The position numbers and the translations under genes are program-made. From Candidatus Poribacteria bacterium (GTDB taxonomy: Bacteria; Poribacteria; WGA-4E; JAJDTR01): DNA of 64,000 bases. Each line of letters opens with the position of its first letter. Within the stretch, counting starts at the first letter, position 1. Below, in pieces: positions 1-64,000 of this stretch. The stretch covers positions 2,496,001 through 2,560,000 of the forward strand of contig CBDCTK010000002.1 in NCBI GenBank assembly GCA_965222225.1. The letters run 5' to 3'. The notes beneath the pieces were generated by a model. The model saw nothing but the letters and a program-made list of their open reading frames with translations, searched no databases and was not told where the DNA came from.

Positions 1-1747
1 TTGGAAAACGATGCTCGCCAGCAATGTCCGAGCGTTCACACCGGAGTACCACATCAAAACCAAAGGGCTCTCCCGCGTCAGACGCGTTTTCTACAGGACA
101 ACACCAGAGGCTGCGCACTGCGGAGCCAGACAACCACTTATTGCTCCAGTCCGCCAGGTGCAAAACGCGACCCTCGCGGCCATAGGAGAGATTGTAAAGG
201 TCGGTGCGGAAAATAGAACCATTCCCATAGTAATCGTCCCAGCCCTCCATCCGACTGAAGCCGCCCAGATCACATTGCGTCAAGTCTAACACAAAGTCGG
301 AGCGATGGTATTTCCGCGGCGGCGGAAGATGCCGGGCGTCCGATTTACTTAGCGAATCCACATCGGCAATCTCAACGCACGCTTCCTTCGATGACTCATA
401 AAAGATGCGCTCCGTGTACGTCGTGAGCTCCGCGTGCCTGTCGGTGGCTCGCACTCGCCAATAGATGCGGTCTTCTATCCGGACCGGTAGGGTAAGAAAG
501 GTTTCCTTTGTTCGGTAAACCCCAATATCGCTCGACGTTGGCTCGTTTCCCACTTCCACAATGTAATCGCGAAAGTCGCCATCCGGATCGTAACTGCCGC
601 TCCACTCCAAAACCGGACGGCCTTCCTCCCAGAACCGGACGGGCAATGTGACCGGAATACTCGGCGGAAACTCCATAGGGGCGCCATAGAAACAACTGGC
701 ATAACCCATCTGCGTAGAGCCTGATGTACAAATGTCCCCGGTACAGCGAGTCCCGCCCGCCGCTAAGACCCATTCCCCACTGACTTCTTGCCAACTGGGA
801 TAGCAATCCAGCAGATAGAAGTTCGGGTACTGGTATATCCACTCCAGTTCGGGGATTTCGCCGTCATCTGTCAGCGGAATACATCCCGCCTTCCAGCCGT
901 CCAGGTCTACAAAATACCAACGACCGTCAATTTCGATTTTTGCCGCGCAGTGACACGAAGGCGGCGGGTAACTGACAAGTTCCAGGCCCGCGCGCCGAAA
1001 CAAGGATTTTCCGATGAAGCTGTTGATTTGCCCGCATCTACCCATGTGCATCTCCAAGGCAAGGACAGCCGCCCGGTCATAGTCGCCGTTCCAATAATCC
1101 CGCCCGGCCTCCTGTTCCGCGTCACTGAGAGGCGGTAGGTAAAGCGGATGATGCACGACCGCTGTGCCCAAGAATGTCCATAGCGCCACAACCTTTTGCA
1201 TCGGCGTCATCTCAGGTCGAGTGACGGTCCGCACAATATGTTCGAGATAAGAACGAAGGCAAGTGTCTCCCAGCAGGCGGTTAACCGGCTCGGGGGATTG
1301 TTCGGTCTGACTCCTGTGTGCAAAGATCTTCGGGTCGCCTGGATGATGACGTAGCCACGGGTCTAACAGCGAGAAACGATAACCATAGGGGTAACGAACT
1401 AAGGTTCGAAATGAGAGGGTTGGCGAATGCCATGGTTCGCCTTGCCGTGGCCACACCGTCAGCCGGCCAAAATAGTTCTGCCCGCGTGGTGCCAGTCCGT
1501 CTATGACGACTTGCCAATCATCTCCCGTGTGCTCTACCGGAACGATACTCCCAAATTCGGATGTCTGACCCCACTCCCATTCAGCCCGGATGATTGATGC
1601 GGTGTTCCAGGACAGACGAAGAGTGTTGGCTTGTGTTTCGACCGAAGGCGGCTGTTGGACACAAGCCTGAACATCTCCAATGGCGAGAGACCAATGCCAG
1701 GAACGTTCTGTAGCAGTTGCACGGATATCTTCGGCGACAGGATACAT
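1..1747 (-). CDS. Transglutaminase-like (Cys-His-Asp) domain protein with Fn3-like segments; partial, runs off window start
   Basis: Manual translation: ATG at 1747 after GGAAAGGAA, open to the window edge (about 582 codons). Motifs MGRCGQINS...AGL...CHCAAKIEIDGRWYFVDLD, then LEWSGSYDPDGD...YIVEV...IYWRVRATD. Not in the ORF track because no stop lies in the window. Confidence 0.75.
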   Translation of the reverse strand, partial: MYPVAEDIRATATERSWHWSLAIGDVQACVQQPPSVETQANTLRLSWNTASIIRAEWEWGQTSEFGSIVPVEHTGDDWQVVIDGLAPRGQNYFGRLTVWPRQGEPWHSPTLSFRTLVRYPYGYRFSLLDPWLRHHPGDPKIFAHRSQTEQSPEPVNRLLGDTCLRSYLEHIVRTVTRPEMTPMQKVVALWTFLGTAVVHHPLYLPPLSDAEQEAGRDYWNGDYDRAAVLALEMHMGRCGQINSFIGKSLFRRAGLELVSYPPPSCHCAAKIEIDGRWYFVDLDGWKAGCIPLTDDGEIPELEWIYQYPNFYLLDCYPSWQEVSGEWVLAAGGTRCTGDICTSGSTQMGYASCFYGAPMEFPPSIPVTLPVRFWEEGRPVLEWSGSYDPDGDFRDYIVEVGNEPTSSDIGVYRTKETFLTLPVRIEDRIYWRVRATDRHAELTTYTERIFYESSKEACVEIADVDSLSKSDARHLPPPRKYHRSDFVLDLTQCDLGGFSRMEGWDDYYGNGSIFRTDLYNLSYGREGRVLHLADWSNKWLSGSAVRSLWCCPVENASDAGEPFGFDVVLRCERSDIAGEHRFP

Positions 1748-1822
1748 GCGTTGATTTCCTTTCCAAACTTTCCACCGGTCAAAATAAGCCTTTAGAAAGT
1801 TTTTGTGGTAGGGAAGGATTTA

Positions 1823-2000
1823 TACCATTTCGCTTGAACAATGGTGCATATGATGTCTTAATTGTATCGTTCACTTTCTCCGTAGGCGGGGCATCTTGCC
1901 CCGTCGACTTTGCGCGGAGACAAGGCTTCTTACTCCGCTCCACGCACGTTTCTTTACTTGATCCAGGTAATCAATGCACTTGCATTTTAGAGAAATGGTA
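1823..2000. mobile_element. MITE (TACCATTTC...GAAATGGTA termini), uninterrupted 178-bp copy containing a GTAG-type REP hairpin
   Basis: 9-bp terminal inverted repeat; homologous in reverse orientation to 16037-16206 and 34437-34702. Confidence 0.8.
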
Positions 2001-2031
2001 TTACAAGGCTCAACAGGGCTTGGTCAGCCAT

Positions 2032-2946
2032 TCAGCTTGGGGACGAGAGGATTCGGAATCGATTCGACGCAGCGGCTATCGTGGCGCCGGTCATTTCAAC
2101 ACCCAAGGCGTCCCCCATGGCTTGCAGGCGTTCGATGACAACAGCCAGTCGGGGACGCAGATGCCCTGGCCCCCACTCCTCGGAACTATAGTCATAAAGG
2201 TTGTGAGTGAACAGGCATAGGTGGGGCAGTAAGACACCCTCATCCAATTGTCGTGCAACCTCGTTCCGACAGACGTAGGTTATATAATCTTCGTCTGCGT
2301 CCTCAAAACGGATGTCGCCGACTCCCGTCCAGTGGCCTGTGGAGTTGTGGTCGCTTGTCAATGGTACTTCGACGAAATCCAAATTCCCCGGAGCCAACCG
2401 GTCGGCTCGATGAGCAAAGTGGATTTCGGGACACGCCCCAACCCAAGTGGCATGGTACCGCGGCAGCCTTCTCCCAGGCTGCGATACGGACCCCCATCGG
2501 AATCCCGCGGCCAGCATGGCTGAGTACGTGCTGTCATTAGCGGAGACGTTGCCAGGGCGTACTGCGAGAGGTTGTTGTCCGAGGATGGCAGCCCACTGCG
2601 CGCACGCCTCCCGCAACATCCGCTCCTGCTCCGACTGCGTGTAACCGCCCAAGTAACCATGACTGCCCGGTTGCAGATAGTTGTCACGCCAGGATTGTGG
2701 ATGCAAGTGAAGTCCCAATTCGACGCCCCAACCGGCCACTTCCAAAAGCACATCCCGGTTCTCTTCGGCGGCCTCCGGCGTAATGAACAGCGTGGCTGGA
2801 AACCCGTGCCTACGCAATAGGTCACAATACCCCAGGATAGCCTGACAGCTCGTCTCCAAATTGTCTGGGCCTCCTGTTGGTGACTTTTCCGCCAACCGTT
2901 CCACGTCCATCGTAAAACAAACCTGCACTGCGGGGACACTTCTCAT
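2032..2946 (-). CDS. Polysaccharide deacetylase (NodB-like) family protein
   Basis: FTMDVE, ATLFIT, ELGLHLH and RPG motifs. Confidence 0.75.
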   Translation of the reverse strand: MRSVPAVQVCFTMDVERLAEKSPTGGPDNLETSCQAILGYCDLLRRHGFPATLFITPEAAEENRDVLLEVAGWGVELGLHLHPQSWRDNYLQPGSHGYLGGYTQSEQERMLREACAQWAAILGQQPLAVRPGNVSANDSTYSAMLAAGFRWGSVSQPGRRLPRYHATWVGACPEIHFAHRADRLAPGNLDFVEVPLTSDHNSTGHWTGVGDIRFEDADEDYITYVCRNEVARQLDEGVLLPHLCLFTHNLYDYSSEEWGPGHLRPRLAVVIERLQAMGDALGVEMTGATIAAASNRFRILSSPS

Positions 2947-2988
2947 TTGGAACTATCTCCTTGACCACCTTCCTCTCAGGCGTACTGT

Positions 2989-3014
2989 TCGGTGCGGTTG
3001 GAAACCGAACCTAC
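2989..3014. repeat. REP-like palindrome (GGTGCGGTTGGAAACCGAACCTAC)
   Basis: GTAG-ended hairpin; related copy at about 37389-37415. Confidence 0.6.
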
Positions 3015-3032
3015 CAGGGTTGGTTATCAATT

Positions 3033-5510
3033 TTACTTCACAATCACCATCCGCCGCGATGGCGCATAATCACCCGCCCGGAATTGATAAATATAAATCC
3101 CGCTCGCAACCGCTTCCCCGCGTTCGTTCCGTCCGTCCCAATACGCCGCCTTTCCACGCTCCGCGTAATACCCCGCCCGACCTGACTCCCGAGCGCCAAC
3201 CGGCGCACCAGCGTCCCCTTTGTGTCATAAATCGTAATCGCCACCTCCGCCTCACGCGCGAGATGATACGGTATCCACGTCTCCGGATTGAAGGGGTTCG
3301 GGTAATTCGGCAACAGCATCGTCTCTTTCGGCGTCAACGCCGCAAGCAACTGTTCAAGGAAGCGGATTCCCCGTTGAAAATTCGCATCGCCGACGCCTAA
3401 ACCCTGTGCGCCTGCAAGCCAGCTCGCGACATCTGCAGCGCTAATAATCGACGGGTCTGGGGAATATGCCGAAGGCGCAGCTCCGCCATCCCCAATCGCC
3501 CCGGCAACCTGAACAAGGTCAAACACATTCACCACCCCATCCCCGTTGACGTCCACCCCCTTTTTGTCCGTCCCAAACCCCTGCGCTACTGCCACCAAAT
3601 CCAAGATATTTACCACCCCATCCCCGTTCACATCCGCCGGATTCGCCGGTTTTACCCGAAGATACATCTCCCCGTCGAGATTCGGCAGCGCGTGCTCCGT
3701 CTTCACCAAACCGCTGGCAACACCCTGCGCCTCCTCCGGCAACGTGATGACCTGCGCCTCGCCGCTGTGATTGTACACCGCCCACCCGTTCGTGAATTCC
3801 CGAATATAAAGCCCATCTATATCTTGATACAGTTGCGACTTCTCGCCACTCGGCCGCCCCAAGTCCGCATCCCAAAAATCGTACCAGTAATGCGTCCACG
3901 GAGCTGCGGACGTCTCGTAGGGGATGGTGTAAACGACATACCCATCGGAGTGCGTAAGGCTCAAGGTTGTTACAACACGCATCCACCGAAGGTTGTTCGG
4001 ACTGTCGGGAGCTTCGGTTGGGATTGCCCAACCTTCTAGTCCGTTAATGCGGGGCTCCCGCAGGTTGTTGTCAAGCCATGCAAGAGAGCTCTCGACGCCA
4101 TTCAGCGATCTTTCAAGTCTAGCTCCTGTTTTTGTAGTGGGGAAGCCGCTTTCCATGAAGCCGCCGTTGATGTAGGGCCCCGTAATCGGTTGAATATGGA
4201 CATTTGTGTTCCCCATAATGAGAAAATCCGGGCGGGTGGCGGCGCGAATGCGTTGTACAATGCTTAGCCTAGCTTTCTGTTCGGCTTCTAATCCCCGAAA
4301 TATCTGATAATTGCCGTCGGCGTCATAGTCTGCAAGAATGAGAAGTTCATCTTGCCAATAATCGAAAAGGATGCCGTCGTACAAACCGCACTTTGACACG
4401 GCGATAGCTTGTTGTACGATTCGATCTTGTATGACCGGATGTGTGAAGTCGATTAAACCGGAATCTCTTGATGGATCCTCCGCTTTGAGGCGGAATATAT
4501 GTCCTTGAGCGTCGCGAATCCAATAGGGCCAATCAGGCGGATAATTCGCGAGGACGTCGGCTCTCATACGAATATCCATTAGAGTAATCATGTTGGGATT
4601 GATAGCGAGCATGCGGTCGCGTCTATCGATTGCCCTGTTAATGTTGCCCCTGATTTCGAAACCGTGAGGCCCTCAAAATGGAATAATCCGAACACTTTGA
4701 CGCTAAACCACAAATCATGGAGTGCTACATTTTCTACGCCTGTAAGGTCGGGCCGATTGCTAACGGGCGGCCAAGACGGACCGCTCCACCGTGCGAAGAT
4801 TGACGGATAATGCCGGTTTTCTAATCGCGGCTGAACCGGAAGCGGAGGCATCACGCATGTCTGATCGTAAACAAAATGAGAAAGCGCGAGCGCGTCAAGC
4901 GGGCTAAAATCGACTATTTCGTTGTCATTGATTTCGAGGAATTCAAGCCGGGACAACCTCGATAAAGGAGAGACATCGCTAATTTTGTTGACATTGAGCC
5001 GCAGTTCAACAAGGTTTTTCAGATTCGCCAACGGAGTGATATCGACAATTTTATTTATTCGAGCGTTGAGGAAACTTAACTTGGTGAGGTGGGAGAGCGG
5101 GCTAATATCGACTATATCGCAACCGGCGATGTCGAGGCTTCGTAGGTTTGTGAGATTGGCTAAAGGGGTAATGTCAACACCAGGCAGCCCCCACATGCCC
5201 AAGTCTTTCAATTGTGTTAAGCCGGCTACAGGACTAAGGTCTACTATCGGGTTGGCGTCAATATAAAGTGTCTCCAGATTGCTTGCGAATTCCAAGCCTG
5301 TTAGATTGCGGATGTCCTGATGATGAACGGTAAGCTTTGTCAGCCGTTTCATGTCCGCTTCGGTGATGGGCGCGCCATGCGGGACACCCAACGCATCGGC
5401 GATGGCGGAACGGAGGTTGGGGTCGGGAATATCGACCGTTTGGGCGAATGCGGCACTGGACAGCGCGATGTAGAGAAAAAATTGAGCGTAAGTTTCTGTC
5501 GGAAATTCAT
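3033..5510 (-). CDS. Secreted leucine-rich-repeat protein with putative glycoside-hydrolase-like domain, dockerin-like repeats and C-terminal FlgD/T9SS-like domain (frameshifted; ORFs 4588-5553 plus 3044-4612)
   Basis: Signal peptide ending SSAAFAQ, VDIPDPNLR cap, internalin-type LRRs, DVNGDGVVNILDLV x2, LLPNYPNPFNPETWIPY. True C-terminus GDYAPSRRMVIVK* lies in another frame. Apparent indels near 5481, about 4650 and about 3185. Confidence 0.75.
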
Positions 5511-5548
5511 CGCTTTTTCCCCTAAATCCGCGTAATCTGTTTAATCCG

Positions 5549-5621
5549 ATCAACCGACTGAATAAGGAGTAAGATTTCCTATCGCCTTTCCTATTCGGTC
5601 AGTTGATCGATAGAGATCCCC
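5549..5621 (-). mobile_element. 37-nt micro-element, self-nested 73-nt composite
   Basis: Outer unit split after CTATCG by an inverted inner unit at 5571-5607. Confidence 0.8.
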
Positions 5622-5827
5622 CTGTTTCTATCAGAATTGATTCGCCACAAACACCGATATCTTATGGCGGGTTGGCAGCGGTCAGCTTTTCATAATTCAC
5701 ACAAGACCTCATCGGGTTCTGGCGACTGTTAGAGATGCCGGTCAATTTGAAATCTTTGTCCTATCGTCCCATAGCTTCATGGGCCAATTTTCCGGGAGAC
5801 GGTTATTGAATCACGGCCAATCGTCGT

Positions 5828-7117
5828 TTAAGTAAGTAATTCCTCGTGATGCCGCACAACTTTGTTTATCGCATCAATGACCATATCGGCATATCCGGGT
5901 GGCGGATCGATAAACACAGGCATTCCGACAATTCGAGGGTGCACCTCCTCGGTAACGGGTAGACTGCCTTCCGGATAACCCGGGTAGTCGCCGCTCAACG
6001 GACCTCTTCCACTCCCATACAGGTCGAAGCCTTCAGCAAAGAGTTTCAAACGATGCGTCAGTGGATAGGCGCGCCACAGCGTTATAATACCCTCCGCACT
6101 CAGCGCTGCGTCGAAACTATTGACATCCAGTCCATTGAGTTCCTCAGGGTTATAGATAAAAGGAAAACCGCCATAGAAGCCCGCCGGACGAGATTGTGGA
6201 TAATTCCTAATAGGATGCAACCCCGGAAGGCCTCGCACACCGTTGTAGATTTTGTCTCGGTAAGCCAGTTTCTTTGCATTGCGTTCATCCAGACTATCCA
6301 TCATCGCCAAGCCCACAGCGGCTGCCCACGCATGCATCCGGAACTTCAACCCTAACATTAACGGTATTAATAGCTTTATCTCCGGGTCTTCGATTTCTTC
6401 CGCCAGCCCCGCGCGGTTGAGATGACAGAAGAGCAGAATCCGCTCGTAGTACGTGCGGTTGTTAGTCACGATCAAACCGCCTTCGCCGCCGGGGATGGGC
6501 TTGCCGTTTATTGGATCTCCCTGCATCGAAAAGCACCCGATATCCCCTTGCGTCCCAAGTTTCCGGCCCTCCCACTCCGCGCCATGGCAATGGCTGCAAT
6601 CTTCAATCACCGGCAAGCTGTGCTTGCGGGCAATCCCCAAAATTTCATCCATGTTGCAAGGGTTGCCGTATAAGTGAACGATACTAATCGCACGGGTGCG
6701 GGGTGTGATTTTTTTCTCCATGTCCACCGGATCGATGAGGAGCGTGTCCGGCTCAATTTCACAGAAGACGGGACGCGCTCCCATCCAAATCACAGGCGAG
6801 ATGGAGCAAATCCACGTATACCCCGGATGAATCACCTCATCACCGGGCCCGACACCCGCCGCATAATATGCGGCCCAGAGGGTAGATGTTCCGTTGTGCT
6901 GGCTCAGGCAATACCTTGTCCCCAGGTATTCACGGAATCGAGTTTCTAAATCACCGGGCAATCCACTGTCTGTCTGCGAATATATGCCCGTATCAATCAT
7001 TTGACATACCATTCGCCTAATCTTTTCCGTTGGTGGAGACCAGTTCTCCTGGCTCGGGATGGTCACTGCCTTAGGTCCACCAAGAATGGCAAGGTGAGAT
7101 TTTGTATCGGTTCCCAT
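5828..7117 (-). CDS. DegT/DnrJ/EryC1/StrS family PLP-dependent aminotransferase
   Basis: NGTSTL, GVGPGDEVI, VHLYG, IEDCSH, CFS...K.IPGGEGG. Confidence 0.9.
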   Translation of the reverse strand: MGTDTKSHLAILGGPKAVTIPSQENWSPPTEKIRRMVCQMIDTGIYSQTDSGLPGDLETRFREYLGTRYCLSQHNGTSTLWAAYYAAGVGPGDEVIHPGYTWICSISPVIWMGARPVFCEIEPDTLLIDPVDMEKKITPRTRAISIVHLYGNPCNMDEILGIARKHSLPVIEDCSHCHGAEWEGRKLGTQGDIGCFSMQGDPINGKPIPGGEGGLIVTNNRTYYERILLFCHLNRAGLAEEIEDPEIKLLIPLMLGLKFRMHAWAAAVGLAMMDSLDERNAKKLAYRDKIYNGVRGLPGLHPIRNYPQSRPAGFYGGFPFIYNPEELNGLDVNSFDAALSAEGIITLWRAYPLTHRLKLFAEGFDLYGSGRGPLSGDYPGYPEGSLPVTEEVHPRIVGMPVFIDPPPGYADMVIDAINKVVRHHEELLT

Positions 7118-7434
7118 GTTATTTTGCCGTCACCCTTTTTGAAGTGTCAGTTTCTCCGTTCCGCGCGTATCTTAAACGAAAAATCGATCAGTGTCAATGA
7201 CAACCGCCACCACTGACCGTATTGGGAAAGCCGGCGAAAGTAGCAGTGATGAGAAACAAGCGAATAGCCCAACACAATTACATCTCAGTTTTTGGATATT
7301 CTTCCTTGGTAAGGATTTGATGACCGGCGCCGTTTCGCAATGAAAATCAACAGACGCGCGGCCCCATTTTGGGTTAAGGCCGCGCTCAGAATGCCCACCA
7401 AAACAAGACAAATCCAACAATCAGGAAGCATCTA

Positions 7435-8439
7435 CTACATTCCCAGAAACAGATCGCGTCCTTTAACAAGACTCTCCAATTTCCCAAGTGCGACACTACG
7501 GGGCAGCATCCACAAACCGCAGTCGGGGACAACGTGTAACCGATCCACGCCAATAATACTCGCACCGGTCTCTATCCGTTTGGCGACCAGTTCCGGCGAT
7601 TCGATTTGCAAATCTTTGATGTCAATCACGCCCAATCCGATCTCGATTCGAGAGTCGTATTTCGCAAAGTGCTTGAGTTCATCATAGCCGCGTCGAGCAA
7701 ATTCGAGCACAAACGCATCCACTCCGACTTCCAATAGCTTCGGGAGCAACGCTTCATAATTCCCCTTTTGGACGGTCTGTCCGCCGTAGTTGCCCAAACA
7801 GATGTGAACGCCGGATCTGCCAGGGATGCCTGCGGCGACAACGTTGATTGCCTCAATCGCCCACTCGATGTCTTGCGGATGCCCGACGATTGACGCCTCA
7901 TCAATCTGAAGAAAGTCCGCATGAATGTCTCTTACCTGCTCACTCAGCACTTTGGCAATCGCCATCGCCAACGATCGAAGATTGGGGTAGTAATCATTAA
8001 TCAACACTCGTGATAACATGTGAGGGCCTGTAAACGTGAACTTGAGCGGTTGTTTCGTTAATTGCCGTGACCCCTCAAATTCACCACGCAAATCTAGCCG
8101 CCCGTGATCAATCTCTCCCACCACAACGCCCGCAGGCTCGTCGCGATATGCCAGGTCCGCATCGTTGCGCATCCGCTCGATTAGCGAACGCGGAAATTCT
8201 GTCGAAATCCCTGCAAGCCGTTGGGCGTAGTGATCAATCATCCCGTTCGTCTTCTCGTGACAGTACAGGGAACGGAAGATCTCGCCGTCGGAGATTAGGT
8301 CTAAACCGATATTTTCTTGATCCTTGATTGTTGCCTTAATTGCGTCGAGGATAGCTTCCTGGCTTGCAGTCTGAGTCAACCACCTCGGCAACGGAAAGCT
8401 CCCGACAACGCTTGTTTCAATGCGTCTTTGGTTTGACAT
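7435..8439 (-). CDS. Cobalamin-independent methionine synthase II family protein (single-barrel MetE-like)
   Basis: VVGSFP, ISDGE, QIDE, HICLGN, LEFA and PDCG zinc-binding motifs. Confidence 0.85.
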   Translation of the reverse strand: MSNQRRIETSVVGSFPLPRWLTQTASQEAILDAIKATIKDQENIGLDLISDGEIFRSLYCHEKTNGMIDHYAQRLAGISTEFPRSLIERMRNDADLAYRDEPAGVVVGEIDHGRLDLRGEFEGSRQLTKQPLKFTFTGPHMLSRVLINDYYPNLRSLAMAIAKVLSEQVRDIHADFLQIDEASIVGHPQDIEWAIEAINVVAAGIPGRSGVHICLGNYGGQTVQKGNYEALLPKLLEVGVDAFVLEFARRGYDELKHFAKYDSRIEIGLGVIDIKDLQIESPELVAKRIETGASIIGVDRLHVVPDCGLWMLPRSVALGKLESLVKGRDLFLGM

Positions 8440-8625
8440 TTTCAGCGCGTGTCCTCAATAACGTACCTTTTGTAAATGGGTAACTGTTTAGTATAATGAT
8501 TTCTAGCGAGAATGAGTGGCAATTACTTATGATATAAGGGGTGAATGGCTTAACTAATGTTTGCCTAATTTTTGCCAAGACACACCTAGTGCCATTAGCT
8601 ACTGTACCATTTATTGTAGATATTT

Positions 8626-8818
8626 ACATTCCGCTCCGCCGGAGCGGAAAAGATAGACGTTTCTTGGCTACAGACATAGCACTCCGCTGGAGTGCAAGAC
8701 ATAACCAACCCATAGCTACAGAGGTATAACGCTGCTGCAAGAGTCTCGCTCCAGCGGAGCGACATGTCTGTAGAAAGCGGATGTATGACCGTCTTGTGCT
8801 CCAGCGGAGCACTATGTT
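8626..8818. repeat. Cluster of four REP-like palindromes (GCTCCGCTGGAGC core; CTACAGACAT/ATGTCTGTAG flanks) in two inverted pairs
   Basis: ccgctccgccggagcgg, gcactccgctggagtgc, cgctccagcggagcg, gtgctccagcggagcac. Confidence 0.75.
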
Positions 8819-8903
8819 AGGCAGTCTTAACCATGCGAGGGTTGACTGCTACCACTAAACACTTTCGTAAATGGTAGTATTCCTTTTCTACTTCCACGAA
8901 AAC

Positions 8904-11585
8904 TCACGATATTACCTGGAGTTCCACTGGTTCGTCGTCCGGTGCCAGAACTTCCACGCGGCCGGTCCGCTCAACGCTCTGCCAGTTGTCCGGTACCGGC
9001 TGGCCGTTGCAGATAGTCGTAGGCTTTGTAGGACTGTAATAGCGCACCCACGCCCGTCCCGGTCCACGCAGGAGGGCGTGCGCCACGCGGCCACCATCAC
9101 TCGTATTTGCCTCTACCAGCCCCAATCCTGAGGCTTCCATAATTACCGGCCCCCGAGGCGCTGTCTCCCCGAAGGACACCTCCACCTTGTGTAGACCCCC
9201 GCGCGAAAGCTCTAATGGCAAGCACCATGCGCCGGTCTGCTCTTGGCCGTCGACAACGATTCTATCAGGCCAGGTCCCCTCGCCCTGCAAATGGAAGTCC
9301 CACACCGACTTCCCGTAGCGCAGCCCCTCCAGAACCATCTCGCTGCCGAGTCCCACCGGGAACAAGCCAATTCCACCGGGACCGGTAGTGATTCCGAAAA
9401 AATTCTCAATCATCATCTGGTACCGACAGGCCAAACCATAGTTGAACGCATTGCATCCGGTTGCGTCCGGCGGCCTTAAGCTGTATGTTTCTCCAAAAGT
9501 ATGGAACTTGCCGAAGGTGTGCTCACACATGTCCCGACACGCAGCCAGTGCGTTTTGGTCGCGCGCCACGCGAAATAACCTTGCCGGCCCCATGTCATCA
9601 AGAGCGGTCCCAATGTATTGCCAGACGCTTGGTGACAAGCTTCCTTCACGCGCAAATTCTCGCATCCCCTTCCAGTCGGTATCAAAAAACATGCGGAAGG
9701 TCGATTCCGCAAGCTCAGTCTCCTTCCCGGCCACGAGTTCTTCGACGAAGGGGGTGTAGACATTGTAGCCGAGGAAATTGCTCCGAAAAATTGGGCCGCG
9801 CTCCATTGTGTCGGGCCAGACGAAATGTGCCACACACCGATGCTTCGGATTGTAAAACAGCCGCAAGTAATTTGTACGTACCTTCTCGGCTACCGATCGC
9901 AGCCGTGTCGCGAACGCCTCATCGCCAAACTGCATCGCCACAATCTCCCAAGTTCGAAGGACACTATACCAGCACCCGTTGGTGCAACTGGTATAGACAT
10001 AGCCATTGCGGAGTCCAAAGTCTTCCAGAGTGGTGTCACCACCCCAGAAGTGAACCTGCAGCCCCGTGTCTGCGTCCGCCTCCGTCAGCATCTTCTCCAG
10101 CCACGCTTTTCCCGGGACGTAGCGCTTCTGGTGGAAGAAATCATCGCGCACCCGCCACTGCAGCATAGCGCTTATGGTGAGAAAGTTGTACTCCGCCGAA
10201 CATGGCACCGCGTAGGAGATGTCCGCGGTCCAATCGTAATTCCACCCGTAGGATAGTTGTCCCTGGCGGCCGCGGTGCTCCGGCTTCCCCGCGAATGCCA
10301 GAAACCTGTCCGCGAAATCCTCATCGCCCATGTACATCATGCCGGGTTGGCTGTGCTGAATCTCGATGGCGCCAGTGTAAGTCCAGTCCGCCATACTCTT
10401 CATGACATAGTCTTCCCACTTAAACGCCTCAAGTTGAAGGGGCAACCAGGCTGCCATTACCTCCAGGTTCTCATGCCCAGGCGCCTTGACGCGGGGAAGG
10501 CCCGCCGCCACATCTCGCGCGTGCTCCCGGCGACGGACGAAGATTGACCGGCTATGGCCTCGAGTCGCCTTGAGATTCTCTACTGCCTCCGCATAGGTTG
10601 TCCCCACAGCCAAGCTAAACTCCAGATGTTCCGTCCCCCTCCAGCACAGGCGATTCTCCACCTGTGCCGGGCACTGTTCTCCGCAGCTGAACAGAAAGTA
10701 CAGGTTGCCCGCCGTCATCTCGTCCCGCCACGATTCGTCTGGATTGAAGCCTTTGTGCTCCCGACACCGCTCCGGCGTCATCTGCGGAGGACAGAACAGA
10801 TTTCCGGCAAACGGGTTGCGCATCTCCGCGACATAGAGCACATAGGCGTGGTTCTCAGTGTCCCACCCCAGCCGCATCCAGCGCCGTCCGTGCTCATGAC
10901 TGGACGCCCCTTCATCGGTAATGACCGACGCCAGGTTCACCTCTGCCCATACCTCTCCCGTGCCTGCCACCTCAAGGACAAGCTTGTTCCGCTCGATTAC
11001 CAGACGCGAGAAATTATCGTGGTCGGCGCCATAGCGGTTCTCAAAACCAAATGGCCACAGCTTCACCTCCTCGAACACGTTGCCTTGCTCGCCATGTCCA
11101 AAGCACAGGAATCCATTTCCGAAGAAGGTCTCCCGCGCACGCGGATACCGGGCCCATGGCCAGCAGGTAAACAAGTCAATGCCACCACTGGCTTGCGAAT
11201 AGCGAACACCCAGTCGACCATGGGTGGCCGAGAAGAACGCTTGCGGCAATCCGTCTTCCCGCACCAAAGCGACACCATCCACGTCGAGGTTCGCCGGACG
11301 TGGTGTATCCCCATAGTAGCCCTCTACCGGCGGCCTCGCCGGTAACATCCACTCTTCCGCCTCTATCGGTGGAGCGCCCGAGTATCCCGCGGTTGTGTTC
11401 AACTGGCACGCGGCATGCGTGTTTTGCCCTACTACCTGCGCGGCGGTTAGATTTCCACAGGCATCTAGTGAATCTATCCCTAAATTTCGTAATACCGACC
11501 GGGTATACTCGTACTTTTCCCACAGTTCTGCCACCGGCTGCTCAGGTAATATATAAACTCTCACGTCAACTTTCTCTTCAGCCAT
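8904..11585 (-). CDS. Large hypothetical protein, probable (alpha/alpha)6-barrel glycoside hydrolase/phosphorylase-like
   Basis: ATG at 11585 after GAGGGAG; helical core (NGCWYSVLR...AEKVRTNYLRLFYN) followed by a beta-rich FFGI...LEGLRYG tail typical of six-hairpin glycosidases. Confidence 0.55.
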   Translation of the reverse strand: MAEEKVDVRVYILPEQPVAELWEKYEYTRSVLRNLGIDSLDACGNLTAAQVVGQNTHAACQLNTTAGYSGAPPIEAEEWMLPARPPVEGYYGDTPRPANLDVDGVALVREDGLPQAFFSATHGRLGVRYSQASGGIDLFTCWPWARYPRARETFFGNGFLCFGHGEQGNVFEEVKLWPFGFENRYGADHDNFSRLVIERNKLVLEVAGTGEVWAEVNLASVITDEGASSHEHGRRWMRLGWDTENHAYVLYVAEMRNPFAGNLFCPPQMTPERCREHKGFNPDESWRDEMTAGNLYFLFSCGEQCPAQVENRLCWRGTEHLEFSLAVGTTYAEAVENLKATRGHSRSIFVRRREHARDVAAGLPRVKAPGHENLEVMAAWLPLQLEAFKWEDYVMKSMADWTYTGAIEIQHSQPGMMYMGDEDFADRFLAFAGKPEHRGRQGQLSYGWNYDWTADISYAVPCSAEYNFLTISAMLQWRVRDDFFHQKRYVPGKAWLEKMLTEADADTGLQVHFWGGDTTLEDFGLRNGYVYTSCTNGCWYSVLRTWEIVAMQFGDEAFATRLRSVAEKVRTNYLRLFYNPKHRCVAHFVWPDTMERGPIFRSNFLGYNVYTPFVEELVAGKETELAESTFRMFFDTDWKGMREFAREGSLSPSVWQYIGTALDDMGPARLFRVARDQNALAACRDMCEHTFGKFHTFGETYSLRPPDATGCNAFNYGLACRYQMMIENFFGITTGPGGIGLFPVGLGSEMVLEGLRYGKSVWDFHLQGEGTWPDRIVVDGQEQTGAWCLPLELSRGGLHKVEVSFGETAPRGPVIMEASGLGLVEANTSDGGRVAHALLRGPGRAWVRYYSPTKPTTICNGQPVPDNWQSVERTGRVEVLAPDDEPVELQVIS

Positions 11586-11681
11586 GTTTCTCCCTCTTGA
11601 ATGTGCATAGAGGCGGCGGAGCCCGCTCTCACAGAATAAACGAATTTGATTCGAATATGCTGTCAATCCGTGCTCTAACGC

Positions 11682-13559
11682 TTATTCGCTCATTTGGCCG
11701 TTCTGCGAAGACGCATACACCACATTTAGCCAGACCTTTTCGCCGGGTTGAAGCGAAAGTATGACCCCGACTTGCTCCATTCCTTCCAGGTGCAGGTATT
11801 GTAATGGTTTTAATGCGCCGTTGATAACTACTTGTTCCGCATTGCTACCTTTGTATGTACGGGGAAACAGCAAAGTCAGCCCGTCAATCCCAATCTCGTT
11901 CTGAAGACTAAAAGAGAGGCTTGAATCTTTAATCCGCCAGTCTCCAAAGACGACGCTGCGACGGGCGTCGTTGAACGCTAACCATTCGGTCGCGTTGACA
12001 AAAGGAACTTCGTTTTCAGACAGGCAAGACACGACGAAATCTATCCATGCGCCTTCCGGTTCTTGTGTCGCCATCACCGGATGAAAGCACGGGTGGAAAA
12101 CACCGTGATATTTGCTTCGACAATCGTCTATCAGTTTTTCGGAAAGGGCGCACAGGGCTTCAGCATCCAACGCGGGCTGGAGAAGTTTATCACTCCTCAG
12201 TCCGTCGTCGCTGAAGACGGTGCTCTGTTCGTAGCAGTCGATGATTGCCCCGCTCTCGGAAGCAAACTTCACGGGCAGCGCGCTCCCGTTGAGATAGCCG
12301 TATTGAAATGGGGGACCCGGCATGAAATTTGTGTCAAGGCGAATTCCATTGGTCGAGAGGAGTTCAGCAGTTTCAGACCAACCGACCCAAATCGCATTGT
12401 GCCCCCTGTGAACCGCCGGTTCCCATCCCAAGATGTCATTGAAAAGGCGTGTCCCTTCTGAAAACGCCGTTTCCAGCATTTCAAGACTTGGTCTTCTGCC
12501 GGCAAAGAGGTGTGGACCAAGATCATGGCCCTTCTGTCGCATACCTGCTATCTCTTCACGCGAAAAAAAATCAAAATGATCATACATCGTCGCCCACTCC
12601 TCCCGACAGGAGTGCGCTGCATCGGCGTATAGGGGGCCACGCGTCGTGAGATATATGGTATATTTACCACCCACAACCTCCACGGTCTTGAGCACGAAAT
12701 CGATTTGCTCCCGATTCATCGCATCACTGTCACCAGACAGCAGTGCCATTGACGGAGCACCGTGGGGAAAATGCCAGACCCGTGGAAAGGCAAGCCGGTC
12801 CTCACAAAGCCATCGCAACAGCGTGACAAAAATGTCCTGGTGCACATCGGCCTGTGGGATGAGTTTCAATCGCTCGTCCAAATATCCGACGAAGAGGTCG
12901 TTCGGCTTGTAGGCGTAATCAAGGTCTGGGTCGGGTCGAACACTGAGGCTGGACTGATACGGAAGTCCCTGGTGGAAGTAAACCGTTGAAGCAGCAATGT
13001 CATAAGCGAACATGGCAACCCGGCTAGTTCCATCCTCACGAGTGACAATAGCCGGGTAATGCGTGCACACGCCGGGTGAGCCTCCGAAATAAGCGAACAC
13101 TTGTGCATCGCACGGTTCATACAGATCTGCCTGCCAGTGAAATTGAAGGGTTTCAGCGATAATGGATCCCGTCAGTGAATGATCTGGATTGAGCGTAATA
13201 TAGCCATCCATACACCCTTTGACGACCCCCGTCGCTCGTTTCACACCAAAAAGATTGTCTAAGGAGCAGGGAGGTTTTGAAGCGATGAGACGTCCTCCTG
13301 AATGAACGTACTGTCGGATGACATCTTGATCGGTTTTTTCTAAATCAACGTTGCCCAAGATAACGACCTCAAAACAGAGCAGTTCATCTTTGGTCAGCGG
13401 CACGTCACCGGCTGCACGAATCTCATAGCAGAGGATACCCTCTACCGCTAAAATCTCCAGCAGGTACTCGGCAAAAACGTTGCCATCGCCTTTGTTTACA
13501 ATGATCAGGATGGGTTGTTTGGTATGTCCTGAGCTTTGCTCGCGATTGCTTTTGTTCAT
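11682..13559 (-). CDS. Hypothetical protein: GATase-like N-terminal region plus polysaccharide-deacetylase-like domain
   Basis: 625-aa ORF; YVHSGGRLI; LSGDSD, GHDLGPH, RGH, FHP motifs. Confidence 0.6.
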   Translation of the reverse strand: MNKSNREQSSGHTKQPILIIVNKGDGNVFAEYLLEILAVEGILCYEIRAAGDVPLTKDELLCFEVVILGNVDLEKTDQDVIRQYVHSGGRLIASKPPCSLDNLFGVKRATGVVKGCMDGYITLNPDHSLTGSIIAETLQFHWQADLYEPCDAQVFAYFGGSPGVCTHYPAIVTREDGTSRVAMFAYDIAASTVYFHQGLPYQSSLSVRPDPDLDYAYKPNDLFVGYLDERLKLIPQADVHQDIFVTLLRWLCEDRLAFPRVWHFPHGAPSMALLSGDSDAMNREQIDFVLKTVEVVGGKYTIYLTTRGPLYADAAHSCREEWATMYDHFDFFSREEIAGMRQKGHDLGPHLFAGRRPSLEMLETAFSEGTRLFNDILGWEPAVHRGHNAIWVGWSETAELLSTNGIRLDTNFMPGPPFQYGYLNGSALPVKFASESGAIIDCYEQSTVFSDDGLRSDKLLQPALDAEALCALSEKLIDDCRSKYHGVFHPCFHPVMATQEPEGAWIDFVVSCLSENEVPFVNATEWLAFNDARRSVVFGDWRIKDSSLSFSLQNEIGIDGLTLLFPRTYKGSNAEQVVINGALKPLQYLHLEGMEQVGVILSLQPGEKVWLNVVYASSQNGQMSE

Positions 13560-13568
13560 TTTATCTGT

Positions 13569-14678
13569 TTATTGGCAGGTTATGAGTCGCTCCGGGATAG
13601 TTGCTACGTGCACTTGAGGATAGCCAGAGCGGTCTGAGCAGAATACAATGCGCTTTCCGTCCGGGCTAAAAGACGGATGCGGATGGGTCCATTGAGGGCC
13701 ATACAGTGTGTCACCACTGATTTTCATCGTTTCCCACCCGGGCGCCCCTACCGCAGATTCCTCCGGCAATGCGCCAGCTGCATAGTCTTTTTCCCATTGC
13801 GTTCCCTGATTGGAACCTTGGGGATAGCAAAGCGGAACGTGGTTTCCGGTTAATGTATGGATCAACCGCAGTCCAATGTCCGGATGCACGGTATCGCACA
13901 CAATCCATTGCCCATCCGGCGAACTGGCGATATGCCAGGCGTTGAGCGCCGCAATTGTCTCAATCTTACCGCTGTAAGGATCGATTTTCTTCAGTGCGTG
14001 CGGCCAGTGAACAAAGATTACCTGATCTGTCTGGCCCAGAAACGTCTCATGTACGAAGAACTCACGGGGTTTGTTGTGATACAGGCAGGTGTCCTCAGAA
14101 CCGTCAATATTGACTCGCCATAGCCGCGGAAGCGGATCGCTAGCGTAGAGAATCCACTCCGAGTGATTCGGAGGCCACTGGGGATGCAGAATGGGCTTCT
14201 GACCCCGGATGACATACTCCCAGCCCTGGCCATTGGTTTCTACAACCACGATTCCGTATTCACCCTCTCTTATACAGGTGGTCACGATTAGCGTACCATC
14301 GTGGTTGAGTCGGCACTCTCCCAAGGCACAGCCGGGGAAGCGAGCTAATACCGCCCTCTCCAATGTAGTTAGATTCAGTTTGCAGACCGTATCCGCGGCG
14401 GTGTAGAAAAGTGTGCTACCGCTCACATGGCCTGAGTAGCCAAACAGCCCCTCAACATCAGTAAGCCTTGCAATCGGTCCTCCCTGTGCGTCCACGTTGT
14501 ACAAGTCTGCTTTCCCGGCGCGGTAAGACGTGAAAACCAGGGATTGTCCATCCTCAGTAAAGGAATTATTCAGATAATAAAGGTTATGATTGACGGAAGG
14601 GTGGTTGGTCAGTCTTACAATCTCCACTCCTGTTTGCTCGTCATAAACGCTGGTGGCCTCTCCAGGCAGCAAATCCAT
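13569..14678 (-). CDS. Oligogalacturonate lyase (Ogl/PL22-like) family beta-propeller protein
   Basis: Start MDLLPGE after AAAGGAG; DEQTGVEIVRLT...HNLYY..NSFT.DG; HETF, AWH, HPHPSFSPDG. Confidence 0.8.
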   Translation of the reverse strand: MDLLPGEATSVYDEQTGVEIVRLTNHPSVNHNLYYLNNSFTEDGQSLVFTSYRAGKADLYNVDAQGGPIARLTDVEGLFGYSGHVSGSTLFYTAADTVCKLNLTTLERAVLARFPGCALGECRLNHDGTLIVTTCIREGEYGIVVVETNGQGWEYVIRGQKPILHPQWPPNHSEWILYASDPLPRLWRVNIDGSEDTCLYHNKPREFFVHETFLGQTDQVIFVHWPHALKKIDPYSGKIETIAALNAWHIASSPDGQWIVCDTVHPDIGLRLIHTLTGNHVPLCYPQGSNQGTQWEKDYAAGALPEESAVGAPGWETMKISGDTLYGPQWTHPHPSFSPDGKRIVFCSDRSGYPQVHVATIPERLITCQ

Positions 14679-15015
14679 AGCTCCTTTTCTCCATATTGAA
14701 GTGATTTCGCTGAAAGAACATTTAATCACCTGTGTGATTTTTTCAGTTCGGAGAATCTGCTGCCAGAATCCGTCATTGTAAAGGCATGTCCTTGAGCGGA
14801 GGGATGGGCTGGCAAAACGGGGCGGAGATGACACATAGAAGGTGTAGGAACGCAAAAAATAGTACGTCCGACCATTGTGGTACGGTTAATGGAAATGTGA
14901 ATAGCGGTACGTAGGAGAACATCTTGAATTCAAGCGATTTGTCCTCGCCGCAAACGGTGAGAATTGTCAAAATTTTTTGGGGTCTTACCTTAGCAAGGTC
15001 ACGGACGCCCTATTC

Positions 15016-15795
15016 CTACTGCCCCTTCAAGGAAGCCCACGTGGTAGCCAGTTTGCCACTCGGCTCCACCGCCTGTTTTTGGGATTTCATCAGATTGTTT
15101 AGTTCCTTTTCACTCAATGCCCTGCGGTATATCCTTAGTTCATCGATAACACCTTTAAACGAATGGGCACCTATAGCCCAAGGCTGGGAGCCGACAACGA
15201 GGGACACACCTGTTTTAGCAATGGGTTTTCCCCCTGTTTGTAGACGTCTGTTTTCCTCGCCGTTTAGCCAAGCGGTCAGAGCCTTTTCCTTCAGACTATA
15301 TGTCCAGGCTAGATGAACCCACTCACCAGTGGGAACCGCATCCTTTCCTTCGAACGTAAGATAGCGTTTGTCTACATCCTGAAATTCAGGATACATCTGG
15401 TGACCGTTGCCGGATACGCCGCAGACCCAGCCCTCAAGGACGCCGAAACGGCCTTCCGCTTTTCCGACTAACTTGAAAGGATAAGGGGCGTCACCGTTAT
15501 CGAATATCCACGCGGCAGCCGTAAGCTCATCTGGCTCCAGATTATCGGCATGCTGAACGACAATACTACCAAAGGGAGACCTGAGTTCCAAACCACCGTT
15601 AAATTTTCCTCCAACCCACTTGACTGTCCCTTTGAAGGTCCCGTTATTTTTATTGCCGGAACGATCTCGAACTTCATCCCCGGCGGCCTCATCAAAGCTA
15701 AAGTAAAGACTCAAGGATTTATCTTGAGCCGACACGGCGGCGGTTAACATTATACAGGATAACCCGATTGCCGAAGTAAGAGTCAGGATTCTCAT
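15016..15795 (-). CDS. LamG-like jellyroll secreted protein
   Basis: Signal peptide, LYFSFDE, EWVHLAWTY, FKGVIDELRIY, C-terminal AVEPSGKLATTWASLK. Confidence 0.9.
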   Translation of the reverse strand: MRILTLTSAIGLSCIMLTAAVSAQDKSLSLYFSFDEAAGDEVRDRSGNKNNGTFKGTVKWVGGKFNGGLELRSPFGSIVVQHADNLEPDELTAAAWIFDNGDAPYPFKLVGKAEGRFGVLEGWVCGVSGNGHQMYPEFQDVDKRYLTFEGKDAVPTGEWVHLAWTYSLKEKALTAWLNGEENRRLQTGGKPIAKTGVSLVVGSQPWAIGAHSFKGVIDELRIYRRALSEKELNNLMKSQKQAVEPSGKLATTWASLKGQ

Positions 15796-16036
15796 TGTTG
15801 TGTCAGTGTTATCCAGACCGTATTGAGTTCAGGGCTGCGATTTCGCATACCGTGCCTGATTCCCGATTGCGTTCATCAAGAACTATACCACCGATGGTCA
15901 CAAGTATCATTCTGCAAGGAGCTCATCAATGAAACAAGTGAGTGGTGAATGGTTAGTGGGCTTTTTCATCCGCTACTCACCGCTCGACCACTCACTTGTC
16001 ATCAAAAGGCTCCATTTACCGCTGTTTAAGGAATAA

Positions 16037-16206
16037 TACCATTTCTTTAGATTCGCAGTGCATTATAGGCATCAATCAAGTCTCTCCAATGCGGGGCAAG
16101 AGGATCTCTATCGCATTCGCTATTCGCTCATTTGATTCCCGCCTACGGAGAATGTGAAGAATATAACCGATACATCATAATGCACTATTATTCAAGCGAA
16201 ATGGAA
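16037..16206. mobile_element. MITE (TACCATTTC family), internally deleted, carrying a 37-nt micro-element at 16100-16136
   Basis: Homology to 1823-2000; insertion sits in the CGGGGCA..CCCG hairpin loop. Confidence 0.75.
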
Positions 16207-16238
16207 TAACCATCAGTATCAAAACACCTGCCAATGGC

Positions 16239-17036
16239 TTACTTAGTCTTCAGGGAAGCCCACACGGTAGCGAGCTTGCCGCTCGGCTCAACGGCAGTCG
16301 GGCTATCCATGAGAGCCATTATCTGATCCTGAGTGAGTGCATCGTCGTAGACTGCAACTTCATCTACAACACCGTGATATCCATGGGCTCCCGGATTCCA
16401 GGGCTGGGCGCCTATAATGAGACCCAACTCACCCGCCGTGTCGAAATTTGTCCTGATCGGCTTTCCCGGGATGTCTCTAGTGTGGTGGACCTCGCCGTTT
16501 ACCCAACCGGTTAGGGTCTTTTCCGCTACGCTATACGTCCAGGCAAGGTGAGCCCACTCACCAGTCGGGATAGCCTCAGGCCCTTGGAACGAAATGGGAT
16601 TGAGATCCGTATCCTGGATTTCAGGGTACATCACGTGACCGTTACCGGATATACCACAGACCCAGCCTTCGAGGACGCCGAAACGACCTTCTGCTTGTCC
16701 TATCAGCTTGAAAGGATAGGGGGCGTCGCCGAGGTCGAAGATCCATGCGGCTGCAGTCAGCCCACCAATCTTTAGGCTATCGGAATCCTCGACCCGGACA
16801 TGGCCTTGTACAGGGTCAGCAAAGAATTCAAGCGCGCCGCCAAAGCCATCTTTTCCGGCAGTCCACTCGGATTCTCCCATGATGGCCCCATTATTTCCGT
16901 TGCCGGAACCATCTGTCACTGTATCCCCTCCACCCTCATCAAAGTTGAAGTAGATGACCAGGTTTTGAGCCGCCGCAGTAGAGGTTAACATCAAACAAGC
17001 TAACCCCGCTATGAGTGTAAAGACTAGACACTTCAT
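16239..17036 (-). CDS. LamG-like jellyroll secreted protein (paralog of 15016-15795)
   Basis: Start MKCLVF after AAGGAG; IYFNFDE; C-terminal AVEPSGKLATVWASLK. Confidence 0.9.
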   Translation of the reverse strand: MKCLVFTLIAGLACLMLTSTAAAQNLVIYFNFDEGGGDTVTDGSGNGNNGAIMGESEWTAGKDGFGGALEFFADPVQGHVRVEDSDSLKIGGLTAAAWIFDLGDAPYPFKLIGQAEGRFGVLEGWVCGISGNGHVMYPEIQDTDLNPISFQGPEAIPTGEWAHLAWTYSVAEKTLTGWVNGEVHHTRDIPGKPIRTNFDTAGELGLIIGAQPWNPGAHGYHGVVDEVAVYDDALTQDQIMALMDSPTAVEPSGKLATVWASLKTK

Positions 17037-17465
17037 TTGTTGTTCTCCTTGTATAACATGTTTAGTGAACGATGCCATCTTTCGCGAAATAAAATTGTGC
17101 AATGGTTTTTTCATACTAAATCTTGTAGTATACACCCAAATCACCTAATTCGCGGCTAGATTTCAAGGTCGAGTTTGTCTCAGTAGCGGGACATATAAGG
17201 CATTATATACAAGATTTGGTATGTCCTAATTTGACATTATACAATTCCATTACGCGGAAGGTTAGAACAGTGGTGACTTAGACACAGATTGTCAACAGAA
17301 AATAGTGGACATCGGCGTGTAGTTCGTTTTCTGCACGACGCCCGTTGTTAAATGAATTCCTCAAGCGATCTGTTGCAAGAAAACGCTTAAAGCATTGAAC
17401 CTTGTTCTTCCCTGGCTTGTGAGGCCTACTTCCACAATTCTCACCCCCTTGTTTCCAATTCAACA

Positions 17466-17520
17466 ATAAACAAAAAAGGCGTCTCCGAAGAAGCAATCAA
17501 ACTCCTTCAAAGACGCCTTA
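17466..17520 (-). terminator. Intrinsic terminator-like hairpin
   Basis: Minus strand AAGGCGTCTTTGAAG...CTTCGGAGACGCCTT followed by a T-tract. Confidence 0.5.
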
Positions 17521-18456
17521 TTGACGCGGTCACAAAAAATTCCCTTCGGGGCGAAACTCTCCTGCTCCGAACATTCGGTGGTGGTAGAGAGTTTTGGAAT
17601 TTTTCTAAATGAACTAGATTAGGAGACCATAAAGCCATTTTTCCTCCGGAAAGAACTTTAGGTCATTATACAATCAAGAGATTCGGGCGTTATACATCTT
17701 TTCAGATTCCTTGTCGATCAATTAAAATCGCTAAATCAGTCATTTTCGGCTTTTCAGAGCTAGATGTGGAATGCTGTAACGGCTCGGTATCGGAAGAGCT
17801 CAAAGTCGCGAAATCCAGAGGCCTTGCCGGATCGGGACAGGGCGGCGTTTGATGAGGTTGATTTTATTGTTGATGCCTTCGGCGATGCCGCTGGTCGTGC
17901 GGTGACAATAGTAATTGGCGATTTGGTCAATCCAGTTTGCTAGCGTCCAGCGGAAATTCGAACAGAGTCCCGCTTTCTCAGCTACGAAGGACCACTTCCG
18001 CAGCCACTCGATTGCCTTCTCTTTCGTCAAATTGCACTCAACGATATGCTGCAGACAGTCATTGAGTCAATGAGCCGTCTTGACCAGAGGAGACACCTGA
18101 TAAACGTGTTCCCCGATAGATCGGGGGCTGCTTTTCGGTTAGTCGTCCTGGTTCTTTTGCTGATTCTTTAACTGCTTGAGTTCCCGGTTGACCGCCTGCA
18201 TCACATGAAACCGGTCGGCGGTAATCGTCGCCTAGGGCAACAACTCGGCACACACAGTATCATAGGGACTCCACATGTCGATGACGACTTCTTGAATCTG
18301 TGCGCGCTCGAAAGCCGATAGCTGTTCAAGTCGCGCCCTGAGTTTCTCTTGGGTTCTCGCTTTGAGGAAATCGACGACTTCTTTCATGTCCAGATTCGTC
18401 AGAATCAAGGCGAAGTCCCCTTTTCCCTTCCGCAACGCAATTTCATCAATACCCAA

Positions 18457-18529
18457 CGGAGTCTCTATCGATTAACCGACCGAATAGGGAGGGCAATAGA
18501 TAATCCTGCTCGCTATCCGCTCGGTTGAA
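18457..18529 (+). mobile_element. 37-nt micro-element, self-nested 73-nt composite inside ISL3 transposase
   Basis: Splits NLKR|LGIDE; inner inverted unit at 18471-18507. Confidence 0.8.
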
Positions 18530-18812
18530 CGTTTGAGATTGGCAACGGGGGTTAAGGGGATGCGACATCTCGTTTCGTGGAGGGAGATGCTTTCAATCTG
18601 GCCATAAGTCAACCCTTCAGTGCTGGGTACCGCGCTGATGTTGTTCTCTCGAACTTGGTGGAATATCCAATCTTGGTAACGATGGGTGTAATCGCGTCGC
18701 TCGTCGACAAAGCCGAAGGATTCGGAGAAGGCACCTTCGCAGTCTTCACGGAAGAATCGACGGAAATTAGTCAGCTTGCCACAGTGAGAGCATACCGCCG
18801 TCTGAGATGCCG

Positions 18813-18862
18813 ATCAACTGACTGAATAAGGAAGGCGATAGCAAATCCTGATAGAGATCCCT
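18813..18862 (-). mobile_element. 37-nt micro-element plus 13-nt head of a second unit, inside ISL3
   Basis: Reverse complement reads AGGGATCTCTATC + AGGATTTGCTATCGCCTTCCTTATTCAGTCAGTTGAT. Confidence 0.8.
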
Positions 18863-19000
18863 TCACTGTCCCATGAAATCCTATCTAGACCAACCTCGGC
18901 AGAAACTACCTGGTAGTTGGGAATGTCGATTCGTTGAATTATAGTCATTGTGATTAAGAATTACACATATGGGATTTACTTGGTTCGGTTTGTAGTAGCA

Positions 19001-19037
19001 ATCAAGGGAGCGAATAGCGACTGCGATAGAGATCCCT
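19001..19037 (-). mobile_element. 37-nt micro-element in the loop of a TTTGTAG...CTACAAA REP hairpin
   Basis: Reverse complement AGGGATCTCTATCGCAGTCGCTATTCGCTCCCTTGAT. Confidence 0.8.
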
Positions 19038-19116
19038 TGTGCTACAAAGGTATGACTTGCCCCATCCCTAAAGGTGTTTCAGAGGCTTTGTAACAACCAG
19101 TAATTCTGATAATGCT

Positions 19117-20193
19117 CTATAGTAATTTTGAGAATCCTTCTTTTACTGTTGCCTTAGTCGTAAGGTCAACAAATATGAAGTTTTTGCACAAGGGTTTAAA
19201 AAGTGGAACTTCGTCAATAAATTTTCTGTGCCACTTATCCCCAGATACAAATGTAATACCCTTGTGATACGTATAAAGCAAGTATTCAGCATCTCTAAGG
19301 ACGTTTTGGGGCGCTGCATTTTCGGAATTCTCACGAAGGTAGAGCTGAATTGTGTAAATCCATATCGCTGCTCTGAGTGCGTATGGTGCGAATCTATTGA
19401 TAGGCGGCATATCTTCCTTCAGAAACCTGTTAAAGATCTGGGTATGTTCTTCTGGCGTAAGTATAGGATCGAATAGCCTACCTAGCCGCTGTAATTTATC
19501 ATATGCAGCACTGCGATCGCTCGAATCATGGTTGAGTAGGCTTGCAGCTACTTGATTTGCGTTTTCCAGAGAATCTGCCTTATATGTATCAAAGAGTGTT
19601 TTGATGGATGTTTGGAAGAGTTGTTTGCCTTCCCGCAGAAAGCCTTCGGTTTCTACTTTTTTTAGAATGCGTTCTATCTCTGGATAATACGTTTGGTTTG
19701 CTCTCAGGACCTCTTTTAACCTGTTCACCCACTCTTTTTCAGAAAGATTGTCTGTATTTTTAAACAAACCCAACAATCCTTCTTTCAACGGATTGATTAT
19801 AGAGTCCAGATTTCTATAAAACTCTTCGCTTTCTTTCAGCATCTCTATGGTTTCACTTGAAGCTTCCTTGAACTCCAAAAGTTCTTGTTCCGAGCATTCG
19901 CGAACTGACTTCATTGCGTTTGCACTTCCGATAGGTAAGGGTTTAGCGGATTCCTCTGTAAGCAAGTCCATTTTTGCGTATTCCGACCAATGGGGAATCC
20001 AGATGATATTTTCTAGATTGAGGAGAGCATTATGCCTTTTTAGCCCATGTCTAGCAACTTCAGTGAATAGGATTGATGGACAAAGGATTGTGTATCTGGA
20101 AACTAATGCCTCACGTTGTTCACGATCTAAGGACATCCAAAATGATTTGTCCGGTAGCAAGAGGTTGCTCTGATTGTTCATCGTCATGTGCAT
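19117..20193 (-). CDS. Hypothetical protein (AT-rich), possible PIN-like nuclease fold
   Basis: 358-aa ORF; N-terminal LLLPDKS and C-terminal RDAEYLLY...FVSGDK resemble split PIN acidic motifs. Confidence 0.6.
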   Translation of the reverse strand: MHMTMNNQSNLLLPDKSFWMSLDREQREALVSRYTILCPSILFTEVARHGLKRHNALLNLENIIWIPHWSEYAKMDLLTEESAKPLPIGSANAMKSVRECSEQELLEFKEASSETIEMLKESEEFYRNLDSIINPLKEGLLGLFKNTDNLSEKEWVNRLKEVLRANQTYYPEIERILKKVETEGFLREGKQLFQTSIKTLFDTYKADSLENANQVAASLLNHDSSDRSAAYDKLQRLGRLFDPILTPEEHTQIFNRFLKEDMPPINRFAPYALRAAIWIYTIQLYLRENSENAAPQNVLRDAEYLLYTYHKGITFVSGDKWHRKFIDEVPLFKPLCKNFIFVDLTTKATVKEGFSKLL

Positions 20194-20214
20194 CTCCGTT
20201 TATTTGACTCCGTT

Positions 20215-20415
20215 CTAATTTGCTTCGGCATCCTCCCCCTCCCTTTTGTCCTGTTCAGCAAACAGTGCATCCGCAATTTCCGTGAGCGCCTCATCTGTTA
20301 TAGGTGAGAAATTCAACAGAGCCACCTGCTTTATGATTTCAGAGGTTATCGCATGTTTTTCAATCCGAGGGAGTTGGTTGAATGCTTCCAATATGTTTTG
20401 TGGGGTTGCGTGCAC
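20215..20415 (-). CDS. Small antitoxin-like hypothetical protein
   Basis: 66 aa, GGAGG RBS, acidic helical tail (DEALTEIADALFAEQDKRE). Confidence 0.55.
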   Translation of the reverse strand: MHATPQNILEAFNQLPRIEKHAITSEIIKQVALLNFSPITDEALTEIADALFAEQDKREGEDAEAN

Positions 20416-20611
20416 TGGGACCTCCGTGTAGCAAGAGCGTAAAGTTTATGCGAATTATACACGATGCCTTGACGAAATTTAAGGTTTCTCTACATTCCAA
20501 TAGAGCCATCTAATTTTTGGTTCCCTGTCGGTGGTCTAGTGTGAGTCGCGATTCAGCGACCGCGCCGAAGGTTCAACCGATTTAACTTCACCATTAAGTC
20601 AAATTATGGCT

Positions 20612-20643
20612 AAGAAGTCGCGACCTAGAGCTCGCTCCTACAG
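20612..20643. repeat. REP-like repeat AGAAGTCGCGACCTAGAG(C/A)TCGCTCCTACA
   Basis: Near-identical copy at 25781-25810. Confidence 0.7.
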
Positions 20644-20726
20644 AGGACGGGAAATGAACTGCGATACTACAAACCGCACAACGTAAGCCCCGAACGTATA
20701 ATTCTTAGTTTCAATGACTATAGAAA

Positions 20727-22036
20727 TGTACTGCCATCGGAAATTTAGACCATTATCTTAAACAAGATTATGATACAATTTCCAATCGGATTGAAAGGAG
20801 ATTCCGATGGCTAAACGAAGGAAATTCACGCCCCAATTTAAGGCTGAAATTGCTATTGAAGCACTTACCGGTCAAAGTTCACAAGCGGAACTTTGTCGGC
20901 GGCATAACCTCAGCCAAGAGCAACTATCAAAGTGGAAACACCAACTTCTTGACAACGCGGCGACTCTCTTTGAATCCACTGACAAGCAATCTAACGACCA
21001 TAGGGAACGGATTGCTCAACTGGAGCAACTCGTTGGGATCAAACGAACGAATAGTGAGTGCGATAGAGATCCCTATTGAGCTTGGCGTTAGACATCCAAA
21101 AAAAAGCCTCGACTTTGCTCAATTGAATTGGTCTCAAAAACGACAGATGGTTGAAGCTTTGCACACCGATTACCCGGTTCGACACATTTGTGATGTACTC
21201 GGCTTCAATCGGAGCAGTCTGTATTATCAACCGAGGCACGACCCCATTGAACTTGAGCTACGAGACGAAATTGAGAAACTGGCAGCCCGTTATCCGAAAT
21301 ATGGCTATAGGCGTATCACCCAGCTACTGTTGCGAATGGGGTACTCTGTCGGTTATCGACGCGTTGCTCGATTGATGAAAGCAGAGAATCTTTCGGCAGC
21401 CGTAAAACGTACTTGTCAAACTACCAAATCGTTTGACGGCTGCGGTCAATGGGGGAAGGGAACTCTATCGCCCTCCTTATTCAGTCGGTTGATCGGCTTG
21501 AGAACCTTGACATCTGTCGTCGAAATCAGGTTTGGGTCGGTGATATTACCTATGTCCGACTCAAAGAGCAATTCGTCTATGTTTCGGTGTTAATGGACGT
21601 GTTCACCCGAATGATAAGAGGTTGGCGACTGAGTCGGCACTTGACAGAACCTCTCACATTGAGACCGTTGCAACAGGCATTAAGCCAAAGCGTTCCGGAA
21701 ATTCACCATAGTGACCAAGGGGTTCAGTACCTTTCGAACGCTTATATCTCCACTCTCATTGGTCATGGAGTTGAGATTTCCTTAGCTCATAGGGGGCGTC
21801 CTTGGGAGAACGGTTATGCCGAAAGGCTTATCCGAACCCTCAAGGAAGAAGAAGTCCACCTCAACGAATACAATGATATAATGGATGCCAGAGAGCGAGT
21901 CGGTCATTTTATTGTAAAAGTCTATAACCAGAAACGATCTCACTCGGCGTTAGGCTATTTGACGCCGGTTGAATTTGAGCAACAATACTTGTCTTAACTT
22001 TGCTTATTTGTGGTCTAAATTAGCGTTGGCACTTCA
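20727..22036 (+). mobile_element. IS3-family insertion sequence, full length, both ORFs frameshifted by 37-nt micro-elements (21038-21074, 21457-21493)
   Basis: TG...CA ends with about 26-bp imperfect IR (TGTACTGCCATCGGAAATTTAGACCA / TGAAGTGCCAACGCTAATTTAGACCA) and AAA flanks. orfA MAKRRKFTPQFK HTH; orfB YGYRRI, WVGDITY, HHSDQG, ENGYAER. Confidence 0.92.
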
Positions 22037-22071
22037 AAAAGATTATGACGCGTTCCGCGAAGCAGTAGAAG

Positions 22072-24010
22072 ATGAATAGGGCGAACAGGATGTCCCCCGG
22101 CATTACCTGGAAATCCATAGCTATAACGATCGCCTTAATTCCATTCAACTTCTATTGGATAATTGCTGGTGAAGTGGGACTTGTCGGATATGCTCTGAAC
22201 ACCTACGCTGTCCCATTCTACAATGTCATATTTTCTGTATTTGTGCTCGTGCTTCTGAGAGTTATCGTAAAAGGGACTCTCGGCGTTTCCATCCTTGACA
22301 ATGCGGAACTGCTTACCATCTACATCCTATTGAGCGTAGCCTGTGCCCTCCCCTCAATAACTTTCATGACGCTCTTGGTTACGAGCGTAGGTCACGCTTT
22401 CTGGTATGCAACTCCGGAGAACGAGTGGCAGCAACTGTTCTGGAACTATCTCCCCGACTGGCTTGTCGTTAAGAACAGGAGCGTTCTGGGCGGTTATTAT
22501 GAGGGAGAGTCAACCTTATACACGCTTTCTCATGTCAAGGCTTGGCTACAGCCGGCAGCATACTGGACGATATTCACCACTTGCCTCATATTCGTGATGT
22601 TGTGTATAAACTCGATCTTGAGGAAGCGATGGATCGAGCGCGATCATCTGGCTTATCCTGTCACACAGATCGCCTATCAATTAGCCTGCAACACCAACAG
22701 GCTCTTCTCCAGCAAGATGCTCTGGATGGGGTTTGCGGTAGCCGCCTCGATAGCTATCATTAACGGGTTGAGCTTTCTGTTTCCCGCCATACCCACCATC
22801 CCAGTAAAACGAGCCGGCAGTTGGCACGGCATCGGTCATCTATTTACAGAAAAACCGTGGAATGCCATCGGCCACATCAGCTTCTCATTCTACCCGTTTG
22901 TCATCGGTCTCGGTTTCCTTATGCCTCTGGATCTTGCATTCAGCAGTTGGCTCTTCTTTCTATTCTACAAGGCGGAGCTGATACTCACCAGCGCTCTGGG
23001 CATAAACATACCCGGATTTCCGTATCACAATGAGCAATGCTTCGGAGCGGCAGTAGGTATATGCCTGACACTTCTAATCTACAGTAGGAAATATGTATTC
23101 GGCGTTTTTAAGGCAGCGTTTACGAATAGCCCCATGGATGATGAAGACGAACCTGTGGGATACAGATTTGCCATAGTGGGCATCATTCTGGGATTCGCTT
23201 TTCTCGTTATGTTTTCTCTAAAGATTGGGATGTCTCCCTGGCTCATTCCCATATTCTTTGCCATCTACTTTGTCATATTACTCGTGATAACCAGAATGCG
23301 CGCCGAGCTGGGTTTCCCTGTTCACGCCATGGAAAATATGCCAACTTACGGCATCTTGACAGGTTTAATCGGGACGCGAACTCTCGGGGCAAACAATCTC
23401 GTAGCGCTATCACTTTATAAGTGGTTCAACAGAAGTTTTACCAGCAATTCGATGCCGCATCAGATGGAGGGGTTTAAACTGGCTGACAGGTCGGGGATCA
23501 ACACTAGAAGGTTGTTTTTTTCTATCATAGGAATAACAACTCTAGGTTCAGTCACCGTGTTCTGGGTCATACTCCATTCATTCTATAAAGTCGGTGCGGT
23601 ATCGGGGGGGCGGAGGCGGTTGGTCCCTGCATTTTGGATGGTATGTATATGACGGGCTAAAGAACTGGCTTTATTCCTCGACGGAACCCAACTATTACGC
23701 TGTGGGGGGAATGACTTTCGGTTTGCTGTTCTCGCTTATACTGACGTTCATGAGGTCAAGGTTCCCTTTCTGGCCGTTCCACCCCATCGCTTTTGTGATA
23801 TCCGGTGATTGGGGCATGAAATACTTATGGAGTTGCATGTTGGTCAGTTCTGTCGTAAAATGGATGGTGCTGAAGCTTGGAGGGCGAAGAGCATCGCAGC
23901 AGCTTGTCATCTTTGCCATCGGTCTTATGCTTGGCGATTTCATCATAGGCGGTTTATGGAGCCTGCTTGGAGTATTCACAAAGACGCCAATGTATAACTT
24001 CTGGCCATAG
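22072..24010 (+). CDS. DUF6785/DUF6784-type multi-pass membrane protein (putative transporter); frameshift at G-run near 23604
   Basis: Hydrophobic; ELLTIY, WYATPENEW, LAYPV, RMRAELG; second ORF ends WPFHP...GLMLGDF. Confidence 0.75.
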
Positions 24011-24210
24011 AATTGACCCCGATCATTTCTATGAAGTCCGGCTGCGAGGATTGTCTTCTTTGTAATTCCTGTAGCGCCCATTCACCCACGAATGTGCATA
24101 GTACCCTGATTTTGATGTGGCAAAATTCTGGATGAAAGGGTTTTGCAGAAAAAATCGCGGTAAAGTTTTTATGCCGAATTGTATCTACCTGAAATCGGGA
24201 GATGGTATTT

Positions 24211-25601
24211 ATGCCTAAAACAGATGCGCACCCCAATTTGCTTATCATAATGGCCGATCAGCATGCGCCCATGTTCAGCGGTCCGTACGGACATTCTGTG
24301 GTTCGAACCCCCCTATGGATAGATTGGCGTCAGAGGGGGTTGTCTTCGATGCTGCCTATTGCAACTCGCCTCTTTGCGTCCCGTCGCGAATGTCGTTCAT
24401 GACAGGACGTCACATTCAGCACATCGGAATCTGGGACAACGGCGTGCCGCTTGCCGTGGAGGCGGCGACTTGGGCGCACGCGGTGAGGACGCAGGGCTAT
24501 GATGCCGTTCTCGCAGGCAAGCAGCATTTCAGAGGTCCCGACCGGCTCCACGGCTTTCGTGCGCAGATCTCGCCGGACATTAATGCCGAAAACAAGCCGA
24601 TGATTCCGGACTGGTCGCAGGAACTCCAGAACCGCGCGCCTATCAGGGAGATACGCACGGGGGCCGGGTTGAGCGAGGAGGTGGTGGCAGATGACGAGGT
24701 GGAAGCCGCCGCATTAGCCTATCTGCGTCATCCGGATCGCCAATCGGGGTCCTGGGCACTGAACGTCGGGTTTGTGGCGCCGCACCCGCCCTGGACTGTT
24801 CCGCGGCGATTCTTCGATATGTACCCACCGGATGAGGTGGATATGCCGGTGATTCCGCCGGGTCACCTTGAGGGGCAACACCCTGTCCACCAACGAATGC
24901 GGCGATGGCGAGGTCTACCGGAGGGACCGCTTCCGAAGGAAGCGGTTCGCCGCGCGCGCTCTGCTTACTACGGCTTGGTGACCTATCTGGACGAGAAGGT
25001 TGGCAGGCTGCTCGACGCCTTGGATGAGACAGGGCTGCGCGAGCGCACAGTGGTAGTTTACACAAGCGACCACGGCGAATTGTTGGGTGAACACGGGATG
25101 TGGTATAAATGCAGTTTGTATGAGCAGTCTGTCCGCATCCCCCTGATTATTTCATGGCCTGGCAATCTGCCCCGTCGCCGCGTGAAGAAGCCCGTCTCAT
25201 CGGTCGACCTGTCGGCGACAATTGTGGAACTTGCCGGTTCGCCGCGGCTGGACTGGATGGACGGTGACAGCCTACTGAGCCTGGCGAAGGGAGAATCGCG
25301 GGGATGGAAGAACGAGGCAATCTCTGAATACCATGCGATTGGTGTGACTCGGCCGCTGGCTATGATTCGGCAGGGTCGGTTCAAGCTCAATTACAGCCTC
25401 GGCGAACGCGCCGAGCTTTACGACCTCCAAGATGATCTGGGTGAATTCAACGACCTGGGTGAGAATCCTGCCTATGGGGACATTCGTGAGACACTGGAGA
25501 CGCGGCTGCTATCTCAATGGAATCCCAACCGGCTGGATGAGGAGGTTCGGCAAAGCCAGCGCGAGCGCCGACTGATTTTCGATTTCTTGTTTGATTGGTG
25601 A
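24211..25601 (+). CDS. Sulfatase (choline-sulfatase-like); frameshift at C-run near 24309
   Basis: PNLLIIMADQH, CNSPLCVPSR, GKQHF, TSDHG, LYDL. Confidence 0.88.
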
Positions 25602-25711
25602 AGATTTTGTCCTGATTGCCGCCTTCAGGATTTCGGACGGCGCCGACCGATTTTCCCGGATGCGTGGGCTTGGATTGCACCGAAGATCGAGTTGTGCGGT
25701 TTGTAGTAGTG

Positions 25712-25766
25712 ATCGCCCCAGTGGATAGCGAAGGTGATAGAAGATCTCAGTGCGATAGCGATTTTC
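25712..25766 (-). mobile_element. Degenerate 37-nt micro-element plus 18-nt head of a second unit, next to a GTTTGTAGTAG REP arm
   Basis: Reverse complement GAAAATCGCTATCGCACT + GAGATCTTCTATCACCTTCGCTATCCACTGGGGCGAT. Confidence 0.6.
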
Positions 25767-25909
25767 GTCTGCTCACGAAAAGAAGTCGCGACCTAGAGAT
25801 CGCTCCTACAATCGGTTTGTAGTTACAATTTTCAATCGTCAAATCAAGCATTTCCGTTCTTTAGTAATAACACACGCCACATTGTGGCATCTAGCGAAGG
25901 AGGAACAGT

Positions 25910-26968
25910 GTGATGGGAAAAACGTACCGAGTCGGAGTCGTGGGCTGCGGAGGCATGGGACGCAACCATTCACGCGCCTGGACAGATCATCCGTCGGCTG
26001 AGCTTGTCGCGGCGGCGGATATCAACGAACAGATGGCGCAGAAGGTTGCCGAGGAGTTTTCAATTCCCACAATCTATGCCGACTATAACGAGATGTTTAG
26101 AAATGCGGAGCTCGATATTGTCAGCATTCCGACATGGCAGGGGGTTCGTGCGGAAATCACCATCGCGGCAGCGAACGCGGGAATCAAAGGCATCATTGGT
26201 GAAAAACCGATGGCGGCGTCTTTGGGAGAAGCCGATGACATGATTGAGGCGTGCGAACGCAATGGGGCGAAACTCGTCATCGGACATCAATCCCGATTCA
26301 CGCCGGCAAGGACCGAAATCCGGCGACTCGTGGCTGACGGCGCCATTGGTCAACCAACGATGGTTTACGATCGGACAAAGCCGCGGGCGGGATTGCTCAA
26401 CATAGGCACGCATGTCATTGATAGGTGGCGCTACATTCTATCCGATCCGGAGACGCTTTGGGTGATTGGGCAAACGTCGCGCACCACCGATCGATGGGAG
26501 CGCCGCAGCCGCTGCGAGGATTTGTGCATGGGTTTGATCTGCTTTGAGGGCGGCACTAGGGGTCTATACGAGAGTGACTTGCCCGAGCCGATCGTGCCGA
26601 TATCTCTCATATCCGGCACCGAGGGTCAAATCACAGAGGGCGGGGACGGCGAGATTCTGCTTCAGAACGAGAAGGAGAGCGGTTGGCAAACAATTCAACC
26701 GCCCCCGGAGGAGACCAACCAGTACCAGGAATTGACGGATTGGATGGAGGGCAAGGTTCACGAGCACCGGAGCAGTGGTCGGCAGGCGCGGTATACCATG
26801 GAAATCCTGATGGCGATATACGAGTCGCTTCGAATCAAGAACGTGGTCACCATGCCGCTCGAGACCAGAGAATCACCGCTGGAGTTAATGGTGGCTGACG
26901 GCACATTGCCGATTCTCGAGGAGGGGCGTTACGATATTCGCAAGCCATTCCCAGATCAACAGACATGA
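25910..26968 (+). CDS. Gfo/Idh/MocA family oxidoreductase
   Basis: VGCGGMG, GEKPM, LLNIGTH. Confidence 0.92.
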   Translation: MMGKTYRVGVVGCGGMGRNHSRAWTDHPSAELVAAADINEQMAQKVAEEFSIPTIYADYNEMFRNAELDIVSIPTWQGVRAEITIAAANAGIKGIIGEKPMAASLGEADDMIEACERNGAKLVIGHQSRFTPARTEIRRLVADGAIGQPTMVYDRTKPRAGLLNIGTHVIDRWRYILSDPETLWVIGQTSRTTDRWERRSRCEDLCMGLICFEGGTRGLYESDLPEPIVPISLISGTEGQITEGGDGEILLQNEKESGWQTIQPPPEETNQYQELTDWMEGKVHEHRSSGRQARYTMEILMAIYESLRIKNVVTMPLETRESPLELMVADGTLPILEEGRYDIRKPFPDQQT

Positions 26969-27280
26969 CCTCAGTCCGTTTGACACGCCCCGGAAAAGTG
27001 CGTTTTCCAGCGCTTGAGAGTACGTCGTCTCATATATCGGCGCAATCTCAAAAACTCGATAGCAAATTAGCGAAAGATAGGTATCAACCGACCTGTTGGA
27101 GAGAATTGCGTGTCTCGATGTTAGGAAAATGCGTTGGGAGCGTTGCCGCCTTTTCTTTCCCATTGGAAAGAAAAAAGTTGCGTCATACAATCGGAAGCGG
27201 TTACAATAGGCTCAGTGGCTAGTTTTCTCGCTACAATACTAACCTTTCATTTTAGGAAAAAAATGAAAATGATAGAGGTT

Positions 27281-27621
27281 ATGAGATACAATCTTACTCT
27301 AGTATTTGAGCCTGACCCCGATGGGGCTATGTTGTTAACTGTGAGGAACTTCCAGAACTTATAACTGAAGGCGACACATCAGATGAGGCATTTGCAAATG
27401 CAAAAGACGCCTTTGAAACCATATTTGATGCGTACGAGAGAATAGGGCGTGAACTTCCAGAGTCAATTATTAGTGTTCATAGAGTAAAAAGTAAAGAGGT
27501 ATGGATAAATCCAGCTACAAACACAACGGCGTCTATTCCCAACCACGGCTCGAAGGACTTGAAAATGGGAACAATTAAGTCAATCGAAAGAGAATTAAAG
27601 GTTGACTTAGATAGTGTGTAA
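27281..27621 (+). CDS. HicB-like antitoxin domain fused in frame to a partial HicA-like domain (one indel at G-run near 27323)
   Basis: Manual translation MRYNLTLVFEPDPDG/GYVVNCEELPELITEGDTSDEAFANAKDA...RELP...EVWINPATNTTASIPNHGSKDLKMGTIKSIERELKV. Confidence 0.7.
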
Positions 27622-27637
27622 TGTGACAACATAAATT

Positions 27638-27669
27638 AGGCGGAGCGATAAACTTGCTTCGCCTTTTTT
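27638..27669 (+). terminator. Rho-independent terminator
   Basis: AGGCGGAGCGA-TAAAC-TTGCTTCGCCT followed by a T-tract. Confidence 0.75.
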
Positions 27670-27749
27670 GTATCTAATTGAAAAAACCACAAATTTCCTC
27701 AGTTTCGATTGTGAACACTACTTAAAGCGGTGGTGCATGTCTAAAATCT

Positions 27750-27860
27750 TGTAAGGAGCAACTTAGGTTGTCTATTAAACACGTGGAGGCAACATTGTGA
27801 ACCCCGTCCAACGTTATGAACCGATTCGTCCTATCCTGAATACCGAAAAGACTGCAAAGG
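27750..27860 (+). mobile_element. Possible IS481-like left-end remnant
   Basis: TGT start, GGAGG RBS, short frame MNPVQRYEPIRPILNTEKTA that ends abruptly. Confidence 0.3.
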
Positions 27861-27866
27861 ATCCCA

Positions 27867-29783
27867 ATGTCTGAGCAAAATTACAACCTCGTCATCTACG
27901 GTGGCAACCCCGCCGGCATCGCCTGTGCCGTGCGCGCCGCTCGCGAAGGTCTCACCGTCCTGCTCGTCAATCACACCCCGCACATCGGCGGTCTACCTGC
28001 CAATGGACTGGGCATCTGGGACACACTCTACGAAGGCTGGCGCTCACCCATCTACAATGAAATGCGCCAGTCTATCTTCGATTATTATCGCGGCAACTAT
28101 GGCGACAACTCGCCGCAATACGCCGCCTGCCTGCCCGGCGAAACCGGTCACTCCAACGGCAAATACGAAGCCGGCGTCTTTGAAAAACTCGCCGAAGAAA
28201 TGGTTCAAGACGAACCAAACATCACCCTCATCAAAAGCCATTATCCCACCCACGTCGAACAATCCGACCGCCTGATCGCAGCCGTCACATTTACCGAAAT
28301 GAACGGCGACAAGAGTTTTCGCGCCACAGGTGACATATTCGTCGACACATCCTACGAAGGCGATCTCTTGCCCTTGGCTAACGTCGCCTATCGTGTCGGC
28401 CGAGAATCCAGAGACGAATACGATGAGCCCCATGCCGGTCGCATCTTCATGCGTTTCACTCAGGAACTTCCCGCCTACGAACGACACCTGATTGATATCG
28501 CTGCATCGCTAAACCTGCGACAATTCGGTGGAGTGATGGAAACCATCATGCCCGAAAGCACAGGCGAAGGTGACGGCTCGGTGCAAGCCATGAATTTCCG
28601 TACAGCGCTCAGTAGTGATCCGGACAATCAAGTCAAACCATTACCACCTGAGGACTACGACCCGGAGCGAATCAAAACACTCCTTCAAAAACTCGAAGTA
28701 AACCGCCCCGACCGGGGGCAAGACGGCGGCGAATTCCCCAACAACAAAAGCGATTGGAATCGGCCGCAACTCATCGAAGGCGCCACCGACTACGTACACG
28801 GCGATTGGCTGATCCGCCAGCGCATGTTGCGCGACTTCTGGAACATCGCCATGGGTATCATGTATTTCTTCCAAAACGACCCCGATGCCCCTGAAAACAT
28901 GCGCGAAGCCTTTGCGCAATGGGGCCTTGCAAGAGATGAATTTGCCGACAACAATCACATGCCCTGGGAAATCTACGTACGCGAAGCCAGGCGCCTTGAA
29001 GGCCGTTACATCTTCACCGAGCACGACGTTCTCCTTGCCGAAGGCATTGACCGAGCACCTATTTACCCCGACAGCATTGCCATCTGCGAATGGTACACAG
29101 ACGTTCATGCCTGCCATCCCGAACGGGTCAAAGACAGCCGAGACGAAGGTAAAGTCATGTTGCACAAGCAGACCGTCCCGGGTCAAGTGTCCTATCGCAG
29201 TCTGCTGGCAAACGAAGTCGACAACTTGCTTGTGCCCGTCTGTCTCTCATCCAGCCACCTCGGTCAAAGCGCCATTCGTCTGGAACCCACCTGGATGCAA
29301 ATCGCCGAATCCGCGGCGTGGGCAGCTGTTCAGGCCATCAACAACAATCAAACCCCTGCCGACATCGACGTACAGACACTCCAGCGCACCCTAGCTGAAC
29401 ACAAATCAATGCTCACCTTCCTCAACGACATCGCACTCGACGACGATTATCCATACAACGCCGCCGTGCAATGGGCAGGCACAAAAGGCTTCTTCGACAC
29501 CTATAACGCACGCCCTCAAAATGACCTTGATGAGCGCACGGCACACCACTGGATCAACGGTTTTGTTCAAATGATCGATGGAACGCTCGAAGCCAATCAG
29601 TTTGCAAGAAAGCTCTCCATTCTTTCAGCCGGCAAGCCAATCACAAGCGATGCCTTCTGTGCACACGTGCGGTCTCAGACGGAAAATCGGGACATCAATG
29701 CATCCCACCACAATACGACAACCCCCAATGCAACCCTGACACGTGGAGAAGCGTGCCAGATTCTCTACAACGCGTATTTTTAA
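27867..29783 (+). CDS. FAD-dependent oxidoreductase (FAD_oxidored family)
   Basis: IYGGNPAG, FVDTSYEGDL, YRVGRE, YVREARR, NLLVPV.LSSSH, IRLEP. Confidence 0.88.
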   Translation: MSEQNYNLVIYGGNPAGIACAVRAAREGLTVLLVNHTPHIGGLPANGLGIWDTLYEGWRSPIYNEMRQSIFDYYRGNYGDNSPQYAACLPGETGHSNGKYEAGVFEKLAEEMVQDEPNITLIKSHYPTHVEQSDRLIAAVTFTEMNGDKSFRATGDIFVDTSYEGDLLPLANVAYRVGRESRDEYDEPHAGRIFMRFTQELPAYERHLIDIAASLNLRQFGGVMETIMPESTGEGDGSVQAMNFRTALSSDPDNQVKPLPPEDYDPERIKTLLQKLEVNRPDRGQDGGEFPNNKSDWNRPQLIEGATDYVHGDWLIRQRMLRDFWNIAMGIMYFFQNDPDAPENMREAFAQWGLARDEFADNNHMPWEIYVREARRLEGRYIFTEHDVLLAEGIDRAPIYPDSIAICEWYTDVHACHPERVKDSRDEGKVMLHKQTVPGQVSYRSLLANEVDNLLVPVCLSSSHLGQSAIRLEPTWMQIAESAAWAAVQAINNNQTPADIDVQTLQRTLAEHKSMLTFLNDIALDDDYPYNAAVQWAGTKGFFDTYNARPQNDLDERTAHHWINGFVQMIDGTLEANQFARKLSILSAGKPITSDAFCAHVRSQTENRDINASHHNTTTPNATLTRGEACQILYNAYF

Positions 29784-29799
29784 TCGTCTGTGTGTTGCG

Positions 29800-30050
29800 T
29801 TTATCGATTCTCCGCTGTTTGTGCCAAAGGTAAAACGCATGACATCACGATTCTGAAAGGCAGTCGTCCGCCGATACGAGGGGAAGCGGAGAAAATCGCA
29901 GACCGGGGGTATCAAGGGATAAAGCGGCTGTATCCCAATGCGGTGACTCCTTTCAAGAAGAGCAAGTTCCTGAACCACCAGCAGTGCAAATTCAACTGCG
30001 AACTGTCCAAACGGCGAATTGTTATTGAACACGTGAATCGAAGATGCGTC
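29800..30050 (+). pseudogene. IS5-family (ISL2-like) transposase fragment
   Basis: GKTHD, ADRGYQG, TPFKK, RIVIEHVNR. Confidence 0.75.
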
Positions 30051-30109
30051 TTCATCGTCGCCCGCATTTATTTGACACGTATCCAGTAACGGATATTGGA
30101 GAGGCACCA

Positions 30110-32212
30110 ATGACGGAACCAACGGAAAAATTGGAGACTATCGAAATCTGCGATGTATGTGTCGCGGGTGGAAGTCCGGCGGGAATAACAGCCGCCGTAA
30201 GGGCGGCACGTGAAGGAGGGAAAGTCATCCTCGTCTCCGCCAATCGGCATCTCGGCGGTGTACTATCGAACGGCCTAAGTTGCTGGGACACCATGTATGA
30301 TGGGTATCGCGCGCCCATTCAGGAAGAGTGGTTGGAGAAGATGCGCACCCATTACCGAGAGACGTACGGTGAAGATTCGGAAAATTATCGGATTTCGCAA
30401 AGCGGGCCTTTCGGAGGGGGAAGGTTCAAGGGCGCTTACACTTGGGAGCCCCACATCGCCGAACGGATGTTCGAAGAATTGGTGGCCTCGGAAAGCGGGA
30501 TCCGGGTCGTTCGGGAGTATCTTCCGGACGCGGTGGAGCGCGCCGGCAGAGAAATAAGGTCAGTATTTTTCCGTTCCCTTGCCGGGGGAGACCCAATGCG
30601 CGTCAGCGCCCAGGTCTTTATCGACGCGACCTACGAATCCGATGTCGCCGCACTGGCAGGCGTGCCCTATCGGGTCGGTCGAGAAGCCCGCGGCGAATAC
30701 AACGAAATCTATGCTGGGAAAATTTGGGTCAAGCGCAGTGGGAACGAGGCCAATTTCTCCCACGGTAGCGACGAAGCCTTGCAATGGCCTAGGGCAGCGC
30801 GGCGCGGCGATCTCAATCTCCGCCCCTGGTGGGGAACCACCCAGGAGATTTTTTCCGAGAGCACAGGGGAAGGCGACCGTGCCGTGCAGGCCGCCAATTT
30901 TCGCGTCTGCCTAAGTTCCGACCCCGATAACCAGATCCCGGTTGAACCACCCGACGGGTATGACCGGCGGGAGTTCCTGCCGATCGTAGAAGGCGACCCT
31001 GAAGAGGGTGCGCTCTATCCGCATCGTATCAAGAGTGGCCTGTTGAACTATCCGCTCACGGCGTTTCCGGGCGTCATTCCGATACCGGGTTCAAAGTGCG
31101 ATTGGAATGCCGCCGCCATTCCCGGCGGTGTCGACGATTTTCCTGATGGCAACTGGGAGACACGTCAAGCGATCATTAAACGGCACCGCGATTTCGCCCT
31201 CGGTCTGCTCTTTTTTCTGCAACACGACGACGCCGTGCCCGAGAAGATTCGCGGGGAGGCATTGAGTTGGGCCCTCCCGGTGGACGAGTTCGCCGACAAC
31301 GGACATTTCCCACACGAGTTTTATCTGCGGGAAGGTAGGCGCATCATCGGCCGTTACGTCATGCGCGAGAGCGACGCCTGTATCGGCACCGCTCTCGACC
31401 GAGCGCCGGTGCACGCCGATGCGGTCGCTATCGCGGAATGGCTGATGGACTCTCACGACTGTACTCCGGAGCGCCTTCACGGCGCCGAGGGTGACGGGTT
31501 TACCAGCCTGTCCGAGTACACACGGCCCTCCCAGATTCCCTACCGTTCCTTCCTCCCAAACGACATTGATAATCTGATCATGGGTTTGGCGGTTTCCGCG
31601 ACGCACGTGGCATGGGGTACCGTCAGGGTGGAACCTTGCTGCATGCACATCGCGGAAACAGCGGGGCACGCTGCGGCTTTGGCCCTCGCATCGGGGGTTG
31701 CGCCGGGGGACATTGAGGTCGAGGCGCTGCAGCGGCGGCTCGTCGAAAACCGGGTCATGCTGACGTTTTTCAATGAATTCGACATGGCGACTGATGCGTC
31801 ATGGGTATCTGCCATCCAGTTCCTCGGAACCAAGGGTTTTTTCAGCTCTTTCAACGCCAAGCCCGACGACCCACTTACCAAAGCGGTGGGGGAAATCTGG
31901 GCACGAGCATTCGGCAGCCTGATGGATGGTTCACACGACGCAGCGAACTGCGCGCGGCAGGTCGCGGAGGCTGAAAAGGGCGAACAGATTACGATTACCG
32001 CAGATCGTTTTCGCGCCCTTCTGCAGAGGGAACTTGACTGCCGCGATACCGAATTTGCGGTCAATCTTTCGGCGGAATTGAGTGGGTACCGTAGGACCGG
32101 CTCGGATGGAATGGTCTTGACCCGGGCGGAGGCGAGCCTGCTGGTGTATCGCCTTCTTGCGATTAGCAGTGCCACTCAGAGCGAAGATCGGCTTCTTCAA
32201 GCTGACAGCTAG
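30110..32212 (+). CDS. FAD-dependent oxidoreductase (paralog of 27867-29783)
   Basis: Start MTEPTEK after GGAGAGG; VAGGSPAG, FIDATYE, YLREGRR, VRVEP. Confidence 0.88.
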   Translation: MTEPTEKLETIEICDVCVAGGSPAGITAAVRAAREGGKVILVSANRHLGGVLSNGLSCWDTMYDGYRAPIQEEWLEKMRTHYRETYGEDSENYRISQSGPFGGGRFKGAYTWEPHIAERMFEELVASESGIRVVREYLPDAVERAGREIRSVFFRSLAGGDPMRVSAQVFIDATYESDVAALAGVPYRVGREARGEYNEIYAGKIWVKRSGNEANFSHGSDEALQWPRAARRGDLNLRPWWGTTQEIFSESTGEGDRAVQAANFRVCLSSDPDNQIPVEPPDGYDRREFLPIVEGDPEEGALYPHRIKSGLLNYPLTAFPGVIPIPGSKCDWNAAAIPGGVDDFPDGNWETRQAIIKRHRDFALGLLFFLQHDDAVPEKIRGEALSWALPVDEFADNGHFPHEFYLREGRRIIGRYVMRESDACIGTALDRAPVHADAVAIAEWLMDSHDCTPERLHGAEGDGFTSLSEYTRPSQIPYRSFLPNDIDNLIMGLAVSATHVAWGTVRVEPCCMHIAETAGHAAALALASGVAPGDIEVEALQRRLVENRVMLTFFNEFDMATDASWVSAIQFLGTKGFFSSFNAKPDDPLTKAVGEIWARAFGSLMDGSHDAANCARQVAEAEKGEQITITADRFRALLQRELDCRDTEFAVNLSAELSGYRRTGSDGMVLTRAEASLLVYRLLAISSATQSEDRLLQADS

Positions 32213-32266
32213 AGATCTCTATCGCACTCACTATCCGTTCGCTTGATCGCTATTCACTCGCTTGAT
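32211..32266 (+). mobile_element. 37-nt micro-element plus 19-nt tail of a second unit
   Basis: AGAGATCTCTATCGCACTCACTATCCGTTCGCTTGAT + CGCTATTCACTCGCTTGAT. Confidence 0.8.
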
Positions 32267-32384
32267 CTATTAGACGGTGGTATGCGCAAACTAACAGTTT
32301 GCGCTACGAGGGCGTGTCAGATTTTATGGGAATTACAGGTGGTGGGTATGAGACTGCAAATACTATCAAGCACACAGAAGCTCA

Positions 32385-33293
32385 CTAACCATCTGTCGGT
32401 ATCCCGGGCCAGTCTCGCCACATGTTCTCGCAAGGCGGCTCATCCAGCTTGTCCTTGAGGTCCTTTCTCACCAAATCCCCTAAAGCAGCTTTGCGAATCT
32501 CGAGAGAATGGTTGGGCGGATTTCCCGCGTGTGCCAGTCTGTGATGAAAAAGAATAATGTCCCCTGCTTCCCCGGAGCATTCGGTGGCTGTTTGCTCCTT
32601 GAGCATATCATGGTGTTTTTCGTAAGTGTCAGTCTTGTCTCGTCCAAACTGTGTTAGATGCTGATAATAGAAGACGCGGTGGCTCTTCGGAAAGATGGTA
32701 AACCCGCCTCCGTTCGGGGGCACGTCATCTATAAATCCAACCACGCCCAAATGGAATTCATGACCGTCAGTATGGGGTTTGAGAGGTTCCACGGGGATAT
32801 CGCGCTGGGGAAAGCGGCAATAGATGCCACGGGTACGAGATGGCACCGCAAGACTTCCTTTGCCTAGCAACTGTTCAGCCATCCCCCAGATGGATGCATC
32901 CGTGAGAAGCATTCGCACCAAGAATTTTTCGGTGCCGAGTGTCCGATATCTCCAGCAAATGCCATCCACACCGGAATATTGATCGTTATGCGACGGTGGA
33001 TTGGGCAGCGCCCAACCGTCAAACAAATAGTCCGTCTCAGGCGATCTTGGGAGTTTTTTCCTGTCTTCAGGCGTTTGAATCGGGCCGCGCCATGTGTTCG
33101 GGTCGTTTCGGTCAATGCCGGGCGGCGGTTTGTCCCACAGTCTTTCGCGTGCCTGCGCCATCAGATTCTCGTCCATGACCTTGCGTTTGATAACATAACC
33201 TTCATCTCTAAAGAATCGGATTTCATCGGGCGTGAGTTTTACCATAGCGTCGTTGTATTCCATCCTTTCTCTCAAAATGTGTAAATAGGTCAT
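32385..33293 (-). CDS. Phytanoyl-CoA dioxygenase (PhyH) family protein
   Basis: FFRDEGY, HTD, GGFTIFPKSH, AGDIILFH..LAH. Confidence 0.85.
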   Translation of the reverse strand: MTYLHILRERMEYNDAMVKLTPDEIRFFRDEGYVIKRKVMDENLMAQARERLWDKPPPGIDRNDPNTWRGPIQTPEDRKKLPRSPETDYLFDGWALPNPPSHNDQYSGVDGICWRYRTLGTEKFLVRMLLTDASIWGMAEQLLGKGSLAVPSRTRGIYCRFPQRDIPVEPLKPHTDGHEFHLGVVGFIDDVPPNGGGFTIFPKSHRVFYYQHLTQFGRDKTDTYEKHHDMLKEQTATECSGEAGDIILFHHRLAHAGNPPNHSLEIRKAALGDLVRKDLKDKLDEPPCENMWRDWPGIPTDG

Positions 33294-33392
33294 TTCGCCG
33301 GAAATTGGCCTTACACTTTTCTTGCGGCAAATACTCACGTTGTAGGTGATGCGCATGAGACCGCACATGCTATCAAGCACACGGCGTGCTCA

Positions 33393-34301
33393 TTATCCAT
33401 CTGTCGGTATCCCGGGCCAGTCTCGCCACATGTTCTCGCAAGGCGGCTCATCCAGCTTTTCCTTGAGTTCCTTTTTCACCAGATCCCCGATTATAGCTTT
33501 ACGAATTTCGCTAGACCAGTTAGGCGGGTTTCCCGCGTGTGCCAGTCTGTGATGAAAAAAAATGATGTCCCCTGCCTCCCCGCAGCATTCGGTGGCTGTT
33601 TGCTCCTTGAGCAAATCATAGTGTTTTTCGTAAGTATCAGCTTTGTCACGCCCATATTGCGTTAGATGATCATAATAGAAGACACGGTGGCTCTTGGGCC
33701 AGATGGTAAATCCACCACCGTTTGGGGGCACGTCATCTATAAAACCAAGTACACCTAAATGGAATTCATGACCATCAGTATGGGGTTTGAGAGGCTCCAC
33801 GGGAATGTCACGCTGGGGAATTCGACAATAGATACCACGGGTACGAGTTGGCACCGCAAGACATCCTTTGCCCAGCATCTGCTCAGCCATTCCCCAGATA
33901 GACGAATCCGTGAGAATCAACCGCACCAAGAAGTTTTCAGTGCCAAGTGTCCGATATTTCCAAGAAGTACCATCCACGGTGGAATATTCATCGTTATGTG
34001 ACGGTGGATTGGGCAGCGCCCAACCGTCAAATGAATAGTCCGTCTCAGGCGATCTTGGGAGTTTTTTCTTGTCTTTGGGCGCTTGAATCGGGCCGCGCCA
34101 CGTGTTCGGGTCGTTTCGGTCAATTCCGGGCGGCGGTTTATCCCACAGTCTTTCGCGTGCCTGCGCCATCAAATTCTCGTCCATGACCTTGTGTTTGATA
34201 ACATAGCCTTCATCTCTAAAGAATCGAATTTCATCGGGATTGAGTTTTACCATAACTTCGGTGTATTCCGTCCTTTCTTTCAAAGTGTGGAGACGATTCA
34301 A
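33393..34301 (-). CDS. PhyH family protein, tandem duplicate of 32385-33293
   Basis: Same length (909 nt), highly similar sequence, offset 1008 bp. Confidence 0.85.
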   Translation of the reverse strand: MNRLHTLKERTEYTEVMVKLNPDEIRFFRDEGYVIKHKVMDENLMAQARERLWDKPPPGIDRNDPNTWRGPIQAPKDKKKLPRSPETDYSFDGWALPNPPSHNDEYSTVDGTSWKYRTLGTENFLVRLILTDSSIWGMAEQMLGKGCLAVPTRTRGIYCRIPQRDIPVEPLKPHTDGHEFHLGVLGFIDDVPPNGGGFTIWPKSHRVFYYDHLTQYGRDKADTYEKHYDLLKEQTATECCGEAGDIIFFHHRLAHAGNPPNWSSEIRKAIIGDLVKKELKEKLDEPPCENMWRDWPGIPTDG

Positions 34302-34436
34302 TTCGCCGGAAAATTGGCTTATACTTTTCAGGTAACTGTTTAGTCCATCGGTCTGGATTTGTCAATCCAGACCGAGCGGGCAGGGAACGCGCCGAGTAGA
34401 GTAGCACAACGCTAATCCCGACGAATCATGAGCTTA

Positions 34437-34702
34437 TACCATTTCTCTAGAATGTAGGCGCATTGATTACATGGATCCAGTAAAGATACTTGCGTGGAGC
34501 GGAATAATAAGACTTGTCTCCGCGCAAAGTCGGCGGGGCAAAGGGATCTCTATCGATCAACTGAGCGGATAGCGAAGGCGATAGCAAATCCTGCTCATTA
34601 TTCATTCGCTTGATCGCTATTTGCTCTCTTGATCCCCGCCTACGGAGAAAGTGAACGATAAAATTCAGACGTCATATGCACCATTATTCTAGCGAAATGG
34701 TA
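34437..34702. mobile_element. MITE (TACCATTTC family) carrying a 92-nt compound micro-element at 34542-34633
   Basis: Reverse-complement homolog of 1823-2000; length 266 = 178 + 92 - 4. Confidence 0.85.
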
Positions 34703-34710
34703 TTACTAAT

Positions 34711-35556
34711 CTACTCCAAGAAAATCCCGTGTTCTTCGAGCCAGACTTTCAGCGGTACATCCTTATCTTTCCCTGAAAAATGACCGCCCGCTCTCGTCGC
34801 CCTGCCCAGCAGTTGTCGACGGATTGGGTCACATTTGTTGAAAATCTCTGGTGGAATTGTGATGTTATCCATAGAACGCAGCCACCGATAAGCGTATCCA
34901 ATGAAGAGCCCTTTCCGCGTAATCTCCGACTCGTTGCTGTTACGGCAATGCCAGAGCCGCCCATCAAAGAAGACCGCATCGCCGGGTTTGCAACAGACAG
35001 CCATCGCACCTTCGGGAAGGGAGCCGTCGCCGGGATTATCGATCGTCTTACAGAGGTGGCTACCGGGAATAATATAGAAATTGCCCCGCCCCGGTTCCGA
35101 GCAATCAGACAGCCAGTAGACAATTTTAAATGCCAATCGCGGCGAGGGATGGATTTGCATGTCTATGTTGACGCGCCCGCTGTCCTGATGCCAGCGAAGC
35201 AGCCCGGATTCGTCGAGCTCCGCCGGACTCCCTGGCGGCGTCACGATTAAGTGGGAGTGATACGAGTAGACGTTCCATCCGAGAATTCCCCAAACTTTCG
35301 GGAAGGTCCTGTACCAATCCAACAGGTTGACAAAGAGCTCGTCCCTGCCGAGGAAATCGCGATAGAAAAAATTCGTGTGCCGCGCCGTCGGGCCTTTTTC
35401 ATCCAGATGTTCTTGATGAATTTTATCGACGGGAGCTTCGAGTTCCGTCACAAGACTATGCGGAAGCGCGTTCTCAACGATGAGATAACCTTGTTCATTG
35501 AACTGTTGAAGCTGTTCGTCGGTTATCAAATGCTGAAGGTGGCGGTTATCAAGCAT
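34711..35556 (-). CDS. PhyH family dioxygenase
   Basis: FNEQGYL, WHQD, IIPGSH, GDAVFFDGRLWH. Confidence 0.9.
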   Translation of the reverse strand: MLDNRHLQHLITDEQLQQFNEQGYLIVENALPHSLVTELEAPVDKIHQEHLDEKGPTARHTNFFYRDFLGRDELFVNLLDWYRTFPKVWGILGWNVYSYHSHLIVTPPGSPAELDESGLLRWHQDSGRVNIDMQIHPSPRLAFKIVYWLSDCSEPGRGNFYIIPGSHLCKTIDNPGDGSLPEGAMAVCCKPGDAVFFDGRLWHCRNSNESEITRKGLFIGYAYRWLRSMDNITIPPEIFNKCDPIRRQLLGRATRAGGHFSGKDKDVPLKVWLEEHGIFLE

Positions 35557-35893
35557 TCTGCTCCTCTTTAATCTGATAGCGATCTTTCAGTAAATCCGAA
35601 AATCTGTAGAATCGGACATTTCAACGATGGCCCGTTTCTGCTTCCCTTCGCTTGGCGAAAAATTGCAAAAAGGGTGAGTAAGTGAAAGGGGGCTCCGGTG
35701 AGTCGGTATTTACTCCCTTTCTCTCGATATGGAATCGGGGGGATTAACCAACGGGCGAACGGCGATGGGCGGTGTGGTTTTTACTATTTAAAAGATAACC
35801 CGGAGTTCCACAGCCCCATTGAAAAGTGTCTATCAATTTAGGCGAGAAAGCTGGTTTACCAGCGTATTCACATTTGAGTGCGATATTGTCGAA

Positions 35894-37060
35894 TTAATCC
35901 CAAAACGGCACAAGCCACTCTTCCTCAATCTCTAATCCGAAGCCGGGACCATCATTCGGCGTAATGTAACTATCTTCAGGAATGGATTCACCTTCAATTG
36001 ATTTTGCTTCTTCCATAGGCACACCCGGGGCAGATGGGAGGAAGTATTCTACCCAGGGTGTATTGGGCATTGCCGCCGAGAGATGGAGTCCATATTGGTT
36101 TCCGCCGCCGCCGTGAAAGATGACGGTGAGTCCGGCAGCATCTGCCATGTGACAAATTTTGACGCATTCCGTGATGCCCCCGACCCAGAAAATATCCGGC
36201 TGAATGATATCCAGACACCCTTTCTCGATTATCTGTTTGAAAGGCCAACGGGTATATAGGTGCTCCCCTCCAGCGAGAGAAACCCAGTTCACAGCGTTGC
36301 GAACCCTGACGTGTCCATTGATATCTTCGGGGATTAGAAATTCCTCAATCCACTTCAGTCGATACGGTTTGAGTCGCTGTGCCAAGCGGATTGTGTAATC
36401 GACGTCAAAAGCCATGTAGCAATCCAACATAATCTCGACATCGTCGCCGACCAACTCCCGTGTTTTAGCAACAAGCTTTTCATTCTCCTTCAGCCCCCAA
36501 AGCCCATCCACAGGCCCATAAGGACACGCTAGCTTCACCGCTTTGAAACCGAGTTCGATCTGCCAATCTGTGTCGTTGCCTGTTGTGTATGCAAAGAGTT
36601 TGTCACGAACAGGGCCGCCCAATAGCTCATAGACTGGTTGGTTCTTGATTTTGCCGATGAGATCCCACAAGGCGAGGTCAACGCCGCTCATCGCACAACT
36701 GGTTAGGCCGAGTGAGCCGTAGGGCTTCGACAATCGGAACATCATATCCCAGATCCTTTCAACTGCAAAACAGTCTTCACTCACCAGCATCCGGGCAAAG
36801 TGGTCATCAATAATCGCAGCCACAGGTCTGCCGTACGAAGTTTGGCCAAGTCCCCAGGTGCCATCCTCGGCTGTGACTTTCACGAAGAGGTTTTCCCATT
36901 TCGGCATCCAACTGGAGCGGTAACGTTTGTACCTGGGATATTTGGACATCGGGTTGGCAACCTCAGAATATTCTGTCCAGGATGGACGCCGCTGGGGTGT
37001 GCGTTTCCCTGTTCGGGGAGGCATATTCAACTTAACAGCTTTTATCTCTTTAATTTTCAT
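35894..37060 (-). CDS. rhmD: L-rhamnonate dehydratase-like enolase-superfamily enzyme
   Basis: VANPMSKY, SGVDLALWDL, MLDCYM, WIEE, GEH, QPD..WVGG. Confidence 0.75.
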   Translation of the reverse strand: MKIKEIKAVKLNMPPRTGKRTPQRRPSWTEYSEVANPMSKYPRYKRYRSSWMPKWENLFVKVTAEDGTWGLGQTSYGRPVAAIIDDHFARMLVSEDCFAVERIWDMMFRLSKPYGSLGLTSCAMSGVDLALWDLIGKIKNQPVYELLGGPVRDKLFAYTTGNDTDWQIELGFKAVKLACPYGPVDGLWGLKENEKLVAKTRELVGDDVEIMLDCYMAFDVDYTIRLAQRLKPYRLKWIEEFLIPEDINGHVRVRNAVNWVSLAGGEHLYTRWPFKQIIEKGCLDIIQPDIFWVGGITECVKICHMADAAGLTVIFHGGGGNQYGLHLSAAMPNTPWVEYFLPSAPGVPMEEAKSIEGESIPEDSYITPNDGPGFGLEIEEEWLVPFWD

Positions 37061-37099
37061 CGTAAGTGTTTAGTCGCCTGTAATTAGTGGTTATTAAAA

Positions 37100-37640
37100 C
37101 CCGCGCAGCACACGAACCGGCAGTGAATCGCCGAACTATAGCAAGACGTACAATGAATTGCACTACAACGAACCTCAAAGGAATGATGATTACCCTGCAT
37201 TCGCCCTAGGTTCTGTTGACATTTCATCGCAACCAGATAGTCGAAGGGTGTGAACCACGCATGGTCCTCCGTAGGGGTTGGGTTTCCCAACCCTTTGGTC
37301 ACACATCGGAGACCATTGCGGACTTCTGTAGGTCGATTTTCATGAAGATTAAGTATTTAAATCGGTAATTCCAGTTTTCCCTAAACTCGGTAGGTGCGGT
37401 TTCCTAACCGCACCGAGCATCGTTAGGACATTACCGAATTATTCTTTTAAGCTTCATCCAAATCGACATTAGAGTGTCGAGATCTGAATCTCGACCTACA
37501 ATCTGACCAGACTCATATGGTTTCGTTCTTCCAACCCACGTTGGGCAACGGGCGAGGGGGGATCACTATCGATCAACCGACTGGATAAGGAGGACGATAG
37601 AGAATCCTATTCGCTATTCGCTCACTTGATCCTCGGCCCT
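37100..37640. repeat. Dense cluster of diverse GTAG/CTAC REP-like hairpins, the last carrying a 73-nt self-nested micro-element (37558-37630)
   Basis: GTAGGGGTTGGGTTTCCCAACCC, GTAGGTGCGGTTTCCTAACCGCACC, GTCGAGATCTGAATCTCGACCTAC, GGGCGAGG[insert]CCTCGGCCCTAC. Confidence 0.8.
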
Positions 37641-37870
37641 ACGATTGGACACACACTTCACATAAATGTCAACAGAACCTAGAATCAATAGACGAGGATT
37701 TACGCAAAAAGTGAACAAGGATGATTTTGGCAGTAATTTCATGTTGCGAGGCTCATGTAGGGAATAACGATTGTTATTCCCTACGGCCGCTTTGAGCAAT
37801 CTTCAATTATCAAACCGAAGATGGAATCCTCCAACTGCGTGCGTCCTATAGACTAAACAGTTACCATATT

Positions 37871-37907
37871 GAAGATCTCTATCGCACTCACTATCCGTTC
37901 GCTTGAT
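37871..37907 (+). mobile_element. 37-nt micro-element
   Basis: Last 34 nt identical to 32214-32247. Confidence 0.85.
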
Positions 37908-38036
37908 CGTAGCAAGAGGGGAAATCGGGGATTTGATGATCTCCGATTGCACCCTACGAAAAATGGTGGGCAGTGCCCACCCTACAGGATTGTGCAAGAA
38001 AGAAACCGAGTTTTCAAGAAAGAAGAGATTTTTATC

Positions 38037-38073
38037 AGAACCTTCTATCGCGCTCGTTGTCTACTCGCTTGAT
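38037..38073 (+). mobile_element. Degenerate 37-nt micro-element before a CCCTAC REP arm
   Basis: AGAACCTTCTATCGCGCTCGTTGTCTACTCGCTTGAT. Confidence 0.65.
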
Positions 38074-38690
38074 CCCTACAAATGTACAAAGCCGATCTGA
38101 TTATCTCCCTGAGTCGAATAACTGGCCTAGCTGCCACGAGTCTCGTAAGTCAATTGATGGGTGGGTCGCGATTGTATTTATCATACCATAGTCGTGCACA
38201 ACCTTCCAAGTCGTGTATATCAACCTGAGGTCAGCCCTTATTTTGCCCGAAATTCGTGGTGGCGTCAAGTGGAAGATGTGGTTTTGTAGGACTCCTGCAA
38301 TGTCGATTTTGGCTGTCAGCTACTCGATTGCCATATTCCCGTTGGATACGCTAAGGACAGGACTTTTCGGCGATAGAGTTATAGCTCTACGGGAAATGCC
38401 AGCGGGACGGAAAACACGAGATTGCTGTTGTTCCAAAAGTGAAAAACGGGTAAAATAGCTCACGGATATGGGGATGGTTCATATTTCGCCTGAATTTAGT
38501 ACAATTTTCAAAACCGCTAAAAATCACTAAAAATCAGACGGTTGTCTCAAATGGGACAGGTGAGTGGTAGAGTGGTGAGTGGTTGTGCCAGTTCCCACCA
38601 CTCACCATTCACCACTCACAGCAACGGCATTGAGGTGTTGCGAATTTCAGAATTTCAATCGACCGCGCATGTCCGCTTCGTTTTTCTATC

Positions 38691-39539
38691 ATGAACCGAT
38701 TATCACCCGAAGAAATCAGCTTCTTTAAACGCGAGGGATGCCTCATCAAAAAAGGCGTGCTCGATCCCGACCTGATGGCGCGCGCCCGCAAGTGCAAATG
38801 GGCTGGAGCGCCGGATCGGATGAAGCCTGACGACCCGACTACCTGGATCGGCCCCTGGCGCCCAGATGAGGAAACACCCGAAGCGGAGGACAACTGCAGG
38901 GTCGGGCACTACTGGCAATACCGCGAACCGGCGCACGAGGAGTGGCTAGTACGGATGACGGTGGCGAACCCCATAATCGTTGGTTGGGCTGAACAGCTTC
39001 TCGGGGAAGGCACGTTCGACGTGCGGGACGGCGTTCGCGGCATCTACTGCCTGTTGCCGAAGGGTGGCACTCCGGACAACCCTGGTGTGAGCCAGAAGCT
39101 AGTTTGCCACTGCGACGTCAATCCCGACAAGTTACACAAGACACCCTTCCAAAGGCTTCTGAAGGCCGGTGTCGGCGCCGTCGGACTGATTGCGCCCATT
39201 CCGCCCAATGGGGGAGCATTTACGGTGTGGCCGGGAACACATAAGATTATTTACGACCTGATGATCAGAACCGAAGGCCTCGCCCGCAACGAGGCCTACA
39301 AGCAGCGGATCATCGACTTCAACAGCGACCGCCATGTCGATGGTTGGGGTGACGCGGGCGACGTTCTCCTGTGGCACCGCATGCTGGCTCACACCGCCGG
39401 TTCGAACCGCTCCGAAAAATTGCAATTGAGGGAAGCGGTGCTCTTCGATTACCCGCAGCCGGAGGCCGAGAAGCCGAAGGCATCCTACGAAGACATGTGG
39501 GAGGACTGGTCGGATGAGGTGCGCGCGACAGCCGGGTGA
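38691..39539 (+). CDS. PhyH family dioxygenase
   Basis: FFKREG, HCD, GAFTVWPGTH, AGDVLLWH..LAH. Confidence 0.85.
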   Translation: MNRLSPEEISFFKREGCLIKKGVLDPDLMARARKCKWAGAPDRMKPDDPTTWIGPWRPDEETPEAEDNCRVGHYWQYREPAHEEWLVRMTVANPIIVGWAEQLLGEGTFDVRDGVRGIYCLLPKGGTPDNPGVSQKLVCHCDVNPDKLHKTPFQRLLKAGVGAVGLIAPIPPNGGAFTVWPGTHKIIYDLMIRTEGLARNEAYKQRIIDFNSDRHVDGWGDAGDVLLWHRMLAHTAGSNRSEKLQLREAVLFDYPQPEAEKPKASYEDMWEDWSDEVRATAG

Positions 39540-39685
39540 CCGGAGAAAAGAGGAGCGAGTCTTTCGGTTAACTTTGCCATGCCTTGCCAATATCTGCCAA
39601 GATGTCCATCTTCATTGAAGGCATCCGGTGGTAAGGGCGATCCTTCGTCGCTTGTAAGGGCCGTGCAACTCTGAAGATAAGACAT

Positions 39686-41541
39686 ATGAAACAACCATCA
39701 GCAGTTTCGTTGGGTAGTATCCTTGCTATACTGCTCCTGTACTTGCCGTGTTATGTTCAGGCGCGGGATTTCTATGTCAGCAATGACGGGCTTGACAAGA
39801 ACGCCGGTACTCGGGAGGAACCTTTTCGCACGCTGGCTCGTGCAGCCTTGCACGCGGAGGGTGGTGACACAGTAATCCTTCGAGGGGGCATCTACCGCGA
39901 AACTCTCACCGTTCGCCATTCTGGAACGGACACCAAGCCCCTGACATTCATGGCAGCGAAGGGGGAGAAGGTGGTCATCAGCGGCGCTGATCTTGCCGAG
40001 GACTGGAGAGCCTACAAGGGCAGCATTCTCCAAGCGAAGATCTCCAAAGCACTAGAGCAGGGCTTCAACCAGGTGTTTCTCGATGGAAGGATGATGCACC
40101 GGGCTCGTTTCCCGAACGAACAGAGCCAGGATTTGCACCGCCCCACGCTCGTCACCATGAAGGCAGACGACAGCCGTATCACGTCGCCGCTCCTCACCCA
40201 ACCCGACGGTTTTTGGAACGGCGGTTTTGTTGTTGGCGGATTCGGCCATCGCTGGGTCTTCCAGTGCGCGAGAATCAACGACTACAAGGCGGGTACGCTG
40301 CACTTAACGAAGCAAAATGGTCCGTGGTTCAACGGATCCGGCGATGGCTACGTGAGTGGCGTGCTCGGTGCCTTGGACACACCGAGGGAATGGCACATCG
40401 AAGACGGAGTCCTGTATCTCTGGCCCCCGAACGGCGTGGACCTCACGACGGCTGTCGTCGAGGTGAAGCAGCGCACTGTATGCATCGATTTCAACGCACA
40501 GTCCCATGTGGTGGTCAAGGGAATGGACGTTACTGCAGGAACCGTTCGTCTAGTTGGCCACTCATGCACGCTTGAGAACAGCCGCGCGAGTTATGCGAGC
40601 CACTTCACCTATTTCCCGTGTCCGGGTACGAGGCTGACGGAGGTGCCCAAGACGGTCACAATGGCATCCTCATTGAAGGAGACGACAACGTCGTACGAGG
40701 ATGTACCATTCAGTACTCGGCAGGTTCGGGTATCGTTATCAAGGGCGCAAGGAACCTGGTCACGCGTTGTGTAATCAGTGACATCGACTACTCCGGGACT
40801 CTCTCCTGCCCGATCTCGCTGGCGAAGGCGCCGGGGATGGTCACCGGCAAGAACCGGATCTGGTTCAACACCATACGCCGCACCGGGCGCGACTGTATTC
40901 AATTGTACGGGGATTCGGCTGACGACATTCGCTACAACGACATCTCTGATTCCGGACTGATGTGTAAGGATCTCGGGCTGGTTTCTGTGTATGGACGAGA
41001 TGGGCAGGGCACGCGCATCGCATACAATTGGGTTCACGACAACTGGAGCAAGGGTCCCAACCCCGGCATCTACTTCGACAACTACTGTCGGAACTTTGTC
41101 TTGGATCACAACGTGATATGGAATTGTGGAGCCGGGATACGGGTGAATGGCCCGGCCAAGGGCCACAGACTGTACAACAACACGCTGTTCAACTGCCGTG
41201 ATGTCGGAACCCGCCCCTACAACCAGTGGCCCAACCATACGCCTGGTTACTGGACCGGCGGCGGTTATGGGAATATCTACCGATATACCAAAATCAACAA
41301 TCTATTTCTGAGTACGAGACCGGCTGCACAACTTGAGGATTTTGCGAACAAGAATTTCAGCCTCAAGACCAGTGCCCCAGCCATTGATTCCGGAAAGCCG
41401 GTCACCGGGATTACGGATGGCTTCCTCGGGGAGGCACCTGACCTGGGAGCATATGAATCTGGTGGAGCGAGGCGGGTCCCGGGCGTGCGTGGACGAGCCG
41501 AACAAGGCGCTGCAGCGCACGCGGACGAACCGCCCCGCTGA
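39686..41541 (+). CDS. Secreted right-handed parallel beta-helix protein (DUF1565-like, possible polysaccharide lyase); frameshift near 40615
   Basis: Signal peptide, FYVS.DG.D.NAGT...PFRT, RGGIYRE, GIYFDN, APDLGAYE. Confidence 0.8.
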
Positions 41542-41556
41542 GCTTCACCGTTCGGT
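41497..41556 (+). other. attC-like integron cassette recombination site
   Basis: GCCGAAC (R'') - GCTGCAGCG (L'') ... CGCTGAGC (L') - GTTCGGT (R'), 60 bp, between two co-oriented genes. Confidence 0.65.
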
Positions 41557-41572
41557 GCTGAAGAAGACAAAC

Positions 41573-43036
41573 ATGCAGAAGCCTAACATCATTTTCATTT
41601 TGGCTGATGACTTGGGTTATGGCGATGTTGCCTGTTACAACCCCGAGTCCAAAGTGCCGACTCCTAATCTGGATCGACTCAGCCGGGAAGGACTGACCTT
41701 CACCGATGCTCACGCTCCAGCCACCGTATGCACGCCCAGCCGTTACAGCGTACTCACGGGGCGCATGGCTTTTCGCACAGGCATATCCGGAGTATTCTCA
41801 GGCGCCGGCGGACCGTGCATGATAGAAGAGGGTCGATTAACGCTCCCGGGCATGCTGCGTGACAAAGGATACACAACCGCCTGCTTCGGCAAATGGCATG
41901 TTGGCCTCTCATTCCCCGACAAAAACGGAAATCCGATCAACGAGAACGGATTTGAACCGGTGAAACGCATCGACTATTCACGCGCCATTCCTGACGCTCC
42001 CATCCACCGGGGCTTCGACCATTTCTTTGGCACGGCGTGCTGTTCTGGAACGGACTTCCTCTACGCCTTCATTGATGGTGACCGCATCCCAGTGCCACCC
42101 ACCGGCGAACTGGACAAAGCACCACTCCCCATACATCCGTACGCCAATGACAACCGACACGGCATGATTGCACCGGGTTTCAACATTCAGGAACTTGACC
42201 AAGTCTTCCTTCGGAAAAGCATTACGTTCATTGAGGAACACGTTCGGAACAGCCCCGGCAAGCCCTTTTTCTTGTATCACCCAACCAACGCAGTGCACCT
42301 ACCCTCGTTTGCGTCCAGCACGTGCCGGGGCAAAACAGATGCTGGGCCACACGGCGACTTCATCTTTGAGTTCGATCATGTCGTAGGTGAACTGCTCAAC
42401 ACCGTGGACCGGCTCGGGATTGCCGACAATACCCTCGTTATGGTCTCAAGTGATAACGGACCGGAGGTGACCAGTGTCGTGCACATGCGTAAGGACTACC
42501 AGCATGACGGGGCACGTCCCTGGCGCGGTTTGAAACGCGATCAGTGGGAAGGCGGACATCGAATCCCCTTCATCGCGCGTTGGCCGGGACACATCTTGCC
42601 AGATACACAGACAGACCAGACGGTCTGCCTCTGCGATATCATGGACACCTGCGCGGCGCTTGTCGGATCCGACCTCCCGCATGACGCTGCGGAAGACAGC
42701 TACAACATTCTGCCGGCCCTATTGGGAGAACAGCCCGAAGAACAGCCCATTCGCGAACATACACTGCATCAGACCATTTGCTTGGCACTCAGTATTCGCA
42801 AGGGGCCCTGGAAGTACCTGGATCACCCGGGATCAGGCGGGAACAACTACGAGAAGGACGAAGCACTGCACCCCTACGTACTACCAGAGAAAGCACCGGA
42901 TGCGCCCGGCCAACTCTACAATCTCGACGCGGACCCGGGGGAGACGACAAACCTGTATTTCGAGAACCCGGAGATCGTCGAAGAATTACGGACGCAACTA
43001 CACGCATACCGCGACGGCGGACGCAGTCGGCCGTGA
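41573..43036 (+). CDS. Arylsulfatase
   Basis: MQKPNIIFILADDLGYGD, CTPSR, GKWH, SSDNG, WEGGHR. Confidence 0.92.
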   Translation: MQKPNIIFILADDLGYGDVACYNPESKVPTPNLDRLSREGLTFTDAHAPATVCTPSRYSVLTGRMAFRTGISGVFSGAGGPCMIEEGRLTLPGMLRDKGYTTACFGKWHVGLSFPDKNGNPINENGFEPVKRIDYSRAIPDAPIHRGFDHFFGTACCSGTDFLYAFIDGDRIPVPPTGELDKAPLPIHPYANDNRHGMIAPGFNIQELDQVFLRKSITFIEEHVRNSPGKPFFLYHPTNAVHLPSFASSTCRGKTDAGPHGDFIFEFDHVVGELLNTVDRLGIADNTLVMVSSDNGPEVTSVVHMRKDYQHDGARPWRGLKRDQWEGGHRIPFIARWPGHILPDTQTDQTVCLCDIMDTCAALVGSDLPHDAAEDSYNILPALLGEQPEEQPIREHTLHQTICLALSIRKGPWKYLDHPGSGGNNYEKDEALHPYVLPEKAPDAPGQLYNLDADPGETTNLYFENPEIVEELRTQLHAYRDGGRSRP

Positions 43037-43263
43037 AGACGCGTGTTCAGTGAGGATTTGAAGCCGGTGATGGTACAACATACAACCCCCGGAACTGCCG
43101 CAACATACCGTCCGTCTGCGTGCGAAATCGTGTTGGTGAATGAAATACCCGCCACCACTACTCTGAAGCGGAACCGAGGAATTAATGAAATGCGGTGATA
43201 TTTTTGACCGTTTCATCAGTAAATGATTAGATTCTGCCATTGAACTCCATAGGAGGCGCACTG

Positions 43264-43750
43264 ATGAAAACTATCCAACTTACCGTGCAAGTACCAGCTG
43301 ACCTCGATTCAATAAATAACTTGGAACTATATGTTGACCAACTGGGACAGAAGCTCAAGCGTGAACTGTTTTCATCAATGCTTTGCGAGATGAGTTCCCC
43401 CGACACGCATTCGGATTCAGCGGAATCAACATGTCCCAGCTGTAAAAAAAAACGCAGTATCAGTTGGGGCAACCGACCGAGGACATTAAAGACCGTCTTT
43501 GGCGGCATTCATCTGACTATCCCACGAAAAGGTGGTGCGCCTGTAAACTGCGGATAATTCGAGAGCGTAGTGAAACTGGCCTTGTTACTCTCCGTATTGA
43601 ATCCACCGACCTCTGAAGAGCATTCAAAAAAGTTTAAGGGCGTTAATTTGCCGTTTTAGTCTGTGTGATAGGCACTTTCCCCCGTCTGCGGAAAGACTCC
43701 CAGCAGGAGGTGGTGTCCTTGTTAACTGCGAGTAATTCGAGAGAGTACTA
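43264..43750 (+). pseudogene. ISKra4/ISLre2-like transposase remnant
   Basis: CPSCKKK with A-run, RTLKTVFG.I...R; downstream part recurs at 44281-44395 plus 45615-45659. Confidence 0.55.
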
Positions 43751-44395
43751 TTTCACGGTTAAAGAAAATCGTGATTTGCATGCTATCAGTCAGAAGCCAC
43801 GTTGGGAATATAAGTAGGGGAGCATTTCAAGGAGGGATGATTTCTGAGCCGTCGTCATATCTGGAAGGTCGGCCGCTTGAAACCTCTGATGACACAAAGT
43901 CATAAACAAGCTAAAATAGCGGCGATGAGGCCAATGAAGATCTCTATACGGCAGGATGAAAAATAATAATACCGTTACTTTTATGACTGGCAGGGCAATT
44001 TCAACGATCTGTTCGACATTCTGAATCAGAGAGTACTCATTTTCGCTTTTTCCCTCTGGGATACTCGCGCAATCGAGATAGCGTTGTAGCGCTACTCATG
44101 ATAACGCAAACCCATGTCATGACTGGATTTAGGACATCTTCGGGGCGTCTCCGAAGGTGCCTTTTTTGTGCCAATATTTTACACGCATTCCACCCTCAAG
44201 CTTTCCCCTGAATTCCCGTTAAACTCTTAATGGTGCCGTGGCTCTTGACCGCGAATATCTGCAGCTGGGTGTTGCCCCTTTTAACTGCGGTTAATTCGAG
44301 AGACTACTGAAACTGGCGTTGTTACTCTCCTGATTGAATCATGCGACCTCTGAAGAGCATTCGAAACAGATTGTGGGCGTCAACTTGCCGTTTTA

Positions 44396-45612
44396 GTGGT
44401 CTATTCGCTAAGTAGTTATGGTATATTTATCCATGACAGAACCATAGGCACCTAACTTGTAGCTCGGCTGCTGTTGAGGCATTTTCTTCCATCGGTAAGG
44501 GTGCTTATGGGCATTCCACCAACAAACTGCATCGTTGAGCGCATCAGTCAGTTCATCAAGCGTTTCAAACCTTCTCCCTTTCAAAGCGAGAGACTTTAAC
44601 TGTTTCCACCACGGCTCTATCAAATTTAGCCAACACGCATATTTCGGAATAAACTGTACTCCAATCTCAGGCCACGCTAAAAGCGCCACCTTTACATCAC
44701 GACTGTGATGAATCGAAAGATTGTCTTCGATGAGTAACCATCTCTCAGAAGGAAACTTATCTATCACTTTCTCAATCAGCTGGATATGAGTTGCACTATC
44801 TCTACTCGGAGAAAGTACAATTTCCGCTTGACCTGTTGACGGTTCAAAGGCACCATGAACCCATAGTTTACCTCGACGACCATAATCCGGCTCAAAAGTG
44901 GCTCGATTGGCACCGGGTTGCCAAGTTTCACCTGGATAGGTTTTAACCGCAATGGGTCCCATTTCATCAATGCAGATTATTCGTGTGTCCGCTGCAGGCG
45001 CAATGTACGCCGAAATTACAGCCCCCTTTTTTCCACAAATTGGTCGTCCTGTTTTTCTGCCTCATCAAACCAACTCTGTTGACGTTTCCAACTCAGTCCT
45101 TCGTCTGTTAACCAGTTCCATATGGTCGACAGAGAGAGATAAACCCCCTCTCTCTGTTTGAAGACGGTATGCAGGCGCTCTAGAGTCCATAACTCAAATG
45201 GATAACCCAGGCTCTTGGGTTTGTGCAGTGCTAAATCAATCAGCTACTACGCACCTCTATTGAATGCGTTATCGGTTTACCACTTCGGGGGTTATCGGCG
45301 AGTCCTTCCATACCTGCTTCGTTGAACCGCTTGACCCAATATGCTCCTGAAACGCCCGTTTTGAATCCAACCTGGAGTGCAGCTTTGGAACTGGTCAGTT
45401 GGCTGTCGTCCAACATGTTGATAATTAGCTGGGCTCTCTGGACGAGCCGATGGGGTTGAATACGTGAGTTGGCTAAAGTCCTCAGTTGTTGTTCTTCTGT
45501 CTCACTGACGGCACGAACATAGTGAACTCGTTTTCCCATCTGGAATTCTCCTTTCCATTTCGGTTGAGTGGAAAGAAGATTTATACCATATATTCTTAGA
45601 AAATCAACCGTT
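44396..45612 (-). mobile_element. IS630-family insertion sequence
   Basis: TA on both flanks, about 33-bp imperfect IRs, HTH orfA (45240-45539), DDE orfB (IDEMGP, EDNLSIH, WLNLIE), GGAAAAAAGGGG slippery site near 45022-45033. Confidence 0.88.
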
Positions 45613-45659
45613 TAGTGTGTGTCATAGGCATTTTCCCCGTCTGCGGAGAGACCAGCAGG

Positions 45660-46160
45660 GCACTCTGACATAACAGTCCCAATGCACCGAATTGGTGACC
45701 CCAGTGAAACTTTGACTGGTTGGTGTTCCGCCTGCGATACCGATGATTGCGGAAAAAGTGAAGACCGAATTAGTGTCGGCCAGTTTTAATCGCCTTTGTC
45801 TCGTCATAGACATAAACCCAATTATCGAAAGTCTGCTGGAGAACCCTCAGCAAACATTTGGCCACCGCATCAGCAGACCATTTGCTCCGAGATAGGAACT
45901 TGACCATTGACCAATATCGAACATTAGGACGACTCGCTTGATAAATGCTTGTTACCGTCTGGGGCGAGTGACCAATTATAAGACCCTCTATAAACGCGCA
46001 GAACAGCTCGAAACTTTGTTGGTTGAATAATGGCCGAAATTCTGTTACGATTTGGTGCAGGCAGAAGATGAGGTCCATTTTTCTCCTTTCTCAAACTATG
46101 GTAGGTTTTTGAAAGGATAACCTCTTTTCTGCCTTTTTTCAAATTGTCCAAACTTTAGTA
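45660..46160 (-). pseudogene. IS701/IS4-like DDE transposase N-terminal fragment
   Basis: FRPLFNQQSF, FLSRSKW, YDETKAIKTG, FHWGHQF. Confidence 0.65.
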
Positions 46161-46322
46161 ATAATTATAGTTCGGTACTTTTTGACCTCCGAAGAATGGC
46201 GATCCAGGTTTCATGCGGGTTTGCAGCTATATAAGGTCAAAATTGGCGAATCCTCGAATCCCCGCTATGACTGGGTTTCTGAAATTCTGCCGAAGTATAG
46301 GTAATAATAAGGAGTCAGATAA

Positions 46323-47372
46323 ATGTCGAAACACCGGTTTCTATTTACGCGACACCCCAATCTGGAAAACAAGTGGCCGTTCCTCCACGAGCGAATGGTC
46401 ACGCGCCTTGATGAATTAGGCACCACAGTTGTCCTCAATACAGACACAAAGGATCCAATTCATCAACAGATTGAACTCGATGATGTCGTGGGGATTGCTT
46501 GTTTTGGCGGAAGTTTAACAGCGGAGTGCATCGCCGCCGCACCCAAGCTGCGAGTGATCGGCACGAGGGGAGATAATAGCGGTAAGGGAGTACCATTTAG
46601 ACCTGCTTCAGGCAAGAAATATTCCGGTCATTGAAGGGAGCCGCGCAGGGCGCAATCCGTTGCCGAATGCGCTTTCGGATTGGCCCTGGCGGCATTAAGG
46701 CGCACTGCGCAGTGGCATTGTCGAATGGCAAATAAAGAGCCTTTGTGGGAGTATGCTTACGGGCAATTTTGCGATGCACCGGACTTCGTTAATGGCGATC
46801 TCGGCACAAAACGCATCGGCGTGATAGGGTTGGGGCAGATTGGAAGAAAGATTGCCCAGTGGTGCCGCGCCTTTGGTGCGACGGTCGATGGCTATGATCC
46901 CTTCGTGGACGAATCGCTGCTTAAGAGATGGGATGTGCGTCCAGTGGACATGGATATGCTCGTCAGTGAAGCCGACATTGTCTTCATTGCAGTGCCGCCC
47001 ACACCTTCAGCACGACATCTGCTCTCCCGTGAACGAATCAATCGGCTACACAAAGGAGCGTTGGTTGTCGCTATCACCCGCGCGCACGCCGTAGATATGG
47101 AGGCTTTGCGAGAGCGCATTCTCGCTGATGAACTTGCCGGTGCATTCGATGTTTACGATGTTGAGCCGTTGCCCATGGACGATCCGCTGCGCGGACGCGA
47201 CAATGTTGTACATACGCCGCACATCGCTGGCAGAACCAAGGACGCGAATCTTCGGGTCGCTGATATGATTGTTGCTGACTTTACCCGTGTTCTCAAGGGA
47301 GAGCAACCGCTTGGTGCCTTGACGCCCAAGGCTGTTACCGTAAGAACAGAGAGCGTCGAATTGCCATTTTAG
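46323..47372 (+). CDS. D-isomer-specific 2-hydroxyacid dehydrogenase (frameshifted near 46590-46650)
   Basis: AAPKLRVI, GVIGLGQIG, GYDP, FDVYDVEP, TPHIAG. Confidence 0.85.
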
Positions 47373-47400
47373 GGCGGAAATAAAAGAGGTATTAAGGGGC

Positions 47401-47570
47401 GGTACTGCTATACATGTAATGCTCTGTCGAGATTATAGTGACAAATGAAGTATTTTATGGCGCTGATGTGATTGGTTTTACGGCTCTGCTTTTTGACCAC
47501 CCGATGCTGCTGTTCCGGAATGACCTCCTCATAGGCACCCCAACTATCTGTATAGAAGGTCGTACCTCCC
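47401..47570 (-). mobile_element. IS1-family right-end remnant
   Basis: FYTDSWGAYEEVIP...KTNHI...YFICHYN (InsB-like); GGTACTGC terminus. Confidence 0.75.
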
Positions 47571-47584
47571 CTGTAGATCGTTGG

Positions 47585-48181
47585 CACCGGCTCGCTCTCA
47601 TTCTCTGTCTTCAACTGAGATAGCAAGACCTGTCCCAGCGGGGATTTGGCCAACCCCTGTTGAAGTTCCTCCTTCGATAATCCCCTCAACTTGAAAATGA
47701 GGAACGGATCCCTATCAAATTCCAGCGCCGCCAAATAATAAACGCCCGCAATGTGTTTGCACGGGTTGTCCCAATCAGGACAAGAGCAGTCCGTCTGAAA
47801 GTCCTTTCGGCTGCGGGGGAGTAGGCTCAGAGCCAAGTCAGAGAAAGCATCTTCGATATTGTCAGGCATTTCGTTCATCAGGAGTTTGGAGACGTAGGCG
47901 GCTTTCGATGAAATGGCGGTTATCACTTTGGACCAATCGGTTTTGGGAATGGGTGTAATGCCAACCGTAGTTTGATAAAGGGGTTCTTCATACACATCAA
48001 AGTATGGATTGATCGACCCTCTGACCAGCGCGTCTATCTTTCCTCTGGTCAGGTGAAATTCGACAATCTTTCCGTTCCGGGCGTAGGCGCGTCCACGAGC
48101 AAGCCGACCAGAGTCGGTAATCTGTTCGAGAGCGTCGATGAATCGCCTTCCCCACCAGGTTCGACTGAATTGAGCCATCAT
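47585..48181 (-). pseudogene. SWIM zinc-finger protein truncated by IS1 remnant
   Basis: FSRTWWG, RLARGRAYAR, CSCPDWDNPCKH. Confidence 0.8.
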
Positions 48182-48599
48182 TCACCTCTTAAATATTAGG
48201 AATACGACCAACTCAAAATCCCAGTCCCAGTCATAGTACGACCACATAGACGACAAACGGATTCTGTCCATCGCATTTCCTGCTATTGTGTGACTTGGTG
48301 TTCCATTATACGGGTTTGTGGTGGGGTGTCAATGCGAATCTTCGGTGGGAAATGTTCTCAGTTCTAGGAAATGGATTATTTCTAGAACTGGTGATAATAG
48401 GGGTAACGGGACTATAGCTGCGATAAGATACGACAAGGGTTCAAATCGAGATGGGACAAGGCTTTAAGCGTTGAAAATTTCCCGCACCAACACCAAGAGA
48501 ATTTCCGACTTTGAGCAGAACCGGAAATTTTCAGCCGAAATTTCTCGATTTTGAGTGGTGAAATTTCCGTTTTTCGTAGGTATTGCCGGGGTCAAACGC

Positions 48600-48837
48600 A
48601 AAAACAGGGATCGCCTGTACCATGGTCGAAGCTGGGGAACGAGCCCTGGCCTTCCTTGCGGGCTTTGATTAAAGCACCCACAAACTTTGCGGAATTAAAC
48701 GTAAACGGTGCGCCCCGCCGAGCATGGGCTTCCTCCGGATCTTCCATGGTGTCTAATTCGCTCTGATAGTAGTGGTAGCCATCCATCGGTATAATGGTGA
48801 GCAATCTGCCCAACCGCTCCTGTAACGCTTCTGCCAA
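48600..48837 (-). pseudogene. Uridine/pantothenate-kinase-like P-loop kinase internal fragment
   Basis: IPMDGYH, RRGAPFTF, FPSFDH..GDP; no P-loop or C-terminus. Confidence 0.7.
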
Positions 48838-48903
48838 CGCGATCCAGAACTGCGTATCACCAGTTAAGACGACGGTTTTGGGAGAGGCGAGTGTGTAACC
48901 ACC

Positions 48904-49896
48904 TTACGGTTTGAGCAGAACCTTGATGGCTGCATCAGGTCGGTCTTGGACGGCAAATGCCTCCGGCGCTTCGGCTAGCGGAAGGGCGTGAGATATGAGC
49001 GGTTTGCGATCCACACGCCCGCTCTCTACCAGAGCAATTGCCTGACGGTAATCATCACCGGTCCATCCCCACGATCCCTCAATGGTTACGTGCTTACGCA
49101 CTACTTGGTTAAAGTCCAATTCGGGCGGGTGTTCGAAAAGAGCAACAAATACCATCCGCCCGTACATCTGCTTCAGCATCAAGAGGCCCTGGTTGGGAGA
49201 GTTCTTGGCGCCGGCGCAATCGATGACCACATCGGCATTTCCGCCTCGCACCCCAAAGTTCACGACGGGCTTGGCGCCGCCGGTCAGCTCAATGACGGCT
49301 TCGACGGAATCGGTCTCGGTCAGGTTCACGGCGTAGTCGGCTCCCAACTGTCGCGCCATCTCCAGGCGTTTTTCAGAGGCGTCAATAGTGATAATCCGGC
49401 AGTCGACAGTAGCCTTGAGCGCCTGCACACAGCCCAGGCCGATGATACCAACCCCCAGGATGACCACAGTTTGACCAGAAACAGGTTGCCCCAGTCCTAC
49501 ACCGTGCAGAGATGTGGCAAATGGCTCCATCATCGCACCCTCTTCAAACCCAATGTTATCGGGTAACAGATGCGGTGCGTGTTCTTTGACGGGCAAAGTT
49601 GTGTATTCGGCAAACCCGCCTACGCCTACGCTCGTAATGCGGTCGCCAACTCTGAACCCCTCGACCTCCTGGCCGACCGCGACAACCTCGCCGCTTAATT
49701 CGTGCCCCATAATGCGACCGTTTTCGATCGGCCTCCCCAATGCATCGTCAAACAGGCCTAGGCGATACATATGCAAATCTGACCCGCAAATACCACAAGC
49801 CCGCACCCGCACCAACACTTCATTGTCAGCAATATTCGGTGTGCGGACCTCTTCGACACGAATGTCGCGTGGTCCGTGATAGACGGCTGCTTTCAT
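48904..49896 (-). CDS. Zinc-binding (MDR) dehydrogenase
   Basis: CGICGSDLH, GHE, GVGIIG, IKVLL. Confidence 0.92.
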   Translation of the reverse strand: MKAAVYHGPRDIRVEEVRTPNIADNEVLVRVRACGICGSDLHMYRLGLFDDALGRPIENGRIMGHELSGEVVAVGQEVEGFRVGDRITSVGVGGFAEYTTLPVKEHAPHLLPDNIGFEEGAMMEPFATSLHGVGLGQPVSGQTVVILGVGIIGLGCVQALKATVDCRIITIDASEKRLEMARQLGADYAVNLTETDSVEAVIELTGGAKPVVNFGVRGGNADVVIDCAGAKNSPNQGLLMLKQMYGRMVFVALFEHPPELDFNQVVRKHVTIEGSWGWTGDDYRQAIALVESGRVDRKPLISHALPLAEAPEAFAVQDRPDAAIKVLLKP

Positions 49897-50244
49897 CGAA
49901 AAACCTCCTGATATTCCTCAATGCAGAGGCCGTCCTGTTTCTTGGCACCCAGATGCCCACCCCATTTCTATCCTCAGGGACGGAGTTAGAAAGTTTCCTT
50001 TCCACACCCATGAATCTGGAATAGCCGGAATGATGGAGTAATTCCTTGGGTTCTTCAAGCAACCAAATTGCATGTCCTTTGGCCGGGTACTGACAAAACA
50101 GAACCCTTAGTGTGCATGACCTATCCCCAGAATGGCCTATCCTCGAATCCCTGTAAGGGTGCGTCTGTGTTTCAGGTGATTAGCCAACACGCTTGTGATG
50201 TCGTGTCGGACGATACAATCAGAAAAGACGGAAAAGTCACTCAT

Positions 50245-50600
50245 AGCGCAATCACTAAACACTTTGAAAATACACGAACGCCATTTTACCCAGTTTTCGA
50301 TTTGGGGTCAACAGAAATCGTCGAATCAAAAGCCAAACAAGCCTGGGTGTGTGGAATATTCCAAGCGCTTCTCCAGTAGCACGGTGAGCGTTATCATGTC
50401 GGCAAACTTCGCTTGTCGTCCACAGCCCTATATCGAAGCCGTATATGTGAGCCTTGAGGCGGATTGTGGAAGTCAGGATGAACGCGCCACCAACAGTTTT
50501 TCTGTTGACTGATGTCTGAAAACATAAGACATCTTTCCAAAATAACGCCCGTTGTTTTAAGACTTCCACTGCACTGGCGTGTTGAACGCATCGCAATGGG
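50245..50600 (-). mobile_element. Decayed IS end, related to 58068-58626
   Basis: 50268-50320 resembles the reverse complement of 58559-58610 (CCATTTTAC.CAGTTTTCG...TCAACA.AAATC). Confidence 0.5.
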
Positions 50601-50729
50601 GAAATATGGAGTAATGGAGTATCAGGGTATGAGAATCTCAGGGTATTTGTTGTTACTCCAACACCCCAAACTCCCAATACCCCATTGCTTGTCTGCTACG
50701 TACCCTCTGTGTCTCAGCGTCTTGGTGAT

Positions 50730-50891
50730 TTAATTAGGAAAGATGTCTAATAGGGGAATTTCCAACTCTTCTTCCAACTGCTTGATCTGCATCGATACAG
50801 GGGACTGGGTTAAATACAGTTCAGCCGCCGCCTTTGAGAAACTCTGATGCTCGGCAAGCGCACGAAGAATTTCCAATTGGTGCCGGTTCAT
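50730..50891 (-). pseudogene. LysR regulator, HTH-only remnant
   Basis: Manual translation MNRHQLEILRALAEHQSFSKAAAELYLTQSPVSMQIKQLEEELEIPLL, then early stop. Confidence 0.8.
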
Positions 50892-51089
50892 GGTGCGCTC
50901 CTTTATCCATCAGATTTTCTAATACCATCCTATAAGAATTATTTGTTTGCACAATACCATATCTTTAAGTACAATGGCTATGCTGGTTATTTTGGAAAGA
51001 TGTCTATAGTAGAATCGCTCCTCGAAAACGTCCCAATGCATCAATTTAAAGCTGACAGACCACTAGACTGATTAAAAAACGTGAATCCA

Positions 51090-52200
51090 ATGAAAACAAC
51101 GCACGCTAACCCCCTCACAACGCCCGAAGATATGTTGAAGAGCCGAGAATGGACGGGGCGTTTTCTCTCCGATCCCGCCAATCTTCCCATCTCTTTCGCC
51201 TTCGATGGGAAAGCTATAAGTGGTATTCCAAGAGACTGGGGGCCCGTGTTCAAGCAGACGCCGCATCGACGCGAATATCGTCGAAACAGTTTTTGAAGGG
51301 GATGACGCTACGACCGGCTTGAACCTCCGTGTTGAGTGCACGCAGTATCAGGACTACCCGGTTGTGGAATGGGTGGCATGGTTTACCAACAAGGGCCGTG
51401 AACCGACACCCCTCATCCGAGACATTCTGGCAATCGATGAAACGTTCAGCGGTTCTTCGCCCGCGCTGTATCATTGCAACGGTGATTTCTACAGCGAGGA
51501 AGGATACACACCTTGTGAGACGCCCTTGCCAGCAGGAGAAGCGATGGAATTTGCGCCCAACGGCGGCCGTCCATGCAACGGCGCATTCCCCTACTATCGC
51601 ATCATGTTCGAGGACTGCGGGCTGTCTATGGCAATTGGCTGGCCGGACAGTGGGCGGCGAGTTTCAAAGGGCTCGCAGATGGCGTACACGTTCGGGCAGG
51701 CCAGGAAAAGACAAACCTACGGCTTATGCCGGGTGAAAGCATCCGCACGCCGCGAGTGCCCCTCCTCTCCTGGTCCGGTGACGTTTCAAGAGGGGTGAAC
51801 CTGTGGCGCCGGTGGTATCTTGCCCACATCCTTCCCAGACCCAACGGTCAGTCGATGAAACCGCACTTGGCGTGCGGATGCCCTGGCGAGGGTGTGGAAT
51901 TTACGGGAGCCACCGAAGAAAACCAGTTACTGTATATCGAGAAGGCGAAACAGCACGGTATTCCCTTTGATGTCTGGTGGATTGATGCCGGCTGGTACCC
52001 CTGCTACGACGAAAACGGTGAAAGGCAATGGCCGCTAACTGGCACGTGGGAGCCTGAGCCCGAAAGATTTCCCAATGGTCTGAAGCCAGTGTCCGACTGC
52101 GCAACTCGAAACAGTGCCGCTCTGTTGCTTTGGTTTGAGCCGGAAAGAGTACACCCCGGCACCAAACTCGATATCGAACACCCAGAATGGCTGCTGCGAA
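51090..52200 (+). pseudogene. GH36 alpha-galactosidase-like, frameshifted and truncated by an IS66 remnant
   Basis: WWIDAGWY, RFPNGLKP, LLWFEPE spread over three frames. Confidence 0.8.
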
Positions 52201-52355
52201 GTGGCCACGCTCCGGCAGCAGAAGCGGAACGTGTTAGCGTACCTTTTTGCCGTCTGTGCGGCTCAGATTCGAGGCGAAAAGGCCCCTTCCTTACTTCCCA
52301 CCATGCCACCCGCCGGTCGACCCAGCGTAGCCCCATAGACCACCTGAACGGTTAC
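52198..52355 (+). mobile_element. IS66-family right-end remnant
   Basis: VATLRQQKRNVLAYL...APSLLP; terminus CCTGAACGGTTAC. Confidence 0.8.
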
Positions 52356-52448
52356 AGGAAGGAAAGGATGGAAGGGAAATAAGGTGTTCATTGGTTCATT
52401 AGCCCATTAGCTCATTTACACAATACGCATGACGTTTCATCAATTATC

Positions 52449-54383
52449 ATGACTCCAAAATCCCTTAAAACTCCCGTCCGTGCTGACGCCTGTCAAACCC
52501 GCATAAAATTTCATGTCCTGCTGATTGGGCTTATGTTGGTGGGGATCAACAGTTACTGGGTACTGATGGGCACCGAGGTCTGGGATTCGACGCGGCTTAC
52601 CGTCGTGTCCCTGTTCTTTAACGCGGTTTTCACGCTGCTGATCTTGACCCTGATCAACTTTGCCGCGCACAAGTTCCTACCACGTTTGGCGATGTCGCAG
52701 GCGGATCTGATGACAATCTACGCGATGGTCGTCATGCTGACAACGATCAGCGGACACACGATGATGGGCTATCTGCTGCCGGCGATTGAGCACGCCTTCT
52801 GGTTTGCGTCGCCGGAAAACGAGTGGGAGCAATTATTCGGTGCGCATGTGCCGAATTGGATTGGGATCAAAGATCGCGAAGTATTACGGGGATTTTTTCA
52901 AGGCGAGTCCACGCTGTATACCGCTGAACACTTGCGCGCATGGATGCCACCGGTACTTGCATGGTCGTGCTTCGTCGTTGCGCTTTGGCTGGTTTTGCTC
53001 GCTTGCAGCGTGTTTCTTCGCAAGCAGTGGACGGAAAACGAGAAGCTCAGTTACCCAATTGTGCAACTCCCTATCGCTATGACGAGCGATCCGAAAGGCT
53101 TCTTCACCAACCACTGGATGTGGATGGGATTTGCGCTTGCGGGAGGAATTGCACTCCTGAACGGATTAAGTTATATCATTCCTTCAATCCCTTATCTAAA
53201 CGTCAAGGACCAGACGATTGGTCGATTCAGTACCAGGCCGTGGAGCGCGATGGGGCCCATTCATGTCTCCTTCTATCCGTTCATCATCGGTCTGATGTTT
53301 TTTACGCCCCTCGATCTCTCCTTCTCCTGCTGGTTTTTCTATATCTTTGGGCGCATCCAGCGAATTGTCGGAGACGCGATCGGTATGCAAAGCATCTACT
53401 TCCACGAGCAGTCGATTGGCGCATGGATCGCTTTTGGACTTATCCCGCTCTGGATGGGACGGCGATACTATCTCCGCATCGTCCGGAGGATTTTCAGCCG
53501 GCGCTATCCACTCGACGATCTAAACGAACCGATAACCTACCGATTGGCAGCGATGACGGTGTTGGGGGGATTGGCGTTTCTCGTGCTTTTCTGCCATCAG
53601 GCGGGCATGTCGTTTTGGGCAATTGGGTTGTTCTTCCTGATCTACTTCCCAATGGTGATTGGCATTACCCGTTCTCGTGCTGAGATCGGCCCTCCGGTCC
53701 ACACGCTGATCCATGTCGATCCGGGACGAACGATGGTCGCATCCCTGGGGACGCATCGACTTGGAACGGCGAACCTCACGATCCTGACCTATCTGTATCC
53801 CTTCAACCGCTGCTTCCGCGCCAATCCGATGCCGAGTGAACTGGAAGCTCTGCGTATCGCTGAACGGACAGGGATCGGCTATCGTCAACTGCTGATCGGG
53901 ATGATCCTGGCGATTGTATTCGGGATTTTTGTCACATTCTGGCTCTATCTGCATGTGATGTACGAGTTGGGCGCGGCAAACAAAGCGCGAGGCTGGATCG
54001 TCTACATGGGATGGGAAACGTTTAATCGCCTACAGACGTGGCTCGTCCTTCCACGGGATGCAAACAGCGCAGAAATGGGCGGAATCGCAGGCGGGTTTTT
54101 ATTCACGATCTTTCTGATGGTTATGAAATTTCGTTTCTTGTGGTGGCCCTTCCATCCGGGGGGTTATGTGCTCACAACAGGTGAGGGGCTCGGTCGTTCG
54201 TGGTTCGCTGTGTTCATCAGTTGGGCAGCCAAAATAACCATCCTGAAAATAGGGGGCATACGTTTGTATCGAAAAGCCGTCCCTTTCTTTCTGGGGCTCA
54301 TCCTGGGAGATTACACACTTGGCTGTGTGTGGAGCTTGATCGGAATCGCCTTCGAGATGCCGACATACGGGGTTTATGAGTAA
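52449..54383 (+). CDS. DUF6785/DUF6784-type multi-pass membrane protein
   Basis: 644 aa hydrophobic; WFASPENEW, EKLSYPI, RSRAEIG, WWPFHP, GLILGD. Confidence 0.8.
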   Translation: MTPKSLKTPVRADACQTRIKFHVLLIGLMLVGINSYWVLMGTEVWDSTRLTVVSLFFNAVFTLLILTLINFAAHKFLPRLAMSQADLMTIYAMVVMLTTISGHTMMGYLLPAIEHAFWFASPENEWEQLFGAHVPNWIGIKDREVLRGFFQGESTLYTAEHLRAWMPPVLAWSCFVVALWLVLLACSVFLRKQWTENEKLSYPIVQLPIAMTSDPKGFFTNHWMWMGFALAGGIALLNGLSYIIPSIPYLNVKDQTIGRFSTRPWSAMGPIHVSFYPFIIGLMFFTPLDLSFSCWFFYIFGRIQRIVGDAIGMQSIYFHEQSIGAWIAFGLIPLWMGRRYYLRIVRRIFSRRYPLDDLNEPITYRLAAMTVLGGLAFLVLFCHQAGMSFWAIGLFFLIYFPMVIGITRSRAEIGPPVHTLIHVDPGRTMVASLGTHRLGTANLTILTYLYPFNRCFRANPMPSELEALRIAERTGIGYRQLLIGMILAIVFGIFVTFWLYLHVMYELGAANKARGWIVYMGWETFNRLQTWLVLPRDANSAEMGGIAGGFLFTIFLMVMKFRFLWWPFHPGGYVLTTGEGLGRSWFAVFISWAAKITILKIGGIRLYRKAVPFFLGLILGDYTLGCVWSLIGIAFEMPTYGVYE

Positions 54384-54562
54384 TGTTAACCCAAGTTGCC
54401 ACTTTTTACTCAAGTTTCTGTTCTCATCGAATCGGCAACCCTTTCAACTTTTTGGCTGGAAGGAAAGGATGGAAGGGGAAGGAATCGGTTTCCCTCCATC
54501 CTTCCTTTTCTTCCCTTCCTGAATTCTGAATCAAGATCGCTAGCCACTGGGTTAAGATTATG

Positions 54563-54736
54563 GTAACCGTTCAGGCGATCATGTAGTATGACCAGAAGGC
54601 CCACACCACTATATGTTGGGGTGTTTCTCCCGTAGGAACACCAGCCGCTGGCTCGCACAGGTGGCGTCCTACAAGATACGGTATGGTAACGCACTGATAC
54701 CCCTACAAATTGTGGCATACCCACCTGAACGGTTAC
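54563..54736. mobile_element. IS66-derived MITE
   Basis: Perfect 13-bp TIR GTAACCGTTCAGG / CCTGAACGGTTAC. Confidence 0.8.
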
Positions 54737-54869
54737 ATAAAATGAAAGGGCGGATTTTCAATTTAACTTGGAATGGAGAAGGAAATGTAGCTTCCCTATG
54801 GACGGTTCATATCCAACACTGGCACTTAAAATTCGACAGTGTCATCACATTACTTGGAGGAGGAAAAAG

Positions 54870-55172
54870 ATGAGAAGGTTTGTAGTAATTGGATTGGTAG
54901 TTGCATGTTTATCTTTGTTATTTTTTACCATTGGCGAAACAGCAATTGAGGATAATCTGGTGTTGCATTTGCCTTTCGATGAGGGCAAAGGCGATCCGGT
55001 TGAGGATAAGTCTGGAAAGGGCAATAACGGCGCTATCCAGGGCGGAGCAAAGTGGGTAGAAGGGAAGTCAGGAAAGGCATTAGAATTCAACGGCAAAGAT
55101 AGTTTCGTTGAGATTCAGGACAGCGCCAGTCTTAATCCAACTACTGGAACTTTTGCAGCTCCCCTCCTGTGA
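54870..55172 (+). pseudogene. Truncated LamG-domain secreted protein
   Basis: GGAGG RBS, signal peptide, LHLPFDEG, GKALEFNG; ends after about 100 aa. Confidence 0.75.
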
Positions 55173-55638
55173 AACGAGGGTGAAAGTCGTTGTCTGGCCA
55201 AAAAATGGATGGGGATTCTCCAAAGAGACCCGTTCCCCTAATGAGTTTTTATAATCGAGTTTTGTCAAAAACTTTACACACGCCCCTCCGGCTTTGCGCT
55301 TGACACTTTTTATTGGTAATGGCATAGCACCTTGTGTTTGTTATTATATCTAGTTTTGGATATTGACTCAACCGGATTATGCAAAAAAATCCGTATAATA
55401 CCCTCGGATATGGGGTTATACGGAAAAAATTCCGTATAATCATGAGTTAAACTGCAAGCAAAACTGCTATAGGCCGGTGGGTGTCTTATTTAAAAACCTT
55501 GAAGTCAAAACAGAAAAAGCACCCCTACGCGGGCCGTCCTGGCCGCCAAGAAAATCTTTGAAACGCTTCTTTTGCCTGATGGATTTGTTCTACAGCGAAT
55601 GAGCTATACGGAGTTTTTTCGACCACGACTGAGATATT

Positions 55639-56010
55639 GTGAGATCAGGAGAGGTGGAGACCGTAAAAGCAGTACTCAACGAAGACGCCGATTTAGTGCA
55701 TGCGATAGACCCTGATGGTTCGACGCCTTTACATCGCGCTGCATGGAAAGGTTATGTTGAAATCGTTGAATTACTGATTGATGCGGGTGCTGATATTGAC
55801 GCTCACAACAACAACACGCATTGGGGAACAACCCCACTTCATGCCGCATCACATGGGAAGCGAACGGCGGTTGCAAAACTCTTGGTTGAACGAGGAGCTC
55901 AAATCAACCTTCGTAGCCCTCTAACCAACTTGACAGCACTTGGACATATCAAGGCTCATAATGCAACGGCGGTTGCCAAATTTTGACTTCAACATGGTGC
56001 AGAAGAATAG
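55639..56010 (+). CDS. Ankyrin repeat protein (probable late frameshift near 55980)
   Basis: GSTPLHRAA, GTTPLHAAS. Confidence 0.8.
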
Positions 56011-56088
56011 AGTTGGCTAACACTCGAAGGGGTTGCTCTATTGGCGTGCCTAACTGCATATAGCAACAGCGGAGGAGAATTCGCAGCC

Positions 56089-57504
56089 ATGATACAAGAC
56101 AATGATCGCCCGACCTACCATTACTTGCCTTCGGAAGGTCTTCTTTGGGATCCATGCGCAGCCATCTACTGGAAAGGTCGCTACCATTTGTTCTACCTGC
56201 ACAGCTCATGGGCAGAAGCCGGCCCCCCGCGTCGATCCGACGGATACATCTATAAAACTTGGGCCCACATCTCCTCCCCGGACCTGGTCCACTGGGAGCA
56301 ACATCCCAACGCGCTCGACCGTGGGCAGACAGGCAACCTGTTCCTCTTCAACGGGACCCCGACCGTCATCTACCCGCACCCGGACGGGGGAGGTGCCAGC
56401 TGTATCGCCACCAATCCAGAAGGTGATCTCATGCGCTGGCAATTTCACCCAAACGATCCCGTCTTGCGCCATCCGGTCCAGGGGACTGGGCTGTACCCAA
56501 GTAGCAACGACGTGACCGCGTGGCAGGAAGGTGAGTGGTGCTATGCGTTAACCGGTACACGCGATACCACAGAGGGAGGGGATACGCAACACCTGTTCCG
56601 CTCCGGCGACCTCGCCGAGTGGGCGTATGTGGATCGCTTCTATAAGTCAGAACGACGATGGACAGGTGCTGAAGACGATTGCGCCTGTCCCGACTTCTTC
56701 GAGTTAGGGGATAGGTGGGTGTTGTTGCACTTTTGCCACCAGCGTCCGTCCGGTAGCAGGTACTACCTTGGCCACTACGAGAATCAACGCTTCTATCCGG
56801 ATACCTTTGACCATATTAACTGGCCAGGTGGCAACTTACACGCCCCTAGGACGATGCTCGATGAGCAGGAGCGCCGTATCCTGTTTGCCAATCTGAATGA
56901 AGGGCGCAATCAAAGTGCGTGTGAGGCGTCCGGTTGGGCGGGGGTCTTGAGCCTGCCCGTCGTCATTTCGCTCGCACCGAATGGAAGTGCAATCCGCTAT
57001 GAGCCGGCCACTGAGTTGCAAGCCTTGCGCCAGGGTCTATGGCAGCGGACCGATATGGCCATCGAGGCCGGCAACGACGTACCGCTACCGGAAGTTCGAG
57101 GCGACTGTCTCGAACTCGAACTGGAGATGGAACCCAGGGGGGCCACTGAGTTCGGCCTGAAGGTGCGCTGTGCCCCGGACAGATCCGAAGAAACTCGCGT
57201 GTTCTTTTCGGTTGGGCCGCCGGCCATCCAGATTGACTTTAGCAAGGCCAGCCGGCGAGACGATCTGGACTATCAGACAGATACCACGGTCCAGGTAGCT
57301 CCTTTCGACTTCGAGCAGGGCGAACCGGTCAAACTGCGGGTCTTCCTCGACCATTCGGTCCTGGAGGTGTTTGCCGGCGATCAGCGTTATCAGTCCCAGC
57401 GCATCTACCCCATCCATCCGGACGCACTGGACGTGAAGCTCTTCAGCCGCGGCGGGTCCACCTTTGTCAAGCGTCTGAGGGCGTGGCAGATGGGTGGAGA
57501 TTGA
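56089..57504 (+). CDS. GH32-like beta-propeller/beta-sandwich protein with non-canonical active site
   Basis: RPTYH...WDP, YHLFY, DLVHW, CACPDFF, LRVFLDHSVLEVF; GGAGGAG RBS. Confidence 0.85.
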   Translation: MIQDNDRPTYHYLPSEGLLWDPCAAIYWKGRYHLFYLHSSWAEAGPPRRSDGYIYKTWAHISSPDLVHWEQHPNALDRGQTGNLFLFNGTPTVIYPHPDGGGASCIATNPEGDLMRWQFHPNDPVLRHPVQGTGLYPSSNDVTAWQEGEWCYALTGTRDTTEGGDTQHLFRSGDLAEWAYVDRFYKSERRWTGAEDDCACPDFFELGDRWVLLHFCHQRPSGSRYYLGHYENQRFYPDTFDHINWPGGNLHAPRTMLDEQERRILFANLNEGRNQSACEASGWAGVLSLPVVISLAPNGSAIRYEPATELQALRQGLWQRTDMAIEAGNDVPLPEVRGDCLELELEMEPRGATEFGLKVRCAPDRSEETRVFFSVGPPAIQIDFSKASRRDDLDYQTDTTVQVAPFDFEQGEPVKLRVFLDHSVLEVFAGDQRYQSQRIYPIHPDALDVKLFSRGGSTFVKRLRAWQMGGD

Positions 57505-57626
57505 AGGGAATTGATCAAGCCTATTGCCAAACATCCGTGCGACTGACAAGTGGGCTAAAATTGGACTCGAAGCAAACCAGACCAGATTGTTGGATATAGC
57601 CCGCCAAGGACGGTGCTTTTTGCTAA

Positions 57627-58067
57627 ATGAGGGTGGCGATGATGATGAATAAACTGTTGGTGTTTCTGACACAAGAAAAGGTTCATAAAGGCTGGCGCTT
57701 CTGGCTGCTGTGGGTTCTGGCTACTAATCTCGGCTATTGGTTAGGTGTGGGCTTGGAGTTGTTACTGTTTGGCCGGATCATCAATATTGTCGCTGTACCT
57801 TTGGGCGGTATCGGGCAGGCGTACGTTCTCAACCAGCATGCTCTGACCCGATGGGAATGGGCAATTGCTAGCGCTGTCGGTTGGTGGCTTGGCATGGTAC
57901 CGGCTAGCTGGCTGCTCACGACATTTGCACCGAACCTGTCATTTTGGCCGTATGCGATTGCCTTCGCACTGATAGCCGGCACAGTGGTCGGTGTGACGAC
58001 CCTTTGGGTGTTGCGGCGCACGAGTCTGCGGATTGATTGGTGGTGGGTGCCAGTGAGTGCAGTCGCC
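57627..58067 (+). pseudogene. Membrane protein N-terminus fused to a transposase remnant
   Basis: GWRFWLLWVLAT-type hydrophobic repeats, then abrupt switch after SAVAG. Confidence 0.6.
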
Positions 58068-58626
58068 GGGCATGATATGGTGTTTCTGTCCAAGGACCAA
58101 AACCTTGATGCCTACATTTTCGGCTGTCCGGTGTACAACGAGGAAGCGAGAGGAAAGTTGGAACACATGGGTATGAAGGTCCCAGAACCATGTGCTTGTG
58201 AAAAGAAGGCGGAGTGCTGTCCAAATGCAGAAATGGGCAGAATCTACCGTGTGCCACGTGAGATGCTCTCTCAGATTGAGTGGGATAATCCTCAGTTCAG
58301 TTACCACTTCAAGCTCGTCTATGCGTTACGCACTAAAATCGAACGCCTCATTGGCCGCATGAAATGCCGCTTCAAGATGCGCCATCTCTACAAGCGAGGT
58401 GTCGCCAACATCCGAGGGCATATCCTTAAGTTTATGAATCTGATGCATATCCTCGCCAGTGTCACCGGAACCTATGGCGTATAGGATGTGAAGCAGAAAT
58501 CGAGAAAAAGAGAAGCAAAACGCCGGGCGGAGTGTGCCCAAAGAACAAAAAACCAAGAGATTTTTGTTGATAGAAAAGCGAAAACTGAGTAAAATGGCCG
58601 TCGTATATTTCCCAAGCGACGCGCCG
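58068..58626 (+). mobile_element. DDE transposase C-terminal remnant and IS right end (IS1182/IS5-like)
   Basis: Cys-rich insertion domain, YALRTKIER (YREK-like), end GACGCGCC. Confidence 0.6.
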
Positions 58627-59094
58627 TTTTAGTTTCAACAGATCGAGTTGCGCCATTTCTGCGGTTGTTTTCATTGATTAGAAAGTCGGTCGGGCTTCCA
58701 AACCCGACGATCTCCGCAAAAAGCCAAATGTCGTGTAGCAGCGCGGACCCGACCCACTGCCGTTGGCGAAAGATGATATAAGCCTACGAAATCACAACTT
58801 GTGGGGGTTGATGTCATTGTGAGCCGAAGCCGCAGAATCGCGATCTTTCACAAAGCCTCAAGATGACATTTCAAACGAAATCCTTGGCTAAGTGTACCCT
58901 TGAACGTAGCAAAGAATCTCAGAAATGGGAAAAAGCAAACCCAATTCCGTATAAGAACTGATTTATGACTCGCGAGACGGATGATATCATGATTGTTTTG
59001 AGGTGAAATATGCGGTTCATTGAACTAACCATCTAACAAAATGCATCACGACCAATACGGTCTTTGTAACTCATATTTGTACAGGTGATTTCAC

Positions 59095-60114
59095 ATGCGC
59101 AATACGAATCGGCAGTGGCAGCTGGTGTCTTACCCAGAAGGCATGCCCACGGAAAGCAACTGGGCAATGTCTCAAAGCTCCATCCCTCAACCGGGCGATG
59201 ATGAGATGCTCGTCCGTGCTATTTATCTTGATGTCGCGCCATATATGCGCGGACGCATCAGTCCGCAGCAGAATTATACAGCCGGTGTCGGTCCTGGCGA
59301 TCTGATGGTCGGCGGGGCCATAGGTGAGGTCGTCCAGTCTAACGACCCAAGCTATAAACAGGGTGATATCGTGGTTAGCGGTGCCTTCGGTTGGCAGGAC
59401 TTCGGGGTGGTAAAACCTGCGATGGTACGTCGGATCGACGCCGATGTCGCCCCGCTCCCCTGTTGGATGGATTTTCTCGGCATAAACGGTGCGACTGCGT
59501 ATTTCGGTTTAGTCGGTGCAGCGGAAATGAAACCTGGCGATACTGTGGTCATCTCCGCCGCCGCGGGCTCAGTGGGGCAAATCGCTGGGCAAATCGCTAA
59601 GCTCGCAGGCTGTCGCGCCATCGCGATTACCAGTTCCGAGAAAAAGATTGCCTGGTGTCGTGAGTTAGGCTATGATGACGGCATCAACTACCGTACCGAA
59701 TCAGACCTGCCAGCGGCCATTGCCAGAGTCTGTCCTGATGGCGTCGATGTGTACTTCGACAATACCGCCGGACCTATCCTTGATGCGGTATTGCAAAATC
59801 TAGCACCCCATGCCCGCATCACGGTTTGCGGTACGGTGAGCCTCGCCGATAGATTCGATAAGCCGGATATCGGTGAACGTTTCATGCGCCGAATCTTGGT
59901 TTCTCGTGCCCGCATTCAGGGTTTTTTGGTCAGCGATTATCAGCAACATTACGAAGAGGCGTGGGCACGTCTTCTCAACTGGTATCGCACCGGCGCTCTG
60001 AAATGCGAATACGATATCGTAGAGGGGTTCGAAAACACCCCCAAGGCGTTTTTACGGTTGTTGACGAGCCAAAATCTCGGGAAACAACTGGTCAAGGTGG
60101 ATCAAGAGACATAG
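59095..60114 (+). CDS. NADP-dependent oxidoreductase (prostaglandin reductase/CurA family)
   Basis: PYMRGR, TAYFGL, SAAAGSVG, GVDVYFDN, NLGKQLV. Confidence 0.92.
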   Translation: MRNTNRQWQLVSYPEGMPTESNWAMSQSSIPQPGDDEMLVRAIYLDVAPYMRGRISPQQNYTAGVGPGDLMVGGAIGEVVQSNDPSYKQGDIVVSGAFGWQDFGVVKPAMVRRIDADVAPLPCWMDFLGINGATAYFGLVGAAEMKPGDTVVISAAAGSVGQIAGQIAKLAGCRAIAITSSEKKIAWCRELGYDDGINYRTESDLPAAIARVCPDGVDVYFDNTAGPILDAVLQNLAPHARITVCGTVSLADRFDKPDIGERFMRRILVSRARIQGFLVSDYQQHYEEAWARLLNWYRTGALKCEYDIVEGFENTPKAFLRLLTSQNLGKQLVKVDQET

Positions 60115-60206
60115 AAATATCCAATCAAGCAATCGAGCCGATAGTTGCCAAGACACAGGGTCGCCCAGACGTAAAATCATTGCGAATTTTCAAGCGAGAT
60201 AAAAAT

Positions 60207-60549
60207 TTGACTTTGTCACATTGGCCCCCCAGCCCCCAATTCTGGGGGAGTGAGGTGATTTTCTCCCCCAGAATTGGGGGTTTTACCTTTACCCAGATCT
60301 TTTTACTCGGCGATGAAGTCGCCGAGCTACAGAATACGGCGCCCGATGAATCGGGCTTTCGGAGAATCTGAAAAGTCCGATTTATCGGACGCAGCCTTGT
60401 AGCCCGCTGATTCATCGGCGGATACAAATCCATGCCCCACACGGCTTTACCGGAAGATGAAAACTTGTGGGTAAAGGTAAGGAATTGGGGGTTGGGGGGC
60501 AAGCCAACAGTAGCTTTACCGATTATTTCTCGTAATGTGACAAAGTCAA
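60207..60549. mobile_element. Nested MITE/REP structure
   Basis: Outer 16-bp perfect IR TTGACTTTGTCACATT; inner 13-bp IR TTACCTTTACCCA (60283-60480); several internal palindromes. Confidence 0.75.
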
Positions 60550-60630
60550 GTTACTTTCAAGGGGGAAAAATGAAAACGTATCGCGCCGCTATTTCTAGGA
60601 TAAAATGCCGGAGGTACTTGGAGGATTTGT

Positions 60631-61419
60631 ATGAAGGCATTTATCGTTTCGCCTGAGCAGAAAGCCACGTTCGAAGAAGACGGATTTGTCGTCTTTCATA
60701 ACGTGCTAGAGAAGGCGGATATACAAGAGTTGATTGACCGTATCGACGGTCTGCTAGAGGGGCGTTACGATTCTGATGGTTTTATTGCTGGCCCTGCATC
60801 CACACAGACCGAGGAAGATGTGGGCAGGTTAATCAAACAGGTCATGCCGACGACTTGGAGAGATGGCAGACTTTATATAAAAGATCCGGTACTCAACAGA
60901 ATTAGCAAGCATCCCACCCTCACATCCATCGCGGCTCAACTTTTGGGCGATGAGGAGGTGTGGCTATTCCAACAGCAGGCGCTGCTCAAAGATCCGGGCG
61001 ATCCGAACCCCACACCCTGGCATCAGGATGACCATTACTGGCAGACCGGTGGCAGAGCTATCACCGCGTGGTTTCCACTGGAACCAGTTTCTAAAGAAAA
61101 CGGTACGATGTCACTTGTGCCCGGCAGCCACAAATGGGAAGTTTTGGAACATGTGCGTGCCAAGGGCGCGAGTCTGTTCAGGACGGTTAAGGAGAACCTA
61201 GACAATTCAATGTTCGTCCCGCTGGAGTTGCGACCTGGAAGCGTCAGCTTTCATCACTCCAAGACTATCCATGGTGCGTTCGCCAATATGGGGAGTGTCA
61301 GGCGAATTGCCTTAGCCCAACATTATGTATCCCCGAGGGATCATCTTCTCCTAGTGGAGAGGCGAGCCGAAAGGCGAAAGAAGGCAGAGCTCGATAGAAC
61401 GCGAAAACTATCCCAATAA
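60631..61419 (+). CDS. PhyH family dioxygenase
   Basis: FEEDGF, TPWHQD, VPGSH, FHHSKTIHG. Confidence 0.9.
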   Translation: MKAFIVSPEQKATFEEDGFVVFHNVLEKADIQELIDRIDGLLEGRYDSDGFIAGPASTQTEEDVGRLIKQVMPTTWRDGRLYIKDPVLNRISKHPTLTSIAAQLLGDEEVWLFQQQALLKDPGDPNPTPWHQDDHYWQTGGRAITAWFPLEPVSKENGTMSLVPGSHKWEVLEHVRAKGASLFRTVKENLDNSMFVPLELRPGSVSFHHSKTIHGAFANMGSVRRIALAQHYVSPRDHLLLVERRAERRKKAELDRTRKLSQ

Positions 61420-61627
61420 CCATCGTCCCTCCTCCGGCCGCGGGGTTCAAGACCGGAAAGGTTGCGATTTTTGCCTTAATTTATTGGAATTTCAGAGGCA
61501 GATTTTCGTTGACACAGACTTGGAGATTGGTACAGAAACACCGTCATGACGAGGCTTGAGCTGACAATTTTTTGCTTAAGTTCATGTCATTCTACTAAGC
61601 CCAGATCTCTTATGGAAAGGAACAACG

Positions 61628-61960
61628 ATGATTAGCTTCAAATGCATAGTGCAGGAGGGCTGCGTACCGCAGGAGATACGTCCCGACTTGACGGCAGAAC
61701 TAGCTCGAATCAGCACATCTATACTCGGCGGCTCTCCCGACGATGTGGAGGTCGAGTTCGACGAGATACCAGAGGGTTACGGTTTCAGGGGTGGTGAGCC
61801 GTCTACCACATCTTTGGTCAGAGGCCATATACCCGACGGTTGCCAACAAGAGGTGCGTATCCAGCTATTACACGAGATTAGCGACATCTGGTGCCAGATC
61901 GCCGGCTGCTCCACTGACGAACTGGTGGTGTCAGCACGCGATCGACATTACCAGGGCTAA
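61628..61960 (+). CDS. Tautomerase-superfamily-like protein lacking Pro-1
   Basis: Beta-alpha-beta doubled pattern; VEVEFDEIP, GHI.DG; similar layout to 62325. Confidence 0.55.
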   Translation: MISFKCIVQEGCVPQEIRPDLTAELARISTSILGGSPDDVEVEFDEIPEGYGFRGGEPSTTSLVRGHIPDGCQQEVRIQLLHEISDIWCQIAGCSTDELVVSARDRHYQG

Positions 61961-62324
61961 TACCTTGTTTTCGCCCCAATAAGGCAGGAATCGAACACTC
62001 TCCCATACCGTCGAAACTCAGCCTGTGAAAGGCTTTGAAGCCTGCAAAAGGTCTCCCTTTACAGGATAGACCTTTTGAACCCTTGTGGTGCCTGAAAACC
62101 GTAGTTTTCACGGACATATTTCTTGACTAATGCGGTGGAAATCGGTCAAAATTGCGGATTTGTGGGTGAAAAGGTCGTGTACGACAAATCGCACCATTTG
62201 AGGGCTGTCCAAGCCAATAGGCGTAGGCGTTGAACGGTTTTTCTGAATGGCTCGATATGCCACTTATTGGTGCGAAATTGAGGTAATAAGGTCCATCTAA
62301 AGCATAAAAAAGAAAGGAAAGAAA

Positions 62325-62723
62325 ATGCCTGTATATCGCTGCAACACTCCCGCTGGTATACTTTCCCAAGATCAGCGCAACCAGCTTGCCAAGGCGTTTA
62401 CCGACGTTCATTGCAATCTTACCGGTGCGCCTAGAAAATTCGTGCAAGTCCTGGTCTTCGACACACCGCCGGGCGCCTCTTCCGGATACCCAACGCCTTA
62501 CTTCATTGACGGCGGCAATCGCGCCGGACGACCGCCGGAGACGAAGCAGGCAATCATGGATGGCTTGACGCAGGCGCTCTCCGACGTTGGCGGCCTCCCT
62601 CGGGCTTCGATTGGCGTGAAGATTACAGAACGCCCCGCGTCATGGTCGATGGAAGGGGGACAGATTCTACCGGAGCCTGGCCAGGAAGGTGCAGAGTGGT
62701 ACACTGAGCACACGGAAAGTTGA
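62325..62723 (+). CDS. Tautomerase family protein (cis-CaaD/MSAD-like)
   Basis: N-terminal MPVY (Pro-1), TDVH..LTGAP..FVQV, RAGR, MEGG..LPEPG. Confidence 0.8.
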   Translation: MPVYRCNTPAGILSQDQRNQLAKAFTDVHCNLTGAPRKFVQVLVFDTPPGASSGYPTPYFIDGGNRAGRPPETKQAIMDGLTQALSDVGGLPRASIGVKITERPASWSMEGGQILPEPGQEGAEWYTEHTES

Positions 62724-62896
62724 TTCAGAAAATACTCACGGTATTCCCAGTAGCAGAGACTTCAACTCGTCTCCACGCTTGACGCCCTTCTTGGAGCGAA
62801 TAAATTCGCCACTACAAGAGGAAGCGCGCGGCGCGGTCGAAAACGAACCATTCTTCACGTTTTCCTAGCATGAACCCACATCGAAAGGAGAACCTC

Positions 62897-64000
62897 ATGA
62901 AAACGGTACAGTTTATCCTCATCAGTCTGGTGCTGGGTATTGGACTGGGGTCCATAAGTCACTCCGCCGACGAGGAAGTCATGCTTATCGCCGACGAAGG
63001 CGAAGGGCAAAACCAGATGTGCGCTGATGTTTTCAGGAACTCTGTAATCGTCGGCGTACATTCGAATGTCGGCTTGGCCAAAATCTACGTGCGCGATGGC
63101 AAAAAGTGGAAAGAGCGGGCGGAACTGACTGCCAAAATTGGCGCAGCTGCCGTAGCTGATAATTTTGGCTTTTCGGTCGCGATAAACGGTCCCCGCGTGC
63201 GGGGCGCCGCGAACATTGCTATTGTCGGGGCACCGCAGCACGATGGTGCTGGTGATGACTCCGGCGCAGCTTATATCTTCTCGCGCAGCGGAGACTCCTG
63301 GAAGCGGGCGAAACTTGTCGCTGATGACGCAGCAGCAGTAGACACTTTCGGATATGCCGTGTCCATTGACCGAAACACTGCCATCGTTGGGTCACCAAAG
63401 CACGATGCTGCCGGCAGCAACTCGGGTGCAGCCTATATTTTCGCCGGTGATGATTCTTGGAACCAGCAGGCGAAGCTCGTCCCCAAAGATTTAGAGGGAA
63501 GAGACACCTTCGGAACGTCTGTCTTCGTTCGTGAGCGCACCGCTGTCGTCGGGGCACCGGCGCACACACATAGTGGCATAAAATCCGCCGGCGCTGCCTA
63601 CGTCTTCGTGCGCGAGGGGGAGACGTGGAGAGAACAAGCCAAACTCACACCCGACGACGCTGCACAGAGAGACCGTTTCGGACATTCTGTCGCTATGAGT
63701 ATGAGTAGCGACACCATCATCGTTGGGGCGCCATTCCATGATACTGAGCGCGGAGTGGATGCTGGTGCCGCCTATATCTTCGCGCTCGTTGGGGACACCT
63801 GGAAGCAGCAGGCGAAGCTGATGATCAAAAGCGCACGGGAAGGCGATCAGCTCGGATCTGGTGTCGCCACCACCGGGAAAATTGCCATTCTTGGGGCTAA
63901 GGGCCGCGATGAAGGCGACGTGGCTTCAGGTGCCGCCTATGCCTTTGTGCGTGTTGACGGGGTCTGGGAGGAGAGAGAACAGGTTACGCCCCTCGTTCCG
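62897..64000 (+). CDS. Secreted FG-GAP repeat protein; partial, runs off window end
   Basis: ATG after AAAGGAG, signal peptide, repeats D.FG.SV.......VGAP......SGAAYIF...W...AKL; not in ORF track. Confidence 0.88.
   Translation, partial: MKTVQFILISLVLGIGLGSISHSADEEVMLIADEGEGQNQMCADVFRNSVIVGVHSNVGLAKIYVRDGKKWKERAELTAKIGAAAVADNFGFSVAINGPRVRGAANIAIVGAPQHDGAGDDSGAAYIFSRSGDSWKRAKLVADDAAAVDTFGYAVSIDRNTAIVGSPKHDAAGSNSGAAYIFAGDDSWNQQAKLVPKDLEGRDTFGTSVFVRERTAVVGAPAHTHSGIKSAGAAYVFVREGETWREQAKLTPDDAAQRDRFGHSVAMSMSSDTIIVGAPFHDTERGVDAGAAYIFALVGDTWKQQAKLMIKSAREGDQLGSGVATTGKIAILGAKGRDEGDVASGAAYAFVRVDGVWEEREQVTPLVP

Follow-up and report, generated by a model that had tools for sequence, protein, structure and literature searches.

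The closest described kind of element to the repeat reported here is the small dispersed repeat (SDR) of heterocyst-forming cyanobacteria, with the REPs coming next. SDRs were reportedly described by Elhai et al. in 2008 (Genome Res 18:1484) as highly iterated, dispersed sequences of 21-27 nt that have no gene, no terminal inverted repeats (TIRs) and no target-site duplication (TSD). One SDR may reportedly lie inside another or inside a repeat of a different family, and comparisons of filled and empty sites led to their being judged mobile. The IS200/IS605 elements have two subterminal hairpins and a Y1 TnpA and go in 3' to a fixed target of 4-5 nt, from which no bases are lost, and integron attC sites are at least 55 nt long, form part of cassettes and are arrayed behind intI. 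Passages of PMC3116915, PMC3733652 and PMC2884548 mention SDRs briefly. REPs and REPINs have been treated together with the RAYTs (Nunvar 2010; Bertels and Rainey 2011, PMC3116915; Di Nocera 2013, PMC3733652), and a passage of the last of these papers gives the end tag of the REP hairpin as GTAG or CGTC.

The repeat analysed here was noticed in a 64,000-nt stretch of DNA from a Candidatus Poribacteria bacterium (contig CBDCTK010000002.1, positions 2,496,001 to 2,560,000), which we call the window. An initial annotation had listed 13 loci of a dispersed element, and pattern scans of the window found the unit at every one of them (Table 1). It is a 36-nt repeat with a hidden conserved hairpin, present in about 1000 copies across the genome of a sponge symbiont: where 13 copies had been counted, a genome-wide pattern scan gave 1086 in G000, the genome of the window, with 939 distinct 36-mers and 467 stem/loop combinations. 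On the strand that forms the hairpin, which is opposite to the one first used for the consensus, the unit reads G^ATCAA n1n2 GA n3n4 GrATA n4'n3' GA n2'n1' GCGATAG aGATCCc; the earlier consensus described a real unit, but part of its tail is variable. In the window, the 15-nt head of the unit with at most 2 mismatches was matched 8 times against 0.13 expected, a count reached by 0 of 100 shuffles. A 29-nt core pattern allowing up to 5 substitutions gave 18 window matches on the hairpin strand, one of them false (19826-19862, 0/4 pairs). The non-overlapping scan skipped the copy at 32212-32248, and with it the window holds 18 unit copies or part-copies over 13 loci.

Table 1. Copies of the unit in the window, and the empty MITE copy of the same stretch
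Feature	Positions	Hairpin strand	Context and remarks
Doublet	5548-5621	outer +, inner -	outer unit's 5' part starts at 5548, its tail ends at 5621; inner unit 5572-5608, after CTATCG of the outer unit's other strand
Single unit	16101-16137	-	0 mismatches, 4/4 pairs; centre of MITE copy 16034-16210; after GTAGGCGGG(G/A), where the empty MITE reads CA(TC)
Doublet	18457-18530	inner (18470-18506) +, outer -	inside ISL3 transposase gene (- strand), between HTH_Tnp_ISL3 and DDE_Tnp_ISL3 matches; adds in-frame stop
Unit 18812-18848 with extra tail copy GATAGAGATCCC to 18862	18812-18862	+	near 5' end of the ISL3 gene hit by the 18457 doublet; adds in-frame stop
Single canonical unit	19000-19036	+	after GTAGTAGCA; GTAG-type REP context
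Single canonical unit	21037-21073	+	orfA part of IS3-family element 20724-21997; empty allele in public contigs (two runs) joins 21033 to 21075 with 6 other letters; paralogue at C2:4078943 has another unit nested within
Single canonical unit	21458-21494	-	IS3 orfB, between HTH_21 and rve matches; empty allele in contigs (two runs) joins 21453 to 21492 with 3 other letters
Degenerate unit	25711-25747	+	4 substitutions, 3/4 pairs; after GTAGTAGTG
Canonical unit 32212-32248 with 5' half of another (32249-32267) before it on its own strand	32212-32267	-	stacked or nested
Doublet and one half unit	34542-34635	inner (34555-34591) +, outer -	centre of MITE copy 34434-34706; 94 nt against 6 in the empty MITE
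Doublet	37558-37631	inner (37571-37607) +, outer -	
Single canonical unit	37872-37908	-	37 nt at 37873-37909 identical to copy at 32213-32249
Single unit	38038-38074	-	2 substitutions, 4/4 pairs; immediately behind GTAGGG
Empty MITE copy, same family	1820-2004		centre GTAGGCGGGGCATCTTGCCCCG; within the window, the empty counterpart of the sites at 16101 and 34542

Scanning the genome and other Poribacteria MAGs, as had been suggested, found the pattern in every searched genome of the source genus (594-1296 matches in each of the other nine species) and about 200 matches in a second Poribacteria genus; outside these two genera there were almost none (151 genomes of the phylum searched). The reversed control pattern had 0 matches in 31 genomes, and an earlier, related pattern had 0 in a shuffled 2-Mb control. 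The unit is genuine sequence: its presence in every genus genome searched and in contigs of other studies, two of which supply contigs that cover 16107-18861 with 4 differences, excludes an assembly artefact. Against Rfam, the whole window at E<=1 gave one chance miRNA match, elsewhere in the window, and a 701-nt slice at E<=10 gave chance matches only, far under the gathering scores; no paper describing the unit was found in the Poribacteria literature. The first impression that this is not a described family thus stands for the sequence but not for the kind, since SDRs exist.

The unit had also been called non-palindromic and free of hairpins, and in this respect the annotation has to be corrected. 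Four variable positions of the hairpin strand covary as base pairs around a tandem G.A mismatch; 93-96% are paired in G000 (Watson-Crick or G.T in 1014, 1009, 1035 and 1042 of the 1086 copies), against 14-63% for shifted or crossed control pairings. The wobble cells on this strand are 481 G.T/T.G against 87 A.C/C.A; G.T is tolerated on the hairpin strand only, and the paired positions otherwise vary freely with complementarity kept. An independent set of 120 distinct copies from other MAGs, selected with a pattern that leaves the paired positions free, has 96.9% of its cells paired against 66.1% in shuffles, a value equalled by 0 of 500 shuffles, and changes on both sides in 182 cells against 30; slid controls pair at 22-61%. 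From its base to its tip, this imperfect, protein-sized hairpin is made up of ATC/GAT, an internal loop of AA.GC, two base pairs, the tandem G.A, two further pairs and the GrATA loop. Its conservation is read from covariation and not from energy, the fold being thermodynamically weak and no more stable than its shuffles (z between -1.5 and +1.4 with DNA and between -1.1 and +0.9 with RNA parameters). With four covarying pairs, a REP-like element can no longer be dismissed for want of a palindrome.

Paralogous and orthologous pairs of filled and empty sites show that the unit is a true insertion. The left joint of the insert is exact, behind a target G, whereas the right one varies over 0-3 nt; in exchange for 1-4 nt of target, mostly starting with C, the site gains about 36 nt. 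The loss of 1-4 nt had been proposed from the window, and both the paralogous pairs and the in-window MITE series, which runs from an empty copy through one unit to a doublet with an extra half-unit, agree with it; so do the filled/empty pairs with the claims that there is no TIR beyond GATC and no target duplication. Among 58 strictly filtered pairs, all within G000, those seen most often have exactly 36 nt in place of CA (6), CG (6) or C (3), and in 34 clean pairs the G of the empty site is followed by C (27), A (5) or G (2). Filled and empty sites with 100% identical flanks exist. The hairpin strand has G at -1 in 968 of the 1086 copies, which is the usual 3' C seen earlier on the other strand, and the preceding bases are CG in 460 copies and GG in 363. 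The anticipated polymorphism between genomes is there too: behind one RAYT gene, the downstream REP carries a unit in G000, G001 and G005 but none in G002, G004 and G009, and empty IS3 alleles were seen in contigs of other studies. That IS3 and ISL3 genes are interrupted is upheld by inserts placed between the transposase domain matches, near the 5' end of the ISL3 gene and in the orfA part of IS3.

Other units, REPs, the MITE centre, the IS3 and ISL3 genes and CRISPR repeats all serve as hosts of the unit. It inserts preferentially into other repeats that form hairpins and into its own GCGATAG box, hence the Russian-doll nests; because many copies are carried inside other mobile repeats, independent insertion events are far fewer than copies. 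In each of the four window doublets (at 5548, 18457, 34542 and 37558), a unit lies in opposite orientation within another one of a different stem type, directly behind CTATCG, a motif that precedes 47 of the 1086 copies in G000. GTAG lies within 10 nt upstream in 225 copies, some of them insertions into GTAG-REPs, and directly before the unit in 27. The genome's true CRISPR repeat is a different 37-mer, inside which units sit; with the unit dispersed and devoid of TIR and TSD, the early exclusion of a MITE and of a CRISPR repeat remains valid.

On contig C2, 1042 of 1083 copies (96%) are intergenic on a gene map that takes in 76% of its length, and their orientation to neighbouring genes is unbiased (380 vs 331). 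Single copies make up 479 of the 719 clusters, and adjacent copies have the same orientation in 152 cases and are opposed in 23. The folding strand is the locally C-rich strand in 724 of the 1083 copies (Fisher 2e-28), and we call that strand lagging on the grounds of local skew and not of a mapped origin, because the GC skew of the genome is patchy. The bias persists in single-orientation clusters (455 vs 201, with 63 mixed clusters dropped) and in 170 isolated, unique-flank, non-REP copies (113 vs 57, p = 3e-5).

No enzyme is encoded within the unit or beside its copies. Together with the insertion sites, this agrees with the original proposal of a minimal, non-autonomous unit mobilised in trans by an enzyme neither within nor beside it; the enzymes then suggested fared worse, and no mobilising enzyme was found, each candidate tested failing the phyletic correlation with the unit. 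IS110 transposases (PF01548) had 0 matches in G000, which is 94.9% complete, and TnpB was not found there either. G000 carries 5 Y1_Tnp loci, and 4/4 genomes of the second unit-bearing genus have Y1_Tnp too; two Y1 loci have units on both sides. The RAYT near units was rejected, since at 12 of 12 loci examined it has its own, different REP (GCCCCnnnGGGGC...), into which the flanking units are insertions; downstream of the gene this REP holds a unit at 3 loci and is empty at 9. The same RAYT type is found in 3/3 unit-free genomes of another genus and was not found in 2/4 genomes of the second unit-bearing one. A second Y1 type has close matches (at least 93% identical) in only 3 of 31 genomes. 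A multi-copy Xer/Cre-like recombinase appeared to correlate with the unit in the 31 genomes and lost the correlation in a wider sample, being present in 5/20 genomes of a genus essentially without the unit and missing from 2 unit-rich genomes. The reverse transcriptase (RT) of G000 is a single weak RVT_1 match (27.5 bits) that neighbours a type I restriction gene; its relatives were found in 8 of the 31 genomes, but 4 unit-rich genomes of the source genus lack them, and they have internal stops in 4 of 5 matches from other species of that genus.

We give a little better than an even chance to the unit being a micro mobile element, about 36 nt long and of the REP/SDR kind, that is non-autonomous, gene-less and propagated in trans. 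Only copies whose single strand folds would be copied, the hairpin being what a structure-specific nuclease or strand transferase would recognise. Single-stranded DNA at the replication fork would be the substrate, and the process would be polar, cutting precisely at the 5' end and loosely at the 3' end; the enzyme would be unlinked to the copies, and our leading guess, for which no gene was identified, is an HUH/Y1-type or other enzyme acting on ssDNA hairpins. A clearly smaller, still appreciable probability goes to a parasite of the host machinery with no dedicated enzyme, in which a putative free, folded 36-nt single strand would enter the nascent lagging strand, for example by ligation across a 1-4-nt Okazaki-fragment gap or by short template-switch copying. 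A conserved host enzyme would then do the job, so that no accessory gene would co-vary with the unit, and indeed none of the tested accessory candidates tracks it; the lagging-strand excess, also among the isolated copies, the loss of 1-4 target nt and the exact 5' and ragged 3' joints fit as well. However, the 5' boundary is exact and the unpaired bases are conserved, both of which point to a specific protein and not to chance switching, and the restriction to two genera needs a separate cause, such as introduction of the unit.

Spread through RNA, with a transcript that folds, is reverse-transcribed and integrates at nicks, seems improbable to us. A pentaloop of GNRA-like form and sheared G.A in tandem are typical of RNA, G.U-type wobble is confined to one strand, RNA parameters give the same minimum-energy fold, covarying pairs included, in 7 of 8 window copies, and the polar joints are compatible with target-primed copying; unit-bearing sequence occurs in RNA-library contigs, though this is no proof of transcription. 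The weak RT, sporadic among unit-rich genomes and with stops in most of its matches from the genus's other species, speaks against it, as do the bias for replication strand where gene orientation has none and the lack of an Rfam family match. Just as doubtful is an ordinary REP/REPIN family whose cognate RAYT, a Y1 HUH transposase, was missed by our pairing. A 36-nt, extragenic, high-copy imperfect palindrome would suit it, and so would the Y1 loci, the units around two of them and the nearby GTAG, but the best RAYT locus has a REP of its own that, downstream of the gene, is empty at most loci examined, this RAYT type is distributed over genomes otherwise than the unit, GTAG is seldom immediately before the unit, and the doublets are nested copies of unlike stem types, not REPIN hairpins. 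We know of no description of REPs that lose target bases. Very improbable, finally, is a cis-acting host element under selection (a protein binding site, terminator or RNA stabiliser), or an artefact from adapters or misassembly. The conserved structure and intergenic location would befit the former, yet the unit interrupts transposase genes and CRISPR repeats, nests in itself, has no preferred orientation towards genes and leaves empty and filled sites with identical flanks, all of which contradicts a selected host element; an artefact would not recur in contigs of several independent studies and every genus genome searched. A host role may exist alongside mobility.

Compared with known systems, the unit is, like MITEs, non-autonomous, short, intergenic and mobile, but it has neither TIR nor TSD, its ends sharing GATC only, and it inserts in the centre of a real MITE of the window. 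Unlike CRISPR repeats it is dispersed, mostly in single-copy clusters, and IS110/bridge-RNA elements differ by their DEDD transposase, which has no match in G000. It resembles attC in that a folded single strand would be read by its structure, with paired positions that vary, unpaired or mismatched ones that are conserved, and no duplication; it is, however, shorter, and the recombinase followed up does not track it. With IS200/IS605 and their gene-less derivatives it shares the absence of TIR and TSD, one or more 5' bases that define insertion, putative recognition of a hairpin on one strand, and a replication-strand bias. It differs from them in having one hairpin, a one- or two-base target and lost target bases, with no TnpB in G000 and no TnpA linked to the unit; in IS200/IS605 elements such as IS608 the active strand lies on the lagging-strand template, opposite to the bias seen here. 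REPs and REPINs come closer in size, extragenic location, copy number, imperfect hairpin and clustering, in a genome that has Y1 transposases, and some copies stand behind GTAG as REPs do; yet the unit has no constant GTAG/CGTC tag and no cognate RAYT was found, REPs are among its targets, and in place of the REPIN, an inverted doublet that forms one long hairpin, the four parsed window doublets are nested unlike copies. The closest likeness is to the SDRs: a unit of tens of nucleotides, dispersed, gene-less, without TIR or TSD, nested, and with filled and empty sites. The unit occurs in a different phylum, is unrelated in sequence and is longer (36-37 nt against a reported 21-27 nt). To our knowledge, its 4-bp covarying stem around a tandem G.A, the exact G^ joint with 1-4 nt replaced, the replication-strand bias and the invasion of CRISPR repeats have not been reported for SDRs.

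The unit, a dispersed repeat of about 36 nt, is a real, very abundant and lineage-restricted micro mobile element. In the window, the 15-nt head of its consensus gives 8 matches with up to two mismatches where 0.13 are expected, and none of 100 shuffles reached 8. The core pattern matches at all 13 of the loci listed in the initial annotation, and the window total comes to 18 copies or part-copies, four loci being doublets (one unit nested in another) and two carrying extra half-units; a further core-pattern match at 19826-19862, forming none of the four stem pairs described below, was rejected as a false positive. The whole genome (5.70 Mb in two contigs, the window being positions 2496001-2560000 of contig C2) holds 1086 copies of the 29-nt core with up to three substitutions, comprising 939 distinct 36-mers and 467 stem/loop combinations. 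The pattern read on the strand of the initial annotation matches 934 times in this genome and never in a shuffled 2-Mb control. With one mismatch allowed, the counts are 866 here, 594-1296 in each of the nine other congeneric species searched, and 206-212 in each of four species of a second genus from another family; among the remaining relatives one genome has 3 matches and the other 16 have none, and a reversed control pattern gave none in any genome of the same set. A sample of the phylum contained matches in 17 of 151 genomes, with counts of 1, 1, 3 and 19 outside the two unit-bearing genera. The genome with 19 matches (21 at two mismatches) has them all on 4 contigs of a 130-contig MAG, and these contigs may be mis-binned. 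A scan of one genome per species with the unit core returned at least 99 stretches, the matches listed all lying in 'Candidatus Poribacteria bacterium' MAGs, and viral contigs gave none. So small an element has no room for a gene or for classical transposon ends, and still it is present about 1000 times per genome in one genus and about 200 times in the second.

What had been taken for variable positions is in fact a hidden hairpin. On the strand opposite to the original consensus (hereafter F), the unit reads G^ATCAA n1n2 GA n3n4 GrATA n4'n3' GA n2'n1' GCGATAG, followed 3' by about seven less conserved bases, most commonly AGATCCC. The four "variable" positions are base pairs, Watson-Crick or G.T in 1014, 1009, 1035 and 1042 of the 1086 copies, with three or four pair types in quantity at each stem pair, while shifted or crossed control pairings reach 14-63%. 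Since G.T/T.G cells on F (481) far outnumber A.C/C.A cells (87), F is the strand that must fold. The same was found in 120 distinct copies drawn independently from other MAGs by a pattern that leaves the stem positions free: 96.9% of cells pair versus 66.1% in shuffles (0 of 500 reach the observed value), changes on both sides occur in 182 cells versus 30, and sliding the partner by 1-3 columns lowers pairing to 22-61%. Two conserved GA dinucleotides oppose each other in mid-stem and form a tandem G.A/A.G mismatch, which is known from RNA as well as DNA as a stable non-canonical motif. Folding with RNA parameters gives one common minimum-energy structure in 7 of 8 window copies, with ATC/GAT pairs added at the foot. 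Because this fold is no more stable than that of shuffled sequence (z from -1.5 to +1.4 for DNA and -1.1 to +0.9 for RNA), the initial annotation was right, in thermodynamic terms, to see no strong hairpin; biologically the statement fails, as the pairs covary on F. The pairing is maintained by some selection, acting on the fold of one strand, and the population has diversified with foldability kept, as would be expected if only foldable copies get copied. Variant tails occur as well. One head-to-tail array of units has the usual tail replaced by TCTTGTAGG, with stems that differ from copy to copy, and nine copies in one alignment (A1), from three closed MAGs of 4.7-4.9 Mb that probably belong to the second unit-bearing genus, have a tail beginning TCTT.

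The unit is mobile, and its movement leaves an exact 5' joint after a G, a replacement of 1-4 nt of target and a ragged 3' joint. To find empty sites, the 45-nt sequences on either side of each of the 1086 copies were compared with the genome by BLAST, and places with both flanks side by side were collected; 58 filled/empty pairs passed strict filters, several of them with 100% identical flanks. The left joint in clean pairs always lies immediately 5' of ATCAA, after the target G. The most frequent results are exact 36-nt inserts in place of CA (6 pairs), CG (6) or C (3), the other pairs showing 0-4 nt lost and 0-3 additional bases at the right joint. Directly 3' of the G, the empty site has C in 27 of 34 clean pairs, A in 5 and G in 2; genome-wide, a G stands at -1 in 968 of 1086 copies (CG 460, GG 363). 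The REP just 3' of a RAYT gene (a Y1-type transposase paired with REPs) is filled in the genome of the window and in genomes G001 and G005, and empty in G002, G004 and G009. For the window loci themselves, only the MITE and an IS3 paralogue gave an empty site at the DNA level within the genome, most loci giving none; the region in five congeners is a repeat mosaic in which no clean orthologue was found, and a search for the IS3 element in relatives returned partial matches only. Contigs from public runs join 21033 to 21075 with six other letters between (runs X8 and X13) and 21453 to 21492 with three (X3 and X8), and these are copies of the IS3 that lack the two units. The stretch 16107-18861, with the unit in place, is read through in contigs of two studies, and short-read assemblies break at unit copies.

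As targets the unit prefers sequences that form hairpins, and also itself (see the table). Because the unit and other repeats recur as targets, nests, stacked tails (..ATCCC ATAGAGATCCC..) and doublets are seen; CTATCG precedes 47 of the 1086 copies, a second tail lies 3' of 107, and adjacent copies share their orientation in 152 cases versus 23 opposed. The MITE family that is hit in the window has the ends TTATACCATTTC.. and ..GAAATGGTATTAC, a central GTAG-type hairpin and about 30 flank matches in the genome.

Recurrent targets of the unit and coordinates of associated features (^ marks the joints; C2, contig CBDCTK010000002.1)
Feature	Position or sequence	Remark
GTAG-type REP, first target position	GTAGGGTGCG^CA^CTGCGCACC	
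GTAG-type REP, second target position	..CTGCG^C^ACCAGCC	
Second REP	..CAGCGGGG^CG^ACAGGT	
MITE centre	GTAGGCGGGG^CAT..	
The unit itself	G^CG^ATAG	own box; also own 3' stem arm and own loop
Other strand	CTATCG^C	
MITE copy, empty	window 1820-2004	
MITE copy, filled	window 16034-16210	one unit
MITE copy, filled	window 34434-34706	doublet and half unit
527-aa ORF	window 22069-23649	DUF6785 match end to end (E = 4e-151)
Direct repeats	window 15255-15705/16490-16952	spacing 1235 nt
Direct repeats	window 32337-32679/33344-33687	spacing 1008 nt
Direct repeats	window 43520-44397	spacing 737 nt
Head-to-tail array	C2:1578265-1578701	8 units, 38-nt period
CRISPR array (L134)	C2:2705823-2707934	outside the window; 20-copy unit cluster
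Weak reverse-transcriptase match (L133)	C2:4499563-4501572	670 aa
Xer/Cre-like recombinase	C2:460255-461199	paralogues at 3989323, 1313887, 3335622, 4161171
PhyH paralogues	C2:3089590-3090378, 1987346-1988146, 2042405-2043238, 2254155-2255006	PhyH match in 4/4 scanned

On a crude gene map covering 76% of C2, 1042 of 1083 copies are intergenic. F runs along both neighbouring genes in 380 cases and against both in 331, so an mRNA role tied to strand is unlikely; RNA-library contigs do cover units, which is no demonstration of transcription. The ISL3 transposase gene in the window has taken two, with in-frame stops between its HTH_Tnp_ISL3 and DDE_Tnp_ISL3 matches, and the IS3 element has also taken two, one in the orfA region and the other between the HTH_21 and rve matches. 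The DUF6785 ORF lies just downstream of this interrupted IS3, and the window also carries diverged direct repeats (71-88% identity) unrelated to the unit. A CRISPR array elsewhere on C2 adjoins genes for Cas7 (DevR/Csa2), Cas1 and Cas4 and a weak Cas5 match under the Pfam cut-off; its 37-nt repeat begins GTAGCAACC, its spacers are about 35-36 nt, and units lie within the repeats, again after ..GCG or ..GG. Such insertions may impair the crRNA processing of this type I array. Many of the repeats are interrupted by units, and also by another insert of about 115 nt that is itself nested in a unit.

The copies are unevenly distributed between the two DNA strands, and this bias is linked to strand composition and not to transcription. 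Of 1083 copies, 724 have F on the strand that is locally richer in C (25-kb half-windows, Fisher 2e-28; similar at 10-100 kb). The excess persists at 455 versus 201 when clusters of a single orientation are counted once and 63 mixed clusters dropped, and at 113 versus 57 (p = 3e-5) for the 170 copies that stand alone, with unique flanks and neither a REP nor another unit in the vicinity. Majority gene direction explains little of it (p = 0.05-0.8). Most genes are on the G-rich strand (r = 0.51), taken here to be the leading strand. Over 28 bins, the GC skew of C2 switches sign some ten times, a pattern that points to numerous inversions or assembly joins in this repeat-rich genome, and the "lagging strand" reading, which relies on local skew in place of mapped replichores, is the weakest link in the argument.

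The proposal of the initial annotation that the unit is mobilized in trans is supported, but none of the enzymes it put forward (HUH/RAYT, IS110-like recombinase, reverse transcriptase) is. There are five Y1_Tnp loci in the genome, and units flank two of them on both sides. The best RAYT, of 157 aa, is flanked at all 12 loci examined (L012-L023, in 12 genomes of three genera) by its own inverted REP, GCCCCnnnGGGGC plus GACAGGTG/TATAG, with stems that covary from clade to clade (GCTCC..GGAGC, CACTCC..GGAGTG). Gene and repeat make a textbook RAYT-REP pair, and the REP is a target for the unit, which near this gene is an insertion into the RAYT's REP in some genomes only. Its own REP at the flanks speaks against this RAYT as the partner, and so does its distribution: of 31 relatives 18 have the type, among them all three genomes of a genus free of units, and in the second unit-bearing genus two of the four genomes gave no match. 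A 257-aa Y1 type was rejected as its close matches (at least 93% identity) are confined to three genomes, G000 (the genome of the window), G005 and, as a fragment, G009. A third type has its own GTAGTAGGCA.. REP. All four genomes of the second unit-bearing genus have Y1_Tnp, but it is also present elsewhere, so that the family as a whole does not discriminate.

TnpB and IS110 transposase each gave no match in the genome. The sole RVT_1 match is weak; relatives of this protein occur in 8 of 31 genomes, several broken (with internal stops in four other genomes), and it was rejected as partner. It abuts the gene of a type I restriction R subunit and may be a defence-associated reverse transcriptase. 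Cas1 was set aside on its presence in 22 of 31 genomes, unit-free ones included. Units lie on both sides of 101 genes, 32 of them with inverted flanks, and the recurrent families are metabolic paralogues: PhyH dioxygenases, enolase-type and GFO/IDH/MocA proteins and FG-GAP proteins, beside a DDE transposase and a Xer/Cre-like tyrosine recombinase. Six PhyH (phytanoyl-CoA dioxygenase-like) paralogues have units on both sides. The recombinase has five copies, 83-100% identical, in a larger repeated segment, and units adjoin only some of them. Its clade at 70% identity or more seemed confined to unit-bearing genera among 31 genomes; in 151 genomes it was found also in 5 of 20 genomes of a genus essentially without units and was not found in G009 and G015, both with hundreds of units, and on this distribution it was rejected as the specific partner. 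Its close relatives (70-78% identity) are scattered over three genera, which suggests a mobile element of its own. No candidate that tracks the unit was found among Y1, TnpB, IS110, RVT_1, Cas1 and the unit-flanked genes.

The general picture towards which we lean, if only slightly, is that the unit would spread by copy and paste in single-stranded form at the replication fork, handled by a structure-specific enzyme acting in trans, with joining precise at its start and imprecise at its end. A route through the host machinery, with no dedicated enzyme, would sit well with the fruitless enzyme search and leaves the exact joint after G to be accounted for; we consider it rather unlikely. A bolder reading, which we regard as unlikely, would make the unit a minimal single-strand transposon of an as yet uncharacterized type: a conserved host enzyme would stitch the folded 36-nt strand into the lagging strand during its synthesis, bridging a gap of a few bases. 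Such stitching would account together for the exact 5' joint after G and the replacement of 1-4 nt, for the bias to the lagging strand and for the lack of an accessory gene distributed like the unit. If this reading is true, it would also provide a mechanism for the unexplained small dispersed repeats (SDRs) of cyanobacteria, and such elements would be shown able to disable CRISPR arrays by splitting their repeats.

An RNA intermediate made into DNA by a reverse transcriptase could draw on the common RNA fold, against which stand the distribution of the only RVT_1 protein and the indifference of F to gene direction, and we hold this route very unlikely. We give an equally low standing to an ordinary REP served by an unrecognized RAYT: the unit has the size, location and copy number of REPs, and differs from them in that a tag, a cognate RAYT and the REPIN architecture were each looked for and none was seen. 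That the unit is a non-mobile cis element or an artefact is scarcely credible. The conserved pairing might be expected of a cis element, and the initial annotation had allowed for artefacts, unspanned junctions and missing empty sites; what was found are spanning contigs, paired filled and empty sites and orthologous polymorphism.

To our knowledge, the movement of such micro-repeats has lacked an explanation since the SDR report of 2008. The unit offers several handles on the question: closed genomes of close species that differ in filled sites, exact joints, a defined folding strand whose motif is simple (tandem G.A in a 6-position stem) and a replication-strand bias. It also bears on the annotation and biology of sponge symbionts through broken short-read assemblies, interrupted transposase genes and invaded CRISPR repeats.

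Among known systems, the IS200/IS605 model involves no loss of target bases and a strand bias opposite to that of the unit; the unit fits it in neither respect, being biased to the lagging-sequence strand and losing target bases on insertion. As tag, cognate RAYT and REPIN architecture were not found, the unit is placed outside the REP-RAYT system. No Rfam family matches it, and a full-text literature search combining Poribacteria with repeat terms returned, in the text accessible to it, no paper on such an element. The nearest described kind, by analogy, would be the SDRs of Nostoc and relatives, reportedly described by Elhai and colleagues in 2008. SDRs are small, nested and without TIR or TSD, and how they move is unexplained; the unit resembles them in each of these traits. 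Citing papers present SDRs as REP-like repeats without terminal tags, or as repeats of about 20 bp that "might be mobile" (PMC3116915, PMC3733652, PMC2884548). By this comparison the unit is best classed as SDR-like, a member of a known but poorly understood kind, and not of the REP-RAYT system.
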